NCBI GenBank assembly: GCA_043228905.1
Contig: JBHGNT010000002.1
Span: 18,972,001-19,036,000 of the forward strand
Source of the DNA: Azolla caroliniana
Lineage: Eukaryota > Plantae > Polypodiophyta
Reading direction: 5' to 3'
Length of the DNA stretch: 64,000 bases
In this document: one piece after another, positions 1 to 64,000 of the stretch
Layout: the number at the start of each line of letters is the position of its first letter
Numbering within the stretch: the first letter of the stretch is position 1
The notes under the pieces: generated by a model
The model's database searches: none
What the model saw: only the letters and a program-made list of their open reading frames with translations
What the model was told of the DNA's origin: nothing
Program-made: the position numbers and the translations under genes

Positions 1-477
1 GTGTCTTTATAAATTGGCTAAGGAGGCCGACTGTGAATTGAGGTCGGGTCGAGTGATAGTGAGGTAGATTAGGCTTCCGACTAGCTGACGATAAAAAGTC
101 GACTCACACTCTTCTGTGCCGGAATCGGCATCTAGCCTTACATTTAAATTGAGAGGGGTGGCGACAGGCTTACACTCTGTCATCCCAAACTTGAAGAGTA
201 GATTGAGGATATAGTGCCGTTGGGAGATCATGATGCCGTCAGGAGTCTGAATTACTTCTATGCCTAGAAAGTAATGCAACTCCTTCATGTCCTTTATGTC
301 AAATTGGCCGGAGAGTAGCCTTTTAGTGTGTTTGATATCCCCGATGTGCTCTCCTCCAACGACCAAGTCGTCCACATAAATTATGATGAATAGGTGTCCT
401 CTAGAGTTGTTCAGGATGAACAAAGAATTGTCAAACTTGGACATTTTGAAGCCGATTTGGTGAAGATAATGGGTTAT
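1..477 (-). pseudogene. pol: Ty1/Copia RT fragment of the host element (outermost layer), interrupted by element A
   Basis: ORF 7..549 has IIIYVDDL, DMKELHYFLGIEV and YRQLVGSLIYLTITRPDL. The reading resumes beyond the GTTAT TSD at 49016. Confidence 0.9.
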
Positions 478-896
478 TGTTGAGCAAGCAAGCTCAACCG
501 GATCTGGTTCGGTTGAATAAGCCTGAGCATTATCAGTATTCGGAAACAACCAGATGGATCGGGGAGACGGATCGGAGAGCCGGATTCAAGCGGGAACCAG
601 AAGCCTAGTAGTAGCCTAGACTACTAGGCAATCATTGTCTCATAGTTAGTGTCAGTCGCTCGTATGAGCATTTAAGTACCTGTCAGCCTTTATGGACTTG
701 TATAAACAGTGCTATTATAGCACATTGTATGTACAGAGTTTTAGAGTCATTTTGAATCGATGTTTATGTTCTGCTCTCTCTGTCTCTCCTGCGTATTCTC
801 TGTGTATTAAGCTTCTCCATTAAACCTTCATCTCGTTCTCTATTGCTATCCGGCTTAGTCGGTTCTATCTAACGCTTCCGCACATTTACATTTACA
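478..896 (+). repeat. 5' LTR of Copia A
   Basis: TGTTGAG..TTTACA; homologous to 48571-49015; followed by the PBS. Confidence 0.93.
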
Positions 897-908
897 TGGT
901 ATCAAAGC
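897..908 (+). promoter_or_regulatory. PBS (tRNA-iMet) of A
   Basis: TGGTATCAAAGC, one mismatch to TGGTATCAGAGC, directly after the LTR. Confidence 0.85.
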
Positions 909-1002
909 ACGAGGGTTGAGAACCTCTGCAGCTAACGCTTGCTTTCATAGACGAACCCTAGAACCCGACAACAACAGACAGCGAGAAGACATGGACAAAG
1001 GA

Positions 1003-2165
1003 ATGGTGAGTGCACTTCCAACAAAGAAGCTTGACCGCTGCAACTACGCGCCCTAGTCATACAAGATGCACCAGTACCTGTTGGGGCATGGATATTGGAG
1101 CTTTGTGGAAGGAAGGAACGAGGTAGCGCCAGAGCTGGCACACAATGACTTTCCGGTATGGGAGCAAGGAGCGAGCCGAGTATTGTACTACCTCGCGTCC
1201 TGTGTTCACGACCAGATGCTCGGCTACATAGAGGATGCGAAAACGCCGAAGGAGGCCTGGGGAAATCTGAGGAAGATTTTCGCCGCGAGTACCACAGCTC
1301 GTAAGTTGGAGCTCCGACAAGGGCTGAACAACATCCGGCAATGAGACATGTCAGTTATGGACTACACCACCAAGATAAAGGAGATTTGTGACGTGCTCGG
1401 CTCCATCAATGTGACGGTGGATGAAAATGAGATGGTCCAAATCATAGTATGAACTATACGAACCATACGTGCATTCGCATTCGTGAATGGTTCAATCATT
1501 CGTGTAAGAAAAACACCCTCAAAGAATGATAAATACCATACTTTTGGATTAACTATTTATATGAGGTAAATAAGCCTATAAAATGGAAAAAAACAAAAAA
1601 AATCATTCAAAAAATGGGAAAAAAGAAAAAAGAAAACACAAGAATGTTTGAATAACATTTGCATTTGTTTTCCAACATAGGAAAACGAATGTTATGCTAG
1701 ACGAACATGAATTTTACGTACTATGGTCCAAATCTGCCTCGATGGTCTAGCGCAAAGGTACGGGCCAATCCGGACGGCGATCTGCACCCGAGAGAAGCCA
1801 CCGTCCTTCTTCGACTTACAATCAATGTTGATGGTCGAAGAAAACCACGTGAGCGGGTCGAGGACCACTCAATTAGACAACCGGATGTTGTACACGGAGT
1901 CGGATCTACCCCGTGGACGTGGAGGACGAGGTGGGTCGGCACGCAATGGAGACGACTGGCTAGAGCAAGACCGAAGGCACAGAGGTAGTGTCGACAACAG
2001 TTATGGACCCTCCACAAGCAGGGGGAGTCAAAGCGGCGCCGGAAGCCGGCAAGGAAAAGCCGACACGGAATGTTGGTATTGTGGCAAAAAGGGCCATAGG
2101 GAAAGCGGGTACTGGAAGAAGCTTCGGACAAATCCGGATCCAGCAAATCCGGTCGGGAAAACCGG
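1003..2165 (+). pseudogene. gag: Copia gag of A (UBN2-type gag, RG-rich stretch, zinc knuckle), split by the MITE
   Basis: ORFs 1066..1344 and 1723..2283 (CWYCGKKGHRES); collinear with the gag at 52570..53340. Confidence 0.88.
1443..1725. mobile_element. Non-autonomous hAT-like DNA transposon (MITE), 283 bp
   Basis: AT-rich insert with TIR CATAGTA..TACTATG and 8-bp TSD GTCCAAAT (1435-1442, 1726-1733). Removing it restores gag MVQIC. Confidence 0.8.
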
Positions 2166-2887
2166 TGTCGTGCCTTTCGGCTCCGGATCGTTGCGTGAGT
2201 CGGGTGGGAACCGCCGAGGTTTTGGACTAGGAGGAAGAAAAATACAAATAAGGCTAGTAAAGAATAGGTTTAAAGAGTTATAAGATAAGAATCTTGTGAA
2301 TCCCACGAGTTTAGTATATTTAGTCAATATTTAGGTAGTAAGAGAGAATTATTTTAGCAAATTCGTGAATCCCACGAATATTTTAGATTGATTGATCATT
2401 ATAGAAAAATAATCAACAAAAACTACAATGTGCTCCCCATCCTTATATAGTGATGGGAGAGACTAAGCATAGCTACATGCTTTTTTTCTAATATGTTCAT
2501 GTACACTAAATGTACATGTGATGCTTTTCTAATCCTTGCTTTTATTTGCTAAATATAGTGCTCATGCACGCTAGATGTGCATGAGTCACTTTTTAGTTGC
2601 TTGCGTTTTTCTATAAAATATTCACGCACTCTAAAAATGCATGATTTACCTTTTAATAAAGGTAGGCACAAATAAAGCATTTATAGTTATTAAATCTATT
2701 TATAGAACACTAAAGATAAGGTAGCATAATGGTAAAGTTGAGGTTTGGTAGTGTGGAGGTATAAGGTTTGAATCTTGCCTTATGCATGTGATAAATATTT
2801 TGATATTTTATTTATTTATTTATATGTATCTAAAATCGGATATATTATTTTATGGTTTTCACGTAGTGTGTGGAATACACTACAACA
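2166..2887 (-). repeat. Solo LTR of the Gypsy C family
   Basis: TGTCGTG..TACAACA; homologous to 4443-5167; flanked by CCGG on both sides. Confidence 0.88.
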
Positions 2888-3639
2888 CCGGCAAAGCTCG
2901 CACTATGTGGAAGGATCAGAAGGATTCGGGACCGGTAAAGGGCCAACCTTCGTGATGAAGCACAAGGCTAACTCGATGAAGAAGACTACTTCCAAATCAG
3001 AGGAAGTATGATATGTTAATTCCGAAGCGTCCAATCACATGACAAGCCATGAAGAGTGGTTCTCTTTTTTGGAAAAACCGGAACAATTGGGGATTGTCGA
3101 AACCGGAGACGACCCCCTCACCCGATTGTGCATGTCGGAGAAGTCCCTTTAAGCCATGTCGGACAAAAGGGGAAGCTAATGAATGTACTACATGTATCGA
3201 CTATCACAAAGAACCTGTTATCGGTCGGACAAATCGTCGACTAGGGAATGCAGGTGCGGTTTACGCACCTCGAGTGCTTCATCGAGGAAGAAGGCCGGAT
3301 AATCGCGCAAGGGCGCAGGGAAGGCAGGATGTTCATCCTCAACACCAATGACGTTGGTACCGCCATGTTTGCCAAAGGGTAGAAGGTCGAGTTAGACATC
3401 GACCTGTGGCACAAGTGGATCGACCACGTCAATTACCGGAGGCTTCAAGACCTGCAATCGAAACAAGTTGTGTTCGGATTGCTGAAATTCAGTGGACGGT
3501 AGGCCCGAATATGTGAAGCCTAACAACTCGGGAAGCAACACCGGCTTCCATTCCCCATCGAACGAAACCAGAGCTGTAACAAGCTTGACCTAATCCATTT
3601 GGATGTACGGGGACCGACACATAATGTTAGTCTTGATGG
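2888..3639 (+). pseudogene. pol: A pol: protease, GAG-pre-integrase and start of integrase (stops and frameshifts)
   Basis: YVNSEASNHMT, LHVSTITKNLLSVGQI and DLWHKWIDHVN; collinear with 53530-54220. Confidence 0.85.
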
Positions 3640-4090
3640 TGTCATGATATGGCAAGACTCGAACCCATGACCTTATGTTATATGGGTCGAGCTCTTGACT
3701 ATTATACTATCTATTGTAATACGTTAGATATTATTTTCATTTAAGTTTTATTATAGGAAATTAATGTATATTCCAAATTTCTCTAGAACATTCTAGAAGT
3801 TTCAGGACTCTTCCTGAGAACACTATAAAAGGAGGCACAAGGCATTATGTTGAACCAAATTGGTTTAACGTCAGTTTTAAGCCTCATAGCCATTTTGTAC
3901 TTACTCTTCATATAATATATCATCTATTATCATCATCTCTCTCTCTCTCTCTCTCGTCCTCGCTCTCTCTCTCTCTCTCCTCTTCTCTCTCCCTCTCTTG
4001 GGAGTCTTACGTAGTCTTGTCCTCTTAGTACTAATAGTACTTCCCTTCTCCAGTACTAATTCTCTCTCTGTTTTAGTACTATTCCTGACA
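3640..4090 (+). repeat. 5' LTR of B with TATAAAA at 3824 and a (CT)n tract
   Basis: Homologous to 21377-21839. Confidence 0.92.
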
Positions 4091-4442
4091 GTTTGAACCA
4101 ATTTTCCTCTAGTCTTCTTTTCGGTTTCCCTCATCCTCTTACCCCTTTTTTCCAATACTATGGCTACTGTTAGCGCCCAAGAATATCAAATCGTTTTCTC
4201 CGAGCTACAGGGTCTAAAAGAAAATTTTGTTGCCTTGGAACAAGAAAACCAACGATTGTTAGGGGATTTTCAACAAATCGCTCTAGAAAAACAGCAAACG
4301 CAGCAACAACAACATGGGGAGTTAGCATTACGTGTACAACAACTCGAAGCAACCATCGTAGCGTTGCAACAACAAGGATCAAGTCCCCAAGGATTTCATA
4401 AAGAGCCCAAGATTGGACTTCCTGTGAAATTCGATGGAACGT

Positions 4443-5167
4443 TGTCGTGCCTTTCGGCTCCGGATTGTTACGTGAGTCGGGCGGGAACCACTGAGGTTTT
4501 GGACTAGGAGAAAAGAAAATTCTAAGGCAATTAAGAATATGAAATATATTGTAAGAAAGAAAGATATGAAAAACTCGTGAATCCCACGAGTATAGTGTAT
4601 TAGTGAGTACTCAGATTAAGAGAGAAAAATAGTTAGCAAATTCATAAATCCCACGAATATATTATATTAATCAATCATTGTAAAATAACCAACAACCTTA
4701 TACATATTTCTCTCCTCCTTATATAAGGATGGGAGAGGCTAAGCATGTCTTCCTGCTTTCCCTAAAAGTGCTCATGCACACTAAATGTGCATGTGATGCT
4801 TTTTTTTAACCTTTTATTTGCTAAATATAGTGCTCATGCACGTTAGATGTGCATGAGTAATATTTTATTGGTTTACATTTTTCTTATAAATAAAATATTC
4901 ACGTACTCTAAAAATGCATGACTTACCTTTTTAATAAAGGTAGGCGTAAATAAGGTCTTATAGGTATTAAATCTATATTTAGAATGCTAAGGATAAGTTA
5001 GTACAATGGTAAGGTTGGGGTTTGTCTACGTGGAGGTACAGGGTTTGAATCATGCCCTATGCATGTAATAAATATATTTTTAATATTTTATTTTATTTAT
5101 TATACGTACTTTAAATCGGATATAGTATATTACATATTTCACATAGTGTGTGATTCATACTACGACA
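4443..5167 (-). repeat. 3' LTR of C
   Basis: TGTCGTG..TACGACA; homologous to 2166-2887 and 10075-11296. Confidence 0.88.
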
Positions 5168-5223
5168 CTCGCCCCCTCCGAACCTGCTCATCCTCCGATA
5201 TGTGCCGAAGTCCCCGATGCTTG

Positions 5224-8200
5224 CTATTCACCTTCATTTGAAGCTTCCTCCGATTCTCCCCTTAAGTCGACTATGAGTTGTAATCCACTTTCTTCGCTTT
5301 CCGCATCACCGCGATCTTCGTCTGATTGCTCCTCCTTGTCGGTCTTGTCTAGGATCACATAGGGTTCTTCATCAGTCCGCTTCTTGAAAATCTTCACCCG
5401 TTTCTTGGCTATAGGCAGTCGTAGCATCGTTCCATCCAACTCGCATAGTAGGTAAGTTCCATTGTCGAAAACTTTCCGAACCTCGTATGGCCCGAACCAC
5501 CTTTTCGCGAACTTCCGCATCGTTGTATGCTGATGATCCAAACTACTGTCGTAGACAATCACCCAATCTCCTTCTTCAATCTTCCGCGGTCATAGTCGGT
5601 GCTTTGTGTCGAACCGGCTTTTATCCCGAAATCACGCTTCTTGTTGTCAGCGTATTGCTTTTGCTATGTCTTCTGGTCTTCCCTCTAGTTGTCGTATCCG
5701 GACAGCTAATAGTTCTTCCCGGCTCATCTCTTCCTTCCACGGTAGCACTGTCCATGTCGCGATCGCGGTTTCTGTTGGCATTACCGGTGCTTGTCCGGTC
5801 ATGAGTTCTGCCCGCATGTAACCGGGTACGGATCTATGCGTCGTCCAATCCGCCCATAGTGCATATGGAAGCATCTGCGGCCAATCCTTCACCCTTCCAT
5901 CGCATGCCTTCGCAAGTGCTTTGACAATCGGACTCTGTCCTCGTTTGATCTTCATGTTGGCTCCCGGATTGTATGTTGTTGTCAGTGTTAACCGAGCTCC
6001 ATGTTTGGCAAAGAATCCCCAATCTTTGTCAGAGTCAAGTTCTCCCCGATCCGCAATCACTTGTCCTACGCACCCGTACATGCAAAACACCACCTCCAAA
6101 AGAAATTGGCATACCACAGAACACGTTTTCCTTCGTAGTGCTCGACCTTCTACTTGGTTTGTGAGATCTTCCCGAGCTAACACCAAGTACTTCTTTTGTC
6201 CGATCTCGGTTGGCATGGCTACAATGTCGACCATCCACTTGAAGTTGATTGTCGGTGAAAATGTCGGATGTAATTCATCTCGGTGTCAAATCCCGGAGTA
6301 GACTTGACACTTCTCACAGCTTCCCGTGAACTCCGCTACATCTTTGTACATATTCTTCCACCAATATTTTTGTTTGATTTTCACAAAAGTTGCCCATGTT
6401 CCTCGATGTCCAGCCCAATCGGATTCATGAAAGTCGGATATTATCCGGTTTTGTTGCTCTTTCATCCAGACTACCCGAAGTGGTATTCCATCCGGTCTTT
6501 TCGGCTCCCTCCATATTAATCCATTTTTCAAGAAGAACTTTCGGACTTGTCGCTTCTCCTTCAACTTCTCGAATGTACGTCCCGGGACGTCCCACCAGTA
6601 CTTCTCCTTCAGCTTCTCGAATGTGGCCCACGTTCCGCGGTGCCCGGCCCAGGGACTCTCGTGAAATGCTGCCAGTAATTCCTCCTGTTCTTCTTTCTTT
6701 GCCACTACTCGAAGCGGGATGTCGTTTCTTTTCTTTGGATGCCTCCATATGCACCTGTCCCGTAGGAAGAATCGGTATGCCTTCTTCCGTACCCGGCTCG
6801 CCTCTTCACTTGTCCACGCTGCGTCCGGTGTCATCGCCTGTAGGAACCTCCCGATTCGGAGCCACTCCCCGTCGTACCTACTTTCGTCGAATTCGTTAAG
6901 CGTCGGAGTGTCCCCTTCCCTCGTCGTCACGTTAGCCGACCCGAAGAAGTCCTCGCCGACTTCTTCATCATCCGAAACCATGCCGTCTTCGTCGTTGAAC
7001 CTCGCTCTTGAAAGCATGTCGGCCATGGCGTTATCCTTTCTGGAGATGTGTCGTATCTCTAGGTTCAGGGACTTAATGTACGCTATCCACTAGAGCATTG
7101 CTAGGTCCGGCGTCGTGCATCTGGAAACCATGCCGAGTATCGACAGGCAGTCCATCTCGATTATTACCTCCGTCCCGATCAGGTAGTCCCTGTCGGCCTT
7201 GACTACCGAAACGATACCCCATAGTTCGCGCTTGACTTGGGCATATCCTCGGTGCCGCTCGCTCAATACCTTCACCCCGAACCGGATCGGGAACCATACG
7301 CCATCCTCGTCCTCCTGGTTGATCACCCACCCGATCCCGGTCGGGCTCGTGTCCATTGTCACGTAGATGGGGACTTCCTTGTCGTAAACCACTTTACGGA
7401 GAGCTGGCGCTACCATAAGCGCCTCCTTTACTCTCCGGACTGACTCCGGACCGACTCCGTGTGCTCCATCATCCACTCAAAGCTACGCCCCCTTTTCAAT
7501 AGTCCGTAGAGGGGTTCCACGACATGTGTGTAGTGCGGGATCCAGATGTGGTAGAACCAATGCACGTCCCGACTCTCTTTTCTTTATCGTTCGTTGATAC
7601 CTCGATCTCTTGTAGCATCTTCCCGATCGTCAAGCTTTCTCCCTCATATTCTTCTTCTCGGAATTCTCGGATTACGTTTGCTCGGCATATGTGCTCTGAA
7701 GCAAAGTAGTCTTCAGAAACTTCTTCATTATTGGATTCGGCTATGTCGTCTCCGAACTGAGCTCTTGATAGCATATCCGCTACCGCTTTGTCTTTTTTGG
7801 AGATGTGTCGTACGTCCGGGTTAAGCAACTTAACATATGCAATCCATCTTAGCATAGCCACATCCGGTATCGTGCAACACCGCATCATCCCGAGTATCGA
7901 AAGACAATCCGTTTTGATCACTACTTCGGCTCTGATCAAATAATCTCGATTCGATTCGATTGCCGACACGACTCCCTATAATTCTCTTTTGACTTGTGCA
8001 TACTCGTGTCGCCTTTCGTTGAGAAACTTTGCTCCGAATCAAATCGGATATCGCGAACCATCCGGATCGGCTTGATTGATGACCCATCCGATTCCGGTTG
8101 GACTTGTGTCAACCGTTACTATGATCGGTCGGTCATAGTTTGGCTTCTTTAGTGCTTTTGCCCTTCGTAGTGATTTCTTGAGCTTCTTCACAGCTTTGGT

Positions 8201-9124
8201 ATGCTCCGGTTTGCATTCGAACTTCTTACCCTTTCGCAACAAGTGATAGAGTGGGTCTGCAATATGTGCATAGTGCGGAATCCATATGCGGTAGAATGCA
8301 CACGCTTCGAGAAACCTTCGGACTTCGAATTGTGACTCGCAGATTTCTTTCATAGCTTGAATCGCATCGATCTTGGTCGGTGACGGTCTTCGGCCGTAGG
8401 GCCCACATAGATGTCCGACTACCAATATCTCTTCTTGCCCGAATGTTGATTTCTCCTCGGAAAGTGTTAGGTGCACATCTTCTAACTTTCGAAGCACTTT
8501 CTCGCAATCGCGAATATGGTCGACTACGAACTTTCGGCATCCTCGATCATCCATAATTTCATCTTTTTCTTCTACCGCGCATCCTTTCGGCATTGTCTCA
8601 TCCATGAAGACATGTCCGATATCCACGGACTTCCAAAGTGTCGGATCTCCCGAGACTTCTTTCCTCTTTTGTTCGCTATTGGCGGGTAGTGGTCCCGCGG
8701 CCGGTTTCACCTTCTTCTCCACGGTCTTGTATTTCGTACTTACCATTGCTTCTTCTTTGTGGAGCGCATCTAACCCCATTTTTGCAATGATCTCGTACAT
8801 CTCGACCGATTCCACTGGAATTACCCGGTTTCCCTGGCTTGTATCTTCTGCGAGCTCTTCAAGCCGTTGTAGCATGCTCCCATAGAACACTTCTTCGACT
8901 ATTCCCACGATTTCTTCGTCTTCTTTTATTATTGATGCCGCCCGTAACTTATCCTCCACTTTTCGGTATTCTTTCTTCATTCCTCCAGTTACGGCCGTGT
9001 ACGTGGATGCCCCATCCGGACCGATTCGTACTTGTTTTGCTTTGAGAGTTTTCTTCCTGTGTGGGGTATCAGGGCTTCTCGGACTATCACTTCCCCACTC
9101 CGCAACAATCCACTCTAAAAATCC
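5224..9124 (-). pseudogene. pol: C pol ORF2: RT (core deleted), RNase H, integrase
   Basis: ORFs 8039..8980, 7496..7969, 7090..7476, 6286..7026, 5647..6234 and 5224..5562 (TVDTSPTGIGW, GHRGTWATF, IADRGE, FGPYEV). Confidence 0.87.
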
Positions 9125-10074
9125 ATTCTTGTTTGGGACAAGAGCTCTCTCTTGTTCCTTTCATGATTTTCCGGCACCGTTAGGAATTGGACGGATTTCC
9201 CTCCGTTTTGGCTCTGAATTCGTGCAAAAGCCGCACTGCTATCGAGCACCTTCGTCTCCATCCGTGAAGCCGTGATAAAGGGTTGCCCGAGGATCACGGA
9301 GTGTGAGACCTCGTCTTGTACGAAGAAAATTTGGTCGATCTCGACATCCCCAATCTTCATCGTCACATCCGGACAAGCCGCAAATAGATCTTCCATTGCT
9401 TTAGTGGCCGCCCGGATCTTCCATCCATGATTGGTGTTAATAGGCCACTTCCCCTTTCGGTAGAACTCCTTAGACATCAAATTGATCTCCGATCCGTGAT
9501 CAATCAATGCTAGCACGGGCTCTTTGATGTTGCCGATTCGGACCGGAGTCTTGGTAGTTGCACGCGCCTGGTGTGGCTTTGTATAGTGGGAATTCAGAAT
9601 CTCATCCTCCACTTTGGTGTCATTCATCGGAACGGTATTTGCATTCACCATCGATGCATTTTCCTCCGTAGTTTGTCTTTTCCTTTTCACGAGATACACA
9701 AGAAGATCATTGAACTCCTTTGTTGCTATTCCGAGTAGTTCCCGAAGCGAAAAATCTACCCGGTTGTCGAGGATTCTCTCCTCGAACACCTTCTTTATGT
9801 CCGTTCGTTGCTCGATGTCCGAAGCGTGTTTGAATGTCGGAATTGTTTTTCTTTTCCCTCTTCTGTCGGAGTTCCAGCTCTCCGGTGTCTTCGATGGTCC
9901 GGCCGCATCCTCCGTGCGTCGTCACTTCTCGTCCACATACACCTCATGTAATTGACATAGGACGCTATTCTTATCGACGGGGCACTCCCATCCCGTAGCT
10001 TCCTAGATGCCTTCCGCGGTGCTTCGGATCTCGTTGGAGTCGGTTTTCTTAGTGTTTTCTAGCACTTTCGGCCA
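9115..10074 (-). pseudogene. C gag C-terminus and aspartic protease
   Basis: ORF 9115..9789 with ALIDHGSEINLM, ending in MDF-stop. Confidence 0.85.
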
Positions 10075-10431
10075 GTAAAATAATCAATAACCTTATACAT
10101 ATTTCTCTTCTCATTATATAAGGATGGGAGAGGCTAAGCATGACTTCCTGCTTTCCCTAAAAGTGTTCATGCACACTAAATGTGCATGTGATGCTTTTTT
10201 TTAACCTTGCTTTTATTTGCTAAATATAGTGCTCATGCACGCTAGATGTGCATGAGTTATATTTTACTGGTTTACATTTTTCTTATAAATAAAATATTCA
10301 CGTACTCTAAAAATGCATGACTTACCTTTTTAATAAAGGTAGGCGTAAATAAAGGTCTTATAGGTATTAAATCTATATTTAGAACACTAAGGATAAGTTA
10401 GTACAATGGTAAGGTTGGGGTTTGTCTACGT

Positions 10432-11156
10432 TTTCGTAGTGTATTCCGTACACTACGTGAAAAACTTATAAAGTACCGATTTAATAAATATGAATAAATA
10501 GTAGAAAATATTAAAATATATGTAATGTGCATAGGGCAAGATTCAAACCTTGCACCTCCATGTTAATAATGTGAAACCTTACCATTACACTAGCATTTCA
10601 TTAGTGTTAAAAAGTAGATGTCCCACATAGAAAGCTAAGTTCACCTAGGATAAACTTTAGTTAAAAGAAAACGCATGCTACCACTAGCGTGTATGAACGC
10701 TATAGTTTATAAAAGAAACGCACAAGTTAGAAAAAGCATGATCACTTTAGATAAAACATATAGTCTATCTATAGAAAAAGCATGGAGTCTATAGTTAGAG
10801 AAAATGCATGGGTTGGAAAAGACTCTCTCATCTCTATATAAGGATGAGGAGCACAATGTAATGTGTGTGAAAAATATTTGGAAACTGGATATGTTTCTAA
10901 AAAACACCAATTAATAAACTATACTCGTGGGATTCACGAGGATTCTATATCATTCCCTTTCAACCCAAATTTATATTCTTACATTTATATTGATTAATCT
11001 AATATAATACACTCGTGGGATTCACGAGTTTGCTATAACTCTTTCTTACAACATATTTATATTCTTATTAGCCTTAAAACTCTCCTCTTCCTAGTCCAAA
11101 ACCCCAGCGGTTCCCACCCGACTCACGCAAATGATCTGACGCCGAAAGGCACGACA
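10432..11156 (+). repeat. Solo LTR of the C family, inserted in opposite orientation into C's own 5' LTR
   Basis: T(T)TCGTAG..GCACGACA is the reverse complement of the family LTR. TSD ACGT at 10428-10431 and 11157-11160. Confidence 0.87.
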
Positions 11157-13949
11157 ACGTGGAGGTATAGGGTTTGTATCATGCCCTATGCATGTAATAA
11201 ATATTTTTTTAATATTTTATTTTATTTATTATACGTACTTTAAATCGGATATAGTATTTTACATATTTCACGTAGTGTGTGATTCACACTACGACAACGC
11301 GATCGCAATTCAGGGGATTTCTTAATTAGGTACGCTTAGTCATTCAAATGCATCTTTCCCGATACCCCACTGATGCATCCTGAATCGGCCTAATAGGCAT
11401 GTTGTTTAGCGGCTCAGCCTTGGCATGGTTCGCTCCGCTTCTAGAAAAACAATCGCCCTTGCTTAATAACTTTGAAGACTTTATTAGCGAGTTTAAATCC
11501 CGCTTTGGAGATATCGACAACATCAGGACGACGATCAACAAAATCCGACGATTACGTCAAGGTGATCGTCCAATCTCTGCCTACGCAGCAGATTTCTGTC
11601 TACTTGCCTCAGATATCCCCTGGGATGATCATGCACTAATGGAACAGTTTCGCTACGGCTTGCGAAACGATGTCAAAGATTTACTCTTAACCTTCCCCGA
11701 AGCACCAAAGTCTCTTACAGAGGCAATCAGTCAAGCGGTCCGATGCGACAACCATCTTTTCGAACAACGTTCTGAACGTCAATTACAAATACCACACCCT
11801 AGGCAGGAGCCCACATACGCCGCAATCGTGGCTAAACCATTTGCACGAGACGTATCTCAAGCAAATACTCCGACATCGATGGAGATTGACACCATGCGTT
11901 GACGTGGCCCGTTATCGGAAGAAGAAAAGCAACGACGACGTGCAAATCGATTAGGTCTTTATTGCGGTGGACCAGGGCATATCGCAATCAACTATCCCCA
12001 TAGGCCAAGAAGACAGACAAATCAAATCGTAGCTTGTACTAAACCTGAATCAATTCTTCCCTTAGGAGTGTCTGACAGTATTAATAGTACTAACAACCCA
12101 AGTATCTCAAACAAATTAGAAATCCTTAGTCAATTAGAAGAAGAGTTAAACGATTGAGTCCAGCCAAAATAGGAGCCGTTTGGTTGGACATCCCTAGATC
12201 TGTACAACCCATTAGTGGCTCCATTCCCTCCAAGCAAGTTAGCAATGTGTTCTTAGCCCAAGTCATGGTTAGTACTAAATGTACTCCTCCAGTACATGTC
12301 CCAACACTTTTAGATTCCGGAGCCAATTCCTGTTTCATGGATCGAAATTTTGCCCAAGCTTCTCAGATATCCTTAAGAAAACTTCCTTGCCCTGCATATG
12401 TAGTAGTCATTGATGGTCGTCCCATTGCTTCCGGGAATATTGTAGAAGAGTCAGAACCCATTTAGGTTGTCCTAGGTAGTTTTGTGCGTGTGGTATCATT
12501 TAATATAATTAGTAGTCTAGAGAATCCCATTGTCCTAGGATTGCCTTGGTTTGAATTACATACTCCAGACATAGATTAGAGAGCAAGAGAAGTCCGGTAT
12601 CAACAACCCCAAGAATTTATTCATCGAGTTTCGACCATTTCACTCCATCAATTACGTGAAGAAGGACACGAGCCAATGTTTCTATTTGCAATATCAGTAC
12701 ATCCCTCCAGCAATATTAAGAAGGAATCCTTAGTGCAACTTCCGGCGAAATATCATCCTTATGCCAATGTATTTAACAAGGTAAAAGCTGGTACTTTTCC
12801 TCATCATTGTCCCTACGATTGTCCCTACGATTTACAACCAGGAACAGAGCCACCATGGGGACCAATTTACAACTTGTCACCAACCGAGTTAGAAGTCCTT
12901 CGAGCCTACATAGAGGAGAACTTGGCAAGCGGGTTTATTCGTCATTCGAAATCTCCATCTGGTGCACCCATTTTCTTTGTCAAGAAGAAAGATGGACCAC
13001 TTCGTCTCATCGTTGATTACCGCGACTTGAATAAGGTCACCATCAAGAATAGGTATGCACTTCCTCTTATATCAAGTCTTTTAGAGCGAGTAAATGGTGC
13101 CAAGTTTTTTACAAAAATCGATCTACGAGGATCCTATAACCTCGTGCGGATTCGACTGGGAGACGAATGGAAGACAACCTTTCGCATGCGGTATGGGCAT
13201 TTCGAGTATACCGTTATGCCGTTCGGTCTAACAATTGTGCTCGCAGTCTTCCAGCATATGGCAAATGATATATTCAGAGACATCTTGGATATCTGCTTTA
13301 TCATCTATCTAGATGATCTATTGATTTATCTAAAGACCCAGGAAGAGCATGATTCTCATGTACTATTAGTACTAAAACGACTCCTAGAGAATGGTCTTTA
13401 TGCCAAACTAGAAAAATGTAGCTTTGACTAAAAGCAAGTGGAATGTCTAGGCTACGTCATCTCCTCAAAGGGCATCTCCATGGATCCGGCTAAAGTCATG
13501 ACAGTAACTCACGCTCACTATGCGCAACGCTCGGCCAAAACCGAGCTTAGAACCATACACAGAAAACGGGAATGAATGCAGGACACAAAGGAGAGAAGAG
13601 TACGCAGGATGTTTAACTTGGAAAACCCTGAGAGGAAAAAACCACGACAGCCCACAGACCGCAAACTATCACTATGTCAGAATGAATACAATAGTGAGCT
13701 CACGGAGGCAGCGACCTCGTGCTCACGATCTTCGCCACAGGCAGCGGTTACAATAGAGGCAACAACCTCTTCCTCTCTCTCTCTCTCTCTGTACACTGTT
13801 ACGCTCTCTCTCTTCTTGCACCAACAAGAATGACAACCACACACACTTATTAAGTTTGCCCTAAGTCATATTTATACTAATATGACTTTTTGGCTTTTTA
13901 CAAATATAACCCCGACAGACTCTCAGAAACATATTTACGAATATGTCCC

Positions 13950-14175
13950 TTCATCCGGTGAGCACTCCTCATCGGGCCTGCATCATCCGGTGCTTGCCGG
14001 GTACTCGTCGTCTGGTTCTCACCGTGTCTTCCGTTTCCGGGTACTCTTCATCCGGTTCTCACCGGGTCTTCACCGTCCGGCTCTTGCCGGGTACTCGTCA
14101 TCTGGTTCTCCGAAGCCGGGTACTCCTCATCCGGTTCTCACCAGGTCTTCCGTTTCCGGGTACTCCACATTCGGT
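13950..14175. repeat. GC/CCGG-rich tandem subrepeats in the D/K LTRs (also 18810-19055 and 57275-57470)
   Basis: Reiterated CCGGGTACTC(G/T)TCATCCGGTTCTC units; one extra unit in the 5' LTR of D. Confidence 0.8.
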
Positions 14176-14272
14176 TTCGGCCGAGGCCTATCGGCCTCGG
14201 CCGAGTTTGCTCATCAGTACTGTTCTTCTTATTTCCCATCTGGAGGGACTTGTTTCCTAACAAAATCCCCCT

Positions 14273-17200
14273 TCACTCCGGCATGGGATGTCTTACTAGT
14301 CCGACTCGCTTCTGGCATGCATCCAGCTTGTCGGGTATCAGTACTTTGGTCAACATATTTGACCCGTTCTCAACCGTGTGGATCTTCGTCAGCGCGAACT
14401 CCTGGTCATCCCCTCTTTCCCGGATCTAGTGATACCTACGCTGGAAATGCTTCATCCGGGAATGGTAGGCCGCATTCTTGGCAAGGTGGATGGCACTTTG
14501 ACTGTCGCAATAGAGCCGGTATTCCTCTTGCCGGATACCAAGCTCTCTGATGAAGTCCTTCATCCATAATATTTCCTTGTCGGCTTCCACAACCGCCATG
14601 TACTCCGCCTCCGTGGTTGACAATGCAACCGTCTTCTGCAGCCTCGACTGCCATGAAACAACTCCCCCTGCATATGTCATTACATACCCGGATGTAGACC
14701 GATTGGTATCCACATAAGCCGACATGTCTGAATCGGTAAAACCGTCAAGTTGAGGTTTTCCGGAGCCGAATTGGAGACACATGTTCGAAGTGCCCTTCAA
14801 ATACCGGAGTATCCATTTGACCGCGTTCCAGTGCTCCTTGCCAGGATTGCTCATAAACCGGCTCACCACTCCGACTGCGTATCCTATATCTGGTCGGGTA
14901 CACACCATTGCGTACATTAAGCTCCCGACAACAGAGGCATATGGAACCTTTATCATATCCGCCTTCTCTGCTTTCGTCTTCGGGCTTTGCTTACCGGATA
15001 ACCTGCAGTTTGTCGGAAGTGTCGATCCGACCGGTTTCGCACCTAACATGTTGAACCGTTGAAGCACCTTTGTCACGTATTTCTCCTGTGACAGCCACAA
15101 CTGCTTCGCTGGTTGGTTCCGGATGATATGCATCCCCAGCATCTGTCTTGCCGAACCCAAGTCTTTCATTGCGAAGGTTCGATTGAGAGCCTTCTTCAGC
15201 ATCCGTATTTTGGCTTGGTCCCGTCCGACGATCAACATGTCGTCCACGTACAGAAGGAGTATCAGGAAGTCGCCTCCTCCGAACTTCTTCACAAACACGC
15301 AATGATCGACTTGCGTCTTGTGGTACCCTTGATAGGTCATGAAGGAGTCGAACTTCCGGTGCCATTGTCGGGAAGCCTGCTTCAGTCCGTACAGGATCTT
15401 CTTCAACCGGCATACAAGGTTCTGCTTCCCTTTCTCCATGAATCCTTCCGGTTGCTGCATGTAGATCTCCTCTTCGAGGTCGCCGTGAAGGAATGCCGTC
15501 TTCACATCCAGCTGCTCTACCTCCAGATCCATGCTTGCGGCTATACTCAGCACCGTCCGGATGGAGGTCATCTTTACTACTGGGGCAAATATCTCGTCGA
15601 AGTCCACACCCTTCTTTTGTTGGAACCCCGTCACCACGATCCTGGCTTTGTATCTCGGGTGGTTGCCGGCATCTCCCGGTTTCAACTTGTACACCCACTT
15701 GTTTCGGAGTGCCCGCTTTCCTTTTGGCAACTCCACCAATTCGTAAGTATGGTTCTCATGCAGGGAATCCATCTCATCCTGCATGGCACTTAACCATTTG
15801 CGCCTGTGGGTGTCATCCTCCGCTTCTTCGAAGCTTTCCGGCTCTCCCTCATCGGTCAGCAGCACATGCTCTGAATCCGGAAATATTCGGGGGGCCCTTC
15901 TCTCTCTGAGAGGATATCTCCATCTTTGGGCTTCGATAGCCGGCTCCTCCATTTGCTCTTCATCCGAATCCGATTCGGGGTCTTGGCCGGTTCCGGTTTC
16001 AGCTTCCTCTACTTCTTCTGCCGGTTCGGTATCCTCACCATAACCGGCTGGTTCGTCGAGTGCTAACCGGTCTCTTGCCGGTTGGGTCCGCTCATCGTAG
16101 AATCGATCCTTACCGGTCGACTCGGAGTTCATTATCTTCTTCTCCGACTCCTAGTCGGCGAGCGTCTTGTCCTCCATGAAGATAATATCTTGACTCCGGA
16201 ATACCTTCTTGTCTATCGGGTCCCACACTCGGTAGCCGAACTCATCGTCGCCGTAACCGAGGAATATGCACGGCCGAGTCTTTGGATCTAACTTTCCTCT
16301 TTGGTCCTTAGCTACATGCACATACGCGAGACACCCAAACACCTTCAGATGCCGGTAGGACACTTCCTTACCGGTCCATACTCTCTGCGGCGTGTCTCCA
16401 TCCAAGGGTACTGAGGGTGATATGTTTATCACATACGTCGCTGTCGACAGTGCCTCAGCCCAAAACGCCTTGGGTAGTTTTGCATGCGCCAGCATACTCC
16501 GGACCCTCTCCATTATGGTCCGGTTCATCCTCTCGGCCAGCCCGTTTAGTTCCGGCGTCTTCGGCTCGGTAAATTCGAGCCGGATTCCCTTCGAGCGGCA
16601 GTACTCCTCGAACTGCCCCTGGTATTCTCCTCCGTTATCATCTTGAACAGCCTTCAGCTTCCGACCGGTTTCTCTTTCCACTCTCGCGTGGAGCTCTTTG
16701 AAGACGGATAGCACCTGATCCTTCGTCTTCAACGGTGTGGCCCACAGCTTCCGGCTGTGGTCATCTATGAACGTCACAAAGTACTGCGCTCCGGCATGTG
16801 ACTTCGTGTCCGCTTGACATACATCAGTATGCACCAACTCCAGTGGTGCATTACGTCTCATCGATGTCCTTGATCGGAAGGAGTTTTGGTTTTGTTTATC
16901 GGCCAGACAATTAGTGCACTTCTCCAAGTGCATGTTCTTCACTGGAATGAGGTTTTCTTCTGCAAGCCTCTTCATCCCCTTTTCGCTCATGTGACATAGC
17001 CTCTTGTGCCACAGCTCACCGGCAGTGTCGGATGCCACGTTCACTTCCTTCGGACATAACCGGGCATTCATCAAGTACAACGTGTTTACCTTTCGGGCCC
17101 GAGCCACAATCAAGCTCCCTTTGTTGAACTTCATAACACCGTTTCGGATGCTACCCGTGTAGCCTTCATCATCTAGCCGATCGACTGATATCAGGTTCAG

Positions 17201-18327
17201 ACGAACCTCCGGGACGTGTCAGACATCTTTCAGCAGCATCTTGCATCCGGTTGGTGTTGTCAACCACACGTCTCCTATGCTGACAATTCGGCATGTACCT
17301 TCATTCCCTATCCGGACACAACCGTGATCACCAGCTGTATAGGATGAAAAGTATTTACGGTATGGGGTAAGGTGGAACGACGCTCCGGAGTCTACCACCC
17401 AGGTCATCTCATCGCCGGCAAGGTTTATCTCACTCTCCTCGGTGATGAGCATCAACTCTTCTTCACTTGCCGCGATTGCCGTTGTTCCCTTCCGGTCCGA
17501 TCCCCTCCGGGTTTTACCGTTCCGGTCCGGTGTCCGCTTCGAATCGGTACCATCGGTTTTCTTGTCTTTTCGGAAATGCCGATAGTTCTTCTGGAAGTGT
17601 CCCGGCTTGCTGCAATAGAAGCAAGTAGGCCTCCCCCTTGACTTTGACCGTGTCCCTGACTTCTCCCGGTTCTTGGGACTACGGTTTCTGTGTCTTCCAC
17701 GTTCCGATTCGGTAAGGAGCGCTTTGGAGTCGGAGCTCGTAACCTTATCTTTCCAACGCGCCTCCTCATCTAGCAAGCTCGACTTTACTCTTGCTAGGGA
17801 TAACCGTTTTCCTTCCGACCCGACGTTGCCCAAAGTGACAACCAACGTCTCCCAGCTATCCGGGAGGGAACCGAGCAAGAGTAGCGCTAGTACCTCGTCG
17901 GTGAGAGGTACTTCCAATGATGTTCCCTGGTGGATCAGCCCTTGGAAGGCATTTATGTGCTCCGCCATGCTGGAGCCATCTTGGTACCGGAGTCTTACTA
18001 GCTTCTGGAATACCGAAACCTGATTAACAACATTTTTGTTTTGAAACATAATGCCGATCTTCTCCCAGAGCTCATGAGCCTTCCTCTCATCATTGAAGTT
18101 GTTGTATAGGCTCATGTCGATGAAGCACCGTATGTACGCTGTTGTCTTCATGTGCATCACCTCCCATATCGTGGCGTCGATTTTGTCCGGTCTCTTGTCT
18201 CCGAACTGAACCGGCAACCAAAGATCTTTGACCACGAGCATGTCCCTCATCTTCGACTTCCACACCGAATAGTTGGAGCCGGTGAGCTTGAACATATCTC
18301 CCAACGATTCATCCATTTTTTGTGTCA
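14273..18327 (-). pseudogene. pol: D gag-pol polyprotein (a few stops and frameshifts)
   Basis: ORFs 17219..18388 (gag, zinc knuckle, WVVDSGAS), 16151..17134 (integrase, YFVTFIDD) and 14426..16132 (RT LLYVDD, RNase H). Confidence 0.92.
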
Positions 18328-21300
18328 TTTTGCTCTGATACCACTTTGACAGTAACTCACGCTCACTATGCGCAACGCTTGGCCACAACCGAACTTAGAA
18401 CCATACATAGAAAACGGGAATGAATGCACGACACAAAGGAGAGAAGAGTACACAGGATGTTTAACGTGGAAAACCCTGAGTGGGAAAAACCACGGCAACC
18501 CACAGACTGCAAACTATCACTATGTTAGAATGAATACAACAGTGAGCTCACGGAGGCAGCGACCTCGTGCTCACGATCTTCGCCACAGGTGGCGGTTACA
18601 ATAGAGGCAACGGCCTCTTCCTCTCTCTCTCTCTCTCTGTACACTGTTACGCTCTCTCTCTTCTTGCACCAACAAGAATGACAACCACGCACACTTATTA
18701 AGTTTGCGCTAAGTCATATTTATACTAATATGACTTTTCGGCTTTTTACAAATATAGCCTCGACGGACTCTCAGAAACATATTTACGAATATGTCCCTTC
18801 ATCCGGTGAGGACTCCTCACCGGGCTTGCATCATCCGGCGCTTGCCGGGTACTCGTCGTCCGGTTCTCACCGGGTCTTCCGTTTCCGGGTACTCTTCATC
18901 CGGTTCTCACCGGGTCTTCACTGTCCGGCTCTTGCCGGGTACTCGTCATCCAGTTCTCCGAAGCCGGGTACTCGTCATCCGGTTCTCCGAAGCCGGGTAC
19001 TCGTCATCGGGTTCTCACCGGGTCTTCTGTTTCCTGGTACTCCACATCCGGTTTCGGCCAAGGCCTATCGGCCTCGGCCGAGTTTGCTCATCAGTACTGT
19101 TCTTCTTATTTCCCATCTGAAGGGACCTGTTTCCTAACAAGTCAAAACTGCGCTAGAGTGGCAAAATCCACGTTCGTTACGAGATGTACAATGTTTCCTA
19201 GGTTTTGCTAACTTCTACCGCAAGTTTATACAAGATTACTCAAAGATTATTTTACCTCTCACACAACTTACGAAGAAGGGACAGACATTTCTTTGGTCCA
19301 ATGAAGCGGACATGGCCTTTAGGCATCTTAAGAAAGCCTTTACATCAGCTCCTATTCTAGCTCATGTGGATACAAACAAACCATTCATCATGGAGGCCGA
19401 CGCATCGGATTTCGCCCTTGGTAGCATCCTTTCTCAACAAGGAGATAAAGAAGAGTTACATCCTGTGGCTTTCCATTCGTGCAAATTTGATGTCGTGGAA
19501 ATCAACTACGAGATACATGACAAGGAGTTATTAGCCATCATGGATTCATTTGTGCAATGGTGAGACTTCTTAGAGGGCTCTCCACATCAGGTCATCGTCT
19601 TCAGTGATCACAAAAATCTTGCTTATTTCCAGAACGTTCGTGTACTAAATCAACGGCAAGCTCGGTGGGCCTAATTCCTCACGTGTTTTGGCTTCAAAAT
19701 CACATATCGACCGAGGAAGCAGCAAGGAAAACCAGATGCACTATCGAAGCGTTCATATCTTGCACCTCGTCCTGGTGATCCAGCGTTTGATAATCAAAAG
19801 CATGTAATCTTGGGACCAACACGTTTGCACACAACGCGGATTTTTCACACTCCACTAGATTCCCGGATTGTCGATGCCATTCGTGCTAACTTGAAGACAG
19901 ACAATTTTGCTCAAGCCATTTTAGCGCACGTTGATACCTCTCGGGCATCCTGTTCCCAGTCTCAACAACCAGGTATGGACTACCGACAATTCAAATATCA
20001 TGATGGTTTATTGTTCTTTAAAAAGCTCGTATATGTTCTCGATTGCTCCTGTTGCCTTCAAATCATCCAAAATTGTCACGACACCCATACATCGGGACAT
20101 TTCGGTAGTACAAAGACGTTGTATCTAGTTCAACGATCTTTTTGGTGTTCCCATATGCAACATTTTGTCAATGACTACATTCAGACCTGTGATGCTTGCT
20201 GCCGAGCAAAGATGCCATGACATCATCCATATGGCTTGTTGGAACCCTTACTGATTCCAAGTAAGTCATGACAGTCTATTTGTCTTGATTTTATCATAGA
20301 TTTGTCAGTCTCGAAGGGTTTCGATGCTATCTTAACCGTCGTTGATCGATATACTAAGATGGCACATTTTGTGTCGTGTACTAAGGCCATCACTAGTGAG
20401 GAAACCGCCACCCTTATCATGCGTGAGATATTTTGGCATCATGGCCTCCCAAACAGTATCATAAGTGACTGAGGACCTCAATTCGTCTCCAAATTTTGGA
20501 AGCATCTCTTGAAGATGCTCAAGGTGTCTTGTAACCTCTCCTCCGGCTACCACCCCCAGACCGATGGGCAGGCGGAACGAACAAATCAAACGCTTGAACA
20601 ATACCTCTGGTGTTTTCTGAGTTATCAATAAGATGATTGGGTTGATATTCTCCACTTTGAGGAGTTTGCTTATAATAACGCTATTCACTCCTCGACTTGG
20701 GTCTCCCCATTTTACGCTTATATTGGTTCTCATCCTCGCTGGTCTATGATCGACACCCCGGAGCTACCTACCAATCCTCGTGCCGAGGATAGTTTGGAGA
20801 GGCTACGCAAGATCTAGATGGATCTCTCTACTCATCTTCATCATGCTCAACACACATAAAAGACTTATGTAGATCGTCATCGGCTTCCCTCCTCTTTTGC
20901 CATCGGAGATCGAGCTTGGCTCTTACGTCGTCACATCAAGACTACTCGACCGTGCGACAAGTTGGATTATCAATGACTCGGTCCTTTCCGTATTACCGGT
21001 AAGGTTAATGATGTCACATTCCGCCTTGATCTTCCTCCGCATCTTCAGATACATCCGGTCTTCCATAGTTCTCTTCTTGAACCTTATAAAGCAAACACTA
21101 TTCCCGATCATGTTACACCACCGCCGCCCCCGCTTGAGTTAGACGTCGGCCCGGAGTATGAAGTTGCTGCTGTCCTCGACTCCAAATTTGTTTGCAACAA
21201 ACTTTATTATTTGGTCGATTGGCTTGGCTATAGTCTGAGCAAATGTACTTGGGAACCTGTTGAGCATGTCGCCAATGCTCATGATCTTCTTGATGATTTC

Positions 21301-21839
21301 CACTGACAGTATCCAGACAAACCTTGTCCTCAATTAGCGTCGACTCGTTACACTCGTCGTCTTAAGGGGGGGATAGTGTCATGATATGGCAAGACTCGAA
21401 CCCATGACCTTATGTTATATGGGTCGAGCTCTTGACCATTATACCATCTATTGTAATACGCAGTATATTATTTTCATTTAAGTTTTATTATAGGAAATTA
21501 ATGTATATTCTAGATTTCTCTGGAACATTCTAGAAGCTTCAGGACTCCTCTTGAGAACACTATAAAAGGAGGCACAAGGCATTATGTATAACCAAATTGG
21601 TTCAACGCTAGTCTTAAGCCTCATAGCCATTTTGTACTTACTCTTCATATAATATATCATATGTTATCATCATCTCTCTCCCTCTCTCTCTCGTCCTCGC
21701 TATCTCTCTCTCTCTCTCTCTCTCTCTTCTCTTCTCTCTCCCTCTCTCGGGAGTCTTACGCAGTCTCGTCCTCTTAGTACTAATAGTACTTCCCTTCTCC
21801 AGTACTAATTCTCTCTCTATTTTAGTACTATTCCTGACA

Positions 21840-24649
21840 CTGGGCCGAGGGGGTCCGGACGATCGTCTATATCCAAAACCGGATTGGAGACAAGGTGTCA
21901 GCACATGAGCTGTATTTCGGGCGGAAATCGAATTTGAGACACCTTCGGATATTCGGCAACATAACATATGTGCATGTACTAGATGAGAAGCGGAGGAAGC
22001 TGGATCCGAAGTTGGAGAAGTGCATCCTAGTCGGTTACTCGCATGAGCAAATGGGGTATAAGTGCTATAACCCCTAGACTAAGCACGTCTAAGTAAGTCG
22101 AGATGTTGAGTTTGATGAGACGGCATCATGGTACTCCTTATCGACTCCAACTCCTGACGAAGACCCGATTTCGGAAGATGAAGCTAGTGAGCTCGAGGAG
22201 GTCCAGGTAGAAGATGAAGAGTTCGACACTCTAGAAGAGAGTCCGATCTCATTTTGATTGAGTGGACCGAATAAGCGGCTAAGTCGGGATGACCAGTCGG
22301 ATGAAGAACCGGTGAGTAGTGGAGACTCTGCCATGCTCTCCCCGCACAAGGAACCGAGGAGACGGTTCACACGCAAAGAGAAAGGGAAGCAAAAACTGTC
22401 GGAATATGAAACCGGCAACGTTGAGTCGGATCAGAGCGAATCCGACTCTGGAAAGGATGAAGGTGGATCTTCGGGAACAAAGTCTGAACTGGCCAAGAAG
22501 GGCCCCAAACCGGGTGATGACAAGTTACATCGGTCTTCCCGCTAGAAGAACCCTGTTACGCGCTATGGGTACAATGAGTACATGGCACATCATTATGCGT
22601 TCATGACTAAGGTGGCAGAAGTACGTGAGTTGGAGAGCTATGTAGAAGCGGCAAAGGACACAAATTGACATGCCACTATGGAGGAAGAAATGCGGGCACT
22701 AGATGCCAATGACACATGGGACCTCGTTGACCCTCCCCGACACTGTAAACTGATCGGTTGAAAATGGGTGTACAAGGTAAAGAACAATGCCGACGGTTCG
22801 GTTAACCGGTACAAGGCCCGATTAGTGGCGAAGGGATACAAACAGACCCACGGAATCGACTACGACGAGACCTTCGCTTTGGTAGCGAAGATGATGATGG
22901 TTCGTGTGGTACTGGCGGTTGCTGCGGCAAGGGGATGGCATCTTCACCAAATGGACGTGAAGAATGTGTTTCTTCAAGGTGACCTTGAAGAATGGGTCTA
23001 TATGATCCAACCTCCTGGTTTTTAGTCGGAGATGAACAAGTCGGCGGTGTGCCGGCTTAAGCAGACGCTTTACGGTTCTGAAACAAGCCCCATGAGCTTG
23101 GAATGTGAAGATCACGCACTGGTTGTGTAATATGGGGTTTGTGACCTCTAAATCTGACTCATCGTTGTTCATCCGACAAGGTCTGGACGGTCCGGTTTGC
23201 ATCTTACTTTATGTAGATGATTTAGTCATCACCGGACCCAAACTCAATGAAATCGACCGTGTCAAGGCCCAGTTGTCGGACGCATTTGAAATGAAGAACT
23301 TGGGGGACCTTCATTATTTTCTTGGGATCGAGGTGATCCGAACCACCGATGGAATATTTCTCTCACAAAGACACTATGTGCTGAATATGATGTACACGTT
23401 CAACATGACGGAATGCCGACCAATCTCCACACCCCTGGACTGGAACCAGAAGCTCTGTCCCGACTCCGGACTGGCCTGCGATGAGAAACGGTTCCGACAA
23501 ATAGTCGGAAGTCTGATATACTTGACAATCACCCGACCCGACATCAGCTATCCGGCCAGTGTGATCAACCAATTCATGCAGAAGCCGACCGTCGAGCACC
23601 TTTAGTGTGCACACTGGATATTCCGGTACGTTAGCGGCACAAAGGACCGAGGACTGTTATCCCAACATGGTATAACTGAAGAGGTAGTCGGATGCACAGA
23701 TGCTGAATGGGCTTGTGATGCATTGGATCGTCGATCCACCTCTGGTTACATGTTTTCTCTTGGTAGCGCGACTGTTGCGTGGAGCAACAAGAAGTAGCCA
23801 ACAGTGGTTGTTGAGTATCGGGGCGCTACCAATGCCACCTGTGCAGCCGATCTGGCTTCGGCAACTGCTGCGAGATCTCCGGATCGAGGTGCCGACCCCG
23901 ATCCTGATCTATTACGAGAACATGAGCAGCATACAGCTCGCCAAGAACCCCATATTCCATGCTCGAACAAAGCACATAGAAGTGCATTATCACTTCATGC
24001 GTGAGCGGGTCTTGAGCGGTGAAGTCAAACTTCGGTATGTTTAGACGGATCGACAGGTTGCCGACATCTTCACCAAACCGCTCAGATTGGACAAGTTGTA
24101 ACACTTCACCAAAATGCTTGGTGTTCAACATCTTGACGTGCTGCACTTGAGGGGGAGAACGGGCATGGGCAAAGGCAAAGAAACTGCTGATGGCACCGGA
24201 CAACCGGAGAGGAAGAAAGAACCAACAAAGGGGGAGACAAGAGGAAAAAGGAAGCCGAGTCGACGAAGGAAATCGGCACATCCAAGAAAGTCGGAACGAG
24301 CGGCAGTGGCGGCAGAGTCAAGAAGGACAGAGCCGACTAGAAGGAGAAGGCTAAGACCCGGACATGGTATGATGTGGTGAAGGGCCTGAAACCAGAAGAG
24401 GAGTTGGAGAACACAAACTAGGACAAGAGCTGGAACGAAGCGGGAGTGATCGATTCGGACAAGGACTAGAACGAATCAGAGACTGCTGATTCGCTTCAAC
24501 AGTTGGATTTGGAGGAGCTGGATCAACTAAAGGCCAAGTGGACATGGATGCAGCGGAAGTCGACGCCAACACAAAGGAACCGACGGGTCGACAAGCGTGG
24601 GAGTTGCAACATCGAGGGAGCTGAAATGGGCTTGGTGAGCAGACAAGCT
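21840..24649 (+). pseudogene. pol: A pol: integrase end, RT, RNase H and C-terminal extension
   Basis: [35 protein letters not shown]; many stops. Confidence 0.88.
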
Positions 24650-25175
24650 TGTTGAGAAGCAAGCTCAACAAAGGTATGTGATGCTTATTGAGAAATAAGC
24701 TATAATAGCTATTAGCTAATTAGCATTTACCGATGCATAGCTATTTAGCTACAAACAACTAATTAGCTATTGGTAGGTAATTAGTTGCATATATAAGTCA
24801 CTTATGTACTTACGTAAAATGTGTAGTAAGTAGAAAAAGAAAGTAAGAGTGAGAGTAGAGTAGAGAGAAGAAGAACAGAAAACAGAAAACAGATAAGAGC
24901 AAGTTGAGCTCTGCGCGTAATGCGATAGAAGCTTTTGGACTGTGCAGAGGTAAGTCTCCTTCCCCCTTTCTTTCTGTCTTGAGCACACTAACAATTCAAC
25001 ACATCACAATCTGTTGCGCACACAGAAGAGCTGTAGCGCCTTCGTAACATGGTATCAGAGCAAAGTTGCTCATAAAGAAGATTAGAGTAGTACAAATCTG
25101 GAAAGTTTGGTTCTGGTTGTTGATCTGAATTAGAGAGAGATTTTTCTGTGAAGTTAACCCTAATTGAAAGAGATA

Positions 25176-27335
25176 ATGGCTGCTGAGAATGGAAGCCAAA
25201 TAGTCATAGAAAAGTTGGATAAAAACAATTTCAAGGCGTGGAAATTCAGAATGACAAATTTCGTTATGGGGAAAGGATATTGGGATTATATTGAAGGAGA
25301 CCTAGAAGAGGCTCTAGAGATCCCTGAAGAAAATGCAATTGCTGCACAGATTAAAGCATTTAAGGAATGAAATCAAGGGGCAAGAAAGGTATGGCATTGG
25401 CTCTTACTTAGCATCTTAGATTCGATGCTTGGACACATACAAGATGCTATGCTTCCAAAAGAAGCTTGGGATAGTTTAGTAAAACTGTTTGCAGTGAACA
25501 CAAAGGCTAGAAAGCTTCAGTTGAAGACTGAGCTAAATACCTTGGAAAAAGGTTAGATGTCAGTGAATGAGTATGCTCTGAAAATAAAGAGCATATGTGA
25601 ATCACTTGCTTCTATCAATGTGAAGGTAGAAGATGATGATAAGGTGGAAATATGCTTAAGAGGCTTAGGACCTCAATATAAAAGCTTCAAAACATCTATT
25701 CTCACAAGGAATAACATTCCAAGTTTTCTAGATTTGGTTTCAATGCTTGTAGTGGAAGAAAGAAATCAGATGGATGATGTAAACAAAGGAAACTCTGAGA
25801 CTGAGGGACATCCCCTCTACAATAGTGCTGGAAGAGGCCATGGAAGATTTGGTTCAGCTAGAACCAACAACAATAGTTATTAAGGAAGAGGACATGTTAC
25901 AAGTGGAAGAAACAACATCAGAAGCATGGGGAGCAATCGAGACAGAGGTAAGCAAACTTATTTGAATGATGATGGCTGTTGGTATTGTGGAAAACCAAGC
26001 CATACACAGGCTGAATCCTATAAAAAGCAAAATGATGAAAAAAGAGGGAAGAGACAACGAAATAATTATGCCTCAACTTGTGAAGACTGTGATAAAGATG
26101 GTGCATTTGTGGTGCAACATGAAACGACATCAATGGTTGAATGTTCACAAAGATGCAATGAAGAGTTTATGTGGTATGTAGATTCTGGGGCATCTAATCA
26201 TATGTAAGGACATGCAAACTGGTTTGAAAGTCTAAGAGAACTAGAGATTCTTGGTTATGTACAAACATGTGATAATACTACTCACCAAATAGAGCATATG
26301 TTGGAGATATTCCATTGTGGGAAGAAAAAGGAAAAACTAAGTATATGCTGAATGTGATGCATGTTCCAAACCTTGCAAAAAATTTGATTTCTGTTGGACA
26401 AATAGTAGAGCAAGGAATGCAAGTTAAGTTCAAGCAAAGTGGATGCTTTATAGAGAAACGGGGAAAACTTATTGCAAAAGGAAAACGTCAAGGAAGAATG
26501 TTTGTGTTAGATGTGGATATGCCTAAAAAGATTACAACCATGTTTGCAGAAGGAATGAGTGTAATCTCAGATGTGGAGATGTGGCATAAAAGAATCGGTC
26601 ACATACGTATGCAAACCTTGAAAAATATGTTGAGGAAAAATGCAGTGGTTGGACTGCCTAAGCTAAAAGACTGTGAGATGAGCAAAATATGTGAAGCATG
26701 TCAATATGGAAAACAAAACAGGTTGCCTTTCCCTCATGAAAGACATGTAAACAAATCTTTTTTTGGATTTGGTACATATAGATGTATGGGGACCAACAAA
26801 AAATGCATCAATTAGTGGATGTAAATTTTATGTAACTTTCATTGATGATTGCTCAAGGAAAACATGGGTTTACTTCACGAAAGAAAAAAGTGAAGTATTT
26901 GATTGTTTCTGTAAGTTTAAATGCATGGTAGAAAAGCAGGTTGGAACTAGAATAAAATGCCTAAGATCTGATGGAGGAGGAGAATACTTCTCAAATGAGT
27001 TTTCTGATTTTCTATGTAATCAAGGAATAAGGAGATAGTTTACATGTAGATATACTCCACAACAAAATGGAGTTGCTGAGAGAAAAAATAGAACTCTAGT
27101 GAAGATAGCAAGAGCCATAATGACAGAAAAAAATATGCCATTGTATTACTGGATAGAAGATGTAAACACAACAAACTATATCCTAAATAAATGTATAACA
27201 TCTGGAGTACATGAAGTAACTCCTGAAGAATGTTTCGATGGCAAGAAGCCTAGTTTAGAACACTTAAAAGTGTTTCGATGCCTTGCTTATGTTCATGTAC
27301 TTGCTAAAGTAAGAAGTAAGCTTGATCCAAAAGCT
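25176..27335 (+). pseudogene. pol: E gag, protease, integrase
   Basis: CWYCGKPSH, WYVDSGASNHM, YVTFIDD, LRSDGGGEY. Confidence 0.88.
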
Positions 27336-27820
27336 TGTTAGCCGGCCGGCAAAAACTGTGTTATCGCTAGGGCCGGACAATGGCCTAACACAGGGTGTCC
27401 CCTTGAGACACTTCACCAAAGGGGTGTTGCGGTGAGATAAAGTTAGATCCACTATTAATGGAACCCTAATTGGTTACTAAGCGGCAAGATCATTAGTCAC
27501 AATACACGTGTAGGATAAATTACACTTAGCACAGAACGATAATTAATAATGATTAAGATACAAAACAACAACACTATTAATTATCCGCTTCTGATTACAA
27601 TCTAACTGGGCCCTTTTATAAGTCTCCGGCTTTAGGTACAAACTGGTGCCAACCGGCAACCGACTACGAACCGGTCCAGATCCGGATTGGCATACCGATT
27701 CCGGGTCCGTCTGTTCGCTTCTCAAAATCATAATAATTCTATATTATAACTAATCAGCTCCTGGTTATTAATTATCCCCCTTTTCCCATTCTGGACTTCC
27801 CTTGCCGGCCGACTAACACA

Positions 27821-27837
27821 TGGCACGCCCGTGGGAC
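27821..27837 (+). promoter_or_regulatory. tRNA-Arg PBS-like motif at G's PPT position
   Basis: TGGCACGCCCGTGGGAC, 2 nt after the LTR end CTAACA; resembles the plant tRNA-Arg(UCU) PBS TGGCACGCCC(A/G)GTGGGAC. Confidence 0.65.
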
Positions 27838-30523
27838 AGTACCTTGTACGTCGAATCCCACGATCCGGCCTTCATTCATCCTCCAAAATGTCCAAAATGC
27901 TTTGATCTAAGGGTTCCAATGGTTCCTCGGGAAGCTGTTTTGTCATCTGCTGCTGCTATTGTTCCTCCTCCTGTTGTTCCTGCGGCTGTGGCTGCTCTTC
28001 TTGCCGCTCTGGCTTTAGTTGTGGTTGCTGCTGGTTGACGTTCGTTGCCTGCGGCTCCGTTGGTCTGACCGGCTCTGTCTCCATTTCCGGCTCGACTGGT
28101 CTTACCAGCTCTTCCTCCTTTTCCGGCTCTACCGGTCTTGGCGTCTCCTGGTTCTGTTGTGTGGCATGCACCGGTTCCTGCAGATGACCTTCCTTTAGTG
28201 GCTCCTCCTGAGTACTATCTGGTTGGCTTCCCCCGGCTTTAACCGGCGTTTGTTCTGAAGATGGCTCCTTGTCACTGATGCTAATCGCCGTAGTTTTCTT
28301 GGCCACTTCTTGCCGTCACCGTTCCCATTCATACTTTTCAAAACGGAGTTGGTTGTCCAACTGGTCATCATCCAGCTGTGCCACCAACTGGCGTACCGCC
28401 ACCCTCTGCTCATCAACCAAGGATATGAAATCATCCGACAATTCATCTTTTATTGCTTCAATGTTTTCTTTATCCAGGATGTTTTCTTTCCACCGGTTTT
28501 CCGCATTTGGCCGCAACAACTGTAGCTCTGCTGCCTGCTTAGCCCACTTCGACCACCATTGTATTGAGCTTTCTTCCACCAATTGCTTTGTTCGATTCCT
28601 CCATGCTAGTACGATGTCCCGGATCCGCCCCAGCCCCATCTTTGACTTGTTTTCCGCGGCCTGTTTTTCGTCCTTCAATTGTTTGATTAGGCTTGCGGTT
28701 GCCACTTCTTGGCTTCTGTAGTGCATGAGTTGGGTCTGATATGTCGTCTGAACTCTGTTCAGAGTCATTGTAGCGCGCTCTATTTCCGCATGGTGCTGCA
28801 CTTGCAGGTCCAATCGCTCTTTCGCTGTTGCCACTAGTTGTTTCGCTACTTCGGCTCCCTTCGACTGCTCTTCCATAAATGCCGCCGTCAACCGGTTAAT
28901 TTCCTCCCGGAGTTCCATGCACTTTTCCTACTGCCGGTCACTTTCAGTAGTCAATTTCTTATGATCGGCATCCAAATGCTTATAATCCCGGTGCAGTCGG
29001 TTGAAGTCGTCGGTTTTCTGTTTGAGCTTTTGATTGATAAGCCGATGAGCGCGGTCCTCACGGTCTTTTTGTTGCCGGAACTCTTCTTTGAGGTGCTCAA
29101 TCTCCACTTCTGCCGTCCTCCGAAGTTTCTCTTTTTCTTGCAGGAGTTTGTCTTTCTCTTCTTTCAGCCAATCATATGCTTGATGATCTCTTCTCAAGCT
29201 TTCCTCTTTTCGGTAGAGGCTGTCGACCGTTCTCCTTTGTTCCTCCTCCGCCGCTTTTTTCAATTCTCATTCCCTGGCTCGTAAGGTTTCTTGTGCTGCT
29301 AGGTCTTCCCTTAATGTTGTGAGCTTCTGTGCTGATGATTTATGAGTATCCGGGCCTGCTGCCGTCACTGGGGTTTGATTGTTCTGGAGAGTTACCGAGG
29401 TCACTGGTTCCGATTGCTGTGGTCCTTCTATGACCAACTTGGCCATTTCTGTTTTGGCCTTCTCTATGTCTTCTTCCATGCTCCGGATTCTTGACCGGGC
29501 CTTCTCTAATTCCTCGGTTGTGGCTAGCAACCGGGCTTCCTGCGCTTTCTCTTCCGCTTCTAACTGGCAGATGACCCCAGTCACTTGTTCTGCTACCCAT
29601 CGGAGCCATTGACTGCCGGTGCCATGTTGTTGTGCCGGTTCTGGTCGTGGGATGGCATTTTCACTGGTCACGAGCCTACTATTGACGGTTACGTCAAACG
29701 GCCGCTCCGGTTCTGGCTGTTGCTGCAGCTGCGGCAATGCTGGCAATTCAATGACTGGTTCTTGATCCACCGGTACTGCCGTGTCCTGGACTGCGGGTTC
29801 TGCGATGTCCTGCTGCAACACTTGCTCCGTCCCTGATTCTTGTTGAGCCAGTTCTGTCGCCTTCCTAGGCTGCGGCTCCTTAGGGAGGGCTTCCAGTATA
29901 ATATCCTCCATTGGCCTTGATGTCCCCCCTTCGTGGCCCTTTTCACTTGTCTGGTGACGACATAACAACGTCTCCGTCGGCTCGTCTTCCTGCTGTTCTT
30001 CCACCAGTGTCTTGCTATTGATTAACGCTGCCAAGGGGTCCTGCCCCTACGTTTTCTCCGGTTGCTGTTCTGCTTGTTGTTTCGACAGGCACAACTTGAT
30101 TTTCAATGGTCTCCCCGAGGTGTCCACCACCGCCTCCTTCTCTGCCAGCCGCTTTCGATTAGGCCGTTCCTTCGCTTGGGTAGCTAGGAGTTGCTGCCGT
30201 TTTGAAGCTTTTTTGGGGGTCTTTTCTGTCGGTCTTCCCCTCTTTCTTTGTTTCATGGGCTCCACTGGCAGTGCTAACAAAGTGAGCCATTGCGCCACTG
30301 CTGTCCACATCTTTTTGCCACCTTTTATTGAGATGATGGCAACGCTCAAGCCGTTGGCGATCATTACCGGCAAATCCACCTGTACTCCCTCATAGGTAGC
30401 TATGATCAAACCGGCTCTATTCCTGGGCATCACCGGTGGTCGGGGGTATACATGACCATACTCGTGGATTACCCGAGCAATTTCCCGAAACAATAGGTCT
30501 TCACCGCCTTGCATGCGGTACAT

Positions 30524-31995
30524 TGTCGCGAAGTTTCGCGCATGTTTGTTACTCGGGCGGGACCACGAGGGTCTTGGACTAGGGAGTACTCAAGGGATTG
30601 AGAAGACCCGAGGTTTGCTTTACGACAATACTACTTCCCGACCCCTTCCCGAGCAAGGTCTCGTTGCCCTTTGTTTTGTGAGGCCGGTGGCTCTCGTTGA
30701 TCACGACTCGTCGACCTTCCAAGATCACCGCACGAGCCAAGTGACCAAATGGGTACAAGCAAGATGAGCACGCAACATGAACGCACAAGGGGACGATAAC
30801 AAAAACACGAATGTCCGTACGTCTTTATGAGGAGGAGAGGTGCATGGGCACGCCCAAACGCTCCCTCGTCACAAGATGTCGAACGTACGAGGAAGACACA
30901 AAACACATGCACAAATGCTCGTACGCCTTTATGAGGAGGAGAGGTGCATGGGCAAGCTCGAACGGTCCCCTCGTCACAAGATGGCCGAACGTACACGGAA
31001 GACACAAACACACGCACAAATGCTTGTACGCCTTTATGAGGAGGAGAGGTGCATGGGCAAGCCCGAACGGTCCCCTCGTCACAAGACGGCCGAACCTACA
31101 CGGAAGACACGAATAAAGAAAGAAGGAGAGAAAGAAACACAAATGATATCGACCAAAGAGATAAATACGTGTTCGGTTCCAACGCAAGAGGAACCTTTAT
31201 AAAATAGGGTTTTGTTTACAATGGCAACTTATAGTTAACCACAAGCTCAATGAAAACATAAATATTAAATGCCCTTAGAGAAAAAAGCAAATCCGAACAC
31301 GGCGAAGATGAACACAGGAGCACCACCAAAATGCCAATCCCAACGAACCACGACCTCCTGAACGGCGAGCACACGGGCTCGCAACGAAGAACAGGGCAGA
31401 GCAACGTCGAACCAAAGAAGCTTGGGCTCACGATCACTTCGAGTGCCGACGCGAAGAAGACGAGCACGTGGCGATGGGGGGGGATGAAGGGGTATGAGAT
31501 GAAGAGAAGTGGTGAATAAGAAGATGAGGAGCTTCGAAGGAAAATTGGCAATAGTCTCCTCCTCCCAAAACGTCCTCCCGAATGAGCCCCCCCCGACCTC
31601 CTTTTATAGGAAAAAAAAGAAGGGGGGGTCGCCAAATTTGTCTTCAGTGAAAAAGGAATAAAATTCCTTAAATCGCGCTGCATTGTAAGTCCAAATTCAA
31701 ACCATGCACCTCTAGGTAATAGTCAATGTGACTATCCACTAGCCCACTAACTCTCTCTTATATAATATATAAATCTATCTCTATAAATTCATAGCATGTC
31801 TCCCCTCTACCTTTTATCTCTCCTCTCTCTTACTTTTTGCACGAGCTTCTATACCTCCTTTTCACCTTTTCTTTTCCTTTTTAATTTGCATATGCACAAT
31901 TAATCGCTTTTGTGTGCACACACATTGCACATGCACATTTTTTAACCCCCCCTTTCGCCGGTTTTTCCCACTCTCAAGCACGCCACATCACGACA
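30524..31995 (-). repeat. Solo LTR H (about 1.47 kb) of another Gypsy family
   Basis: TGTCGCGA..TCACGACA termini, minus-strand TATA near 31600, no coding capacity, no clear TSD. Confidence 0.7.
30810..31112. repeat. Tandem repeat, about 105 bp x 3, inside H
   Basis: GTACG(C/T)CTTTATGAGGAGGAGAGGTGCATGGGC recurs at about 30817, 30921 and 31026. Confidence 0.85.
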
Positions 31996-32724
31996 ATGCC
32001 TTGCTGCGTATTCACCGAAATACCTCGTCAGCAGCTCCTGTGAAGGGTTGTCGATCGAGTATATTCCCCCTTTCAGTAAGCTAGTCAGGGCTCGGATGGC
32101 TTCCTCGGTGATGACCTCCGTGTCGATGTCCTTGACGACATTTTCCGCATCTTCGTGTGGTGGTGCTTCGACTATCCTCAAGAATCTTTCTAGACCATGT
32201 TGCTTTAGCCATTTCTTAGTCGCTTCTGAGAGTACCATGCATTCCATGTCATCGTCGTCGTCGGTAGGTTGTGGTAAGCTTGGTGCGCCTGTGTGTTCTG
32301 CGTGCTCTCGCCTGATCACTTGTAATCGCTTGTGTGCGCTGGGATCTCTGTGTTCGCGAAATGAAAGGGACTTTGCATGGCGAAGGTTTTCTTTCTCCAT
32401 GCGTGGCTCCTTTTCTTGATTCCCGTGCATGCACGTCCTGTACTAATATAGCAAACGGTTGACACATGGTGCGCCTTTTTTAAAGGGCTTTAATTAGGCA
32501 CCCACCACACCTTTTCAAAGTGCCCGTTCGCTCCTCGTCTTTGAATGATGACTTTTTTTTTTTTTCTAGATTGAGTTTTAGTTAACCGGAAGCACCGGGT
32601 CCGTATCCCGGTTTTTCCCCATATTGACGTTTGTTGGCCACCTATTTGTCATTATCCGATATGCCGGCTTCGTCTGACTATCGGGTACTTTTTTCCTGGT
32701 TCCTACTGTTGTATCAGCCTCCGT

Positions 32725-35137
32725 CTACTCGAACGGATTCTGTGGCATAGGTCCACAATATGGTTTGAGTCGAAACCCATTGATCCATTTGCCCATTATC
32801 TGACCGATGAGCGTTCCGAGTTGGTATGAACCGTTGAATTCCCGCGTTATCCAATACGGTCCGATCCACCGGAACCGTAGCTTTCCCGGCATCTGACCCA
32901 TCCGGGTCTGGAACACCAGTACCGGCTTGCCGATCCCGAACATCTTCTCATTGCCCTTCCGGTGCCGATTGACAAACGCCTTCCTTCGTCGCTGCTCCAG
33001 TTCCAACTGCATGAGACTTGCTATCCGATGCTCCTCGAGTTTGCATAATGCGGCTAACCGGATTTTTTCTGATTCCTTTTCACTTAGTCGTTCTCTAACC
33101 TGTATCTGCAAACTCGGAACTTGAAATTCGATCGGGATTACTGCTTCAAGCCCAAATGCTAACCGGAATGGTGTTGACCGGATACTCGTTTTGTATGCTG
33201 TCCAGTATGCCCATAGTGCACTATGCAGCTTGGTGTCCCAATCGGTCCGGTTTTCATTGACGGTCTTTCGCAGGGTGTTTTAGAGCGTTTTGTTTGTGGA
33301 TTCGGCTAGTCCATTGGCCTGTGGATAATAAGGGGTACTGCACTTGTGTACCATTGCATAGAATGTTGTTAACCTCTCCACTACTTGATCGAGAAAATGT
33401 CCGCCTTGGTCGCTAATTAACTCGATCGGGCATCCATACCGGCACCAGATGTACTCATATAAGAACTTTGTCGTTGATGCCACAATGTTGTCCCGCAAAG
33501 CCTTGGCTTCTACCCACTTGGTGCAATAATCAGTGGCGACTATAACATATCTGTTGCCGGTTCTCATTGCGGGAGGTTTAAATGGCCCAATGAAATCCAG
33601 TCCCCATTTCTGAAATGGTTCTAAGGGTAGCATCGGCTAGTGAGGCATCCTTGTCTGTTCTGTTGGTTGGCCCATCCGTTGACATAAATCACAAACTTTC
33701 GCATACCGAACCGAGTCCTTCAGTGTTGTCGGCCACGATAGCCCGCTGTGCCATATCTTTCTTGCCGTAGCATCCCCGGCATAGTGCCCTTTGGCAATGC
33801 CACAGTGCGCTTCTCGTAATATTGTGTCCTTTTCGTCGCTTTGCACTGCTCGCCGCCATATGTCATCCGCGCCTTTGTGGTACAGGGTGTCCTGTAGTAG
33901 ACAAAAATGTCGGCTTTGTACCGCTTACCGCTTCCGCTCATCTCGGTTCATCTCCTCCGGTGGAAGTCCCGTGCTTAGGAATTGATGCATGTTGGTTAGC
34001 GACTTGTCTTCATCGACTACCGTGCTATCGACTGCCGTTTTGGTTGTTACTTTAAACAACTCAGCATCCGGAAACTCATCCGGGACTCCGTCGCTGGTCT
34101 CATCGGAGTCTAACCGGCTCAGATAATCGGCAACCGCATGTTGTATTCCCAGCCAGTGATATATTTCGAACTCAAACTCTTGTAGCAACAATGTCCATCG
34201 GGTCAGCTTGCCGGTGAGTGATGCCTTTGAGACCAAATATAACAGCGTTGAGTGGTCGACATGGAATGAAATTTTCCTTCCCAATAAATAGTGCCTGAAC
34301 TTGGTAACATTGTAAATCATCCCTAAGACTTCTCTTTCCGTTGTTGAATAATTTCTTTCCGCCTGGGGTAGCTTCTGGCTAGCATAATAGACTGGTCGGT
34401 ACCATTTCGGTTCAGTCAGTTGCATTAGTGTGCTGCCGATTGCTATGTGGGACGCATCAACGAACACGTGGAATTCTTTTGACCAGTCCGGTGGTTGCAC
34501 CATTGGTGCTTGTGATAGCAGTACTTTTAGTGCCTAGTAAGCCTCATCCTCCGTATTTGTCCATTGAAACAGTGTTTGGTGAACCGCGACATGCAACGGT
34601 GTAGCAAGATCGGCCAAATACCGAAGCATCCGGCAATGCCACCGGATTTGCCCTAGAAACCGACTCAAAGCTTTAGCCATGGATGGTGCTGGTGCTTCTA
34701 AGATTTCTTTGATCTTATTGGGGTCTACTGCGATCCCGTTCTTGCTGACAAGATGGCCCAACAATGCACCGCTTGTTACTCCGAACACACACTTTGCTGG
34801 ATTCACGCTTAACCGATAACTCCTGCATTTCTCAAGACATAGCCAGAGGTGTTGGAGATGCTCTCCTTCTCGACTATACATGACGAAGTCATCCAGGAAT
34901 ACCTACACGAATGCCGGAATGAACTCGCCAAATATTTCCATGATTATTCGTTGGAAGGTCGCCGACACGGTCTTGAGCCCGAACATCATTACCACTACGA
35001 CGAAAACTCCCCATTCGGTGATGAACGCCGTCTTGTCTTGGTCGTCGGGGTGCATCCTTATTTGATTTGTAGCTGCTAAAACCGTCTAGAAAGCTATACA
35101 CTTCATGACTGGCTACCGCGTCCAGGACTCCATCCGT
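32725..35137 (-). pseudogene. pol: G pol: RT (3' part), RNase H, integrase
   Basis: FVDASHIAIG, NYSTTERE, WGLDFIGPF, ISDQGGHF, WIGPY. Confidence 0.88.
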
Positions 35138-35777
35138 TGTCGTGAAGAAAACCGTCCACAAGCGGAATCGGTGTACCGGAGCGTAGAAACCGACTCTTCA
35201 TGCACGTGCGCCTTAAGTTGTACATAGGAGATCCTAGGTAGATTCGGTAGGTAGGGAGTAAAGGGGAAACGGCTCCTTCCTTGCCTATAAAAGGAGGGAG
35301 ACGAGGAGGGTAGAGGGATCGCGGAGAGCCGAGGACGAAGTGCTGTCGGTTTGCGTGCGAAGGCTTCTCTCTCTCTTTCTGGTTGCAAACGCCATAGCTT
35401 CCTTTTGTGCAGGTTTCGGGAGGCCCGCGCTGCTCTGAGGAATGCCCGAGTGCTTCCGGCAGCACCTCCAACCTGTTCCCGTCTTTCTGTGCGTTTACGA
35501 ACAGGTATCGGCATCTGTCCGCCGGCCTGTTCGGTTGTAACCGACTTCGTGTTTTGTTGTCCTCGTGTTCTTGTTGTTTGTCTTGTCAATACATACATAC
35601 TTTCGTGGTTTTCTGTGTCGCTGTCCCATTCGCGTCTTTGCGTCGAAGGGCCGTGTCCCTGTGAATCTACGCTCGCACGTAGTGGGTCTCTCTCTCTCTC
35701 TCTCTCTTACTCTTTGGTACACGACCCCCGAGGTCCCGCCTCACTCCACGCATCCGCGAGGAATACCTTGACATATT

Positions 35778-35794
35778 TGGTGAACCCGACGTGA
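35778..35794 (+). promoter_or_regulatory. PBS complementary to tRNA-Trp
   Basis: TGGTGAACCCGACGTGA, 4 nt after the LTR, matching the tRNA-Trp 3' end. Confidence 0.8.
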
Positions 35795-37944
35795 AAGAGG
35801 CGGCAGAAGAGCAGAAGATGAGGGGGTCGGATCTTGCAGAGGCCATGGCTTCGGCCGTGGATCGGATATTGAGCACACGCGAGGGCACCGGCGCCCTCGA
35901 CAGAGCCATTGAGGCGGTCGTCGGTACGATCGGCCGTTTCAGCGGAAAGGATGCTACGAAGTATTTGGCGTCCTACGGGGCGGAAATGCTGATGCGGGAC
36001 ATTCCGGAAGAGAGGCGTCTTGCCGGGTTCCCTCGAGTGGCGATGCTGAGCATCCATGCGGAGGTGCTCGAGGTACGGGCGGAGAGCCGTACCTGGGAGG
36101 AGTTCGAAGGTCGACTCCTAGAGAAATACGGGCTGGACGACGCGCTCCGGCTTTCGAAACAGGACTTCATGGAATGGGTGGAGTCCCCCGGCAAAGGAAG
36201 AAACGCGTTGGCACTCCTCCGGGAGTTCGAAGAACGCTTTGCGCGCCTTTCGGCGCTTAACCGAACTATCCTGGATACGAGCCGGGTCCTACTGTTCGTC
36301 AAGTCGGTGGACGAGCGGGACCGGGATCAAGTCGGCTCCTTGCTGGAAACTGAAGACGGGTTGACGACCGACTGGGCTGCGGTTAAGAGAGTCTGTGGCC
36401 GTTTCGACAAACGGCGAGAATGGGCTGACAATGGGGCGGCCGGTGCGGGCTCTGTTACAGCAAGGAGGCTTGAACCGGCGCCGCAAGTGCGAAGGGAAGA
36501 AACCCGGGAATGGCTCGAAACCGGTTCGGCTTCAACCAGCATGGCCAATGGCTCGTCCGGAGGAGCAGCGCTAGAGGAGTTGACGCGGGCGATAAAGGAT
36601 CTCCAGATCGCCCAGACTCGAAGGGAAGGCGGCGAACCGGCTCGTGACCGACAGCCGGCAGCGGGGAACAGGTGCATGTGGTGCGACGAGGTCGGCCACA
36701 TTCGGAAGGACTGCGGCGACTTCGCAGAGGCGTTGAGAAACCGGGTGGTGTACCTGTGGGAAGGCCGGGTGCACGCTGGCGACACCAGGAGGGCCCTGAG
36801 CCGAAACGACGGGCGAGGAGGTATGAAGAGACCGATGGAAGAGGCAGCGGCCCGACACGTGGAGGCCATCCACTACTCGGCGTCGGCCGGTATTCGGGTC
36901 GGGGGCAGCGAGGCCCGAAAGGAGAGTAAAGACGGTTCCTGGTCGGCAATGCTGGAAGGCCTCGCCGGCGCACAACTGAGGAAAGATGAAACGGACCGCG
37001 TTGAGAGACGGGTCCGGGAAATAACCGGGTGGAGCGATCCGGTCGAGGAGAAGACGGGCTTCGTAGAAGCCGCTTGCCGGAACTACGAGGCTCTGGTAGA
37101 AGATAAGCGAGTAGGGAAAGCCGGAGCGGCCGGGCCCTCACAACGGTACGAGACCCGATTCGGGCAACGACGGAACGATGCCGGCGGGTCCAGCCCGCAA
37201 GATAACCCCAGGAAGGGCGGGTACCGACTGGGGACAGAAATAGAAAGGACTACGGACCTACGGAAGGTCCTAGAGGAACGGATCCTCGACAGCAAAGTGG
37301 AGCTGTCATTGCGAGAGGTGCTAGGGATCGCCAAGAAGGAATTCCACGACTCCATTGTGGACCTGGTGAAACGGAAGAGGCTATCAACGGAGACGGATCC
37401 GGAAAGACCGGTAGAGGTGCGGACGACGCACATCGACGACTTGGCGCTGGCAGATGAGTGGGCGGAGAGCCACTATTCGAGGCCACACTGGGCCCGAGCG
37501 ACCACGGAGACCCCGGTAAAAATCGGAGGTGTTCAGGAACCGGTGGTAGCGTTGGTGGACCACGGTTCGGAAATAAACCTAATGTCCATGGACTTCTATA
37601 AGAAGGGGAAGTGGCCGATCAACACCAAGCACGGGTGGAAGATACGGGCGGCGACGCGCGCCACCGAGGAACTGCACGGGGCCTGCCCGAATGTGCGAGT
37701 GAAGATCGGCGACGTCGAGATTGACCAGCACTTCTTCGTACAGGAGACGTCCTCGCATCCGGTCATTTTAGGCGAACCATACATCACGGCGGCGAGAATG
37801 GAGACCAAGGTGCTGGACAACGGTTCGGCCTACTGGAGGGTCAAAAGCTAGGACGGGCGCCATTCGGTGCAATTTTTGACGGTGCGGCCGAACCACGAGA
37901 GAAACCACGAATCTCTCGGTGGCGAGAGCCGGGAGGATTTTTAG
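35791..37944 (+). CDS. gag: F ORF1: gag plus aspartic protease (premature TAG at 37849, probably from CAG)
   Basis: 686-aa ORF with CMWCDEVGHIRKDC and LVDHGSEINLM. The frame continues to EDF-stop at 37944, as in C. Confidence 0.85.
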
Positions 37945-40900
37945 AGAGGGCTGCCAAGGCGTGGGGCCGAGACAGCCCGGACACTCGGAAAAGACCCCAT
38001 GACTGTACGATAGGTAGGGGATTTTGCTTCTCCGACAACGGAGGGTGTATGCTGGTCGGCATCATTGGCCGAGAAAAGACAAGGGCGGAAGAGCGACTTC
38101 GAGCGTGCGGAGTTCTTGGCCCGGACGAGGAAATCAGCGGAGCCGTGGAGGCGGTCTCCTTCGACGACACCTTAGGGATGCTGAGGAAGGTTGCCGGAGA
38201 AGACCTTAACGAAGACCGGACGATACCGGTATGTTCCGAAAAGATGTACGAAGTCATCGCGAACTTCAGTCGGGGGCTCGGGTCGGATCGGACGGCCCGA
38301 GTTAGCACAAAGTACAAGACTGTGGACCGGAAGGTAAGGCCAGTCGCGGCACCCTTACCGGAGGGCAGCGAGTCTCGGATTAGAGGGGTTGCGTCGGACC
38401 CCAGTTTACGAGATCCGGCCTGCATAGGACACACCTTCACCGACAGGACGCTCTGGGAGCTCAAAATCGGTGGGGGCGGGTTCCTACTGCCGGCGGAGGA
38501 AGAACGGATTCGGAGGATGCTCGGAAGGCACGGGAAAGCCTTCGCATTCTCACCGGGAGAGATCGGGTGCGTAGACCCGACGATCGTGGAGCCGATGGTG
38601 ATATTCACGGTACCGCATGTACCGTGGAATCTCAAGCCGATCCCGGTACCGAGAGCTCACATCCCGAAGTTGATGGAGCTACTGAGGCAGAAAGTAGATA
38701 TGGGCATTCTCGAACCGTTGAGTGCCCCATACTCGAACCGATGGTTTACCGTACCAAAGAAAAACGGAACATTGCGCTTCATTCAGGACCTGCAGCCGGT
38801 CAACAGAGTGACCATCCGGAACGCAGGAATCGGACCGACCATAGACGAGTTCGCGGAGGCCTTCGCCGGAAGGTCGATTTACTCGGTCGGTGATCTATAC
38901 TCGGGGTACAACCAGTTCCAGCTAGCCGTGGAGAGCAGAGACATTACGACAATGCGAACTCCCCTCGGCCTAGTGCGAATGTGTACCCTGCCACAAGGAG
39001 GGACTAACTCGGTGGCTCACATGGTAAATGCAATGAACAAGGTACTGAGGGATTGCATCCCCGACATCACCATGCCATTTCTGGACGACATCCCGATAAA
39101 GGGGTGCCCGGTGGAGGAGAAGGACGAGATAGTCGGGCCGGACGGATGCCGGCGATTCATAGAGAAACACATTGACGACTGCGAGAAGGTGCTACAAAGG
39201 CTAGAGGATGCTAGGCTCACCTTCTTCGGGGAGAAATCGGCCTTCGGGCAATCAGAAATCCTGGTGGTCGGACACCTATGTGGACCTTATGGTCGGAAGC
39301 CGTCTCCGGCAAAGGTAGAAGCCATCTCCACGATGAAGACCGACTGTAGCTCGGTTACGGAAGTTCGGAGGTTCCTGGGGGCATGCGCATTCTACCACAT
39401 ATGGATCCCGCATTACTCCCACGTTGCAGAGCCGCTATACGGGTTGCTGAAGAAAGGGCGAAAATTCGAGTGGCGAGACGAGCACACGGGGTCGGTCCGG
39501 AAGCTGAAGGAAGCTCTTATGGCAGCACCGGCGCTCTGGAAGGCTGTCTCGGTACCCCGGTATACATAACGGTGGATACGAGTCTGACCGGGATTGGATG
39601 GGTCGTCAACCAAGAAGACGAGGACGGCATTCGGTTCCCGATCCGATTCGGCGCGAAGGTCCTCAGTGAGCGACAGCGAGGGTACGCCCAGGTTAAACGT
39701 GAACTCTGGGGTATCGTTTCGGTAGTAAAGGCCGACAAAGACTACCTGATCGGGACAGAAGTGATTATCGAGACGGATTGCCTGCCGATTCTTGGCATGG
39801 TCTCCGGATGCGCGACACCGGACCTGGCGATGCTCAGGTGGATAGCGTACATAAAGTCCCTGGACCCAGAGATACGACACATTTCCGGAAAGGACAACGC
39901 CATAGTCGACATGCTTTCGAGGGCGAGGTTTGATGACGAGGGCGGCATGGTTTCGGAGGACGAAGAAGTCGGCGTGGACTTCTTCAAGGCGGCATACGTG
40001 ACGACCGATGGGACGAGCACTCCGGCACTTAACGACTTCTACGAGAGCAAGTACGACGGCGAGTGGCTCCAAATCGGTGGATTCTTGAGGATAATGACGC
40101 CGGATGTGTCATGGACGAAGGGCGAGGCCAACCGGATCCGGAAGAAAGCTTACCGATTCTTTCTCTCGGACGGATACTTATGGAAGCACCCGAAGAAGAG
40201 GTACGGCGCTCCGCTCCGGGTGGTGGCGATGAAGGAAGAACAGGAGGAGCTGCTGACGGCCTACCACGACAGCCCTTGGGCCGAACACCGTGGAACCTGG
40301 GCCATGTTCGAGAAGATAAAGGGGAAGTACTGGTGGCCGGGACTGTACCGGGACGTGCATCGGTTCGTGACAACTTGCGAGAGCTGTCAGATGCACTCCA
40401 TAGTCCGACACCGGGACGAACTTCACCCTATGTACCCTCCGACCATCCACTTCAAATGGATGGTAGACCTGGTAACGATGCCGATAGGAGTAGGACAGAT
40501 GCGGTATCTGGTCCTGGCTCGGGAAGATCTAACGAACCAGGTAGAAGGTCGGGCCCTTCAGAACAAAACGACTGCGGCCGAATGTCGGTTCCTGCTCGAG
40601 GACGTAATATGCCGGTACGGGTGCGTCGGGAAGATCGTGGCTGATCGCGAGGAGTTGGACGCCGAAGAGGCCGAGGAGCTGTTCGACCGGCTAGGAGTCA
40701 AGCTCTCGCTTACCACTGCGTACAATCCGGAGGCGAATGGGAAGGTGGAGCGCGGACACGGACCGATCGTCAAGGCATTAGTTTGGGCATGCGGAGGTCG
40801 GGTCGGGAACTGGCCGCGGCTACTGCCTTACGCGTTGTGGGCTGACCGGACTACGCACAGTTCGGTAACCGGATTCATGCCGGCAGAGCTCATGTTTGGG

Positions 40901-41401
40901 CAGAAGCCGATCATGCCGATCGAACGTACGGTCTCCTCATGGGCAACCGTGGACTGGAGAGACGAGATGAGCCGGGAGGAACTGCTGACGACGCGCATAC
41001 GACAGCTCGAGCGGAGACCGGAGGACGTGGAAAAGGCTGCAGAAAAGCTTCGGGTGGCCAGGACGAGGAACAAAGCCCGGTTCGACCAGACGCACCGGCT
41101 CCGACCGAAGAAGATCGAGGAAGGCGACTGGGTGCTAGTCTACGACAGCAGCCTCGACAACCAGCACCGAGCGACACAAAAGTTCACAAGAAGGTGGTTC
41201 GGGCCTTACGTGGTACAAAGCGCCAACGACAACGGGACGTACCATCTGGCGGAACTCGACGGTACGAGAATAACGATACCGGTAGCTGGGAAGCGGATCA
41301 AGACGTTCAAGAAGCGTCACAACGACGAGCCGGATCAGGATGACTTGGACCACGACGACGAGCGATCCGAAACCGAGGAAGAGCCGACGGGCGGGGAATG
41401 A
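37935..41401 (+). pseudogene. pol: F ORF2: RT, RNase H, integrase (one frameshift near 39550)
   Basis: ORFs 38049..39569 (LPQG, FLDD) and 39383..41401 (TVDTS, EHRG, GPY). Confidence 0.88.
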
Positions 41402-42118
41402 TGGCTGGACTGGTTTTCTCCGTCCAAACACAATTTGGCGCATGCCGGTGGATGCGCGGTTAGGTGGGGGCGGATGTCGTGAAGAAAACCGTCCACAAGC
41501 GGAATCGGTGTACCGGAGCGTAGAAACCGACTCTTCATGCACGTGCGCCTTAAGTTGTACATAGGAGATCCTAGGTAGATTCGGTAGGTAGGGAGTAAAG
41601 GGGAAACGACTCCTTCCTTGCCTATAAAAGGAGGGAGACGAGGAGGGTAGAGGGATCGCGGAGAGCCGAGGACGAAGTGCTGTCGGTTTGCGTGCGAAGG
41701 CTTCTCTCTCTCTCTTTCTGGTTGCAAACGCCATAGCTTCCTTCTGTGCAGGTTTCGGGAGGCCCGCGCTGCTCTGAGGAATGCCCGAGTGCTTCCGGCA
41801 GCACCTCCAACCTGTTCCCGTCTTTCTGTGCGTTTACGAACAGGTATCGGCATCTGTCCGCCGGCCTGTTCGGTTGTAACCTACTTCGTGTTTTGTTGTC
41901 CTCGTGTTCTTGTTGTTTGTCTTGTCAATACATACATACTTTCGTGGTTTTCTGTGTCGCTGTCCCATTCGCGTCTTTGCGTCGAAGGGCCGTGTCCCTG
42001 TGAATCTACGCTCGCACGTAGTGGGTCTCTCTCTCTCTCTCTCTCTCTCTCTTACTCTTCGGTACAGGACCCCCGAGGTCCCGCCTCACTCCACGCATCC
42101 GCGAGGAATACCTTGACA

Positions 42119-45100
42119 CCGTAAATGGAAGTTGAAAGGCGTCGGTCACTGTTGCCGCATTGAGTTTCCGGTAGTCGACGCACACCCGGATCTTACCGTT
42201 CTTTTTCGGCACGTTGACTATGAGGCTTAACCATGTAGCTTTTTTCATTGGTCGGATAAAACCAACTCGTAGCAACTTGTCAATTTCCTCTTTGACCTTG
42301 GCCGCATAGTTGGGGTTCATTCAGTAACATCATTGTGCTACCGGTTTGGTATCCTTACTGAGATGTATCTAGTGTTGGTTCAATTGAGGATCCAACCCCC
42401 ACATGTCTTCATATGACCAGGCGAATACGTCCCGGAAATCCTTTAATAAAGTGATCATCGCCGTCTTGTTGTCCGGTGACATTTCCTTAGCAATATGAAT
42501 TGGTCTTGTGTCGTCCCCGGTTCCTAAGTTCACTACCTCTAACTGGGATGCTTTCACGCATTGGGATACCGCCATCTCCCTCTCTAGAGCTTCCTGTGCT
42601 TGCCGTAATTCTTGGATAGCTTCCTGATCCGGTTCCTCGATGGCATCGTTCGATTGCGTTATATATGGTGACATCGCTTCTGCCACATCGATTTCAAATA
42701 GGGGTACAATTTTTGGGTTTTCTTCTAAGTATTGGTCGACCTCTTCGTCCGCAAGCCCCTCGAGCATGTTTACACCTTCCGCATATAGCGGTGTCAGGCC
42801 CTTGCCGGTACTTGCTCGAGGGTGGGTAGGTACCCTTACTTTAGTCTTCCCTCGCCGAAAGGTAATCATGTTTTTCCACCAATTTTGTTTGATATGCGCC
42901 GTTTTTAGACATGAGCGGCCCAACAACAGTGGGTAAGCCCCTTGCGCATTGAGCTGCAGGACCACCGCCAAAATTCGGAATGCGTGGCCTCCGATAGTTA
43001 CGTCTAAATCCCGTATCAAGCCGGTAGGTCTTACCGAGCTTGTATCCGCCATTCGGAGCCAAAACGGGCAAGGCTCCCATTCCTGGATTCCCAGGGTATT
43101 ACAAGTCCGTAGACTCATCACGTTCACGCCCGATCCTCCGTCCACAATCGTCCCTGGTAGTTCTGGTCCTTTGACGATGGCGGTGATTGCCGGACTATTC
43201 ATGTCCACCACTGTTGGCCCTTCTTCCGGATTTGAGAAGAACGCAGGAGCCGACAATGGATTTGATGTGGTCATTCTCGATTTCAGTCCTTCCGTAAACT
43301 GGGGAAGTAGCTATAGTAACTGACCTAATGGCAGTGTAATTTGACATTCTTGTAACGCTTGCCATGTTGGGTCTTCTTGCTGAATCGTGTTGGTGGCGTC
43401 TTCCGGTTTTTCCTTTTGTTGTTCAAGCTCAGCCACATTTTGCTCATTTGCCTTCTTCACCCACTCGGTGGCTTGCTTTCGGATTGCCTCATGTGTTTCC
43501 CACTTCGTTGTTTTGCCTTTTGTCCTGATGGTGACTTGTTGTATGTCGGTGACTTTTGCTACCACCATATTTACGGCTGGTCTTTTCTCGTAGCTTTTAA
43601 CCGGACATTGATTATTGTAATGTCCTTCTTGTCGGCAATAGTAGTAGTACGCTTTCTGGGTGTTGCTGGATTCAGTGTTCACTCCGGTAACCGGTTGAGG
43701 TCCTATTGGTGGTCAGTTGGGTACTTGGCCTTGGTCCGGTTGGGTACTTGGCATGCCTTGTCCGGCTGCCACTAGCGGTCCTCCTGTCTAGTGTTCCATT
43801 TTTTATTGAAGTGTTTTTTGTTTCGGTAACCCTGTCGGGGCCGATTTTCATAATTATCTTGGTCCTCCCTCCGTTGGTTGTAAACGGGAGAGTGATCCCG
43901 GTTGTATCGCTCATATCGTTCACCGTTGTAATCCTGGTAGCTATCCTGTTGGTCTCGGTCGTGAGCATCCTTTCTGTCACTGTTTCGGATATCTTGCGCC
44001 GGCTAGTATTGCTCGTCTCGCCACCAATGTTCTTCTTCCTCCTCTCGGTTGCTTCGGGGTTTGATTTGCCTTACCGGTGCCGCTTGCCGGTTCAGCAAGT
44101 TATATTCGCATCGGTCCATTGTGTGCATCCTAGAATGACATAACATACACTGTGTCTGCATGGTACATTCTATTGCCGAGTGCCCGACATTGAGACAAGT
44201 TGTACATTGTATAGCTTGCCGAAAACATAGGTCGTCTTCTATCGGTAATGTACCCTGGAGTGTCCCCATTGTTAGCCACAAGCTTGTTTTCTCCATCTCC
44301 CTGACCCTTTCTATGACTTGGTCGATCATGCTGGTGCGGAAATCAATCACTGCGCACACCGTACGCAGGGGTTCCTAGAGTGCTGCTAGGAATATTGTTT
44401 TAGCCTCTGCCTTTGGTTGTACCTGATTGAGCTGATTGTGCATTCGTTGGAACCAGATTACAAATTGCTGAATGGTTTCTGTAGGTTCTTGCTGTATGGT
44501 GTAGAATAGGTTGACCATCTCTCGTTGATCCACCTCCTTGTTGAAGAACTGTAAAAATCTGGTTTTTAAGTCCTCAAACGCCGTGATGGTGCCAGGAGTG
44601 TGTGTCAAGCGCCATCGCGCAGCTGGTCCTTCCAAGGTCATGCCGAACTTTGCAATCTTCGAGCGTTCTGCTTCGGCGGCGGTCAAGTGTTGCAACACAT
44701 GGTTCGCTTCCCATGTTTGTAGAAATGCATAGATATGAGCTTCTGCATCCGGATCATCCTAGTTCTTGGGATATTGGAACGACATGTCCTTGTCGAGTGT
44801 CAGAGGTCTTTCCTCCTCTTCTTTCGGTGGCTCATGTGGCAATGTCGGAAGTTGATCCGCCACTTGTCGGTCTGGGGCTTCCACTTTCGTTAACTCTGGT
44901 TTTGGTGTCGGCGAGGTATTCGACTGCTCGTCCTCCGGTCCGTTTGGGGTATCGTGGCTGCTATGGTAATTCGAATGGGCGCTGCATTCCTCGTCCGAAT
45001 CCGATTCAAAGGCCAAGAACGGTTCCGAATCGCCTCCCCCTGTCGCTAGTGCTTGCAAAATGGATTCTGCGTCCCGGAGACTGCTCAAGCTGTGTCCTTC

Positions 45101-45280
45101 GTCCAGTTGGGAATTCTGCTGCCCGCAGAGTGACTCCGTGGCCACTCGCCGGATTACTTTGGAAAATGACCGATCCGCACGGATCTCTTCTGCCGCTTGT
45201 TGGAAAGCCTCTCGCTTTCGCAATTGTTCGGTAAGTCTTCTCGCTCGCTCCGTAACCGGGTCGTTTGTTGGTCTAGTCAT
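42119..45280 (-). pseudogene. gag: G gag (several zinc knuckles), protease and RT start
   Basis: ORFs 44759..45280, 44375..44698, 44003..44359, 43311..43682, 42369..43274 (IVDGGSG) and 42006..42320 (VPKKNGKIRVCVDYR). Confidence 0.85.
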
Positions 45281-45318
45281 CCATGCCCGCCACTGTTCGC
45301 TGCGTTTGTGTAGGAATC

Positions 45319-45328
45319 GTGGTCGCCA
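45319..45328 (-). promoter_or_regulatory. PBS of G (tRNA-Arg-like TGGCGACCAC)
   Basis: Lies between the 5' LTR and the gag start, exactly where LTR homology ends. Confidence 0.7.
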
Positions 45329-45802
45329 AAAACTATGTTATCGCTAGGGCCGGAAAATGGCCTAACACAGGGTGTCCCCTTGAGACACTTCATCAAAGGG
45401 GTGTTGCGGTGAGATAAAGTTAGACCGACTATTAATGGAACCCTAATTGGTTACTAAGCGGCAAGATCATTAGTCACAATACACGCGTAGGATAAATTAC
45501 ACTTAGCACAAAACGGTAATTAACAATTATTAAGATACAGAACAACAACACTCTATGAATTATCCGCTTCTGATTACAATCTAACCAGGCCCTTTTATAG
45601 GTCTCCGGCTTTAGGTACAAACCGGTGCCAACCGGCAACCGGCTACGAACCGGTCCGGATCCGGATCGGCATACCGATTCCGGGTCCATCCGTTCGCTTC
45701 TCAAAATCATAATAATTCTATATTATAACTAATCAGCTCTCGGTTATTAATTATCCCCCTTTTCCCATTCTGGACTTCCCTTGCCGACCGGCTAACAAAG
45801 CT

Positions 45803-47969
45803 GAAAAATGTGTTATTGTTGGATATTCAGAGGAGCAAAAAGGGTATAGATGTTATAACCATGTGACAAAAAAGATTGTGGTAAGTCGGGATGTAATAAT
45901 TGATGAGTTGAGCAACTGGTACAACCCAAAAGAGAATGTAGAAACTGATGAAGCCTTTGAAAATGAAGACAGAGAAAAATCTGAAAATGTAAGAGATAAC
46001 CACAGAGATGGAAATCATGTTGGACAATAAAGTTCCACATCAATGGAATGTACTGGACCATCTGGAAGCTCAGGTAGTAAATCTGAATCTAATGCATGGG
46101 GTGGAAAAAATGCAAGGCACAAAATATGATGATAGAAAGGGAAATGCCAAAATATGAAATGCTTGATGATGGGTCTAGAAACATGGAAGATGTAGATTCA
46201 GATACATCATTGGATGATGAGCTTGGTATAGGAGCCTTGAAAATCTCTGGTATGGAAAAAGCAATGAAGGATGCAAATCAGAAACTGAGAAGATCAGATA
46301 GAGAGAAAAAGATTGTTGAAAGGTTTGGCTATGACACATATATGGCTATGCATTATGCATACATGTCTAAAGTGGTACAAATCCTTGATCCAATTAGTTT
46401 TGATGAAGCAAAATCTGATAAGAAATGGGTGAATGCAATGCAAGAAGAAATAGATGCATTGGCTGAAAATAGAACATGGGATTTGGTAAAGTTACCGAAA
46501 GGAAAAAATGTTGTAGGTTGCAAATGGGTCTACAAGACAAAGCATGATTTCAATGGAAATGTTAGCAGACATAAAGCAAGACTTGTGGCAAAGGGATATG
46601 CCCAGATGCATGGAATTGATTATGATGAAACATTTGCACCGGTTGCAAAAATGGCAACCTTGAGAACACTACTTGATGTGAGTGCAACCAAAAGATGGGT
46701 TCTGCACTATATGGATGTAAAAAATGCTTTTTTACATGGTAACTTAGAAGAAGAAGTGTATATGTGTCAACCACCAAGTTTTGAAGATAAGAAGCATCCA
46801 GAATATGTATGTAGGCTGAAAAAGGCTCTCTATGGATTGAAATAAGCACCAAGGGCATGACATAAAGAACTTTCAAAATCTCTGAAAAAATTTGCTTTCA
46901 AAATGTCAAAGGTTGATCCATCATTGTATGTAAAAAGGATAAATGATTGCATTGTTGTTATTTTGATTTATGTTGATGATTTAATCATTGGAGGTGATTG
47001 CATGGATGAAATAAGCAAGCTGAAAAAAAATCTTGAAATGCAATTTCATATGAAGGATTTGGGAGATCTGAGATACTTTCTTGGCATTGAGATGATCAGA
47101 TCTGAAAGTGGTATATATATGTTGCAAAAATAGTATGCAACAACTATGTTGAAGAAGTATGGTATGCTTGGATGCAAACCTATTGGTGTACCACTAGATA
47201 AGAACTGCAAATTAAGGGCTGATTTGGGAACCAAAATAGAAGATGTAAACATGTACAGGTCTATGGTGGGCAACCTCATATATTTGACTATAAGAAGACC
47301 TGATTTGAGTTATGTTATTGGATTAGTCAGCCAGTTTATGCAACAGCCAACAAATCCACATTTGGACTGCATAAGAAGAATTTTGAGGTATGTAAAAGCT
47401 ACTCAAAATTATGGACTGTTTTACAGGGCTGGTTTGGACATAAAGCTGGAAGGATATACATATGTTGATTGGGCTGGAAGCCAAACTGACAGAAGATCCA
47501 CAAGTGGATATATGTTTCATTGGGAAGTGCAGCTATTTCATGGAGTAGCAAGAAACAACCTACTGTTGCACTATCAAGTACTGAAGATGAATATAGAGGA
47601 GCTGTAATAGCTATTTGTGAAGAGATATGGATCAGAAGATTGCTTTCTGATTTGGGAGAGTATATAGATGGTGCAATCACAATTTGGTGTGACAATATGA
47701 GCATCATTCAGCTGGCAAAAAACCCAGTGTTCCATGCAAGAACGAAGCACATTGAAGTGCATTATCACTTTGTTAGAGAAAAAGTGATTGATGGAGAAGT
47801 GGATTTGTTGTATGTAAGTACAAATCAACAAGTGGCTGATATTCTTACGAAGAGATTGAGCATGGAAAAACATACACAGTTTAGAGACATGATGGGAGTT
47901 ATAACCATCGGCATGGTTGCTGAAAAACATGAAGAAAAGAAGATTGAAGATGATCCCAAGAAAGGATAA
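45803..47969 (+). pseudogene. pol: E pol: integrase end, RT, RNase H
   Basis: [37 protein letters not shown]. Confidence 0.9.
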
Positions 47970-48570
47970 GTTGAGCTTGAGGGGGAGTGTTGAGAAGTAA
48001 GCTCAACAAAGGTATGTGATTCTTATTGAGAAATAAGCTATAATAGCTATTAGCTAATTAGCTACTAGTGGACATAAAGGTGAAACAACTATTTAGCTAC
48101 AGACAACTAATTAGCTACTAACAACTAATTAGCTCCATATATAAGTCACTTATGTACTTAGGTAAAAAGTGTAGTAAGTAGGAAAAGAAAGTAAGAGTGA
48201 GAGTAGAGTAGAGAGAAGAAGAACAAAAAACAGAAAACTGACGAGAACAAGTTGAGCTCTGCGCGTAATGCGATAGAAGCTTTTGGACTGTGCAGAGGTA
48301 AGTCTCCTTCCCCCTTTCTTTCTATCTTGAGCACATTAATGATCCAACACATCATGATCCGCTGTGCACACAAAAGAGCCGTAGCGCCTTCGTAACAAAG
48401 CTGATCGAGGAGGTCAAGGTGTGCAGAACCAGAAGGGTCGCGACAAACAGGACCGGACTAGACGAGGAGCGTGAGCAAGGCGGAGCAACGCCAAAAGGAG
48501 CCGGGTAGAAGAACCGGCTGCCGCAGACACTAACACCACGATCCGACCTCATGTTGAGCTTGAGGGGGAG

Positions 48571-49015
48571 TGTTGAGCGAGCAAGCTCAACCGGATCTGG
48601 ATCGGCTGAATAAGCCTGAGCCGGATCAGCATTCGGAAGGATGAGCCGGATTGGTATTTGGAAACAACTGGCTGGATCAGGGAGACGGATCAGAGAGCCG
48701 GATTCGAGCGGGAACCGGAAGCCTAGTAGTAGCCTAGACTACTAGGTAATCATTGTCTCGTAGTTAGTGTCAGCCGCTCATATGAGCATTGAAGTACCTA
48801 TCCATACTTTATGGACTTGTATAAATAGTGCTATTATAGCACATTGTATGTATAGAGTTTTAGAGTCATTTTGAATAGACGTTTACGTTCTGCTCTCTCT
48901 GTCTCCCCTGCGTATTCTCTATGTATTAAGATTCTCCATTAAACCTTCATCTCATTCTTTGTTGCTATCCGGTTGAGCCGGTTTTGTCTAACGCTTCCGC
49001 AGATTTACATTTACA
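48571..49015 (+). repeat. 3' LTR of Copia A
   Basis: Follows the PPT TTGAGGGGGAG; followed by the TSD GTTAT. Confidence 0.93.
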
Positions 49016-49195
49016 GTTATCTTCGAATGTCATGCTCTCGGTGCCTGCTTGAGACAGTAGAGAGGCTTTTTGAGTCGCCAGATAGCAGTCGTATGCGTAC
49101 TTGACTTGAATATGAGTGGTTGAACCATGTACACCTCCTCTTCTAACACGCCTTGGAGAAAGTCATTATTCATGTTCATTTGGTAGAGATGCCAA
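49016..49195 (-). pseudogene. pol: Continuation of the host Copia RT
   Basis: Minus strand reads WHLYQM..FLQGVLEEEVYM..LKKPLYCLKQAPRA, joining ITHYLHQIGF at 477. Confidence 0.85.
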
Positions 49196-49420
49196 GTAGG
49201 ACTTTAGTTTCCTATTTGTGTTTGAATGTTCTTCAGTCCATTCAAATGTTTCTTCTTTTCTTAGGAGTCTATATAAGGGTTCAGATAAATGGGCATAATG
49301 CGGAATCCATCGGTAGTAAAAGACACATACCCCCTAAAACCTTCATACTTCTGAGATGGATTTACATTCCTCTTGCATATTTTGAATTGCATTGACCTTG
49401 GTTGGGGATGACTTTCTCCT

Positions 49421-49646
49421 TGTAAAAGAATATGATTGCAGAACCTAAGACGAAACCGCCTCATCCAGATAGCTAAAGAATATAGACACAGGTTTAATGG
49501 AAACCTTACACAGGAGGGACAGAGAGAGCAGAACAATAGAAACTTAATTAAATAATAATAACAATATGTACATACAATGTGCTCAGTGAGAACTTTTATA
49601 CAAGTCCTTACACAGACTGAGAGAAGTATTGACATGTACTTCAATG
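49421..49646 (-). repeat. Partial A-family LTR, interrupted by element I
   Basis: TGTAAAAGAA.. resembles 60972-61200 and the reverse complement of the A LTR; no PBS adjacent. Confidence 0.65.
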
Positions 49647-52083
49647 TGTTGAGAATTGACCGGCCACAACCGGTTTCACGTTCGTTTGTTGGTGCAAAGA
49701 AATGAGCGAAATAGATACACAGAAAAAACGAGGAAAAACAGAATGAATAGAGAGACAAATGTTTAACGTGGAAACCTGAACTGGGAAAAACCACGGGGGT
49801 CCACAAACCCCAAAACATATCACTATACAGAGAGGATTACAATAAGAAACTCGAAGGCAACGACCTCAAGATCTTCTTTGTCAATAGATGATTGCAGAGT
49901 TACACTCTAACTCTCACACACTCTCTCGCTTGCTCACTCTGTCTTACACAGTTATAGAGGCCACCACCTTCTTGTGACTCACAACCCAATCATGCAACAA
50001 TGATCTACAACTACAAGTTTGTCCTAGTTGTATATATACTTATACAACTTTATGTCTATTTACATACATAGCCCACATGGGGCACATTTCGACTATTTAC
50101 AATAATAGTTTCCCGAGTTGGCTATATCCTCTATTTCGATTTAGGCCGAGGTCAATACTCATCAACTCGGCTCTTCTCTTCCCATCCGGAGGGACCTGTT
50201 TCCCAACAAACTCCCCCTTCACTCCGATATGGGGCACTTCACCAAACCAACTCTCTGTTGGCCTGTGTTTAGCTTTTCAGTTGACAACACCTTCGTCGGC
50301 ATATCTGATCCATTTTCAGCCGTGTGGATCTTCATCACAACAAAGTCTTTCTCTTCTACTCGCTCTTGGAGCCAATGGTATCCCCTCTGGATGTGATTGG
50401 TTCTCAACTGGTAGGCAACATTCTTGGCAAGATGGATGGCACTCTGATTATCGCAGTAGAGTCAAAATTCTTCCTGCCGAACTCCCAACTCACCGATAAA
50501 CTTCTTCATCCAAGTTATTTCTTTGTCAGCTTCCGCTACGGCCATATACTCGGCTTCCGTGGTCGACAACGCAACGGCCTTCTGTAGCCTCGACTGCCAC
50601 AAAATAGCTCCCCCTGCATAAGTCATCACGTATCTAGACGTGGATCGGCTAGTATCCGAATCCGTGTAACCTTCCAATGTGGGGTTACTTGAGCCGAATC
50701 AAAGACACATGCTCGAGGTGCCTCTCAGGTACCAAAGTATCCACTTCACAACAGCCCAATGCTCTCTGATGGGATTGCTCATATATCGACTGAGCACTCC
50801 GATTGCCTATCCTATGTCTGGCCTCGTACATACCATCACGTACATCATGCTTCCAACTACCAAGGCATAAGGGACTTTTGACATCTCGGCTTTCTCGGTT
50901 TTTGATTTCGAACATTGACCTTTGCTTAGCTTGCAACTTGTCACCAATGTCGAGTCGACCGGTTTTGTGCTTTCCATGCCAAATCTCTGAAGCATTTTTG
51001 TCATGTACTTCTCCTATGACAACCATAACAATTTCTTTGTTCGATCCCGAACAATGTGCATTCCCAGGATTTGTTTTGCCGGACCCATATCTTTCATCGA
51101 GACTAACCTACTCAAGGCCTTCTTCAAGCTTCCGATTTTTTTTGGGTCTTGTCTGACAATCAACATGTCATCAACATACAACGGGAGGATGAGAAAATCA
51201 CCTCCATCATACTTCTTGACAAAAACGGAATGATCAACTTGTGTCTTGCTGAAACCGTGATCCACCATGAAGGATTCGAATTTTCAGTACCATTTCCGAG
51301 GTGCCTATATCAGCCCATACAAGCTATTCCTCAATCGGCATACCAAGTTCTCTTTGCCTTTCTCCACAAATCCTTCCGGCTGATGCATGTATATCTCTTC
51401 CTCCAAACCTCCATGAAGGAAGGTAGTCTTGATGTCTAGTTGCTCGACTTCAAGATCCATGCTAGCCGCAATGCTTGACACTATTTGGATTGACGTCATC
51501 CTTATGACCATGGCAAATATTTCGTCAAAATAGACACCCTTCTTCTACTGAAAGCCTTTCATGACGATTCGTGCTTTGTACTTGGGTGGATTCCTGCCAT
51601 CTCCCGTTTCAACTTGTATACCCATTTATTCCGTAGTGCCTTCTTTTCTCTCGGCAATTTGGTTAGTTCATATGTGTGGTTCTCATGCAAGGAATCCATC
51701 TCCTCTTGTATGGCACTCAACCACTTTTGGCTGTGGCTATCTTCCTTAGCTTCTTCAAAGCTTTCCGGCTCCCCCTCATTGGTTAACAATACATGCTCTT
51801 CATCCGAAAATCTTCGGGGGGCCCTCTTTTCTCTTAGGGGATATCTTCAACCTCCATTTGGCACGGTCGGCTCTTCTTTGACTTCTTCGGCCGAGTCGAA
51901 TTCGGTTCTTTTTTCAGCCATTTCCCCTCGTTCTTCAGTCGGTTCTCGATTTTGCCGAGTATTAAATCGGTCGACTGGCTCGGATTTGATTTCGATTTAA
52001 TCGGCTTCTATTCGATTTGGCTAAGTGTCGACTCAGTTCGATTTGGTAGTTGGAGACTTATTCTCAATTTCCCAATCAACTAT
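49647..52083 (-). mobile_element. Older Tnt1-like Copia I: 3' LTR (49647-50208), PPT and degenerate RT/RNase H; interrupted by J
   Basis: LTR similar to D, PPT 50209-50221, fragments LTNEGEPESF, LYVDDML, ALSTTEAEYMA. Confidence 0.85.
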
Positions 52084-55000
52084 TGTTGAGCGAGCAAGCT
52101 AAACCGTATCCGGATCGGCTGAACAAGCCAGAGCCGGATCGGACAACTGGGTTCAAATGTGAACCGGAAGGCTAGTAGTAGCCTATACTCCTAGACTACT
52201 AGGTAGTAAGAGTCCTCAGAGTTAGTGTAAGTCGCTCATATGAGGATTGAAACACATACTACTTCTGTAAGTCCTTTTGAGGACTTGTATAAATAGTGTT
52301 GTTTAGCACATGGTATAAGAAGAAGAAAATACATAGTGTTATTTTTTAATAGAGTTTATGTTCTGCTCTCTCTATCTCTCTCGTGTATGCTAAATACTCT
52401 CAAGCTTCCATTGAACATGTGTTTTATTCTTTGTTGCTACCCAGCTAAACCAGTTTTGTAAAGCTTCCGCACGCTAACTTTTAGAGCATGAAGCTTGAGA
52501 CTCATCTGAGCCGACAGACGCTTCCGAAGACAAACCCTAACACCCGGTGAAGAACAGTAGAGATCCAAGATGGATAGAGGTATGGCAAGTTCTCTTCCCA
52601 CAGAAAACCTCGACCGGAGCAACGATGCATCCTGGTCATATAAAATGCACCAGTACCTGTTGGGGCGTGGATATTGGAGCTATGTGGAAGGAACCAATGA
52701 GGTAGCACCAGAGCCGACACACAAAAACTTCCCGGCATGGGAGCAAGGAGCGAGCCGAGTATTGTACTGCCTCACGTACAGTGTGCACGATCAGATGCTC
52801 AACTACATCAAGGACACAAAAACGCCAAAAGAGGCCTGGGAAAATCTACGGAAGTTTTTCGCCGCAAGTACCACAACCCGTAAGTTGCAGCTCTGGCAAG
52901 AGCTGAACAACATCCGACAAAGACATATGTCGGTTTTGGACTACACCACTAAGATTAAGGCGATCTACGATGCACGTGGATCCATCAACGTAACAGTGGA
53001 AGAAGACGAGATGGTCCAGATCTGTCTTGGTGGTCTTGCACAATGGTATGGGCCAATCCGGATGCCAATTTGCACCTGGGAGAAGCCACCATCCTTCTTT
53101 GACTTACAATCAATGTTGATGGTCGAAGAAAACCATGCGAGCGGTTCGAGGACCTCTCAATTAGACAATTGGATGCTGTTCACGGAGGTGGATCGGCCCT
53201 GTGGGCGTGGAGGACGAGGTGGGTTGGCACGCAATGGAGGCGGCCAACAAGAGCAGAACCGAAGGAATAGAGATGGTGCCGACAGTAGTTCCGGACCCTC
53301 CACAAGCAGGGGGAGTCAAGTCGGAGCCGGAAACCGGTAGTCGAAAACCAACACAGAATGTTGGTACTGTGGCAAGAAAGGTCACAAAGAGAGCGAGTGT
53401 TGGAAGATGCGTATCGATTAGGATAAATCCGGATCTGGCAAGGCCAGACAAGGGAACCGGCAAACCTCGCACTACGTTGAAGGATCGAAAGAATCCGGAA
53501 CCGGGAAAACCGGAAAGGGGTCTGCCTTTGTGATGAAGCACAAGGCAAGCTCGATGAAGAAGATTACTTCCGGATCGGAGGAAGTGTGGTATGTTGATTC
53601 TGAAGCGTCAAACCACATGACGAGCCATGAAGAGTGGTTCTCATTTTTGGAGAAACCGGAACAACTGGGAGTTGTCGAAACCGGAGATGACACTCACATG
53701 ATTGTGCATGTCGGAGAAGTCCCTTTAAGCCATGTCGGACAAAGGGGGAAGCTGATGAATGTTCTACATGTCCCGACAATCACAAAGAACCTGGTGTCGG
53801 TCGGACAAATCGTCGACCAAGGAATGTAGGTGCAGTTTACGCACCTCGAGTGCTTCATCGAGGAAGAAGGCCGGATAATCGCGCAAGGGTGCAGAGAAGG
53901 GAGGATGTTCATCCTCCACACAGATGACGTCGGCACCGCCATATTTGCAAAAGGACAGAAGATTGAATTGGACATCGATCTCTGGCATTAGCGGATTGGC
54001 CACGTCAACTACTGGAGGCTTCAAGATCTACAATCGAAACAAGTTGTGCTCGGTTTGCCAAAGTTTAGTGGTCTCTGGTTGGAAGACCCAAATATGTGAA
54101 GCCTGCCAACGTGGGAAGCAACGCCAACTTCCATTCCCCACTGAACGAAACCAGAGCCATAACAAGCTTGATCTAATCCATTCGGATGTATGGGGACTGG
54201 CACAGAACGTTAGTCTTGACGGGAGTCAGTATTTCATCTCCTTCATCGACTACTACAAGCGGCACACGTGGATCTACCTCATCGAGAAGAAAAGAGAAGT
54301 CTTAGAATGTTTCCGAAACCTTCAAAGCTTAGTCAAAAGGGAAATGGAGATGAAGATAAAGAGCTTGTGGTTGGATGGCGTAAAAGAATACTTTTCTAGT
54401 CAATTCAACAATTATCTGCAGCAAAAAGGAATTCAGATAGAATTCAACTGCCAATATACACCGGAACAAAATAGTGTGGCCGAAAGAAAGAACCGGTCGA
54501 TTGGCGACGTGGCAAGGGCAATGCTGGAGGAGAAGAGCATGCCCAAATTCTACTAGGATGAGGCGGTCCGGACGACCGTCTATATCCAAAACTGGATTGG
54601 GGACAAGGTGTCAACACCTGAGCTATATTTCGGGCGGAAGCCATATTTGAGACACCGTCGGATATTTGGTAGCATAGCATATGTGCATGTACTAGATGAG
54701 AAGCAAAGGAAGCTGGATCCGAAATAGAAGAAGTGCATACGCGTTGGTTACTCGCATGAGTAGAAGGGGTATAAGTGTTATAACCCCCAGACTAAATAGG
54801 TACGAGTAAGTAGAGATGTCGAGTTTGATGAGTTGGCATCATGGTACTCCCTACCGACTCCAACTCCTGACGAAGACCTAAATCCAGAGGATGAGGCTAG
54901 TGAACCCGGAGAGGTTCAAGAAGAAGATGAATGTGTCGGTACTCTAGATGAGAGCCCGATCTCATTCCGGCTAAGTGGGCCGTATGAGCGGCTGAGTCGG

Positions 55001-55612
55001 GATGACCAGTCGGATAAAGAATTGGCGAGTAGTGGAGAGACTCTATTGTGCTCTCCCCACGCAAGGAACCGAGGAGACGGTTCACGCAAAAAGAGAAGGG
55101 GAAGAAGAAGATGCCGGAATACGATACCGGTAGTGTAGGGTCGGATCGGAGTGAATTTGACCCCGGAAAGGAAGAAGATGAATCTTCAGAAAGGAAGTCT
55201 AAACTGGCCAGGAAGGCCCTCAAACTGGCTAACGGAAAGTTATGCCACTCAATCCGCCAGAAGAACCCCATCCAGAGGTACAGATACAATGAGTACATGG
55301 CGCATCAATATGCGTACATGAATAAGGTGGCGGAAGTGCGTGAGCCGGAGAGCTACGTAGAAGTAGCAAAAGACACAAATTGGCATGCTGCTATGGATGA
55401 AGAAATGCGCATGAAACCTGGTTGACCCTTCCTGACAGTGTAAACCGATCGGTTGCAAATGGGTAAATAAGGTGCATTACAATGCTAACAGTTCGGTCAA
55501 CCGATACAAGGCCCGGTTAGTGGCAAAGGGATATGCACAGACCCATAAAATCGACTACAACGAGACCTTCGCTCTGATAGCGAAGATGATGACGGTTCGT
55601 GTGGTATTGGTT

Positions 55613-57617
55613 GCAGAACATGTGCTGCTGACCGATGAGGGAGAGCCGGAAAGCTTCAAAGAAGCGAAGGATGACACCCACAGCCGCAGATGGTTAAGTG
55701 CCATGTAGGATGAGATGGATTCCCTGCATGAGAACCATACGTACGAATTGGTGGAGTTGCTGGAAGGAAAGCGAGCACTCCGAAACAAGTGGGTGTACAA
55801 GTTGAAACCGGGAGATGCTGGCAACCCCCCGAGATACAAAGACAGGATTGTGGTGAAGGGGTTCCAGCAGAAGAAGGGTGTGGACTTCGACGAGATATTT
55901 GCGCCGGTAGTAAAGATGACCTCCATCCGGACGATGCTGAGTATAGCGGAAAGCATGGACCTCGAGGTAGAGCAACTAGACGTGAAGACAACATTCCTTC
56001 ACGGTGACCTCGAAGAGGAGATCTACATGCAGCAACCGGAAGGATTTGTGGAGAAAGGGAAGGAGCACCTGGTATGCCAGTTGAAGAAGAGCCTGTACGG
56101 ACTGAAGCAGGCTCCTCGACAATGGTACCAGAAGTTCGACTCCTTCATGACCGATCAAGGGTACCACAAGACGCAGGCCGATCACTGCGTGTTTGTGAAG
56201 AAGTTTGAAGTAGGCGACTTCTTGATACTCCTTCTGTACGTGGACGACATGTTGATCGTCAGACGGAACCAAGCCAGAATACGGATGCTGAAGAAGGCTG
56301 TCAACTGAACTTTCCCAATGAAAGACTTGGGTCTGGCAAGACAGATGCTGGGGATGCATATCATCCGGAACCGGCCAACGAAGCAATTGTGGCTGTCACA
56401 GGAGAAGTACGTGACAAAGGTGCTTCAGCGGTTCAACATGTTAGAAGCGAAACCGGTCGGATCAACACTCCCAGGAAACTGCAGATTATCAAGTAAGCAA
56501 AACCCGAAGACGAAAACTGAGAAGGCTGATATGATGAAGGTTCCATATGCCTCTGCTGTCGGGAGCTTAATGTACGCAATGGTGTGTACCCGACCGGATA
56601 TAGGATACGCAGTCGGAGTGGTGAGCCGATTTATGAGCAATCCCGGCAAAGAGCACTGGAACGCTGTCAAATGGATACTCTGGTACTTGAAGGGCACTTC
56701 AAATATGTGTCTCTGATTCGGCACCGGAAACCCTCAACTTGACGGTTTTACCGATTCGGACATGTTGGCTGATGTGGATACCAGACGGTCTACATCCAGG
56801 TATGTAATGACATATGCAGGGGGAGTTGTTTCGTGGCAGTGGAGGCTGCAGAAGACGGTTGCGTTGTCAACCACGGAGGTGGAGTACATGGCAGCTGTGG
56901 AAGCCGGCAAGGAAATATTATGGATGAAGGACTTCATCGGAGAGCTCGGTATCCGGCAAGATGAATATCGGCTCCATTGCGATAGTCAAAGTGCCATCCA
57001 CCTTGCTAAGAATGCGGCCTACCATTCCCGGACGAAGCATATCCAGCAAAGGTATCACTGGATCCGGGAAAGAGTAGATGACCAGGAGTTTGCGCTGACA
57101 AAGATCCAAACAGCCGAGAACGGGTCAGATATGCTGACCAAAGTACTGATACCCGACAAGTTCGATGCATGCCGGAAGCGGATCGGACTAGTAAGACATC
57201 CCATGCCGGAGTGAAGGGGGAGTTTGTTAGGAAACAAGTCCCTCTGGATGGGAAGTGAAAAGAACAGTGATGATTCGGATGTGGAGTACCCAGCAACGGA
57301 AGACCCGGTGAGAACCGGATGACGAGTACCCGGCAAGAGCCGGATGGTGAACACCCGGTGAGAACCGGATGTGGAGTACCCGGCAACGGAAGACCCGGTG
57401 AGAACCGGATGTCGTGTGCCCGGCAAGTGCCGGATGATGCAGGCCCGGTGAGGAAGGTTCACCGGATGAAGGGACATATTTGTAAATATTTTTCTGAGAG
57501 TCCATCGGGGCTATATTTGTAAATAGCCAAAAAGTCATATTAGTATAAATATGACATAGGGCAAACGTAGTACTGAGGTTGTCATTCTTGTTGGTGCAAG
57601 ATCAGAGCGCAATAGTG

Positions 57618-57663
<46 letters not shown>

Positions 57664-57938
57664 CGAAGAGTTCGTATCTCTGTTGTAACCGCCGCTTGTG
57701 GTGAAGACAGTGAACAAGAGGTCGTTGCCTCTGTGTTCATCGATTGTATATTGTTACATAGTGATAGTTAGCAGTCAGTGGACTGCCGTGGTTTTTCCCG
57801 TGTTTGGGTTTTCCACGTAAACATCCTGTGTACTCCTCTCTCCATTGTGTCGTGCATTCATTCCCCGTTTTCTGTGTTTTTTATTCTAAGCTCGGTTGTG
57901 GCTGAGCATTGTTCATCGGGAGCGTGTAGTTCCTGACA
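55613..57938 (+). mobile_element. 5'-truncated Tnt1-like Copia K (D family): RT, RNase H, PPT, 3' LTR 57225-57938
   Basis: ORFs 55715..56308, 56318..56716 and 56762..57214 are nearly identical to the D protein. LTR TGTTAGG..CTGACA. Confidence 0.9.
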
Positions 57939-60900
57939 CATCCGACCACGTCTTAGTCTTGGACCTATCTCCCCCTATTCCAGTTGTCCTCGACTCCTTC
58001 TTATGCTTAAGGCCCTTGCTTCCTTCTTCGGCTTCTTCAACCGGTTCGAAGTCAAATTCCTCATCCGACTCCGCATCTCGGTCACTTCCACCATGATGGT
58101 TACCTCTGCTCCTTTCACACTCTTGTTCCTGTTCGTCTTCCTTTCTCCCCCTCAAGTTCCGCGTGTTGAGGTGACACAACCCTAGCTCACCAGAGAAATG
58201 TCGTAACTTGTCGAGACCAAGAGGCTTGGTGAAGATATTGGCAACCTGTCGATCCGTCGAAACATACGCTAGTTCGACTTCACCTGAAAGCACCCGCTCA
58301 CTGACAAAATGGTAATACACCTCAATGTTCTTGGTCCGGGCGTGGAACACGGGGTTTTTCGCAAGGTGGATACTACTGAGGTTGTCGCAATAGATCGTCG
58401 TCGGATCAGACACCTCTACATGCAAATCCCGTAATAGCCATTTTAGCCAAATGACTTCGCACGTAGCGATAGTCGCCCCTCGATATTTGGCCTCCGTGCT
58501 CGACAGTGCTATTGTCATCTGCTTTTTGCTGCTCCACGCAATTTCCGCACTTCCTAACGAGAATGCGTATCCAGATGTGGATCGACGATCATGGGCGTTT
58601 CCGCCCCAATCGGCATCCGTGTAGCCGACTAACTATTCGGCTACGCTTGCACGATGAAACAACGCCATGTCTTTCGTGCCGCTGACATAACGCAGTATCC
58701 GTTGCGCGCACTAAAAGTGTTTGGACGTAGGTTGCGACATGAATTGACTGATTAAGCCGACCGGGTAGCTAAGATCCGGCCGAGTGATCGTCAAATAGAT
58801 GAGGCTTCCGACAATTTGTCGGAACCGTGTCAGGTCGCACGCCTTGCCCAAATCGGGGCGAAGCTTCATGTTTCTATCCAGAGGGGTCGAGATGGGCTTA
58901 CAGTTTTCCATCCCGAACTTGAAGAGCATATTCAGCGTGTAATGACCTTGGCTGATCAATATGCCTTCGGGGGTATGGATCACTTCAATCCCGAGGAAGT
59001 AATGAAGGTCTCCGAGATCCTTCATTTCAAACGATGCTGCAAGCTGAGACTTCACGCGGCGGATTTCGTCAAGGTCGGCACCGGCGATGACTAAATCATC
59101 AACGTACAAGAGTAGGCTGACCGATTCATATTGTCCTTGCCAAACAAATAGAGAAGAGTCCGACCTCAACAACGCAAACCCCATCCTACGCAGCTGTTGC
59201 GTAATCTTCGCGTTCCAAGCTCGCAGGGCTTGCTTAAGTCCGTACAATGACTTCTTCAATTGGCAAACTGTCGAGGTGTTTTGTTCGGATAGAAATAAGG
59301 GGGGTTGTACCATGTACACTTACTCCTCAAGATCACCTTGCAAGAACGCGTTCTTTACATCCATCTGATGTAAATGCCACCCCTTTGCCGCGGCTACGGC
59401 TAGTAGGACTCACACGGTAGTCATCTTCGCGACAGGCGCGAAGGTCTCATCATCGTCCACACTGTGCTTCTACGCATAGCCTTTTGCTACAAAAGAAGCC
59501 TTGTAGCGGTTGATGGAGCCGTTCGTGTTGTGTTTCACTTTACACACCCACCGACATCCAATCAGCTTTACACCCTTCGGTGCATCAACTAGGTCCCATG
59601 TCTCGTTCTGCGATAAGGCGCGCATCTCTTCCTCCATTATGGCATGCCAATTTACGTCCTTCGCCGCTTCTGCATAGCTTTTCGGATCACGCACTTCTGC
59701 CACTCGTGTCATGTACGCATAATGGTGCGCCATGTACTCATTATACCCGTACCTCTTCATAGGGTTCTTCTAACGGGTAGATCGGCGTAATCCGTGATTA
59801 CCCAATTTCACAACCTTTTCGGCCAATTTCGACATCTTCCGTAGAGGTTCCTTATCGACTGGCTCGATGTCAGATTCGCTTCGAACTGAATCAGCAATAC
59901 CGAAATCGTATTCCGACGTCTTCTTCTTCCCCTTCTCCTTGCGGGTAAACCGTCTCCTCGGTTCCTTACGCGGGGACATTACGGCCGAGTCTCCACTACT
60001 CGCCGTCTCATCATCTGGTTGGCCATCTCGGCCCAACCCCTCATTCGGCCCACTTAGCCAAAATGAGATCGGACTCTCTCTCAGAGCTCCGATTTCTTCA
60101 TCGTGCGGAGGCATTTCAGCCTCGTTGATTTCTTCTTCAGAAATCGGATTGGAGATGAGGTCCGGAGTCGGAGGCAAGTACCAGGACGCAGACTCATCAA
60201 ACACAACATCGCGGCTCACGCGCGCTTGTTTGGTGCATGGGTTATAACACTCATAACCCTTCTGCTCGTCCGAATAGCCAACCAAGTTACACTTCTCGGC
60301 TTTCGCGTCCAGCTTCCTCCGTTTCTCCTTCGACACGTGCACATACGCAATGCTACCAAAAATCCTCAAGTGTGCCAAGTTAGGTCCGAACTTTGACGCC
60401 AAGCCACCAAGACAAACCTGCACCATTTCATCTTCCTCGACGTTCACGTTGACAGAGGCGAGAGAATCGCAAATTTCTTTGATCTTGGTGGTGTAATCAG
60501 CCACCGACATATCTCTTTGTCGTACATTGTTGAGCTCCTGTCTAAGCTGCACCTTTCTGGCCATTGTGCTGGCGGCGAAAATCCTTTTGAGATTTGCCCA
60601 CGTGTCCTTCGGCGTCTTGGCATCCCGAATATAGCTCAAAAGCTGATCGCTCACACAGGACGCAAAGCAGTACGGCACTCTGCTTGCTGCTTGTTCCCAA
60701 GCGGGATAGTCCCTGTGTGTCGAGTCGGGTGCCACATCGTTTGCTCCTTCGACATAACTCCAGTAGCCATGGCCGAGCAGGTACTAGTGCATCTTGTAAA
60801 ACCAAGATGTGTAGTTGCTTCTGTCAAGTTTTTCAGTCGAAAGTGAGCTTCCCATTCCTCTGTCCATATTGTTGTCTTTTTCTTTTCCGAACGCGAACAA

Positions 60901-61392
60901 CTTAAACTTTGTTTCGTCACAAACTTTTCTTGTCGGCTGTAGAGGTTCTCAACCCTCGCGCTCTGATACCATGTAAAAGAATACGTTGTGCGGAAGCGTG
61001 TGCGTAAACACAGAGTACACAGTTTGGGAGTATAAGACAGTTCGGTAAAACACAGAAAACGCAGAGATGGATATGGAGGGAGAGAGACAGAGTGAGCAGA
61101 TAACAGAAACTCAAATTCAAAAATAATTTTATGTACATACATAGTGCTCAGTGAGCACCTTTTATACAAGCCCTGACTATCGGGTTGACACAAGTACTGA
61201 TAGTACTTGAATGCTCATAAATGAGCCTGCTACACTAACTCCCAAAATTATTCCTTATGAGGAATACCATACTAACGGCCTTCTGGTTTACGCACCGATA
61301 CGGCCACATTATGCGTACTATTTTACGCACCCAGACTACGCACTGGGTTACGCATCATATTATGCACTCAATGTTGAGCTTGTCACTCAACA
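57939..61392 (-). mobile_element. A-family Copia L: 5' LTR 60972-61392, PBS-Met 60960-60971, internal deletion, 3' end lost
   Basis: ORF 59770..60735 fuses gag to the integrase end; RT 58711..59319, RNase H 57913..58518. Confidence 0.85.
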
Positions 61393-62531
61393 ATCCTTTC
61401 CCCGAAAGGACAACATTCGATATAGAAATTGCGTTATATGTAACATACACATATGTATATTTATCACACATATACGATCAAATACGAATACACGTGACCA
61501 CATATGCGTATATTATGAAAAATCGCAACATCAAATAGCCAAAATATGATGAAATCGAGACACGTAATCGAGGCATATAGCCTTAGCCTCTACGCACACA
61601 AAACATCCAATAATAAGGGTTAATCATAATACGCAATTGAGGTATTGACATCTTATGCATACGACACCAAACACATATCATTTACATAGAAATCGAGGTA
61701 TTGACCTCATACGCATACGTAACATATGTATGTGAACGTAATACACAATTGAGGTATTAACCTCGTATGCATACGACACTAATCACATATTAAATATATG
61801 TCAAATGAGGTATTGACCTCATACACATATGTAAACGTTTTATACAACCAATTAATTACCACTACAACATCATTGAATCAATGAAAAAAATTACATATTG
61901 ACCATATACATGATTAGATGGGAGAAGAAAAAATACAAAAAAAACAAGAAAGAGTTACTAAAGTTCCTTTGTTGATCACTATCTAGATCAAGGTCAACCG
62001 CACGTCGATCCATCACCATCCATCAAGATGACAAAAACAAACAAAGGAAACATTAGAAAGATAAACTCTGATACCAACTATTAGAGTTATGATCTAAAGT
62101 AAGCATATGATAAGGATAAAAGATAGATAGATAGAAAGGAGAGAGAGAAAGAACGGTGCCGATCCACTCGACCACCTCCGAGCGGAGGGATCGAGACGGA
62201 CTCGAGCCTCAATTGGCGTCCCATACCATTGTTGTGGCGTCGAGTCATACCTAGTGTTGGCGCATGCGCTACAAGAGTTGACCCACCACAAGAACATAGT
62301 CTCGACGTAGTCAAAAGATGATCAAATGAGGGTGGTTAGGCCTCATATTTATAGCAAGACCCAAGGTCTCCAGGCAAGTTCACACTTGGCCTAAGGGGTT
62401 GTCTCAATCCCGAGGATTAAAAGTAATCCTCCCCTTCTTTACACTCTTGTTTAACCCACACACTTATCCATGTGTATAGAATACTACGGTAAATTCTCAC
62501 CACGGGATATTATATGGTCATGCTCGTAACA
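61393..62531 (-). mobile_element. Remnant of LTR element M: 5' LTR 62079-62531, PBS-Met 62066-62076, repetitive non-coding leader
   Basis: CTCTGATACCA next to an LTR-like segment ending GTAACA; imperfect GAGGTATTGACCTCATACGCATACG repeats at 61570-61830. Confidence 0.65.
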
Positions 62532-64000
62532 CAATGCCAACCGATCTCCACACCCTTGGAACGGAACCTGAAGCTACGTCCCAACTCTGGCCCGGCCTGC
62601 GATGAGAAACGGTTCTGACAAATTGTCAGAAGCCTTATATACTTGACGATCATCCGACCCGACATCAGTTATCCAGTCGGGGTGATCAACCAGTTTATGC
62701 AGAAGCCGACCATGGAGCACCTTCAGTGCGCTCATCAACTATTGCGATATGTGAGCGGCATGAAGGACCGGGGACTGTTATACCGACACAGTATAGATGG
62801 GAAGCTAGACGGTTATATCGATGCCGACTGGGTTGGTGATGCATCAGATCGCCGATCCACCTCCGGTTACATGTTTCTCTTGGTAGCGTGGATGTTTTGC
62901 ATGGAATAGCAAAATGCATGGCTCTATCGAGCACTTAGGCTGAGTACCGGGGCGCTACCATTGCCACCTATCAAGCCATCTGGCTTTGGCGACTACTGCA
63001 AGACCTTCAGATCGAGGTGTCGACCTTGATCCTAATCTACTGTGACAACGTAAGCAACATACAGCTCGCTAAGAACCCTGTATTCCATGCTCGGACAAAG
63101 CACATAGAGGTGCATTATCACTTTAATCGTGAGTGGGTCCTGAGTGGTGAAGTTGAACTTTGGTATGTTCATACGGATCGGCAGGTTGCCGACATCTTCA
63201 CCAAGCCGCTCGAATCAGACAAGTTGCAACACTTTTCCGAAATGCTAGGTCTACAGCATCTCGACGTGCCGCACTTGAGGGAGAGAACGGATGGCACCAG
63301 ACAAGGAGTCAAAGATGAAGAATGAACCAAGGGGGGAGACGAGCAGAAAAAGGAGGCTGAGGCGAGCAAAGGAGTCGGCAATCTGAACAAGTTGGAGCAA
63401 GTGGCAGCGGCGGCAGAGTCATGAAGGACAGAGTTATTTGAAAAAAGGCTAAGACCCGGACGTGGTCCGATGTGGTAAAGGGCCTAAAAATGGAAGACAA
63501 GTTGGAGACTACCAACTTGGACAAGAGCTGGAACGAAATGGAGGAAGCGGATTCGGAAGAGCCAGATCAACTAAAGGCCAAGTAGACGAGAAGGCAGCGG
63601 AAGTCGACACCGACATAGAGGAACCGATGGGTCAACAAGTGCTACAATTATAGCAGCGAAGGAGCTGAGATGGGCTTCCTGAGCAAACAAGCTGACCAAG
63701 GAGGTCGAGGTGTGCAGAACCAGACGGGTCGTGGGAATCAGAACCAGACTAGACGAGGAGCACGAGTTAGGCGGGAGTATGTCAAAAGGAACCGGAGGAA
63801 AGGACCGACTACTATAGACACTGACACCACGATCCGACCTCAAATTAAGCTTGAGGGGGAGTTTTGAGCGAGCAAGCTGAACTGTATCCGGATTGGCTGA
63901 ACAAGCCTGAACCGGATCAATGTCCGGGTGGTATCCGGAACCATGAGCCAGATCGGAGAAACGAATCGGAGAGCCGGATTCAAATGTGAACCGGAAGGTT

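What the first reader, a model, noticed from the sequence alone, without database searches (positions are those of the whole stretch)
2162..42122. C/F Gypsy lineage: 4-bp TSDs, all centred on CpG
Seen: four independent insertions have TSDs CCGG (2162/2888), ACGT/ACGC (4439/11297), ACGT (10428/11157) and CCGT (35134/42119). The other resolved LTR insertions here have 5-bp TSDs without CG (GTTAT, AGTCA, AAGCT twice). Inference: an integrase with a 4-nt stagger and N-CG-N preference, possibly reading (methyl-)CpG, which would be a chromodomain-independent route into heterochromatin. The sample is only n=4.
Basis: partly seen in the sequence, partly recalled or inferred. Interest (0 to 1): 0.7.

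Follow-up and report, generated by a model that had tools for sequence, protein, structure and literature searches.

The report
Phygy-type retrotransposons insert at CG
These plant jumping genes almost always insert at a CG pair and copy the four letters around it, a rule already published for the moss 'Phygy' family to which they likely belong; their integrase likely reads the CG letters themselves, and a need for DNA methylation is untested and less likely.

Summary
All four 4-bp TSDs are at the stated places (CCGG, ACGT/ACGC, ACGT, CCGT), and the 4-nt length is confirmed against uninterrupted copies or reading frames. The four other resolved elements have 5-bp TSDs without CG. Related insertions from metagenome contigs raise n: 55 of 56 unique left flanks and 19 of 21 right flanks are N-CG-N, against 2.9% background CG. 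ACGT is favoured and T is avoided at the first position.

Neumann et al. 2019 list this as the hallmark of the non-chromovirus lineage Phygy (186 moss elements; 4 bp, NCGN, tRNA-Trp primer, no extra domain). F and C fit that description. No Physcomitrium reference was available, so placement in a tree with Phygy is untested, and F is slightly shorter than the published range.

Most likely the integrase reads the CG sequence directly; CG-rich transposon DNA then collects insertions passively. Methyl-CpG reading has no direct support (about 15%). New here: the refined motif, relatives in liverworts and a fern, and a clade-wide one-residue deletion beside the catalytic Asp.

The parts
2162..2165 (.). 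Left TSD CCGG of C solo LTR 1
2166..2887 (-). C-family solo LTR 1 (722 bp), inserted in a copia element
   Evidence: 78% identical to the LTR at 4443-5167
2888..2891 (.). Right TSD CCGG
4439..4442 (.). Left TSD copy ACGT of the full C element (3 of 4 match to the right copy)
4443..5167 (-). 3' LTR of the full C element
5168..5184 (-). Polypurine tract of C
   Evidence: sequence next to the LTR
5314..10002 (-). C gag-end/protease, partial RT, RNase H and integrase; a deleted mosaic (RNase H and zinc-finger segments twice, most of RT missing). Integrase 61% identical to F
10075..11296 (-). Remains of the 5' LTR of C, split by solo LTR 2; about 237 bp of its inner end and the primer site are missing
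10428..10431 (.). Left TSD ACGT of solo LTR 2
10432..11156 (+). C-family solo LTR 2 (725 bp), opposite orientation, nested in C's 5' LTR
11157..11160 (.). Right TSD ACGT of solo LTR 2
11297..11300 (.). Right TSD copy ACGC of the full C element; target is the gag of a chromodomain-bearing Tcn1-like element (B)
35134..35137 (.). Left TSD CCGT of F; target is the RT of another Ty3/gypsy element
35138..35773 (+). 5' LTR of F (636 bp; 5 substitutions against the 3' LTR over 636 aligned bases)
35778..35795 (+). Primer-binding site, conserved in 9 related loci; assignment to tRNA-Trp is recalled, not tested
   Evidence: one search found no paper with the motif
35683..37851 (+). F gag-protease frame (stop to stop), DUF4100 hit
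37725..41401 (+). F RT-RNase H-integrase, broken by a frameshift near 39545-39551. Integrase has H2C2 finger, core, SH3-like GPY domain and a short acidic tail; no chromodomain, MBD or aRH
41462..41474 (+). Polypurine tract of F; the same tract precedes 15 of 77 related LTR starts
41475..42118 (+). 3' LTR of F
42119..42122 (.). Right TSD CCGT of F

Best explanation
C and F are chromodomain-less Ty3/gypsy retrotransposons, likely of the Phygy lineage of non-seed plants, that leave a 4-bp duplication centred on CG; their integrase likely reads the CG base pairs directly while bending the target, probably whether or not the C is methylated. Shown: the 4-bp length, the near-absolute central CG, a symmetric profile (first base A>C>G, almost never T; last base T>G/C, rarely A), and the lack of any Pfam reader domain. 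Inferred from retroviral intasomes: a symmetric integrase multimer cuts the two strands 4 nt apart, needs a flexible pyrimidine-purine step at the centre and avoids T at the joining site. Inferred here: because the equally flexible TA, CA and TG steps are not used, there must also be base-specific read-out of C:G; the conserved loop before the GPY motif in the C-terminal domain is the likely reader. Inferred consequence: GC-richer, CpG-richer transposon DNA offers roughly 2.5 times more targets per base than the other flanks, so insertions pile up in transposon nests passively, without chromatin targeting.
For: TSDs and empty-site checks. 55 of 56 left flanks NCGN, CG at other registers 0-4 of 56; 19 of 21 right flanks. 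CG at -3/-2 on the left and +2/+3 on the right fits only a 4-bp duplication. ACGT 23 of 55 against 6.4% of background NCGN (p 9e-14); first-position T 1 of 55 against 37% (p 3e-10); background CA, TG and TA about 7% each, CG 2.8%. Contigs of two sequencing runs clip mostly after matching CGT (21 and 17 contigs, rough). Neumann 2019: Phygy 4 bp (100%), NCGN, tRNA-Trp 81%, no extra domain. No Chromo, MBD or aRH hit in 41 proteins, while B's chromodomain is found at 6.7e-12. Model best matches the PFV intasome, a 4-bp-stagger enzyme; YR centre and T avoidance are general for such enzymes. ZAM integrase binds its CGCGCg site in vitro in a fly without DNA methylation. Rule equally strict in TE-like (27/27) and other flanks (28/29); median CpG o/e 0.84 vs 0.49 and GC 45% vs 37%.
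Against: No Physcomitrium Phygy sequence was available, so lineage membership rests on features. F (6981 bp) is below the published range of 7656-9968 bp. The tRNA-Trp assignment is recalled. The wider sample is F-family only, from 10 metagenome assemblies of unknown host, and was found with an exact 21-mer that favours young copies. Only 3 of 17 apparent solo LTRs in those contigs have matching left and right 4-mers, the chance level (p 0.21 each), so they do not confirm duplication as pairs. Which residues read CG is a guess; the model has pTM 0.58 and no DNA. Methylation was not measured, and 27 of 56 flanks are TE-like, which a methylation-sensitive enzyme would also produce.
Confidence: 0.7

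Rival explanations
1. The integrase prefers or needs 5-methyl-CpG at the centre of the target and so enters methylated heterochromatin without a chromodomain.
For: All four window insertions and 27 of 56 flanks are in other retroelements. Transposon CG sites are about 80% methylated in P. patens. Phygy into Tcn1 is the commonest repeated nested pair in P. patens; Phygy domains are enriched at centromeres of a liverwort. A retroviral precedent for CpG methylation affecting integration exists (Kitamura 1992: title seen in a reference list; result recalled).
Against: No MBD or chromodomain, unlike CopiaMBD. TG/CA centres, which present a methyl group like 5mC on one strand, occur in only 2 of 77 flanks although they make up 14% of background steps (inference). 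The rule does not weaken in non-TE-like flanks. CG-containing targets are read without methylation by ZAM. No genome-wide baseline was available for the share of TE flanks.
Confidence: 0.15
2. Shape only: the integrase needs an easily unstacked central step, CG happens to be best, and there are no base-specific contacts.
For: Central YR preference and T avoidance are general for 4-bp-stagger integrases, and the profile here follows both.
Against: TA, CA and TG are also YR steps and each is about 2.5 times commoner than CG in the flanks, yet the 56 left flanks use them once. Retroviral YR bias is described as an enrichment, not a near-absolute rule.
Confidence: 0.1
3. A host CpG-binding protein tethers the intasome and positions the cut.
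For: Host tethering is common for retroelements (passage); the integrase has a 37-83 residue tail after GPY in 40 of 41 sequences that could bind a partner.
Against: The CG lies exactly on the dyad between the cuts, where the integrase itself holds the DNA; no local CpG enrichment near the site (0.032 vs 0.028 per base); the tail is predicted at low confidence (pLDDT under 50).
Confidence: 0.04
4. Small-sample coincidence or a boundary-calling artefact.
For: n was 4; one TSD has a mismatch; paired flanks in metagenome solo LTRs match only at chance level.
Against: 55 of 56 and 19 of 21; boundaries fixed without using the TSD; published for 186 elements.
Confidence: 0.01

Closest known systems
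Phygy (non-chromovirus Ty3/gypsy clade from Physcomitrium patens; Neumann et al. 2019, PMC6317226)
   Same: 4-bp NCGN TSD; no chromodomain, aRH or extra ORF; coding region fills the interior; primer site that I recall as tRNA-Trp; nesting into Tcn1-like elements (PMC6911290).
   Different: F is 6981 bp against 7656-9968 bp. Described there as species-specific, whereas named relatives here are from Riccia, Calypogeia and Adiantum; Phygy is also reported in the liverwort Apopellia (PMC12885004). The motif is refined here to V-CG-B with ACGT favoured.
TatI and Selgy (Neumann et al. 2019)
   Same: 4-bp TSD; TatI also uses tRNA-Trp (75%); Selgy also lacks extra domains.
   Different: No NCGN noted for either; TatI carries aRH (absent here); Selgy is 4.4-6.7 kb and uses tRNA-Ala.
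ZAM-subgroup errantiviruses of Drosophila (PMC2527525, PMC5408687)
   Same: Sequence-specific, CG-containing palindromic target chosen by intrinsic integrase binding, in a host without DNA methylation.
   Different: Longer target (CGCGCg; listed as CGCG in the review) plus a second binding site; no GPY/F motif in errantivirus integrases; unrelated lineage.
Prototype foamy virus intasome (PMC4422553; PDB 4e7k)
   Same: 4-bp stagger, central YR step, T avoided at the joining position; best structural match to the model.
   Different: Weak preference only; the loop bearing Ala188 is one residue longer than in this clade.
CopiaMBD of arthropods (PMC6673714)
   Same: The known case of a retrotransposon that reads methyl-CpG to choose regions.
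   Different: Uses a captured MBD and biases region, not the cut site; no MBD here.

Membership tests
Phygy | RT/RH/INT fall in the Phygy clade with P. patens references | not testable with these tools
   Additional files 1 and 3 of PMC6317226 were too large to read; no Physcomitrium protein among the 120 listed hits of either search. The quick tree (careful search unfinished) groups F, C and Riccia proteins (SH-aLRT 96), apart from the window's other two Gypsy integrases and an aRH-bearing protein.
Phygy | 4-bp TSD | tested here: met
   4 of 4 in the window; CG registers on both sides fit only 4 bp
Phygy | NCGN target | tested here: met
   4 of 4; 55 of 56 left and 19 of 21 right flanks
Phygy | tRNA-Trp primer-binding site (81%) | tested here: inconclusive
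   A conserved TGG-starting site follows the LTR in F and 9 loci. Its match to tRNA-Trp is recalled; no tRNA in the window, no paper with the motif. C has lost its site.
Phygy | No chromodomain, no aRH | tested here: met
   No Chromo or RVT_3 hit at E 0.01 in 41 proteins; controls positive for B and P0116; one weak RVT_3 match (E 0.013) over the ordinary RNase H of P0014
Phygy | No extra ORF; coding region spans nearly the whole interior | tested here: met
   F coding frames run from just inside the 5' LTR to 41401, 73 bp before the 3' LTR
Phygy | Length 7656-9968 bp (descriptive; the paper calls size of little weight for classification) | tested here: not met
   F is 6981 bp; C is deleted
TatI | aRH domain (100%) | tested here: not met
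Selgy | tRNA-Ala primer, 4.4-6.7 kb | tested here: inconclusive
   F is longer (6981 bp); primer type not tested directly; NCGN is not listed for Selgy
Chromoviruses (Tcn1, Galadriel and others) | Chromodomain at the integrase C-terminus | tested here: not met
   F integrase is 17% identical to the window's chromodomain-bearing B
Methyl-CpG-reading retrotransposons (CopiaMBD type) | Methyl-CpG-binding domain | tested here: not met
   no MBD hit in F's frames or 41 relatives
Methyl-CpG-reading retrotransposons (CopiaMBD type) | Binding or insertion depends on methylation | not testable with these tools
   needs methylomes or an in vitro assay

The most novel reading that the evidence does not exclude
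The Phygy-type integrase is itself a methyl-CpG reader: its core and C-terminal loop, remodelled by a clade-wide one-residue deletion beside the second catalytic Asp, cut symmetrically around a methylated CG. Silencing marks would then become the landing address, an ancient chromodomain-free route into heterochromatin across liverworts, mosses and ferns.
Probability: 0.15. Interest if true: 0.75.

Novelty: new member of a known kind. Interest (0 to 1): 0.3.

Why it matters
The rule itself is in print as one sentence and one table cell (Neumann 2019). I found no paper that explains it (searches; passages read from 3 of the 18 papers that name Phygy). Most plant LTR integrases have no sequence rule, so a near-absolute CG requirement makes this a good enzyme for asking how an intasome reads bases and whether 5-methylcytosine helps or hinders. 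Even without methyl reading, CG targeting would steer copies into CpG-rich transposon DNA, and CpG decay would remove targets over time. Annotation tools that require 5-bp TSDs would miss these elements.

Tried and rejected
No host genome is held, so no genome-wide logo. Viral contigs held no F or C end and no integrase relative; prokaryotic genome contigs held no C end; the 77 loci held no C terminus. The protein atlas gave no answer. Kitamura 1992 is not held. The P. patens TE paper PMC7466625 has no occurrence of 'TSD'. The careful tree did not finish; the quick tree has long branches and no Phygy reference; one row (P0024) was left out as too short.

Paired flanks in metagenome solo LTRs were rejected as evidence of duplication: 3 of 17 match, 3.6 expected by chance; probably assembly joins through near-identical LTRs. 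An alternative parse, 4443-11156 with a perfect ACGT/ACGT, was rejected: the flank after 11156 continues C's LTR (38 of 40 identical) and the flank before 4443 continues in gag after 11296. The laid-contig counts are biased towards longer matches and are used only as rough support.

The one-residue deletion was considered as the CG determinant. In PFV the matching residue contacts bases outside the TSD, so it is kept as a clade marker and a lead only. No complex prediction was run.
Full report
1. Observation. The window is a nest of LTR retrotransposons. The four TSDs are as stated: CCGG/CCGG around a solo LTR at 2166-2887, ACGT/ACGC around a full C element at 4443-11296, ACGT/ACGT around a second solo LTR at 10432-11156, and CCGT/CCGT around F at 35138-42118. 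Among lengths 3-6, 4 fits best in all four. When the two flanks are aligned separately to uninterrupted homologues, they overlap by exactly 4 nt for both solo LTRs; C's sister LTR carries a single ACGT at the place where solo LTR 2 sits (40/40 and 38/40 identity). For the full C element and for F no DNA homologue passed the cut-off, but the interrupted gag and RT frames repeat one Thr codon across the insertion. The other four resolved elements have 5-bp TSDs GTTAT, AGTCA, AAGCT and AAGCT. Element B is unresolved.

2. More insertions. No host genome is held. An exact search for F's first 21 bases found 77 loci in 10 metagenome assemblies. Fifteen are 3' LTRs preceded by F's polypurine tract, 62 have host flanks, and 6 of these are duplicates. 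Of the 56 unique left flanks 55 end in N-CG-N; the exception is CCAT, which looks like a deaminated CG (inference). Background CG is 2.9% (p about 1e-83), and CG at the other ten registers occurs 0-4 times. Of 37 loci long enough to reach the LTR end, 9 continue into the primer site, 5 had no usable end and 23 have host flanks (21 unique); 19 of 21 begin N-CG-N, the exceptions being TCCA and CTGG. CG at -3/-2 on the left and +2/+3 on the right fits only a 4-bp duplication. The profile is symmetric: first base A 36, C 12, G 7, T 1; last base A 2, C 10, G 11, T 33. ACGT makes up 23 of 55 against 6.4% of background NCGN; first-position T is 1 of 55 against 37%. Against my reading: only 3 of 17 apparent solo LTRs have matching left and right 4-mers, the chance level, so these short-read contigs do not confirm pairs. 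The host of these loci is unknown, their LTRs are diverged sisters of F, and the exact pattern favours young copies. Contigs from two sequencing runs give rough support: most clipped contigs listed stop after matching CGT (21 and 17; 18 rows not shown), and four junction words not forced by my reference are all NCGN. No further C-family ends were found.

3. What the elements are. F is 6981 bp, with 636/644-bp LTRs that differ at 5 of 636 aligned bases, a primer site at 35778, a gag-protease frame, an overlapping RT-RNase H-integrase frame broken near 39545-39551, and a polypurine tract. C is a deleted mosaic whose integrase is 61% identical to F's. The nearest named proteins are from Riccia (60%), Adiantum (55%; 72% in RT) and Calypogeia. 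With a chromodomain-bearing Tcn1-like neighbour, this points to a non-seed land plant (inference). A quick tree joins F, C and these relatives (SH-aLRT 96), apart from the window's other two Gypsy integrases (26% and 17% identity). Pfam finds no chromodomain, MBD or aRH in 41 integrase-containing proteins; the controls were positive. The model shows a zinc finger, core, SH3-like domain and a low-confidence tail (pLDDT 74, pTM 0.58) and matches PFV and Ty3 intasomes best. All 27 rows of the clade have one residue fewer just after the second catalytic Asp than the 7 other rows, PFV or Ty3.

4. What is known. Neumann et al. [quoted passage not shown] Their table gives 186 elements, 4 bp (100%), NCGN, 7656-9968 bp, tRNA-Trp 81%, no extra domain or ORF. 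PMC6911290 (passages) confirms mostly 4-bp TSDs for Phygy, GC-rich centres in 4-bp TSDs, and Phygy-in-Tcn1 as the commonest repeated nested pair in P. patens, the arrangement of C in B here. PMC12885004 (passages) reports Phygy in a liverwort, enriched at centromeres. F meets TSD length, NCGN, domain content and layout. Its length is below the range, the tRNA-Trp match is recalled, and the defining test, a tree with Phygy references, could not be run; the unread supplements bear on this. I therefore call the elements Phygy-type and likely Phygy.

5. Mechanism. For retroviral integrases with 4-bp TSDs, a flexible YR step at the centre is favoured and T is avoided at the joining position, largely independent of chromatin (PMC4422553; abstract and passages). 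Both hold here. But TA, CA and TG are each about 2.5 times commoner than CG in the flanks and are almost unused, so I infer base-specific read-out of C:G. In PFV a C-terminal-domain Arg contacts the edges of the site; the loop before GPY in this clade has nearly invariant Gln-His, Lys and Arg-Trp and is my candidate, untested. ZAM integrase binds its CGCGCg target in vitro (PMC2527525, passages; review PMC5408687, passages) in a fly that has lost DNA methylation (PMC6673714, abstract and opening), so CG-containing targets need no methyl mark. For the methyl idea: 27 of 56 flanks resemble the window's transposon proteins, transposon CG is about 80% methylated in P. patens (PMC9994747, passages), and Kitamura 1992 is a precedent (title only; result recalled). 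Against it: no reader domain, TG/CA centres in only 2 of 77 flanks, the same strictness in TE-like (27/27), other (28/29) and CpG-poor flanks (20/20), and no CpG cluster near the site. TE-like flanks have higher GC and CpG o/e (45%, 0.84 against 37%, 0.49), about 2.5 times the CG density by my estimate from these medians, so plain CG reading would already favour transposon nests. Methylation itself was not measured.

6. Novelty and verdict. What this adds is a refined motif, relatives in liverworts and a fern, a clade-wide loop deletion and a clear test for methyl dependence. I found no paper on the mechanism (most results seen as listings only). New member of a known kind; interest 0.3. The methyl-reading version has about 15% probability and would deserve 0.75.

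Noticed in passing
window 27336-45797: Gypsy element D (TSD AAGCT, host of F). A primer-site-like motif follows the left LTR on the + strand at 27821, yet gag, pol and several extra ORFs (28316-32442) all lie on the - strand, and the right LTR lacks its first bases. Locus L073 shows the same LTR/gag orientation. The LTR has 15-bp terminal inverted repeats. Inverted interior or unusual family; unexplained.
   Followed up: partly
window 40643-40657: All 27 integrases of the F/C clade are one residue shorter just after the second catalytic Asp than PFV, Ty3 and the other Gypsy rows; a clade marker in a loop known to touch target DNA.
   Followed up: partly
window 5314-10075: The full C element is a mosaic: RNase H and integrase zinc-finger segments occur twice (68% alike), most of RT is missing, and the inner 5' LTR, primer site and start of gag are gone.
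   Followed up: partly
window 3640-21839: Element B is Tcn1-like with an intact-looking chromodomain. Its flanks do not form a clean TSD (ATGG/CTGG), and the host copia lacks about 330 bp at this place against the copy at 54222-54552.
   Followed up: partly
window 49181-49417: A further RT/RNase H fragment of the F/C kind (58% identical to a relative) without LTR ends.
   Followed up: no
window 46001-48000: CpG o/e drops to 0.08 in this copia stretch while most of the window is near 1.
   Followed up: no
L007, L032, L046: Three contigs share the same non-NCGN sequence (TCCA...) after the LTR end; perhaps a high-copy derivative rather than an insertion site.
   Followed up: no
window 35870-35890 (table 5c): Contigs show F-family copies inserted into F's own leader region just after the primer site, again at NCGN.
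   Followed up: no

Follow-up and report, generated by a model that had tools for sequence, protein, structure and literature searches.

To our knowledge, priming of the second DNA strand from a polypurine tract (PPT) is treated as near-universal in LTR retrotransposons and retroviruses. In the canonical replication scheme, as given for Ty3 in PMC5371799, a tRNA is bound at the primer-binding site (PBS), and an RNase H-resistant PPT lies before the 3' LTR. Variants of first-strand priming are known, and they include a whole tRNA, a half tRNA, and self-priming (PMC6317226). The window analysed here is a stretch of 64,000 nucleotides from Azolla caroliniana (contig JBHGNT010000002.1). It contains element G, a Ty3/Gypsy LTR retrotransposon at 27336-45797, in which the place of the PPT is taken by a copy of a tRNA 3' end.

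Element G was inserted inside a Copia integrase gene and is flanked by the target-site duplication (TSD) AAGCT (Table 1). The gag, RT, RNase H, and integrase regions follow in that order between direct LTRs, whose cores are identical in 436 of 462 columns. The original prediction had placed the genes on the minus strand and the normal PBS upstream of gag, and both were borne out. The extra ORF, which reaches about 1000-1170 aa in relatives of G, terminates about 10 nt ahead of the tRNA copy. An insertion of 1.4 kb at ~30547-31995 splits this ORF; bounded by TG...CA and containing a TATA-like box as well as 104-nt tandem repeats, it looks like a solo LTR. The nested Gypsy element has a 4-bp TSD (CCGT) of the NCGN type, and a related pol was found in locus L042; a preference for NCGN-type TSDs is ascribed to Phygy in PMC6317226. 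Two segments of the LTR of G (27362-27433 and 27674-27721) showed a Logan contig depth far above the rest of the LTR, so they appear to be common to related families.

Table 1. Features of element G and its flanks (positions in the window)
Feature	Position	Strand	Basis or remark
TSD, left copy (AAGCT)	27331..27335	+	sequence
3' LTR tail	27336..27358	-	unprocessed 7-nt U5 spacer and 16-nt inverted copy of the LTR's own first bases
3' LTR core (TG...CA)	27359..27818	-	TATA-like box on gene-sense strand
Spacer between CCA end and TG of 3' LTR	27819..27820	-	2 nt
Copy of tRNA-Arg(UCU) positions 59-76 minus one C	27821..27837	-	CCA end on gene-sense strand
Inserted hairpin, between tRNA positions 58 and 59	27838..27850		4 bp, 3-nt loop, one-base bulge
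Copy of tRNA positions 49-58 (T-arm 5' strand and T-loop)	27851..27861	-	one extra base in G's family
Extra sense ORF	27872..32442	-	interrupted by stops and solo-LTR-like insertion
RT (3' part), RNase H, integrase	32728..35137	-	without extra RNase H; interrupted by stops
Nested unrelated Gypsy element (control)	35138..42118	+	ordinary PBS and G-rich PPT
RT, 5' part	from about 42120	-	on far side of nested element
gag (Retrotrans_gag, Ty3_capsid)	44006..45279	-	interrupted by stops
Normal PBS	45319..45328	-	7 nt past 5' LTR end
5' LTR core	45336..45797	-	
TSD, right copy (AAGCT)	45798..45802	+	sequence

The original prediction stated that G carries a PBS-like site instead of a PPT beside its 3' LTR, and it called for a match to a tRNA 3' end over at least 10 nt. 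The + strand at 27819-27837 reads as predicted and adjoins the LTR end at 27818. No purine tract is present there: the 15 nt preceding the 3' LTR contain 8 purines with a longest run of 3, whereas the same 15 nt contain 11, 12, and 11 purines in the three other LTR elements of the window, with a G5 run in each. The 10-nt core of the site occurs a single time in the window, with both strands counted. The match to tRNA-Arg(UCU) covers 17 of its last 18 nt, with 10 more beyond the hairpin; the C that is absent corresponds to tRNA position 65/66. On the + strand, which is equivalent to the minus-strand cDNA, the copy at 27821..27837 is an inverted PBS. Three features were absent from the original prediction, namely the hairpin (27839-27849 in the strict sense), the match to tRNA positions 49-58, and the 23-nt tail of the 3' LTR. 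Read in the gene-sense direction toward the LTR, the motif consists of tRNA positions 49-58, the 13-nt hairpin insert, tRNA positions 59-76 minus the C, the 2-nt spacer, and TG. Its opposite strand would read as a split PBS.

The reference tRNA-Arg(UCU) is an ARAGORN call in the metagenome locus L003, and it comes from a retro-copied piece and not from a host gene set. It was one of three tRNA calls over 79 metagenome loci. ARAGORN found no tRNA gene within the window, and Rfam gave nothing meaningful at the motif site. In L003 (1190-1265), a whole CCA-bearing tRNA-Arg(UCU) is joined, on one low-coverage contig, to the 3' part of the extra ORF. It appears to be a copied mature tRNA and not a host gene, because it is a reverse copy inside a deleted member of the family. 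This suggests that the RT read through the entire primer tRNA, and these RTs have likely copied tRNA-Arg(UCU), given a whole CCA-bearing copy inside a family member. Two tRNA-Lys calls were also obtained in the flank of a high-coverage non-coding element (L031, 1062-1137 and 2756-2828).

The normal PBS of G pairs poorly with tRNA-Arg(UCU). A 10-nt PBS starting with TGG is conserved in six loci of G's group, and a matching tRNA was not found in those loci; we take the tRNA to be Arg-UCG. The sister groups of G use the Arg(UCU) site as their 5' PBS, and that site matches the tRNA in L003. Both autonomous groups likewise have a 5' PBS of 10-13 nt, and beyond it a hairpin and a CGAAC box. Two 5' PBS types also occur among non-coding relatives with near-identical LTR starts and the same 3' motif (L013 and L054 versus L027, L017, and L070), which looks like PBS switching. 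A strong G/C hairpin of about 13-15 bp lies near the U5 end in the LTRs of the non-coding L007, L013, L017, L027, L038, and L070.

The original prediction further suggested that G may be replicable from either orientation. This was not supported: the extra ORF lies on the motif's sense strand in 48 of the 49 loci with an extra-ORF match, sense TATA-like boxes are found in 12 of 13 reference LTRs, and the two tRNA-related sites of G differ in build, with a spacer of 2 nt at the 3' site versus 2-7 nt at the 5' site. The idea that the non-coding relatives run in the opposite orientation was also rejected. Their TATA-like boxes are sense, and their long antisense ORFs look like low-complexity shadows.

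A normal PPT in other copies of the family would have spoken against the predicted arrangement; other copies and many related families were found to carry the motif, with no PPT. The pattern scan of metagenomes gave 119 matches (loci L002-L118). Among 115 rows that have 30 nt of context, the window included, NN-TGT comes directly after the motif in 112; the pattern itself fixed TG only. The remaining three rows are one contig that ends at the LTR start (L011) and two chance matches (L057 and L073); the latter two have neither hairpin nor LTR and were rejected as motif carriers. The viral-contig match L001 was likewise discarded as a chance phage match, and the protein scan there gave no relative. 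The spacers among the 112 rows, with their 2-nt length set by the search pattern, are GG (59), TG (40), TA (9), AG (3), and CG (1). The LTR starts beside the motif fall into 45 clusters by a crude ungapped cut, which probably over-splits. The longest purine run in the 60 nt upstream is at most 8 in 111 of 112 rows, and the exception is an AG microsatellite; the plant-type loci among them all come from one assembly series and were chosen by motif, so that PPT-bearing sisters could not appear.

The complete order of gag, pol, ORF, and motif is found on one contig in L052 and L068, where the catalytic RNase H residues are intact, and the order motif-LTR-PBS-gag is found in six loci. Small elements without gag/pol matches, such as L007 and L038, also retain the motif, and for this reason it may be regarded as a cis signal. 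Genome contigs contributed five short pieces of RT at 41-49% identity, none with LTR ends. Logan contigs matching 27290-27990 pile up over the motif in all four runs, far above the LTR body, as summed depth and not as copy number. Over 27800-27872 there were 796, 1070, 402, and 3 contigs in the runs of organism labels A, B, C, and D, respectively; the window itself may derive from run X1. Over this interval, just five substitutions reach at least 1% and no indel does, and no PPT-bearing sister was seen among the Logan matches listed on 27290-27990 and 27800-27872. In run X13 of organism D (window 27814-27855), positions 27830 and 27831 are changed together in 3 of 3 contigs, which may reflect either CpG decay or co-change with the tRNA of that host.

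The inserted hairpin varies among motifs in a paired manner. Of 67 distinct motifs, 41 keep Watson-Crick pairing throughout the four-pair stem. The second and third pairs alternate between G-C and A-T. In 24 rows, which were picked by the analyst and whose relatedness inflates the score, 86% of the cells pair and 18 are changed on both sides, while 0 of 500 shuffles and none of the slid registers scored as high. The hairpin appears to be under selection, with compensatory changes. The argument for it is one of covariation and not of energy, because 27800-27880 folds no better than shuffles (z -1.26, not significant); the predicted energy of the cDNA hairpin is -4.8 to -8.5 kcal/mol. The tRNA positions 54-56, which are unpaired in the hairpin fold, remain tRNA-like. 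At position 55, 67 of 68 motifs have T or C, and C56 is changed to T in 9 of 68, some of them in high-coverage contigs, which breaks tRNA pairing. The inner hairpin begins at a distance of 18 nt (17 nt and one bulged base) from the CCA end, which is also how far position 58 lies from the end of the tRNA. The loss of the C and the gain of a base leave this hairpin-to-CCA distance unchanged.

The original prediction proposed that a second tRNA might prime the plus strand on the minus-strand cDNA. With the motif conserved and no PPT beside it, this is the best-supported reading; the priming step itself is what we infer, and a tRNA-like RNA acting in cis competes with it. For this Ty3/Gypsy lineage, the chance that the PPT has been replaced by a conserved inverted tRNA-Arg(UCU) site from which a second host tRNA primes the plus strand is put at about even. 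A bolder statement is judged somewhat more favourably: a whole lineage of plant Ty3/Gypsy elements probably primes both strands with host tRNAs, needs no PPT, and uses a split, hairpin-containing antisense tRNA-Arg site. In such a scheme, a first tRNA would prime the minus strand at the short 5' PBS in the usual way. Once the RT has copied past the 3' site and the RNA has been degraded by RNase H, positions 76-59 of tRNA-Arg(UCU) would pair with the cDNA, with one bulged C. The hairpin would loop out at tRNA positions 58/59, and positions 57-51 may pair beyond it, giving a split PBS like that of Ty1. The m1A58 of the tRNA could not pair, and it stops RT on a real tRNA. The CCA end would then be extended by the RT through the 2-nt spacer into U3, and the tRNA would be removed by RNase H and the end trimmed to TG by integrase, as after PPT priming.

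Several lines of evidence favour this priming by a second tRNA. The predicted tRNA duplex (-36.7 kcal/mol for 18 nt and -48.4 kcal/mol for 28 nt, with RNA parameters and no modifications) far outweighs the cDNA hairpin. The T or C at position 55 keeps tRNA pairing but spoils a T-loop mimic, and the sense PBS regions are built alike, with a short PBS, a hairpin, and a CGAAC box; both argue for a tRNA as the primer. The plus strand would start at the motif, since the start must fall two bases before U3, where the CCA end sits. The position of the motif, its gene-sense orientation, its conservation, the whole tRNA copy in L003, and the intact RNase H residues also count in favour. On the other side, C56-to-T breaks pairing, and wobble pairs in the inner stem are more frequent on the sense strand. 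A single inherited event may account for T55C, and the fixed missing C is unexplained by second-tRNA priming. In HIV-1, priming on DNA by RNAs other than the PPT is suppressed by RNase H and NC (PMC2665208). A tRNA annealed to DNA would therefore be expected to prime poorly, unless the RT of G's lineage differs.

The primer could instead be supplied in cis by the RNA of G, through its own tRNA-like 3' segment: the RT would pause at the hairpin, RNase H would cleave behind the CCA, much as it removes a tRNA primer, and the fragment still annealed would prime the plus strand. A second tRNA would then be unnecessary. The start of the hairpin exactly 18 nt from the CCA end, with the length kept by the missing C and the added base, fits such a primer, as do the G-U pairs of the inner stem (11 on the sense strand versus 5 on the antisense strand) and G>A at 27839, which reaches 7% in two runs versus about 3% at CpG sites. 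However, RNase H should cleave an RNA that is rich in GC and not made of purines (PMC2665208), and the outer stem would be met first by the RT. Moreover, T50C and G52A in the outer arm give mispairs on the sense strand but wobble pairs on the antisense strand, and T55C in a large clade ruins T-loop mimicry. Wobble counts on the motif rows and Logan contigs gave mixed signals and pointed to no single strand for the hairpin. A primer in cis is rated as unlikely, though a serious competitor. The RNase H problem would be sidestepped if a short antisense transcript of the 3' LTR were co-packaged, tRNA-Arg(UCU) primed on that RNA as an RNA-RNA duplex, and the product annealed to the minus-strand cDNA as the plus-strand primer. 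On the antisense strand, the site is organized as a working PBS would be, with 10 nt, a hairpin, and a CGAAC-like box, like the sense PBS regions. A second packaged RNA would be required, however, and an antisense TATA-like box is found in 4 of 13 reference LTRs versus a sense box in 12 of 13, so this route seems improbable.

The structure might also have another role, such as packaging, pairing between the 5' and 3' ends of the RNA, or RNA stability, with the plus strand started by another route that gives the same end. In families that use an Arg(UCU)-type 5' PBS, pairing of the sense motif with it would be possible. But G's group and L013/L054 have the other 5' PBS type with the 3' motif unchanged, so that 5'-3' pairing is not kept; in addition, the CCA end lies at a fixed short distance from the LTR start with no PPT near. 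Such a role is no more probable than the antisense transcript. An accident of copying or an inversion confined to this copy of G might be suspected from its aberrant 3' LTR tail, but it has almost no probability left. Such an accident is refuted by the 111 metagenome rows and the hundreds of contigs, from three organism labels, that carry the motif, and by the compensatory changes in the hairpin.

The tail itself was considered separately. The integrated end of G lies in the tail, and thus both integrated ends are U3-type. The tail is absent from 13 of 13 other junctions of a 3' LTR with its flank, all of them from other families (51 downstream sequences were sampled, 33 reach a reference LTR end, and 13 of those enter flanking DNA). 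It likely arose when synthesis switched template to a displaced plus-strand start. In Ty3, plus strands are initiated anew several times (PMC5371799). The tail does not choose between the priming mechanisms.

The relationships of G were examined through its polyprotein relatives. No match to an extra RNase H (RVT_3/RNase_H) was found in P0001, P0004, P0008, or the polyprotein of L068, and the match was present in the control P0099. Tat elements (TatI-III, Ogre, Retand) have an additional RNase H of the archaeal type, unlike the G lineage. Chromoviruses have a chromodomain after the integrase, whereas no chromodomain match was obtained in the G lineage. Athila and the basal Tat Z1 lack the extra RNase H and have an extra 3' sense ORF, and the G lineage shares both features. 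The extra ORF gave no Pfam match above the cut-off, and its N-terminus has a lead-level likeness to ATHILA ORF-1/Transposase_32/PMD. In a quick tree of 81 rows, without curated references and with its deep forks open, the motif-bearing RT-RH rows fall in a starred clade of 10 rows, mostly unnamed metagenome proteins; the Adiantum row of this tree was poorly extracted and sits on a very long branch for that reason. Among the named relatives, the protein search gave proteins of Adiantum, Riccia, Marchantia, and Malus (36-60%), so that a non-seed plant host is probable. G may be filed on the OTA side (Athila or basal Tat), without firm clade membership.

The anatomy, a tRNA copy in the place of the PPT, is real, conserved, and lineage-wide, and it is apparently undescribed. 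As the original prediction had supposed, no LTR element with a tRNA site in place of the PPT was found in the literature covered, a search that lay outside subscription journals and Repbase entries. The smaller supplement text of REXdb (PMC6317226) gave no match, and its large tables, outside the search, may bear on novelty. A high-copy lineage that has dropped the PPT means that the RT can set the 5' end of the LTR in another way. Either leading mechanism, a tRNA on DNA or the element's own tRNA-like RNA piece, would be new if true. The finding bears on how RT and RNase H select primers, and also on annotation tools that demand a PPT for calling an element intact.

In summary, G can be compared with four known systems. 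It shares with canonical LTR elements the TG...CA LTRs, the 5-bp TSD, a putative tRNA PBS after the 5' LTR, a presumed plus-strand start just before U3, and an active-type RNase H; they have a PPT where G has a tRNA 3'-end copy and a hairpin. The non-autonomous Helenus/Ajax elements, with small-RNA-derived sequence, also contain tRNA-derived sequence inside an LTR element, but their tRNA-like part belongs to the LTR itself, and they retain a PBS as well as a PPT (PMC10886601). In contrast to Helenus (TRIMp3), G is coding, has its motif outside the LTR, and has no PPT. The plant non-chromovirus OTA elements (Athila, and the Tat group without extra RNase H, 'Z1') have the same RT-RH-IN order, no chromodomain, a tRNA-Arg-type PBS, a long 3' sense extra ORF, and a 5-bp TSD (PMC6317226, PMC13468544). 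The G lineage differs in being without a PPT and in apparently forming its own clade among unnamed metagenome proteins, and PPT-less members are unmentioned in the available text of these two sources. The bipartite PBS of Ty1/Ty3 is likewise a two-segment tRNA site made of acceptor stem and T arm, and that of Ty1 is split by a small internal loop (PMC5371799). The Ty1/Ty3 site, as described there, is complementary to the tRNA on the genomic RNA and serves minus-strand priming, whereas the site of G is identical to the tRNA on the RNA and lies at the plus-strand start.

What the first reader, a model, noticed from the sequence alone, without database searches (positions are those of the whole stretch)
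27336..27358. Asymmetric LTRs in G: the outer end carries a 17-bp inverted copy of the opposite terminus that the 5' LTR lacks
Seen: the left end is TGTTAGCCGGCCGGCAA-AAACTGTGTTATC. The right LTR shares only AAAAACT(A)TGTTATC onward (from 45328) and abuts the PBS. The extra 15 nt are the inverted repeat of the far terminus TTGCCGACCGGCTAACA (45781-45797), and the AAGCT TSD lies outside them, so this end was what integrated. Standard reverse transcription copies the U5 end from the 5' LTR and cannot make this. Inference: an additional template jump, with terminal TT pairing to AA and copying the U3 end, could rebuild an att site. This may be linked to the dual-tRNA arrangement.
Basis: partly seen in the sequence, partly recalled or inferred. 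Interest (0 to 1): 0.8.

Follow-up and report, generated by a model that had tools for sequence, protein, structure and literature searches.

The report
One-off inverted cap on retrotransposon end
One old copy of a plant jumping gene carries a short, flipped copy of its starting tip at its far end, which the other copies we could inspect lack, so it is likely a single copying accident that the integrase still inserted, not a programmed step.

Summary
The sequence is real; the 'programmed' reading is not supported. G is a minus-strand Ty3/Gypsy element with ordinary LTRs (45336-45797, 27359-27818; TGTTA...TAACA) inside a 5-bp TSD. Its outer end carries 23 extra nt (27336-27358): the untrimmed 7-nt LTR-PBS spacer, then an inverted copy of the U3 tip (16/17 to each LTR, 17/17 to relative L010), joined at a 3-nt microhomology (TTG). 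Likely origin: during reverse transcription a plus-strand U3 tip was joined to the U5/PBS boundary, giving a cDNA with two U3 ends that integrase inserted cleanly. Both LTRs are intact, so progeny would not inherit the cap. The scan has noted similar two-U3-end insertions, and the PPT-less tRNA-like site, on other DNA (unchecked notes). Left open: how this family normally removes a 7-nt U5 overhang.

The parts
27331..27335 (+). Left copy of the 5-bp target-site duplication AAGCT
   Evidence: one X2 contig of a paralogous copia passes this site without the insert (table 7, row 27334)
27336..27352 (-). Inverted copy of the U3 tip (cap) ending in CA; the end that was integrated
   Evidence: 16/17 to each LTR's U3 tip, 17/17 to L010
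27350..27352 (-). TTG microhomology: last spacer base plus first two PBS bases = first three bases of the inverted tip
27352..27358 (-). Untrimmed 7-nt U5-PBS spacer retained on the 3' LTR
   Evidence: same 7 nt lie between 5' LTR and PBS here (one transition) and in L009, L010; absent from 4 of 4 integrated U5 ends of relatives
27359..27818 (-). 3' LTR, 460 bp, TGTTA...TAACA
   Evidence: family ends mapped
27819..27861 (-). 2-nt spacer and tRNA-3'-end-like site ending in CCA with a hairpin, where a PPT is expected; no polypurine tract next to the LTR
   Evidence: sequence; same in L010; summed contig depth peak at 27822-27865; tRNA type recalled, not tested
27959..30589 (-). Broken extra ORF 3' of pol, same sense, Glu/Lys-rich
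   Evidence: no Pfam hit above cut-off
32728..35137 (-). RT C-terminal part, RNase H, integrase (broken by stops and frameshifts)
   Evidence: RVT_1 (below cut-off), RT_RNaseH, Integrase_H2C2, rve
35138..42118 (+). Nested younger Ty3-type element (LTRs 98% alike, 4-bp TSD) interrupting RT; not part of the finding
42372..45325 (-). gag and protease region
   Evidence: Retrotrans_gag E 5e-11; gag-asp_proteas E 0.013, below cut-off
45313..45328 (-). Primer-binding site, starts TGG at 45328
   Evidence: same start in L009, L010 and 44 public contigs; cognate tRNA not tested
45329..45335 (-). 7-nt spacer between 5' LTR and PBS
45336..45797 (-). 5' LTR, 462 bp
   Evidence: K2P distance to 3' LTR 0.055
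45798..45802 (+). Right copy of TSD AAGCT

Best explanation
The 23 extra bases are the untrimmed LTR-PBS spacer plus an inverted copy of the element's U3 tip, seen in this copy and in none of the other copies inspected, likely made by one mis-priming event during reverse transcription and then likely inserted by integrase as a cDNA with two U3-type ends. Shown: anatomy, TTG junction, 5-bp TSD, ordinary ends in other copies, and a cap that carries neither LTR's private transition, so it is about as old as the insertion. Inferred steps: (1) spare single-stranded plus-strand DNA starting at the U3 tip was present in the particle, as described for Ty1/Ty3; (2) it paired with the U5/PBS boundary through TTG (7-8 of 9 bases can pair), and either the plus-strand 3' end copied back along it, or a 17-19-nt tip fragment primed the minus strand at the PBS in place of tRNA; (3) integrase treated the new end as a normal U3 end and inserted both ends in one step. 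The second route would explain why the mismatched positions carry U3 letters rather than PBS letters, but the sequence cannot separate the two. The cap lies beyond the 3' LTR, so transcripts would not pass it on.
For: Other copies lack the cap: 4 of 4 assembled relatives with genomic flank end exactly at TAACA and 2 of 2 with internal flank show spacer + PBS (6 relatives among 11 loci). In 189 laid public contigs (3 samples, 3 studies), 27 carry unrelated flanks from 27354-27359 (11 exactly at 27359, 6 at 27358) and 44 run into the PBS from 27350-27351 (table 7; 4 rows not shown); the reference held the cap, so a capped contig would have aligned further left. Integrase signature: 5-bp TSD in the right orientation against terminal CA on both sides. 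Junction: 3-nt microhomology, about 5% by chance for 3 or more; it is the only TTG within 130 nt of the U3 tip and the single best ungapped match in either LTR to a 9-nt spacer/PBS tail (7/9 and 8/9). Age: cap differs from each LTR tip by a different single transition and equals L010. Substrate: dead-end plus-strand strong-stop DNAs accumulate in Ty particles and read 12 nt into the tRNA (PMC5371799 section 2.2).
Against: No read or contig confirms this junction itself; it rests on the window's assembly. The 9-nt match was chosen after seeing the data: with 12 PBS bases it ties for best in the 5' LTR (8/13) and is not best in the 3' LTR (7/13), and by DNA duplex energy the tip window ranks 10th to 331st among the LTR's 17-nt windows, depending on tail length. 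The four assembled relatives are related subfamilies (75-89% over the aligned part), not siblings, and contigs are not independent (X1 = X3; shared flanks between X2 and X4). 10 of the 27 genomic-flank contigs align 3-5 nt into the spacer, so ends may be less exact than a single cut. The sequence cannot exclude joining by host repair before integration.
Confidence: 0.68

Rival explanations
1. Two cDNA molecules each gave a U3 end to one concerted integration (or were end-joined before it), and host microhomology-mediated repair joined the untrimmed U5 end of G to the second molecule cut back to 17 nt.
For: Predicts the same letters: two U3 ends, exact TSD, intact spacer, short microhomology. 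Host polymerases do append viral DNA in either orientation to a free end using short homology (PMC5041404 passages).
Against: Needs loss of almost a whole second element while the first keeps its end to the base. The host-mediated HIV/ASLV ends in those passages were often truncated and usually had long duplications or deletions instead of the 5-bp TSD seen here. Copying the right-hand junction in reverse would give a different base order after TAACA than is seen.
Confidence: 0.15
2. A same-family element first inserted here in the opposite orientation (its U3 tip at 27336); G later landed in it and a deletion between the shared TAACA ends removed the rest.
For: Explains TSD plus inverted tip without an RT jump; nesting is common in this window.
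Against: Needs two more rare events (an untrimmed G end and an exact deletion) and leaves the TTG junction unexplained; no other remnant of a second copy lies in the window.
Confidence: 0.06
3. The cap is a programmed step of this lineage that rebuilds an att site on every 3' LTR.
For: The family has a long 7-nt spacer at U5 and an unusual plus-strand priming site, so unusual end formation is conceivable; the U3 tip resembles the PBS at 7-8 of 9 bases.
Against: 4 of 4 assembled relatives and 27 public contigs end at or next to the internal TAACA with unrelated flanks.
Confidence: 0.03
4. Assembly or consensus error.
For: No independent read support for the junction was obtained.
Against: The cap equals neither local LTR tip, and it sits between the LTR and the correct host flank with a correct TSD; a mis-join to another copy would bring that copy's flank.
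Confidence: 0.04

Closest known systems
Aberrant retroviral integrations with viral DNA appended at one end (HIV-1, ASLV; PMC5041404, passages read)
   Same: One normal end; the other end extended by element DNA in inverted orientation through a short homology.
   Different: There the bad end is inserted by host enzymes and the TSD is usually replaced by long duplications or deletions; here both ends finish in CA inside an exact 5-bp TSD, so the join likely came before integration.
Template-switch complex LTR insertions in Triticeae (Sabot and Schulman 2007, PMC1950507, abstract read)
   Same: Abnormal template switch during reverse transcription makes a rearranged cDNA that is integrated as one unit in a plant genome.
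   Different: Those fuse two elements around a shared LTR; here one complete element gains only a 17-nt inverted tip.
Ty3/Ty1 plus-strand primer recycling with dead-end strong-stop DNA (PMC5371799, passages and section 2.2 read)
   Same: Supplies the predicted substrates: displaced single-stranded plus strands that start at U3 and read into the tRNA.
   Different: PPT-primed; the section describes no inverted U3 cap. G has a tRNA-end-like site where the PPT should be.
Plant non-chromovirus Ty3/Gypsy, Athila-like side of OTA (PMC6317226, passages read)
   Same: PR-RT-RH-INT order, no aRH or chromodomain hit, extra 3' ORF, 5-bp TSD, non-Met PBS.
   Different: No phylogenetic placement was run; PPT replaced; 7-nt LTR-PBS spacer (that survey allowed 0-5 bp for imperfect PBS calls).

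Membership tests
   0 of 4 assembled relatives; 27 genomic-flank contigs stop at 27354-27359
   2 of 2 relatives and 44 contigs run from spacer into PBS
Integrase-mediated concerted insertion | Terminal TG...CA with a family-length TSD directly outside | tested here: met
   AAGCT on both sides; 5 bp is the commonest plant TSD length
Host-mediated aberrant end (HIV/ASLV type) | Truncated end and loss of the short TSD | tested here: not met
   End extended, not truncated; TSD exact (definition)
RT template-switch product | Microhomology at the junction | tested here: met
   3 nt, about 5% by chance; extended 7-8 of 9
RT template-switch product | Junction exists in extrachromosomal cDNA before integration | not testable with these tools
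   needs cDNA-end sequencing
Ty3/Gypsy (Metaviridae-type) LTR retrotransposon | Domain order gag-PR-RT-RH-INT between direct LTRs | tested here: met
Ty3/Gypsy (Metaviridae-type) LTR retrotransposon | Polypurine tract directly before the 3' LTR | tested here: not met
   tRNA-end-like site ending CCA 2 nt before the LTR
Athila / OTA clade | No aRH, no chromodomain, extra 3' ORF | tested here: met
   no such Pfam hit in G's frames or in the closest homologues P0001-P0011
Athila / OTA clade | Placement in the RT/RH/INT phylogeny | not tested
   no labelled reference set was fetched

The most novel reading that the evidence does not exclude
In this PPT-less, likely tRNA-primed lineage the U5 end carries a 7-nt overhang that is hard to process, and short plus-strand U3 fragments repeatedly prime at the PBS in place of tRNA, so U3-capping at the same TTG is a recurrent, low-frequency rescue route that lets full-length elements integrate with two U3 ends.
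Probability: 0.15. Interest if true: 0.55.

Novelty: new member of a known kind. Interest (0 to 1): 0.24.

Why it matters
As a single event it is a fossil of a replication error: it suggests that this integrase accepts a 17-bp U3 tip as a complete attachment site on either end, and it preserves the untrimmed U5 end, which shows that the family normally has to lose 7 nt beyond the terminal CA rather than the usual 2 (usual value recalled). It does not define a new mechanism. If capped ends recur at the same junction, it would be evidence for DNA-primed initiation at the PBS and an indirect test of how this PPT-less lineage starts its plus strand.

Tried and rejected
No whole genome is held for this window, so the full copy-by-copy survey could not be run. 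Lack of cover: none of 189 laid contigs covered 27316-27348 (table 2); the tool filters records, so this hole is not counted as evidence. Exact 30-nt cap junction: 0 hits in metagenome contigs. tRNA-like motif: 0 hits in viral contigs. L010 shows one LTR with internal sequence on both sides (tandem copy or collapsed assembly), so it was used only for the U3 tip and the PBS side. No RNA holder listed. No tRNA gene in the window and no hit for the two primer-site motifs in the 5 supplement files of PMC6317226 held as text (17,418 characters; its large element table was evidently not among them and may bear on PBS type and spacer length), so tRNA identity is untested. Local deletion from the 5' LTR: rejected. 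Later gene conversion from either LTR: disfavoured, as the cap carries neither private transition. Fold-back hairpin at the U3 tip: weak (-1.0 kcal/mol), although the GCCGGCCGGC palindrome self-dimerises (-19.2); not needed for the junction. None of the other 7 repeat pairs inspected in the window showed such a cap in 25-nt flanks read by eye. Literature: 9 searches (listings only unless named elsewhere) gave no description of a full-length LTR element with an inverted U3 cap inside a normal TSD; older yeast and avian work on untidy cDNA ends (recalled) was not held. PMC10886601 (abstract) concerns tRNA-derived LTRs and does not apply; PMC6894440 (passages) gives only the canonical scheme.

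Full report
Observation. The letters are as described. Aligning both LTR regions and mapping domains shows a minus-strand Ty3/Gypsy element, gag-PR-RT-RH-INT plus a broken extra 3' ORF, with RT interrupted by a nested element (35138-42118). It sits in a copia element (24650-48397) inside the 5-bp duplication AAGCT. Named close homologues of its RNase H region include fern and liverwort proteins; most closer ones are unnamed. The LTRs proper are 45336-45797 and 27359-27818, both TGTTA...TAACA, with 24 substitutions in 460 aligned bases (K2P 0.055). In element sense the 5' LTR is followed by a 7-nt spacer and the PBS (TGG at 45328). The 3' LTR is followed by the same 7-nt spacer and then by an inverted copy of the U3 tip ending in CA. 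The addition over a normal end is 23 nt, 27336-27358. The 17-nt inverted tip matches each LTR's tip at 16 of 17 bases, at different positions, and relative L010 at 17 of 17; chance is about 3e-9.

Test against other copies. The family is abundant in public runs. Laying four runs (3 samples, 3 studies) on 27316-27390 placed 189 contigs. Of those with loose left ends in the 21 rows shown (4 rows hidden), 44 leave the reference at 27350-27351 and continue into the PBS, so 5' LTRs lack the cap as a rule and this copy has no local deletion. Another 27 leave at 27354-27359 into unrelated flanks: 11 exactly at 27359, 6 at 27358, 7 at 27356, 1 at 27355, 2 at 27354. Because the reference held the cap, a capped contig would have aligned further left. 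A scan with a conserved U5 motif gave 11 loci, 6 of them relatives. Four have genomic flanks and all four stop exactly at TAACA; two have the internal flank and show the 7-nt spacer plus PBS. Limits: the four are related subfamilies, the contigs are not independent, and a rare recurrent cap cannot be excluded with this sample.

How it most likely arose. The exact TSD against a terminal CA on both sides says that integrase inserted both ends together (inference from established integration chemistry; PMC5041404 passages). The cap carries neither LTR's private transition, so it is about as old as the insertion. The junction has a 3-nt microhomology, TTG, formed by the last spacer base and the first two PBS bases. 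It is the only TTG within 130 nt of the U3 tip, and the U3 segment there is the best ungapped match in either LTR to a 9-nt spacer/PBS tail (7/9, 8/9). That last test was post hoc and weakens with a longer tail or by duplex energy (rank 10 at best). In Ty1/Ty3, plus-strand priming is repeated, reads 12 nt into the tRNA and leaves displaced dead-end strands (PMC5371799 section 2.2). By analogy, a spare plus strand that begins at the U3 tip likely paired with the U5/PBS boundary. The second route keeps U3 letters at the mismatched positions, as observed, if the 9-nt similarity mattered; the first does so if only TT or TTG paired. Both give a blunt U3-type end that integrase can process. These steps are inferred. 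I put 0.68 on a join during reverse transcription, 0.15 on two cDNAs joined by host repair, 0.06 on an earlier opposite-orientation copy plus deletion, 0.04 on assembly error and 0.03 on a programmed step.

Link to the dual-tRNA arrangement. G does carry a tRNA-end-like site ending in CCA 2 nt before its 3' LTR and no adjacent polypurine tract; L010 has the same, and the block is far deeper in public contigs than the LTR body, so many families share it. The scan has many unchecked notes on this feature in the same genome. Nothing here ties the cap to it: families with this site end normally, and two-U3-end insertions are noted in a copia of the same genome and in unrelated Gypsy families of other genomes (not checked by me).

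Comparison and verdict. It works like known aberrant products: element DNA appended in inverted orientation by microhomology (PMC5041404) and template-switch insertions in plants (PMC1950507, abstract). It differs from the host-mediated type by its exact TSD. Nine literature searches gave no description of this precise form, but most older virology papers are not in the library. The feature is real, rare and predicted not to be heritable through retrotransposition, since it lies outside the 3' LTR. Interest 0.24. The more useful by-product is that the family's integrated U5 ends lack 7 nt that the cDNA should carry; how they are removed is open.

Noticed in passing
window 45329-45335; L001, L002, L004, L006, L009, L010: The family has a 7-nt spacer between the 5' LTR's terminal CA and the PBS, yet 4 of 4 integrated U5 ends stop at that CA; the end must lose 7 nt or plus-strand synthesis must stop early.
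   Followed up: partly
window 27354-27356 (table 7): 10 of 27 genomic-flank contigs align 3-5 nt into the spacer; could be imprecise trimming, shared loci counted twice, or alignment run-on.
   Followed up: no
window 27819-27861: tRNA-3'-end-like site with hairpin in place of a PPT, shared by many families (depth peak); already noted many times by this scan.
   Followed up: partly
window 27368-27425 and 45345-45402: A U5 block conserved across related families (summed depth 10-25 times the LTR body) with short stem-loops; candidate packaging or priming signal.
   Followed up: no
window 24645-24649 / 48398-48402 and 27331-27335 / 45798-45802: The host copia and the Gypsy element G nested in it have the same 5-bp TSD, AAGCT; chance or a shared preference for the AGCT palindrome.
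   Followed up: no
window 35138-42118: Young nested Ty3-type element with a 4-bp TSD, a 4-nt LTR-PBS spacer, a normal purine tract and a DUF4100 hit.
   Followed up: no
L010 whole contig: One LTR with internal sequence on both sides: tandem copies sharing an LTR, a one-LTR circle, or a collapsed assembly.
   Followed up: no
window 30806-31110: A 104-nt tandem repeat in G's 3' non-coding region between integrase and the extra ORF.
   Followed up: no

What the first reader, a model, noticed from the sequence alone, without database searches (positions are those of the whole stretch)
37935..38000. Conserved -1 frameshift signal with a covarying pseudoknot between protease and RT (element F)
Seen: ORF1 (gag+PR) ends G GAT TTT TAG, and the -1 frame is open from there into the RT ORF at 38049. 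After a 6-nt spacer, stem 1 GGGCTG (37948-53)/CAGCCC (37973-78) and stem 2 GTGGGG (37961-66)/CCCCAT (37995-38000) form an H-type pseudoknot. The diverged element C has the same slippery site, spacer and topology with a different stem-1 sequence. Known: G_GAU_UUU is a viral slippery heptamer, and most Gypsy frameshifts fall between gag and PR. A gag-PR / RT-RH-INT split is uncommon in plant LTR elements.
Basis: partly seen in the sequence, partly recalled or inferred. Interest (0 to 1): 0.75.

Follow-up and report, generated by a model that had tools for sequence, protein, structure and literature searches.

The report
Conserved frameshift signal in plant retrotransposons
A family of jumping genes with relatives in mosses, liverworts and ferns ends its capsid-plus-protease gene with a conserved slippery sequence and a predicted RNA knot that likely make some ribosomes slip back one base to reach the copying enzymes, and one branch has shortened the spacing by one base and likely slips back two; neither was found described in the papers searched.

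Summary
Element F (35138-42118) is a Phygy-like Ty3/gypsy LTR retrotransposon. ORF1 (gag+PR) ends G_GAT_TTT_TAG at 37935-44, and RT-RH-INT lies in the -1 frame. F itself is dead (TAG at 37849, second frame break near 39550), so the evidence comes from relatives. RT is in the -1 frame in 61 of 64 loci that reach RT. Stem 1 (8 bp, 6 nt after the heptamer) covaries (0 of 500 shuffles); stem 2 covaries less firmly. In two families the overlap is only the heptamer plus 3 nt. The PR-RT linker is stop-free and under purifying selection, which argues against an Ogre-type intron, readthrough or reinitiation. Two sister families (dS about 1.1, dN/dS 0.09) have AG_GTT_TTT, a 5-nt spacer and RT in the -2 frame: a likely pseudoknot-driven -2 shift. 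No frameshift assay exists. REXdb lists Phygy's ORF layout as not determined; a gag-PR|RT split as such is common in Ogre and Retand.

The parts
35134..35137 (+). Left target-site duplication CCGT (fits NCGN)
   Evidence: same 4 bases at 42119-42122
35138..35773 (+). 5' LTR of element F (TG...CA)
   Evidence: 5 substitutions against the 3' LTR over about 636 aligned bases, plus a microsatellite length difference
35778..35795 (+). Primer-binding site; tRNA-Trp type by recall, no tRNA sequence was on hand to test it
   Evidence: a 16-nt core of it is found within 2 mismatches in 42 of 80 loci
35818..37944 (+). ORF1: gag (DUF4100) plus protease (D-H-G-S-E motif), ending at the slippery site; candidate starts 35818 or 35845
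   Evidence: PR is only weakly matched by Pfam (E 0.02-0.2 in relatives)
37849..37851 (+). Premature in-frame TAG that breaks ORF1 in this copy
   Evidence: relatives have a sense codon here
37935..37941 (+). Slippery heptamer G_GAT_TTT
   Evidence: 62 of 73 loci carry this heptamer, 11 a near variant
37942..37947 (+). ORF1 stop (37942-44) within the 6-nt spacer
   Evidence: stop directly after the heptamer in 64 of 73 loci: TAA 30, TAG 22, TGA 12
37948..37955 (+). Pseudoknot stem 1, 5' arm
37960..37966 (+). Pseudoknot stem 2, 5' arm (in the loop of stem 1)
37971..37978 (+). Pseudoknot stem 1, 3' arm
37995..38001 (+). Pseudoknot stem 2, 3' arm, after a 16-nt loop 3
37938..38303 (+). Coding linker of about 122 codons in the -1 frame between shift site and the RT N-terminal KYK motif; no Pfam family
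   Evidence: (stop-free in 32 of 33 families, dN/dS 0.21-0.61)
37938..41401 (+). ORF2: linker-RT-RH-INT in the -1 frame; broken in this copy by a frame change near 39549-50
41475..42118 (+). 3' LTR, preceded by a purine-rich tract
42119..42122 (+). Right target-site duplication CCGT
9118..9124 (-). Element C: same heptamer, followed by TAG (9115-17)
9061..9111 (-). Element C: pseudoknot (stem 1 9101-11 / 9081-91; stem 2 9093-98 / 9061-66)

Best explanation
This is a family-wide recoding signal of Phygy-like Ty3/gypsy LTR retrotransposons: most ribosomes likely stop right after the slippery site and release Gag-PR, while a minority, likely stalled by a predicted H-type pseudoknot 6 nt downstream, would slip back one base on G_GAU_UUU and go on to make Gag-PR-linker-RT-RH-INT. 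Shown: the two-frame layout, the conserved heptamer, stop and spacing, the coding linker and the compensatory changes in the stems. Inferred: tandem tRNA slippage (GAU/UUU to GGA/UUU), folding of the pseudoknot in vivo, and a purpose of keeping RT and integrase scarce while protease is made as abundantly as Gag. In one sister pair of families the site is AG_GUU_UUU, the spacer is 5 nt and RT lies in the -2 frame; these are inferred to use a -2 shift on the same pseudoknot. Element F is an inactive copy.
For: Frame: of 82 sequences (80 loci, F, C), 74 have an in-frame G_GNT_TTN site 3' of the PR core; 64 also reach RT, and RT is in the -1 frame in 61 (open throughout in 59), in the -2 frame and open in 2, and broken in 1. 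Site: positions 1, 2, 4, 5, 6 of the heptamer are invariant in 31 of 31 -1-type families while the 15 bases before it are 32-65% conserved; Asp is GAT in 28 of 28 against 298 GAT to 191 GAC in PR and RT. Location: in L017 and L056 an RT-frame stop ends 3 nt before the heptamer and ORF1 stops directly after it. Stem 1: RNAalifold finds 8 pairs unaided, 6 with double changes; 0 of 500 shuffles reach the covariation score, and slid registers fall from 0.41 to 0.06-0.16; 14 co-changes on a PR+RT tree against a mean of 4.9, 4 of 40320 re-pairings as high. Stem 2: own 3' arm beats reassigned arms (0 of 20000); 27 co-changes against 15.6, 10 of 40320. Linker: 15 different lengths (354-459 nt) keep the frame; 0 stops in 32 of 33 against means of 8.5 and 11.5 in the other frames. 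Reach: of 153 protein hits, 80 end DF/NF and 25 end [DG]F plus 5 residues, among them Physcomitrium, Riccia and Adiantum proteins. G_GAU_UUU plus a nearby stop is a used site in pea enation mosaic virus (PMC5009743, passage).
Against: No frameshift product, ribosome profile or reporter was seen. F and C are both broken. Nested folding of single copies is not unusual. Stem 2 is weak in some families (4 bp in L011 and L050; only 18 of 33 beat 95% of shuffles, F itself 14 of 200) and its register was fitted per sequence, which inflates the tree test. Seven of 39 clusters were left out of the 33-family set (L018, L042, L067, L068, L075, L077, L079: decayed, duplicate or not reaching RT); several of these break a stem. 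Most of the 80 loci come from one accession series of metagenome assemblies and are collapsed contigs. Fused PR-RT gene models exist for Riccia and Physcomitrium.
Confidence: 0.88

Rival explanations
1. Ogre-type splicing: an intron between PR and RT is removed from some transcripts, with TTTTTAG acting as a 3' splice site.
For: TTTTTAG looks like an acceptor; Ogre does this at the same position (PMC6317226, section 13). Riccia and Physcomitrium gene models join PR to RT. The RNA check was shallow.
Against: The stop is TAG in only 11 of 33 families, and the first AG lies 16-19 nt away in 4. The linker is coding. The five fused models read at the junction join at different points and skip conserved sequence, as predictor-made introns would (inference). 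No joint was listed in two poly(A) runs, 94 and 69 reads laid from 12-13% of each run, 80-99% alike and on both strands. L054 and L059 share no frame-restoring acceptor offset.
Confidence: 0.04
2. -1 frameshifting is real, but the stimulator is the stem-1 hairpin alone and stem 2 is incidental or optional.
For: Stem 2 is G/C-run based, 4-8 bp, variable in register, and weak in several families; a control window 180 nt on gave 5.2 bp against 6.0.
Against: Families that changed the G run changed the C run to match: CAAGG/CCTTG (L052), GCGAGA/TCTCGC (L065), TGAGGGT/ACCCTCA (L054), GGGACA/TGTCCC (L017); permutation 0 of 20000.
Confidence: 0.15
3. RT-RH-INT is translated separately, by reinitiation or internal initiation at an ATG after the ORF1 stop.
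For: A Met about 20 codons before the KYK motif recurs in most families; F has an ATG at 38049.
Against: The first RT-frame ATG lies anywhere from codon 2 to 110; conserved linker motifs lie upstream of the recurring Met; the heptamer would have no role.
Confidence: 0.04
4. Transcriptional slippage on the T run adds a base to some transcripts, or the stop is read through.
For: A run of five T is present in most families.
Against: The run is 3-4 T in families with TTC or a non-T next base; the fixed 6-nt spacing fits a ribosome; readthrough fails because the 0 frame has 4-14 stops in every linker and the stop is TAA, TAG or TGA.
Confidence: 0.03
5. For L054/L059 only: the RT frame is reached by a +1 shift, or the families are defective and were copied in trans.
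For: +1 and -2 cannot be told apart from DNA; P-site re-pairing for -2 (GUU to AGG) is poor; only two families were seen.
Against: Both ORFs are under purifying selection since the split (dN/dS 0.036 PR, 0.086 RT-RH-INT, dS 1.1-1.2). The site equals the PRRSV -2/-1 site AG_GUU_UUU, and -2 shifting is favoured by spacers 1-2 nt shorter (PMC7618472, passages). No +1 re-pairing codon is shared at the stop.
Confidence: 0.3

Closest known systems
Phygy lineage (non-chromovirus Ty3/gypsy; Neumann et al. 2019, PMC6317226; passages, section 13 and supplement 3 read)
   Same: 4-bp NCGN target duplication, tRNA-Trp-type primer site (recalled match), no chromodomain or extra RNase H found, short element filled by coding sequence; Physcomitrium proteins nest among the loci in a PR tree.
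   Different: REXdb gives the ORF organisation as not determined; F (6981 bp) is below the listed 7656-9968 bp; the lineage here also has Riccia and Adiantum members.
Rous sarcoma virus / ASLV gag-pol -1 frameshift
   Same: PR is part of Gag (PMC12789967, passage); one -1 shift near the end of gag with a pseudoknot reaches RT and integrase, about 5% efficient (PMC5009743, passages).
   Different: A retrovirus with another heptamer and a more complex pseudoknot; the shared layout is likely convergent. PMC5009743 words the RSV protease as coming from pol, which disagrees with PMC12789967.
Ogre and Retand (Tat clade) GAG-PROT | RT-RH-INT split
   Same: Same position of the split, so the same protease-rich, RT-poor ratio.
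   Different: Ogre uses an intron (shown experimentally, per PMC6317226) and Retand a single in-frame stop; both carry an extra RNase H. Here the frames overlap and the linker is coding.
Pea enation mosaic virus (umbravirus) G_GAU_UUU site
   Same: Identical heptamer with a stop close behind that matters for shifting (PMC5009743, passage).
   Different: RNA virus; the stop is one codon further on.
PRRSV nsp2 -2/-1 frameshift at AG_GUU_UUU
   Same: Identical octamer in L054 and L059; in L054 the -1 frame ends at once on TGA, as in G_GUU_UUU_ga (PMC7618843, passages).
   Different: PRRSV has no downstream RNA structure and needs nsp1-beta plus PCBP (PMC7618472); here a cis pseudoknot 5 nt downstream is kept, and -2 would be the only route to the essential enzymes.
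Tcn1 and Selgy GAG:o:PROT-RT-RH-INT
   Same: Plant Ty3/gypsy lineages with overlapping frames (60% and 65%).
   Different: The overlap is between gag and protease, not between protease and RT.

Membership tests
-1 programmed ribosomal frameshift signal | Slippery heptamer in the 0 frame within the ORF overlap | tested here: met
   G_GAT_TTT (one P-site mismatch, as in PEMV); 62 of 73 loci, overlap down to heptamer plus 3 nt
-1 programmed ribosomal frameshift signal | Spacer of 5-9 nt to a 3' structure | tested here: met
   6 nt in 31 of 33 families, 5 nt in 2
-1 programmed ribosomal frameshift signal | Downstream ORF in the -1 frame, open from the site, without own start | tested here: met
   59 of 64 open in -1; first ATG at codon 2-110
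-1 programmed ribosomal frameshift signal | Measured frameshifting that depends on site and structure | not testable with these tools
   needs a reporter, profiling or proteomics
H-type pseudoknot | Stem 1 with compensatory changes | tested here: met
H-type pseudoknot | Stem 2 between the stem-1 loop and 3' sequence, with compensatory changes | tested here: met
   weaker, register fitted, 4-8 bp
H-type pseudoknot | Both stems form together in the RNA | not testable with these tools
   no pseudoknot-capable folder or probing data; no Rfam family matches
Phygy lineage | 4-bp target duplication NCGN | tested here: met
   CCGT on both sides of F; one insertion only
Phygy lineage | tRNA-Trp primer-binding site | tested here: inconclusive
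   conserved site in 42 of 80 loci; the tRNA-Trp assignment is recalled; no tRNA gene in the window
Phygy lineage | No chromodomain, no extra RNase H | tested here: met
   none by Pfam in F's ORFs or in five linker-RT stretches
Phygy lineage | RT/RH/INT phylogeny with REXdb Phygy references | not testable with these tools
   REXdb sequences not on hand; proxy: three Physcomitrium proteins group with L065 (support 0.97) in a PR tree
Phygy lineage | Length 7656-9968 bp (range in P. patens) | tested here: not met
   F is 6981 bp; a descriptive range from one species, hence 'Phygy-like'
Ogre-type intron-split elements | Non-coding spliced region between PR and RT | tested here: not met
   linker coding, acceptor not conserved
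Arterivirus-type -2 frameshift (L054, L059) | AG_GUU_UUU with product ORF in the -2 frame | tested here: met
Arterivirus-type -2 frameshift (L054, L059) | Protein-stimulated via a C-rich motif, no RNA structure | tested here: not met
   both keep the pseudoknot, stem 1 of 10-11 bp and stem 2 of 8 bp

The most novel reading that the evidence does not exclude
A whole lineage of non-seed-plant LTR retrotransposons makes RT and integrase through a retrovirus-style pseudoknot frameshift placed after protease, and one branch has switched from -1 to -2 by changing G_GAU_UUU to AG_GUU_UUU and losing one spacer base while keeping the knot. That would be a -2 frameshift in a retrotransposon driven by RNA structure alone and essential for replication, and a natural test of the rule that a shorter spacer pulls the ribosome into the -2 frame.
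Probability: 0.6. Interest if true: 0.82.

Novelty: new variant of a known kind. Interest (0 to 1): 0.68.

Why it matters
It fills the 'not determined' entry for how Phygy-like elements express their polyprotein and adds a third solution (after Ogre's intron and Retand's stop) to the same protease-versus-RT split. A 2016 review, citing a 2003 survey, knew plant retrotransposon pol genes only in the +1 frame (PMC5009743, passage). Dozens of natural variants of one pseudoknot, with -1 and likely -2 versions side by side in the same sequencing runs, give a ready panel for testing how spacer length sets the direction of the slip. It also explains why gene predictors make inconsistent spliced models of these elements.

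Tried and rejected
No host genome was held, so copies came from metagenome contigs and sequencing runs. Viral contigs: 5 pattern matches, none a relative. Single-sequence folding gave no signal. Sequence-only alignment could not place the stem-2 3' arm, which slides within the C run while indels stay triplet, so the register was fitted and tested with permutations. Pairs 13-45, 22-36, 23-35 and 24-34 are paired in only 13-20 of 34 rows and are not part of the core stem. Rfam: one chance match, E 5.5. Linker: no Pfam family. The deep search of 50% representatives gave mostly fragments and gene models: of 89 new proteins, 47 reached the PR end, 20 were scored DF/NF/GF or F+5 (one a false call) and 27 other. 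RNA contigs X19 cover the junction but cannot show strand or level. Literature: ten full-text searches showed no listed title or abstract on frameshifting in this lineage; 'frameshift' does not occur in PMC7466625, PMC13468544 or PMC12885004. The 2003 gag-pol recoding survey (Gao et al.) was not held and was seen only as summarised in PMC5009743; Repbase entries, theses, subscription papers and bioRxiv supplements were not searchable and could mention the overlap. The scan's index returned nothing on this element.
Full report
What was checked. The window is a nest of LTR retrotransposons. Element F runs from 35138 to 42118, with near-identical LTRs (5 substitutions over about 636 aligned bases) and the target duplication CCGT. 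ORF1 carries DUF4100 and a protease-like end; ORF2 carries RT, RNase H and integrase. F is not an active copy: a TAG at 37849-51 lies 31 codons before the site and ORF2 changes frame near 39549-50. C lacks part of RT. Taken alone, neither copy folds unusually.

Relatives at the protein level. Two homologue searches gave 153 stored hits. Of these, 80 end in DF or NF within 160 residues of the protease motif, 25 in DF or GF plus five residues, 2 in VF plus one; 10 end otherwise, 25 have long tails (named gene models) and 11 lacked the motif. Named members come from Physcomitrium patens, Riccia sorocarpa and Adiantum nelumboides, so the host is likely a non-seed land plant. Five fused models read at the junction each skip the DF tail and join at a different place, which I read as predictor-made introns.

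Relatives at the DNA level. A metagenome scan found 222 relatives and kept the best 80. With F and C, 74 of 82 have an in-frame G_GNT_TTN site 3' of the protease core; the other 8 are cut short or decayed. A stop follows directly in 64 of 73 loci and is TAA, TAG or TGA. Of 64 that reach RT, 61 have it in the -1 frame (59 open all the way), 2 in the -2 frame and open, 1 is broken, and none is in frame. The 74 fall into 39 clusters at 90% identity (median identity between clusters 66%). I kept 32 clusters plus F's neighbour L020 as 33 families and left out 7 that were decayed, duplicated or did not reach RT; several of those break a stem along with their reading frame.

Where the shift must happen. 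In nine families an RT-frame stop ends within 10 nt before the heptamer; in six of them ORF1 stops directly after it, and in L017 and L056 the gap is 3 nt. Five heptamer positions are invariant in 31 of 31 -1-type families, against 32-65% conservation in the 15 bases before it.

The structure. On an alignment anchored at the site, RNAalifold predicts 8 pairs starting 6 nt after the heptamer, 6 of them with double changes. No shuffle of 500 reaches the covariation score, and slid registers lose it. On a PR+RT tree stem 1 shows 14 co-changes against a mean of 4.9, with 4 of 40320 re-pairings as high. Stem 2 is 4-8 bp (median 6) after a loop of mostly 11-18 nt. Each family's own 3' arm pairs better than reassigned arms (0 of 20000), and families that altered the G run altered the C run to match, but only 18 of 33 beat 95% of composition shuffles, and the register was fitted. 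Stem 1 is therefore firm and stem 2 probable.

Rivals. The 354-459 nt between site and RT motif take 15 lengths and keep the frame, are stop-free in 32 of 33 families, encode shared motifs and give dN/dS 0.21-0.61 in the 11 of 12 pairs that could be scored. That is coding sequence, not an intron. The AG of TAG is not conserved, ATG positions scatter, and the 0 frame is full of stops. Two poly(A) runs of a related organism cover the junction with no listed joint, but with only 94 and 69 reads at 80-99% identity on both strands, so this is weak.

The -2 branch. L054 and L059 are sisters (support 1.0). Both read CAG_GTT_TTT, have five bases before stem 1, keep both stems, and have RT-RH-INT open for 1181 and 1106 codons in the -2 frame; the -1 frame ends after 1 and 6 codons. 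They differ by dS about 1.1 with dN/dS 0.086 in RT-RH-INT and 0.036 in PR, so both replicated long after their split. The L054 ORF1 end recurs in 5 further listed cluster members. Contigs of four runs with four organism labels cover the L054 junction with no indel and no change in heptamer or spacer at 5% share; one spans it without a difference, and two variants inside the knot keep or add a pair. These runs also hold F-like DNA. AG_GUU_UUU is the PRRSV -2/-1 site, and -2 shifting is optimal at spacers 1-2 nt shorter than for -1 (PMC7618472, passages). A +1 route cannot be excluded from DNA.

Comparison with what is known. Phygy elements have 4-bp NCGN duplications, mostly tRNA-Trp primer sites, and an undetermined ORF organisation; Ogre and Retand split GAG-PROT from RT-RH-INT by an intron or a stop; no lineage is listed with that split in overlapping frames (PMC6317226: passages, section 13, supplement 3). 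F fits Phygy in duplication and domain content, is shorter than the listed range, and could not be placed against REXdb references, so I call it Phygy-like. It works like the RSV gag-pol signal, where protease is part of Gag (PMC12789967, passage; PMC5009743, passages). Also seen as passages: PMC12786077, PMC7618843, bioRxiv 10.1101/2022.06.16.496473, PMC7466625, PMC13468544, PMC12885004; other papers only as search listings. Ten searches showed no description of this signal; Repbase and subscription papers were out of reach.

Verdict. A real, conserved -1 frameshift signal with a covarying stem 1 and a probable pseudoknot (0.88), new for this lineage as far as searched, with a likely -2 derivative (0.6). 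The mechanism is of a known kind; its placement and the switch of direction are the new parts. Interest 0.68.

Noticed in passing
L054:2835-2900 and L059:2497-2562: AG_GTT_TTT, 5-nt spacer and RT in the -2 frame in two diverged sister families; likely -2 frameshift.
   Followed up: yes
window 37551-37574 and homologues: The protease motif is D-H-G-S-E in 139 of 141 hits that matched it, not the usual D-T/S-G; activity untested.
   Followed up: partly
window 37938-38303: A linker of about 120-150 residues ahead of RT has conserved motifs (E.I.G..EE.SF.DT.G.LE; V.S..MY) and no Pfam match: a possible unnamed domain.
   Followed up: partly
L052, L060, L072, L073, L078; Physcomitrium and Adiantum proteins: In some branches ORF1 runs five codons past the heptamer (often ending PL), so the stop lies inside stem 1; a natural test of whether the adjacent stop matters.
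   Followed up: partly
L043-L045 (L043:4781-4799): Two tandem G_GAT_TTC heptamers 12 nt apart; the second is 6 nt from stem 1.
   Followed up: no
window 35774-35800, 42053-42118: The reading frame is open from inside the LTR through the primer-binding site into gag in F and L059.
   Followed up: no
window 13500-19050 (minus strand): A Ty1/copia element with a tandem 39-40-nt repeat in its terminal repeats; a 91% identical inverted partial copy lies at 55609-57570.
   Followed up: no
window 32758-34860 (minus strand): A distantly related gypsy pol (26% identity to the family's RT-RH-INT) directly flanks F, which is inserted into it or beside it.
   Followed up: no
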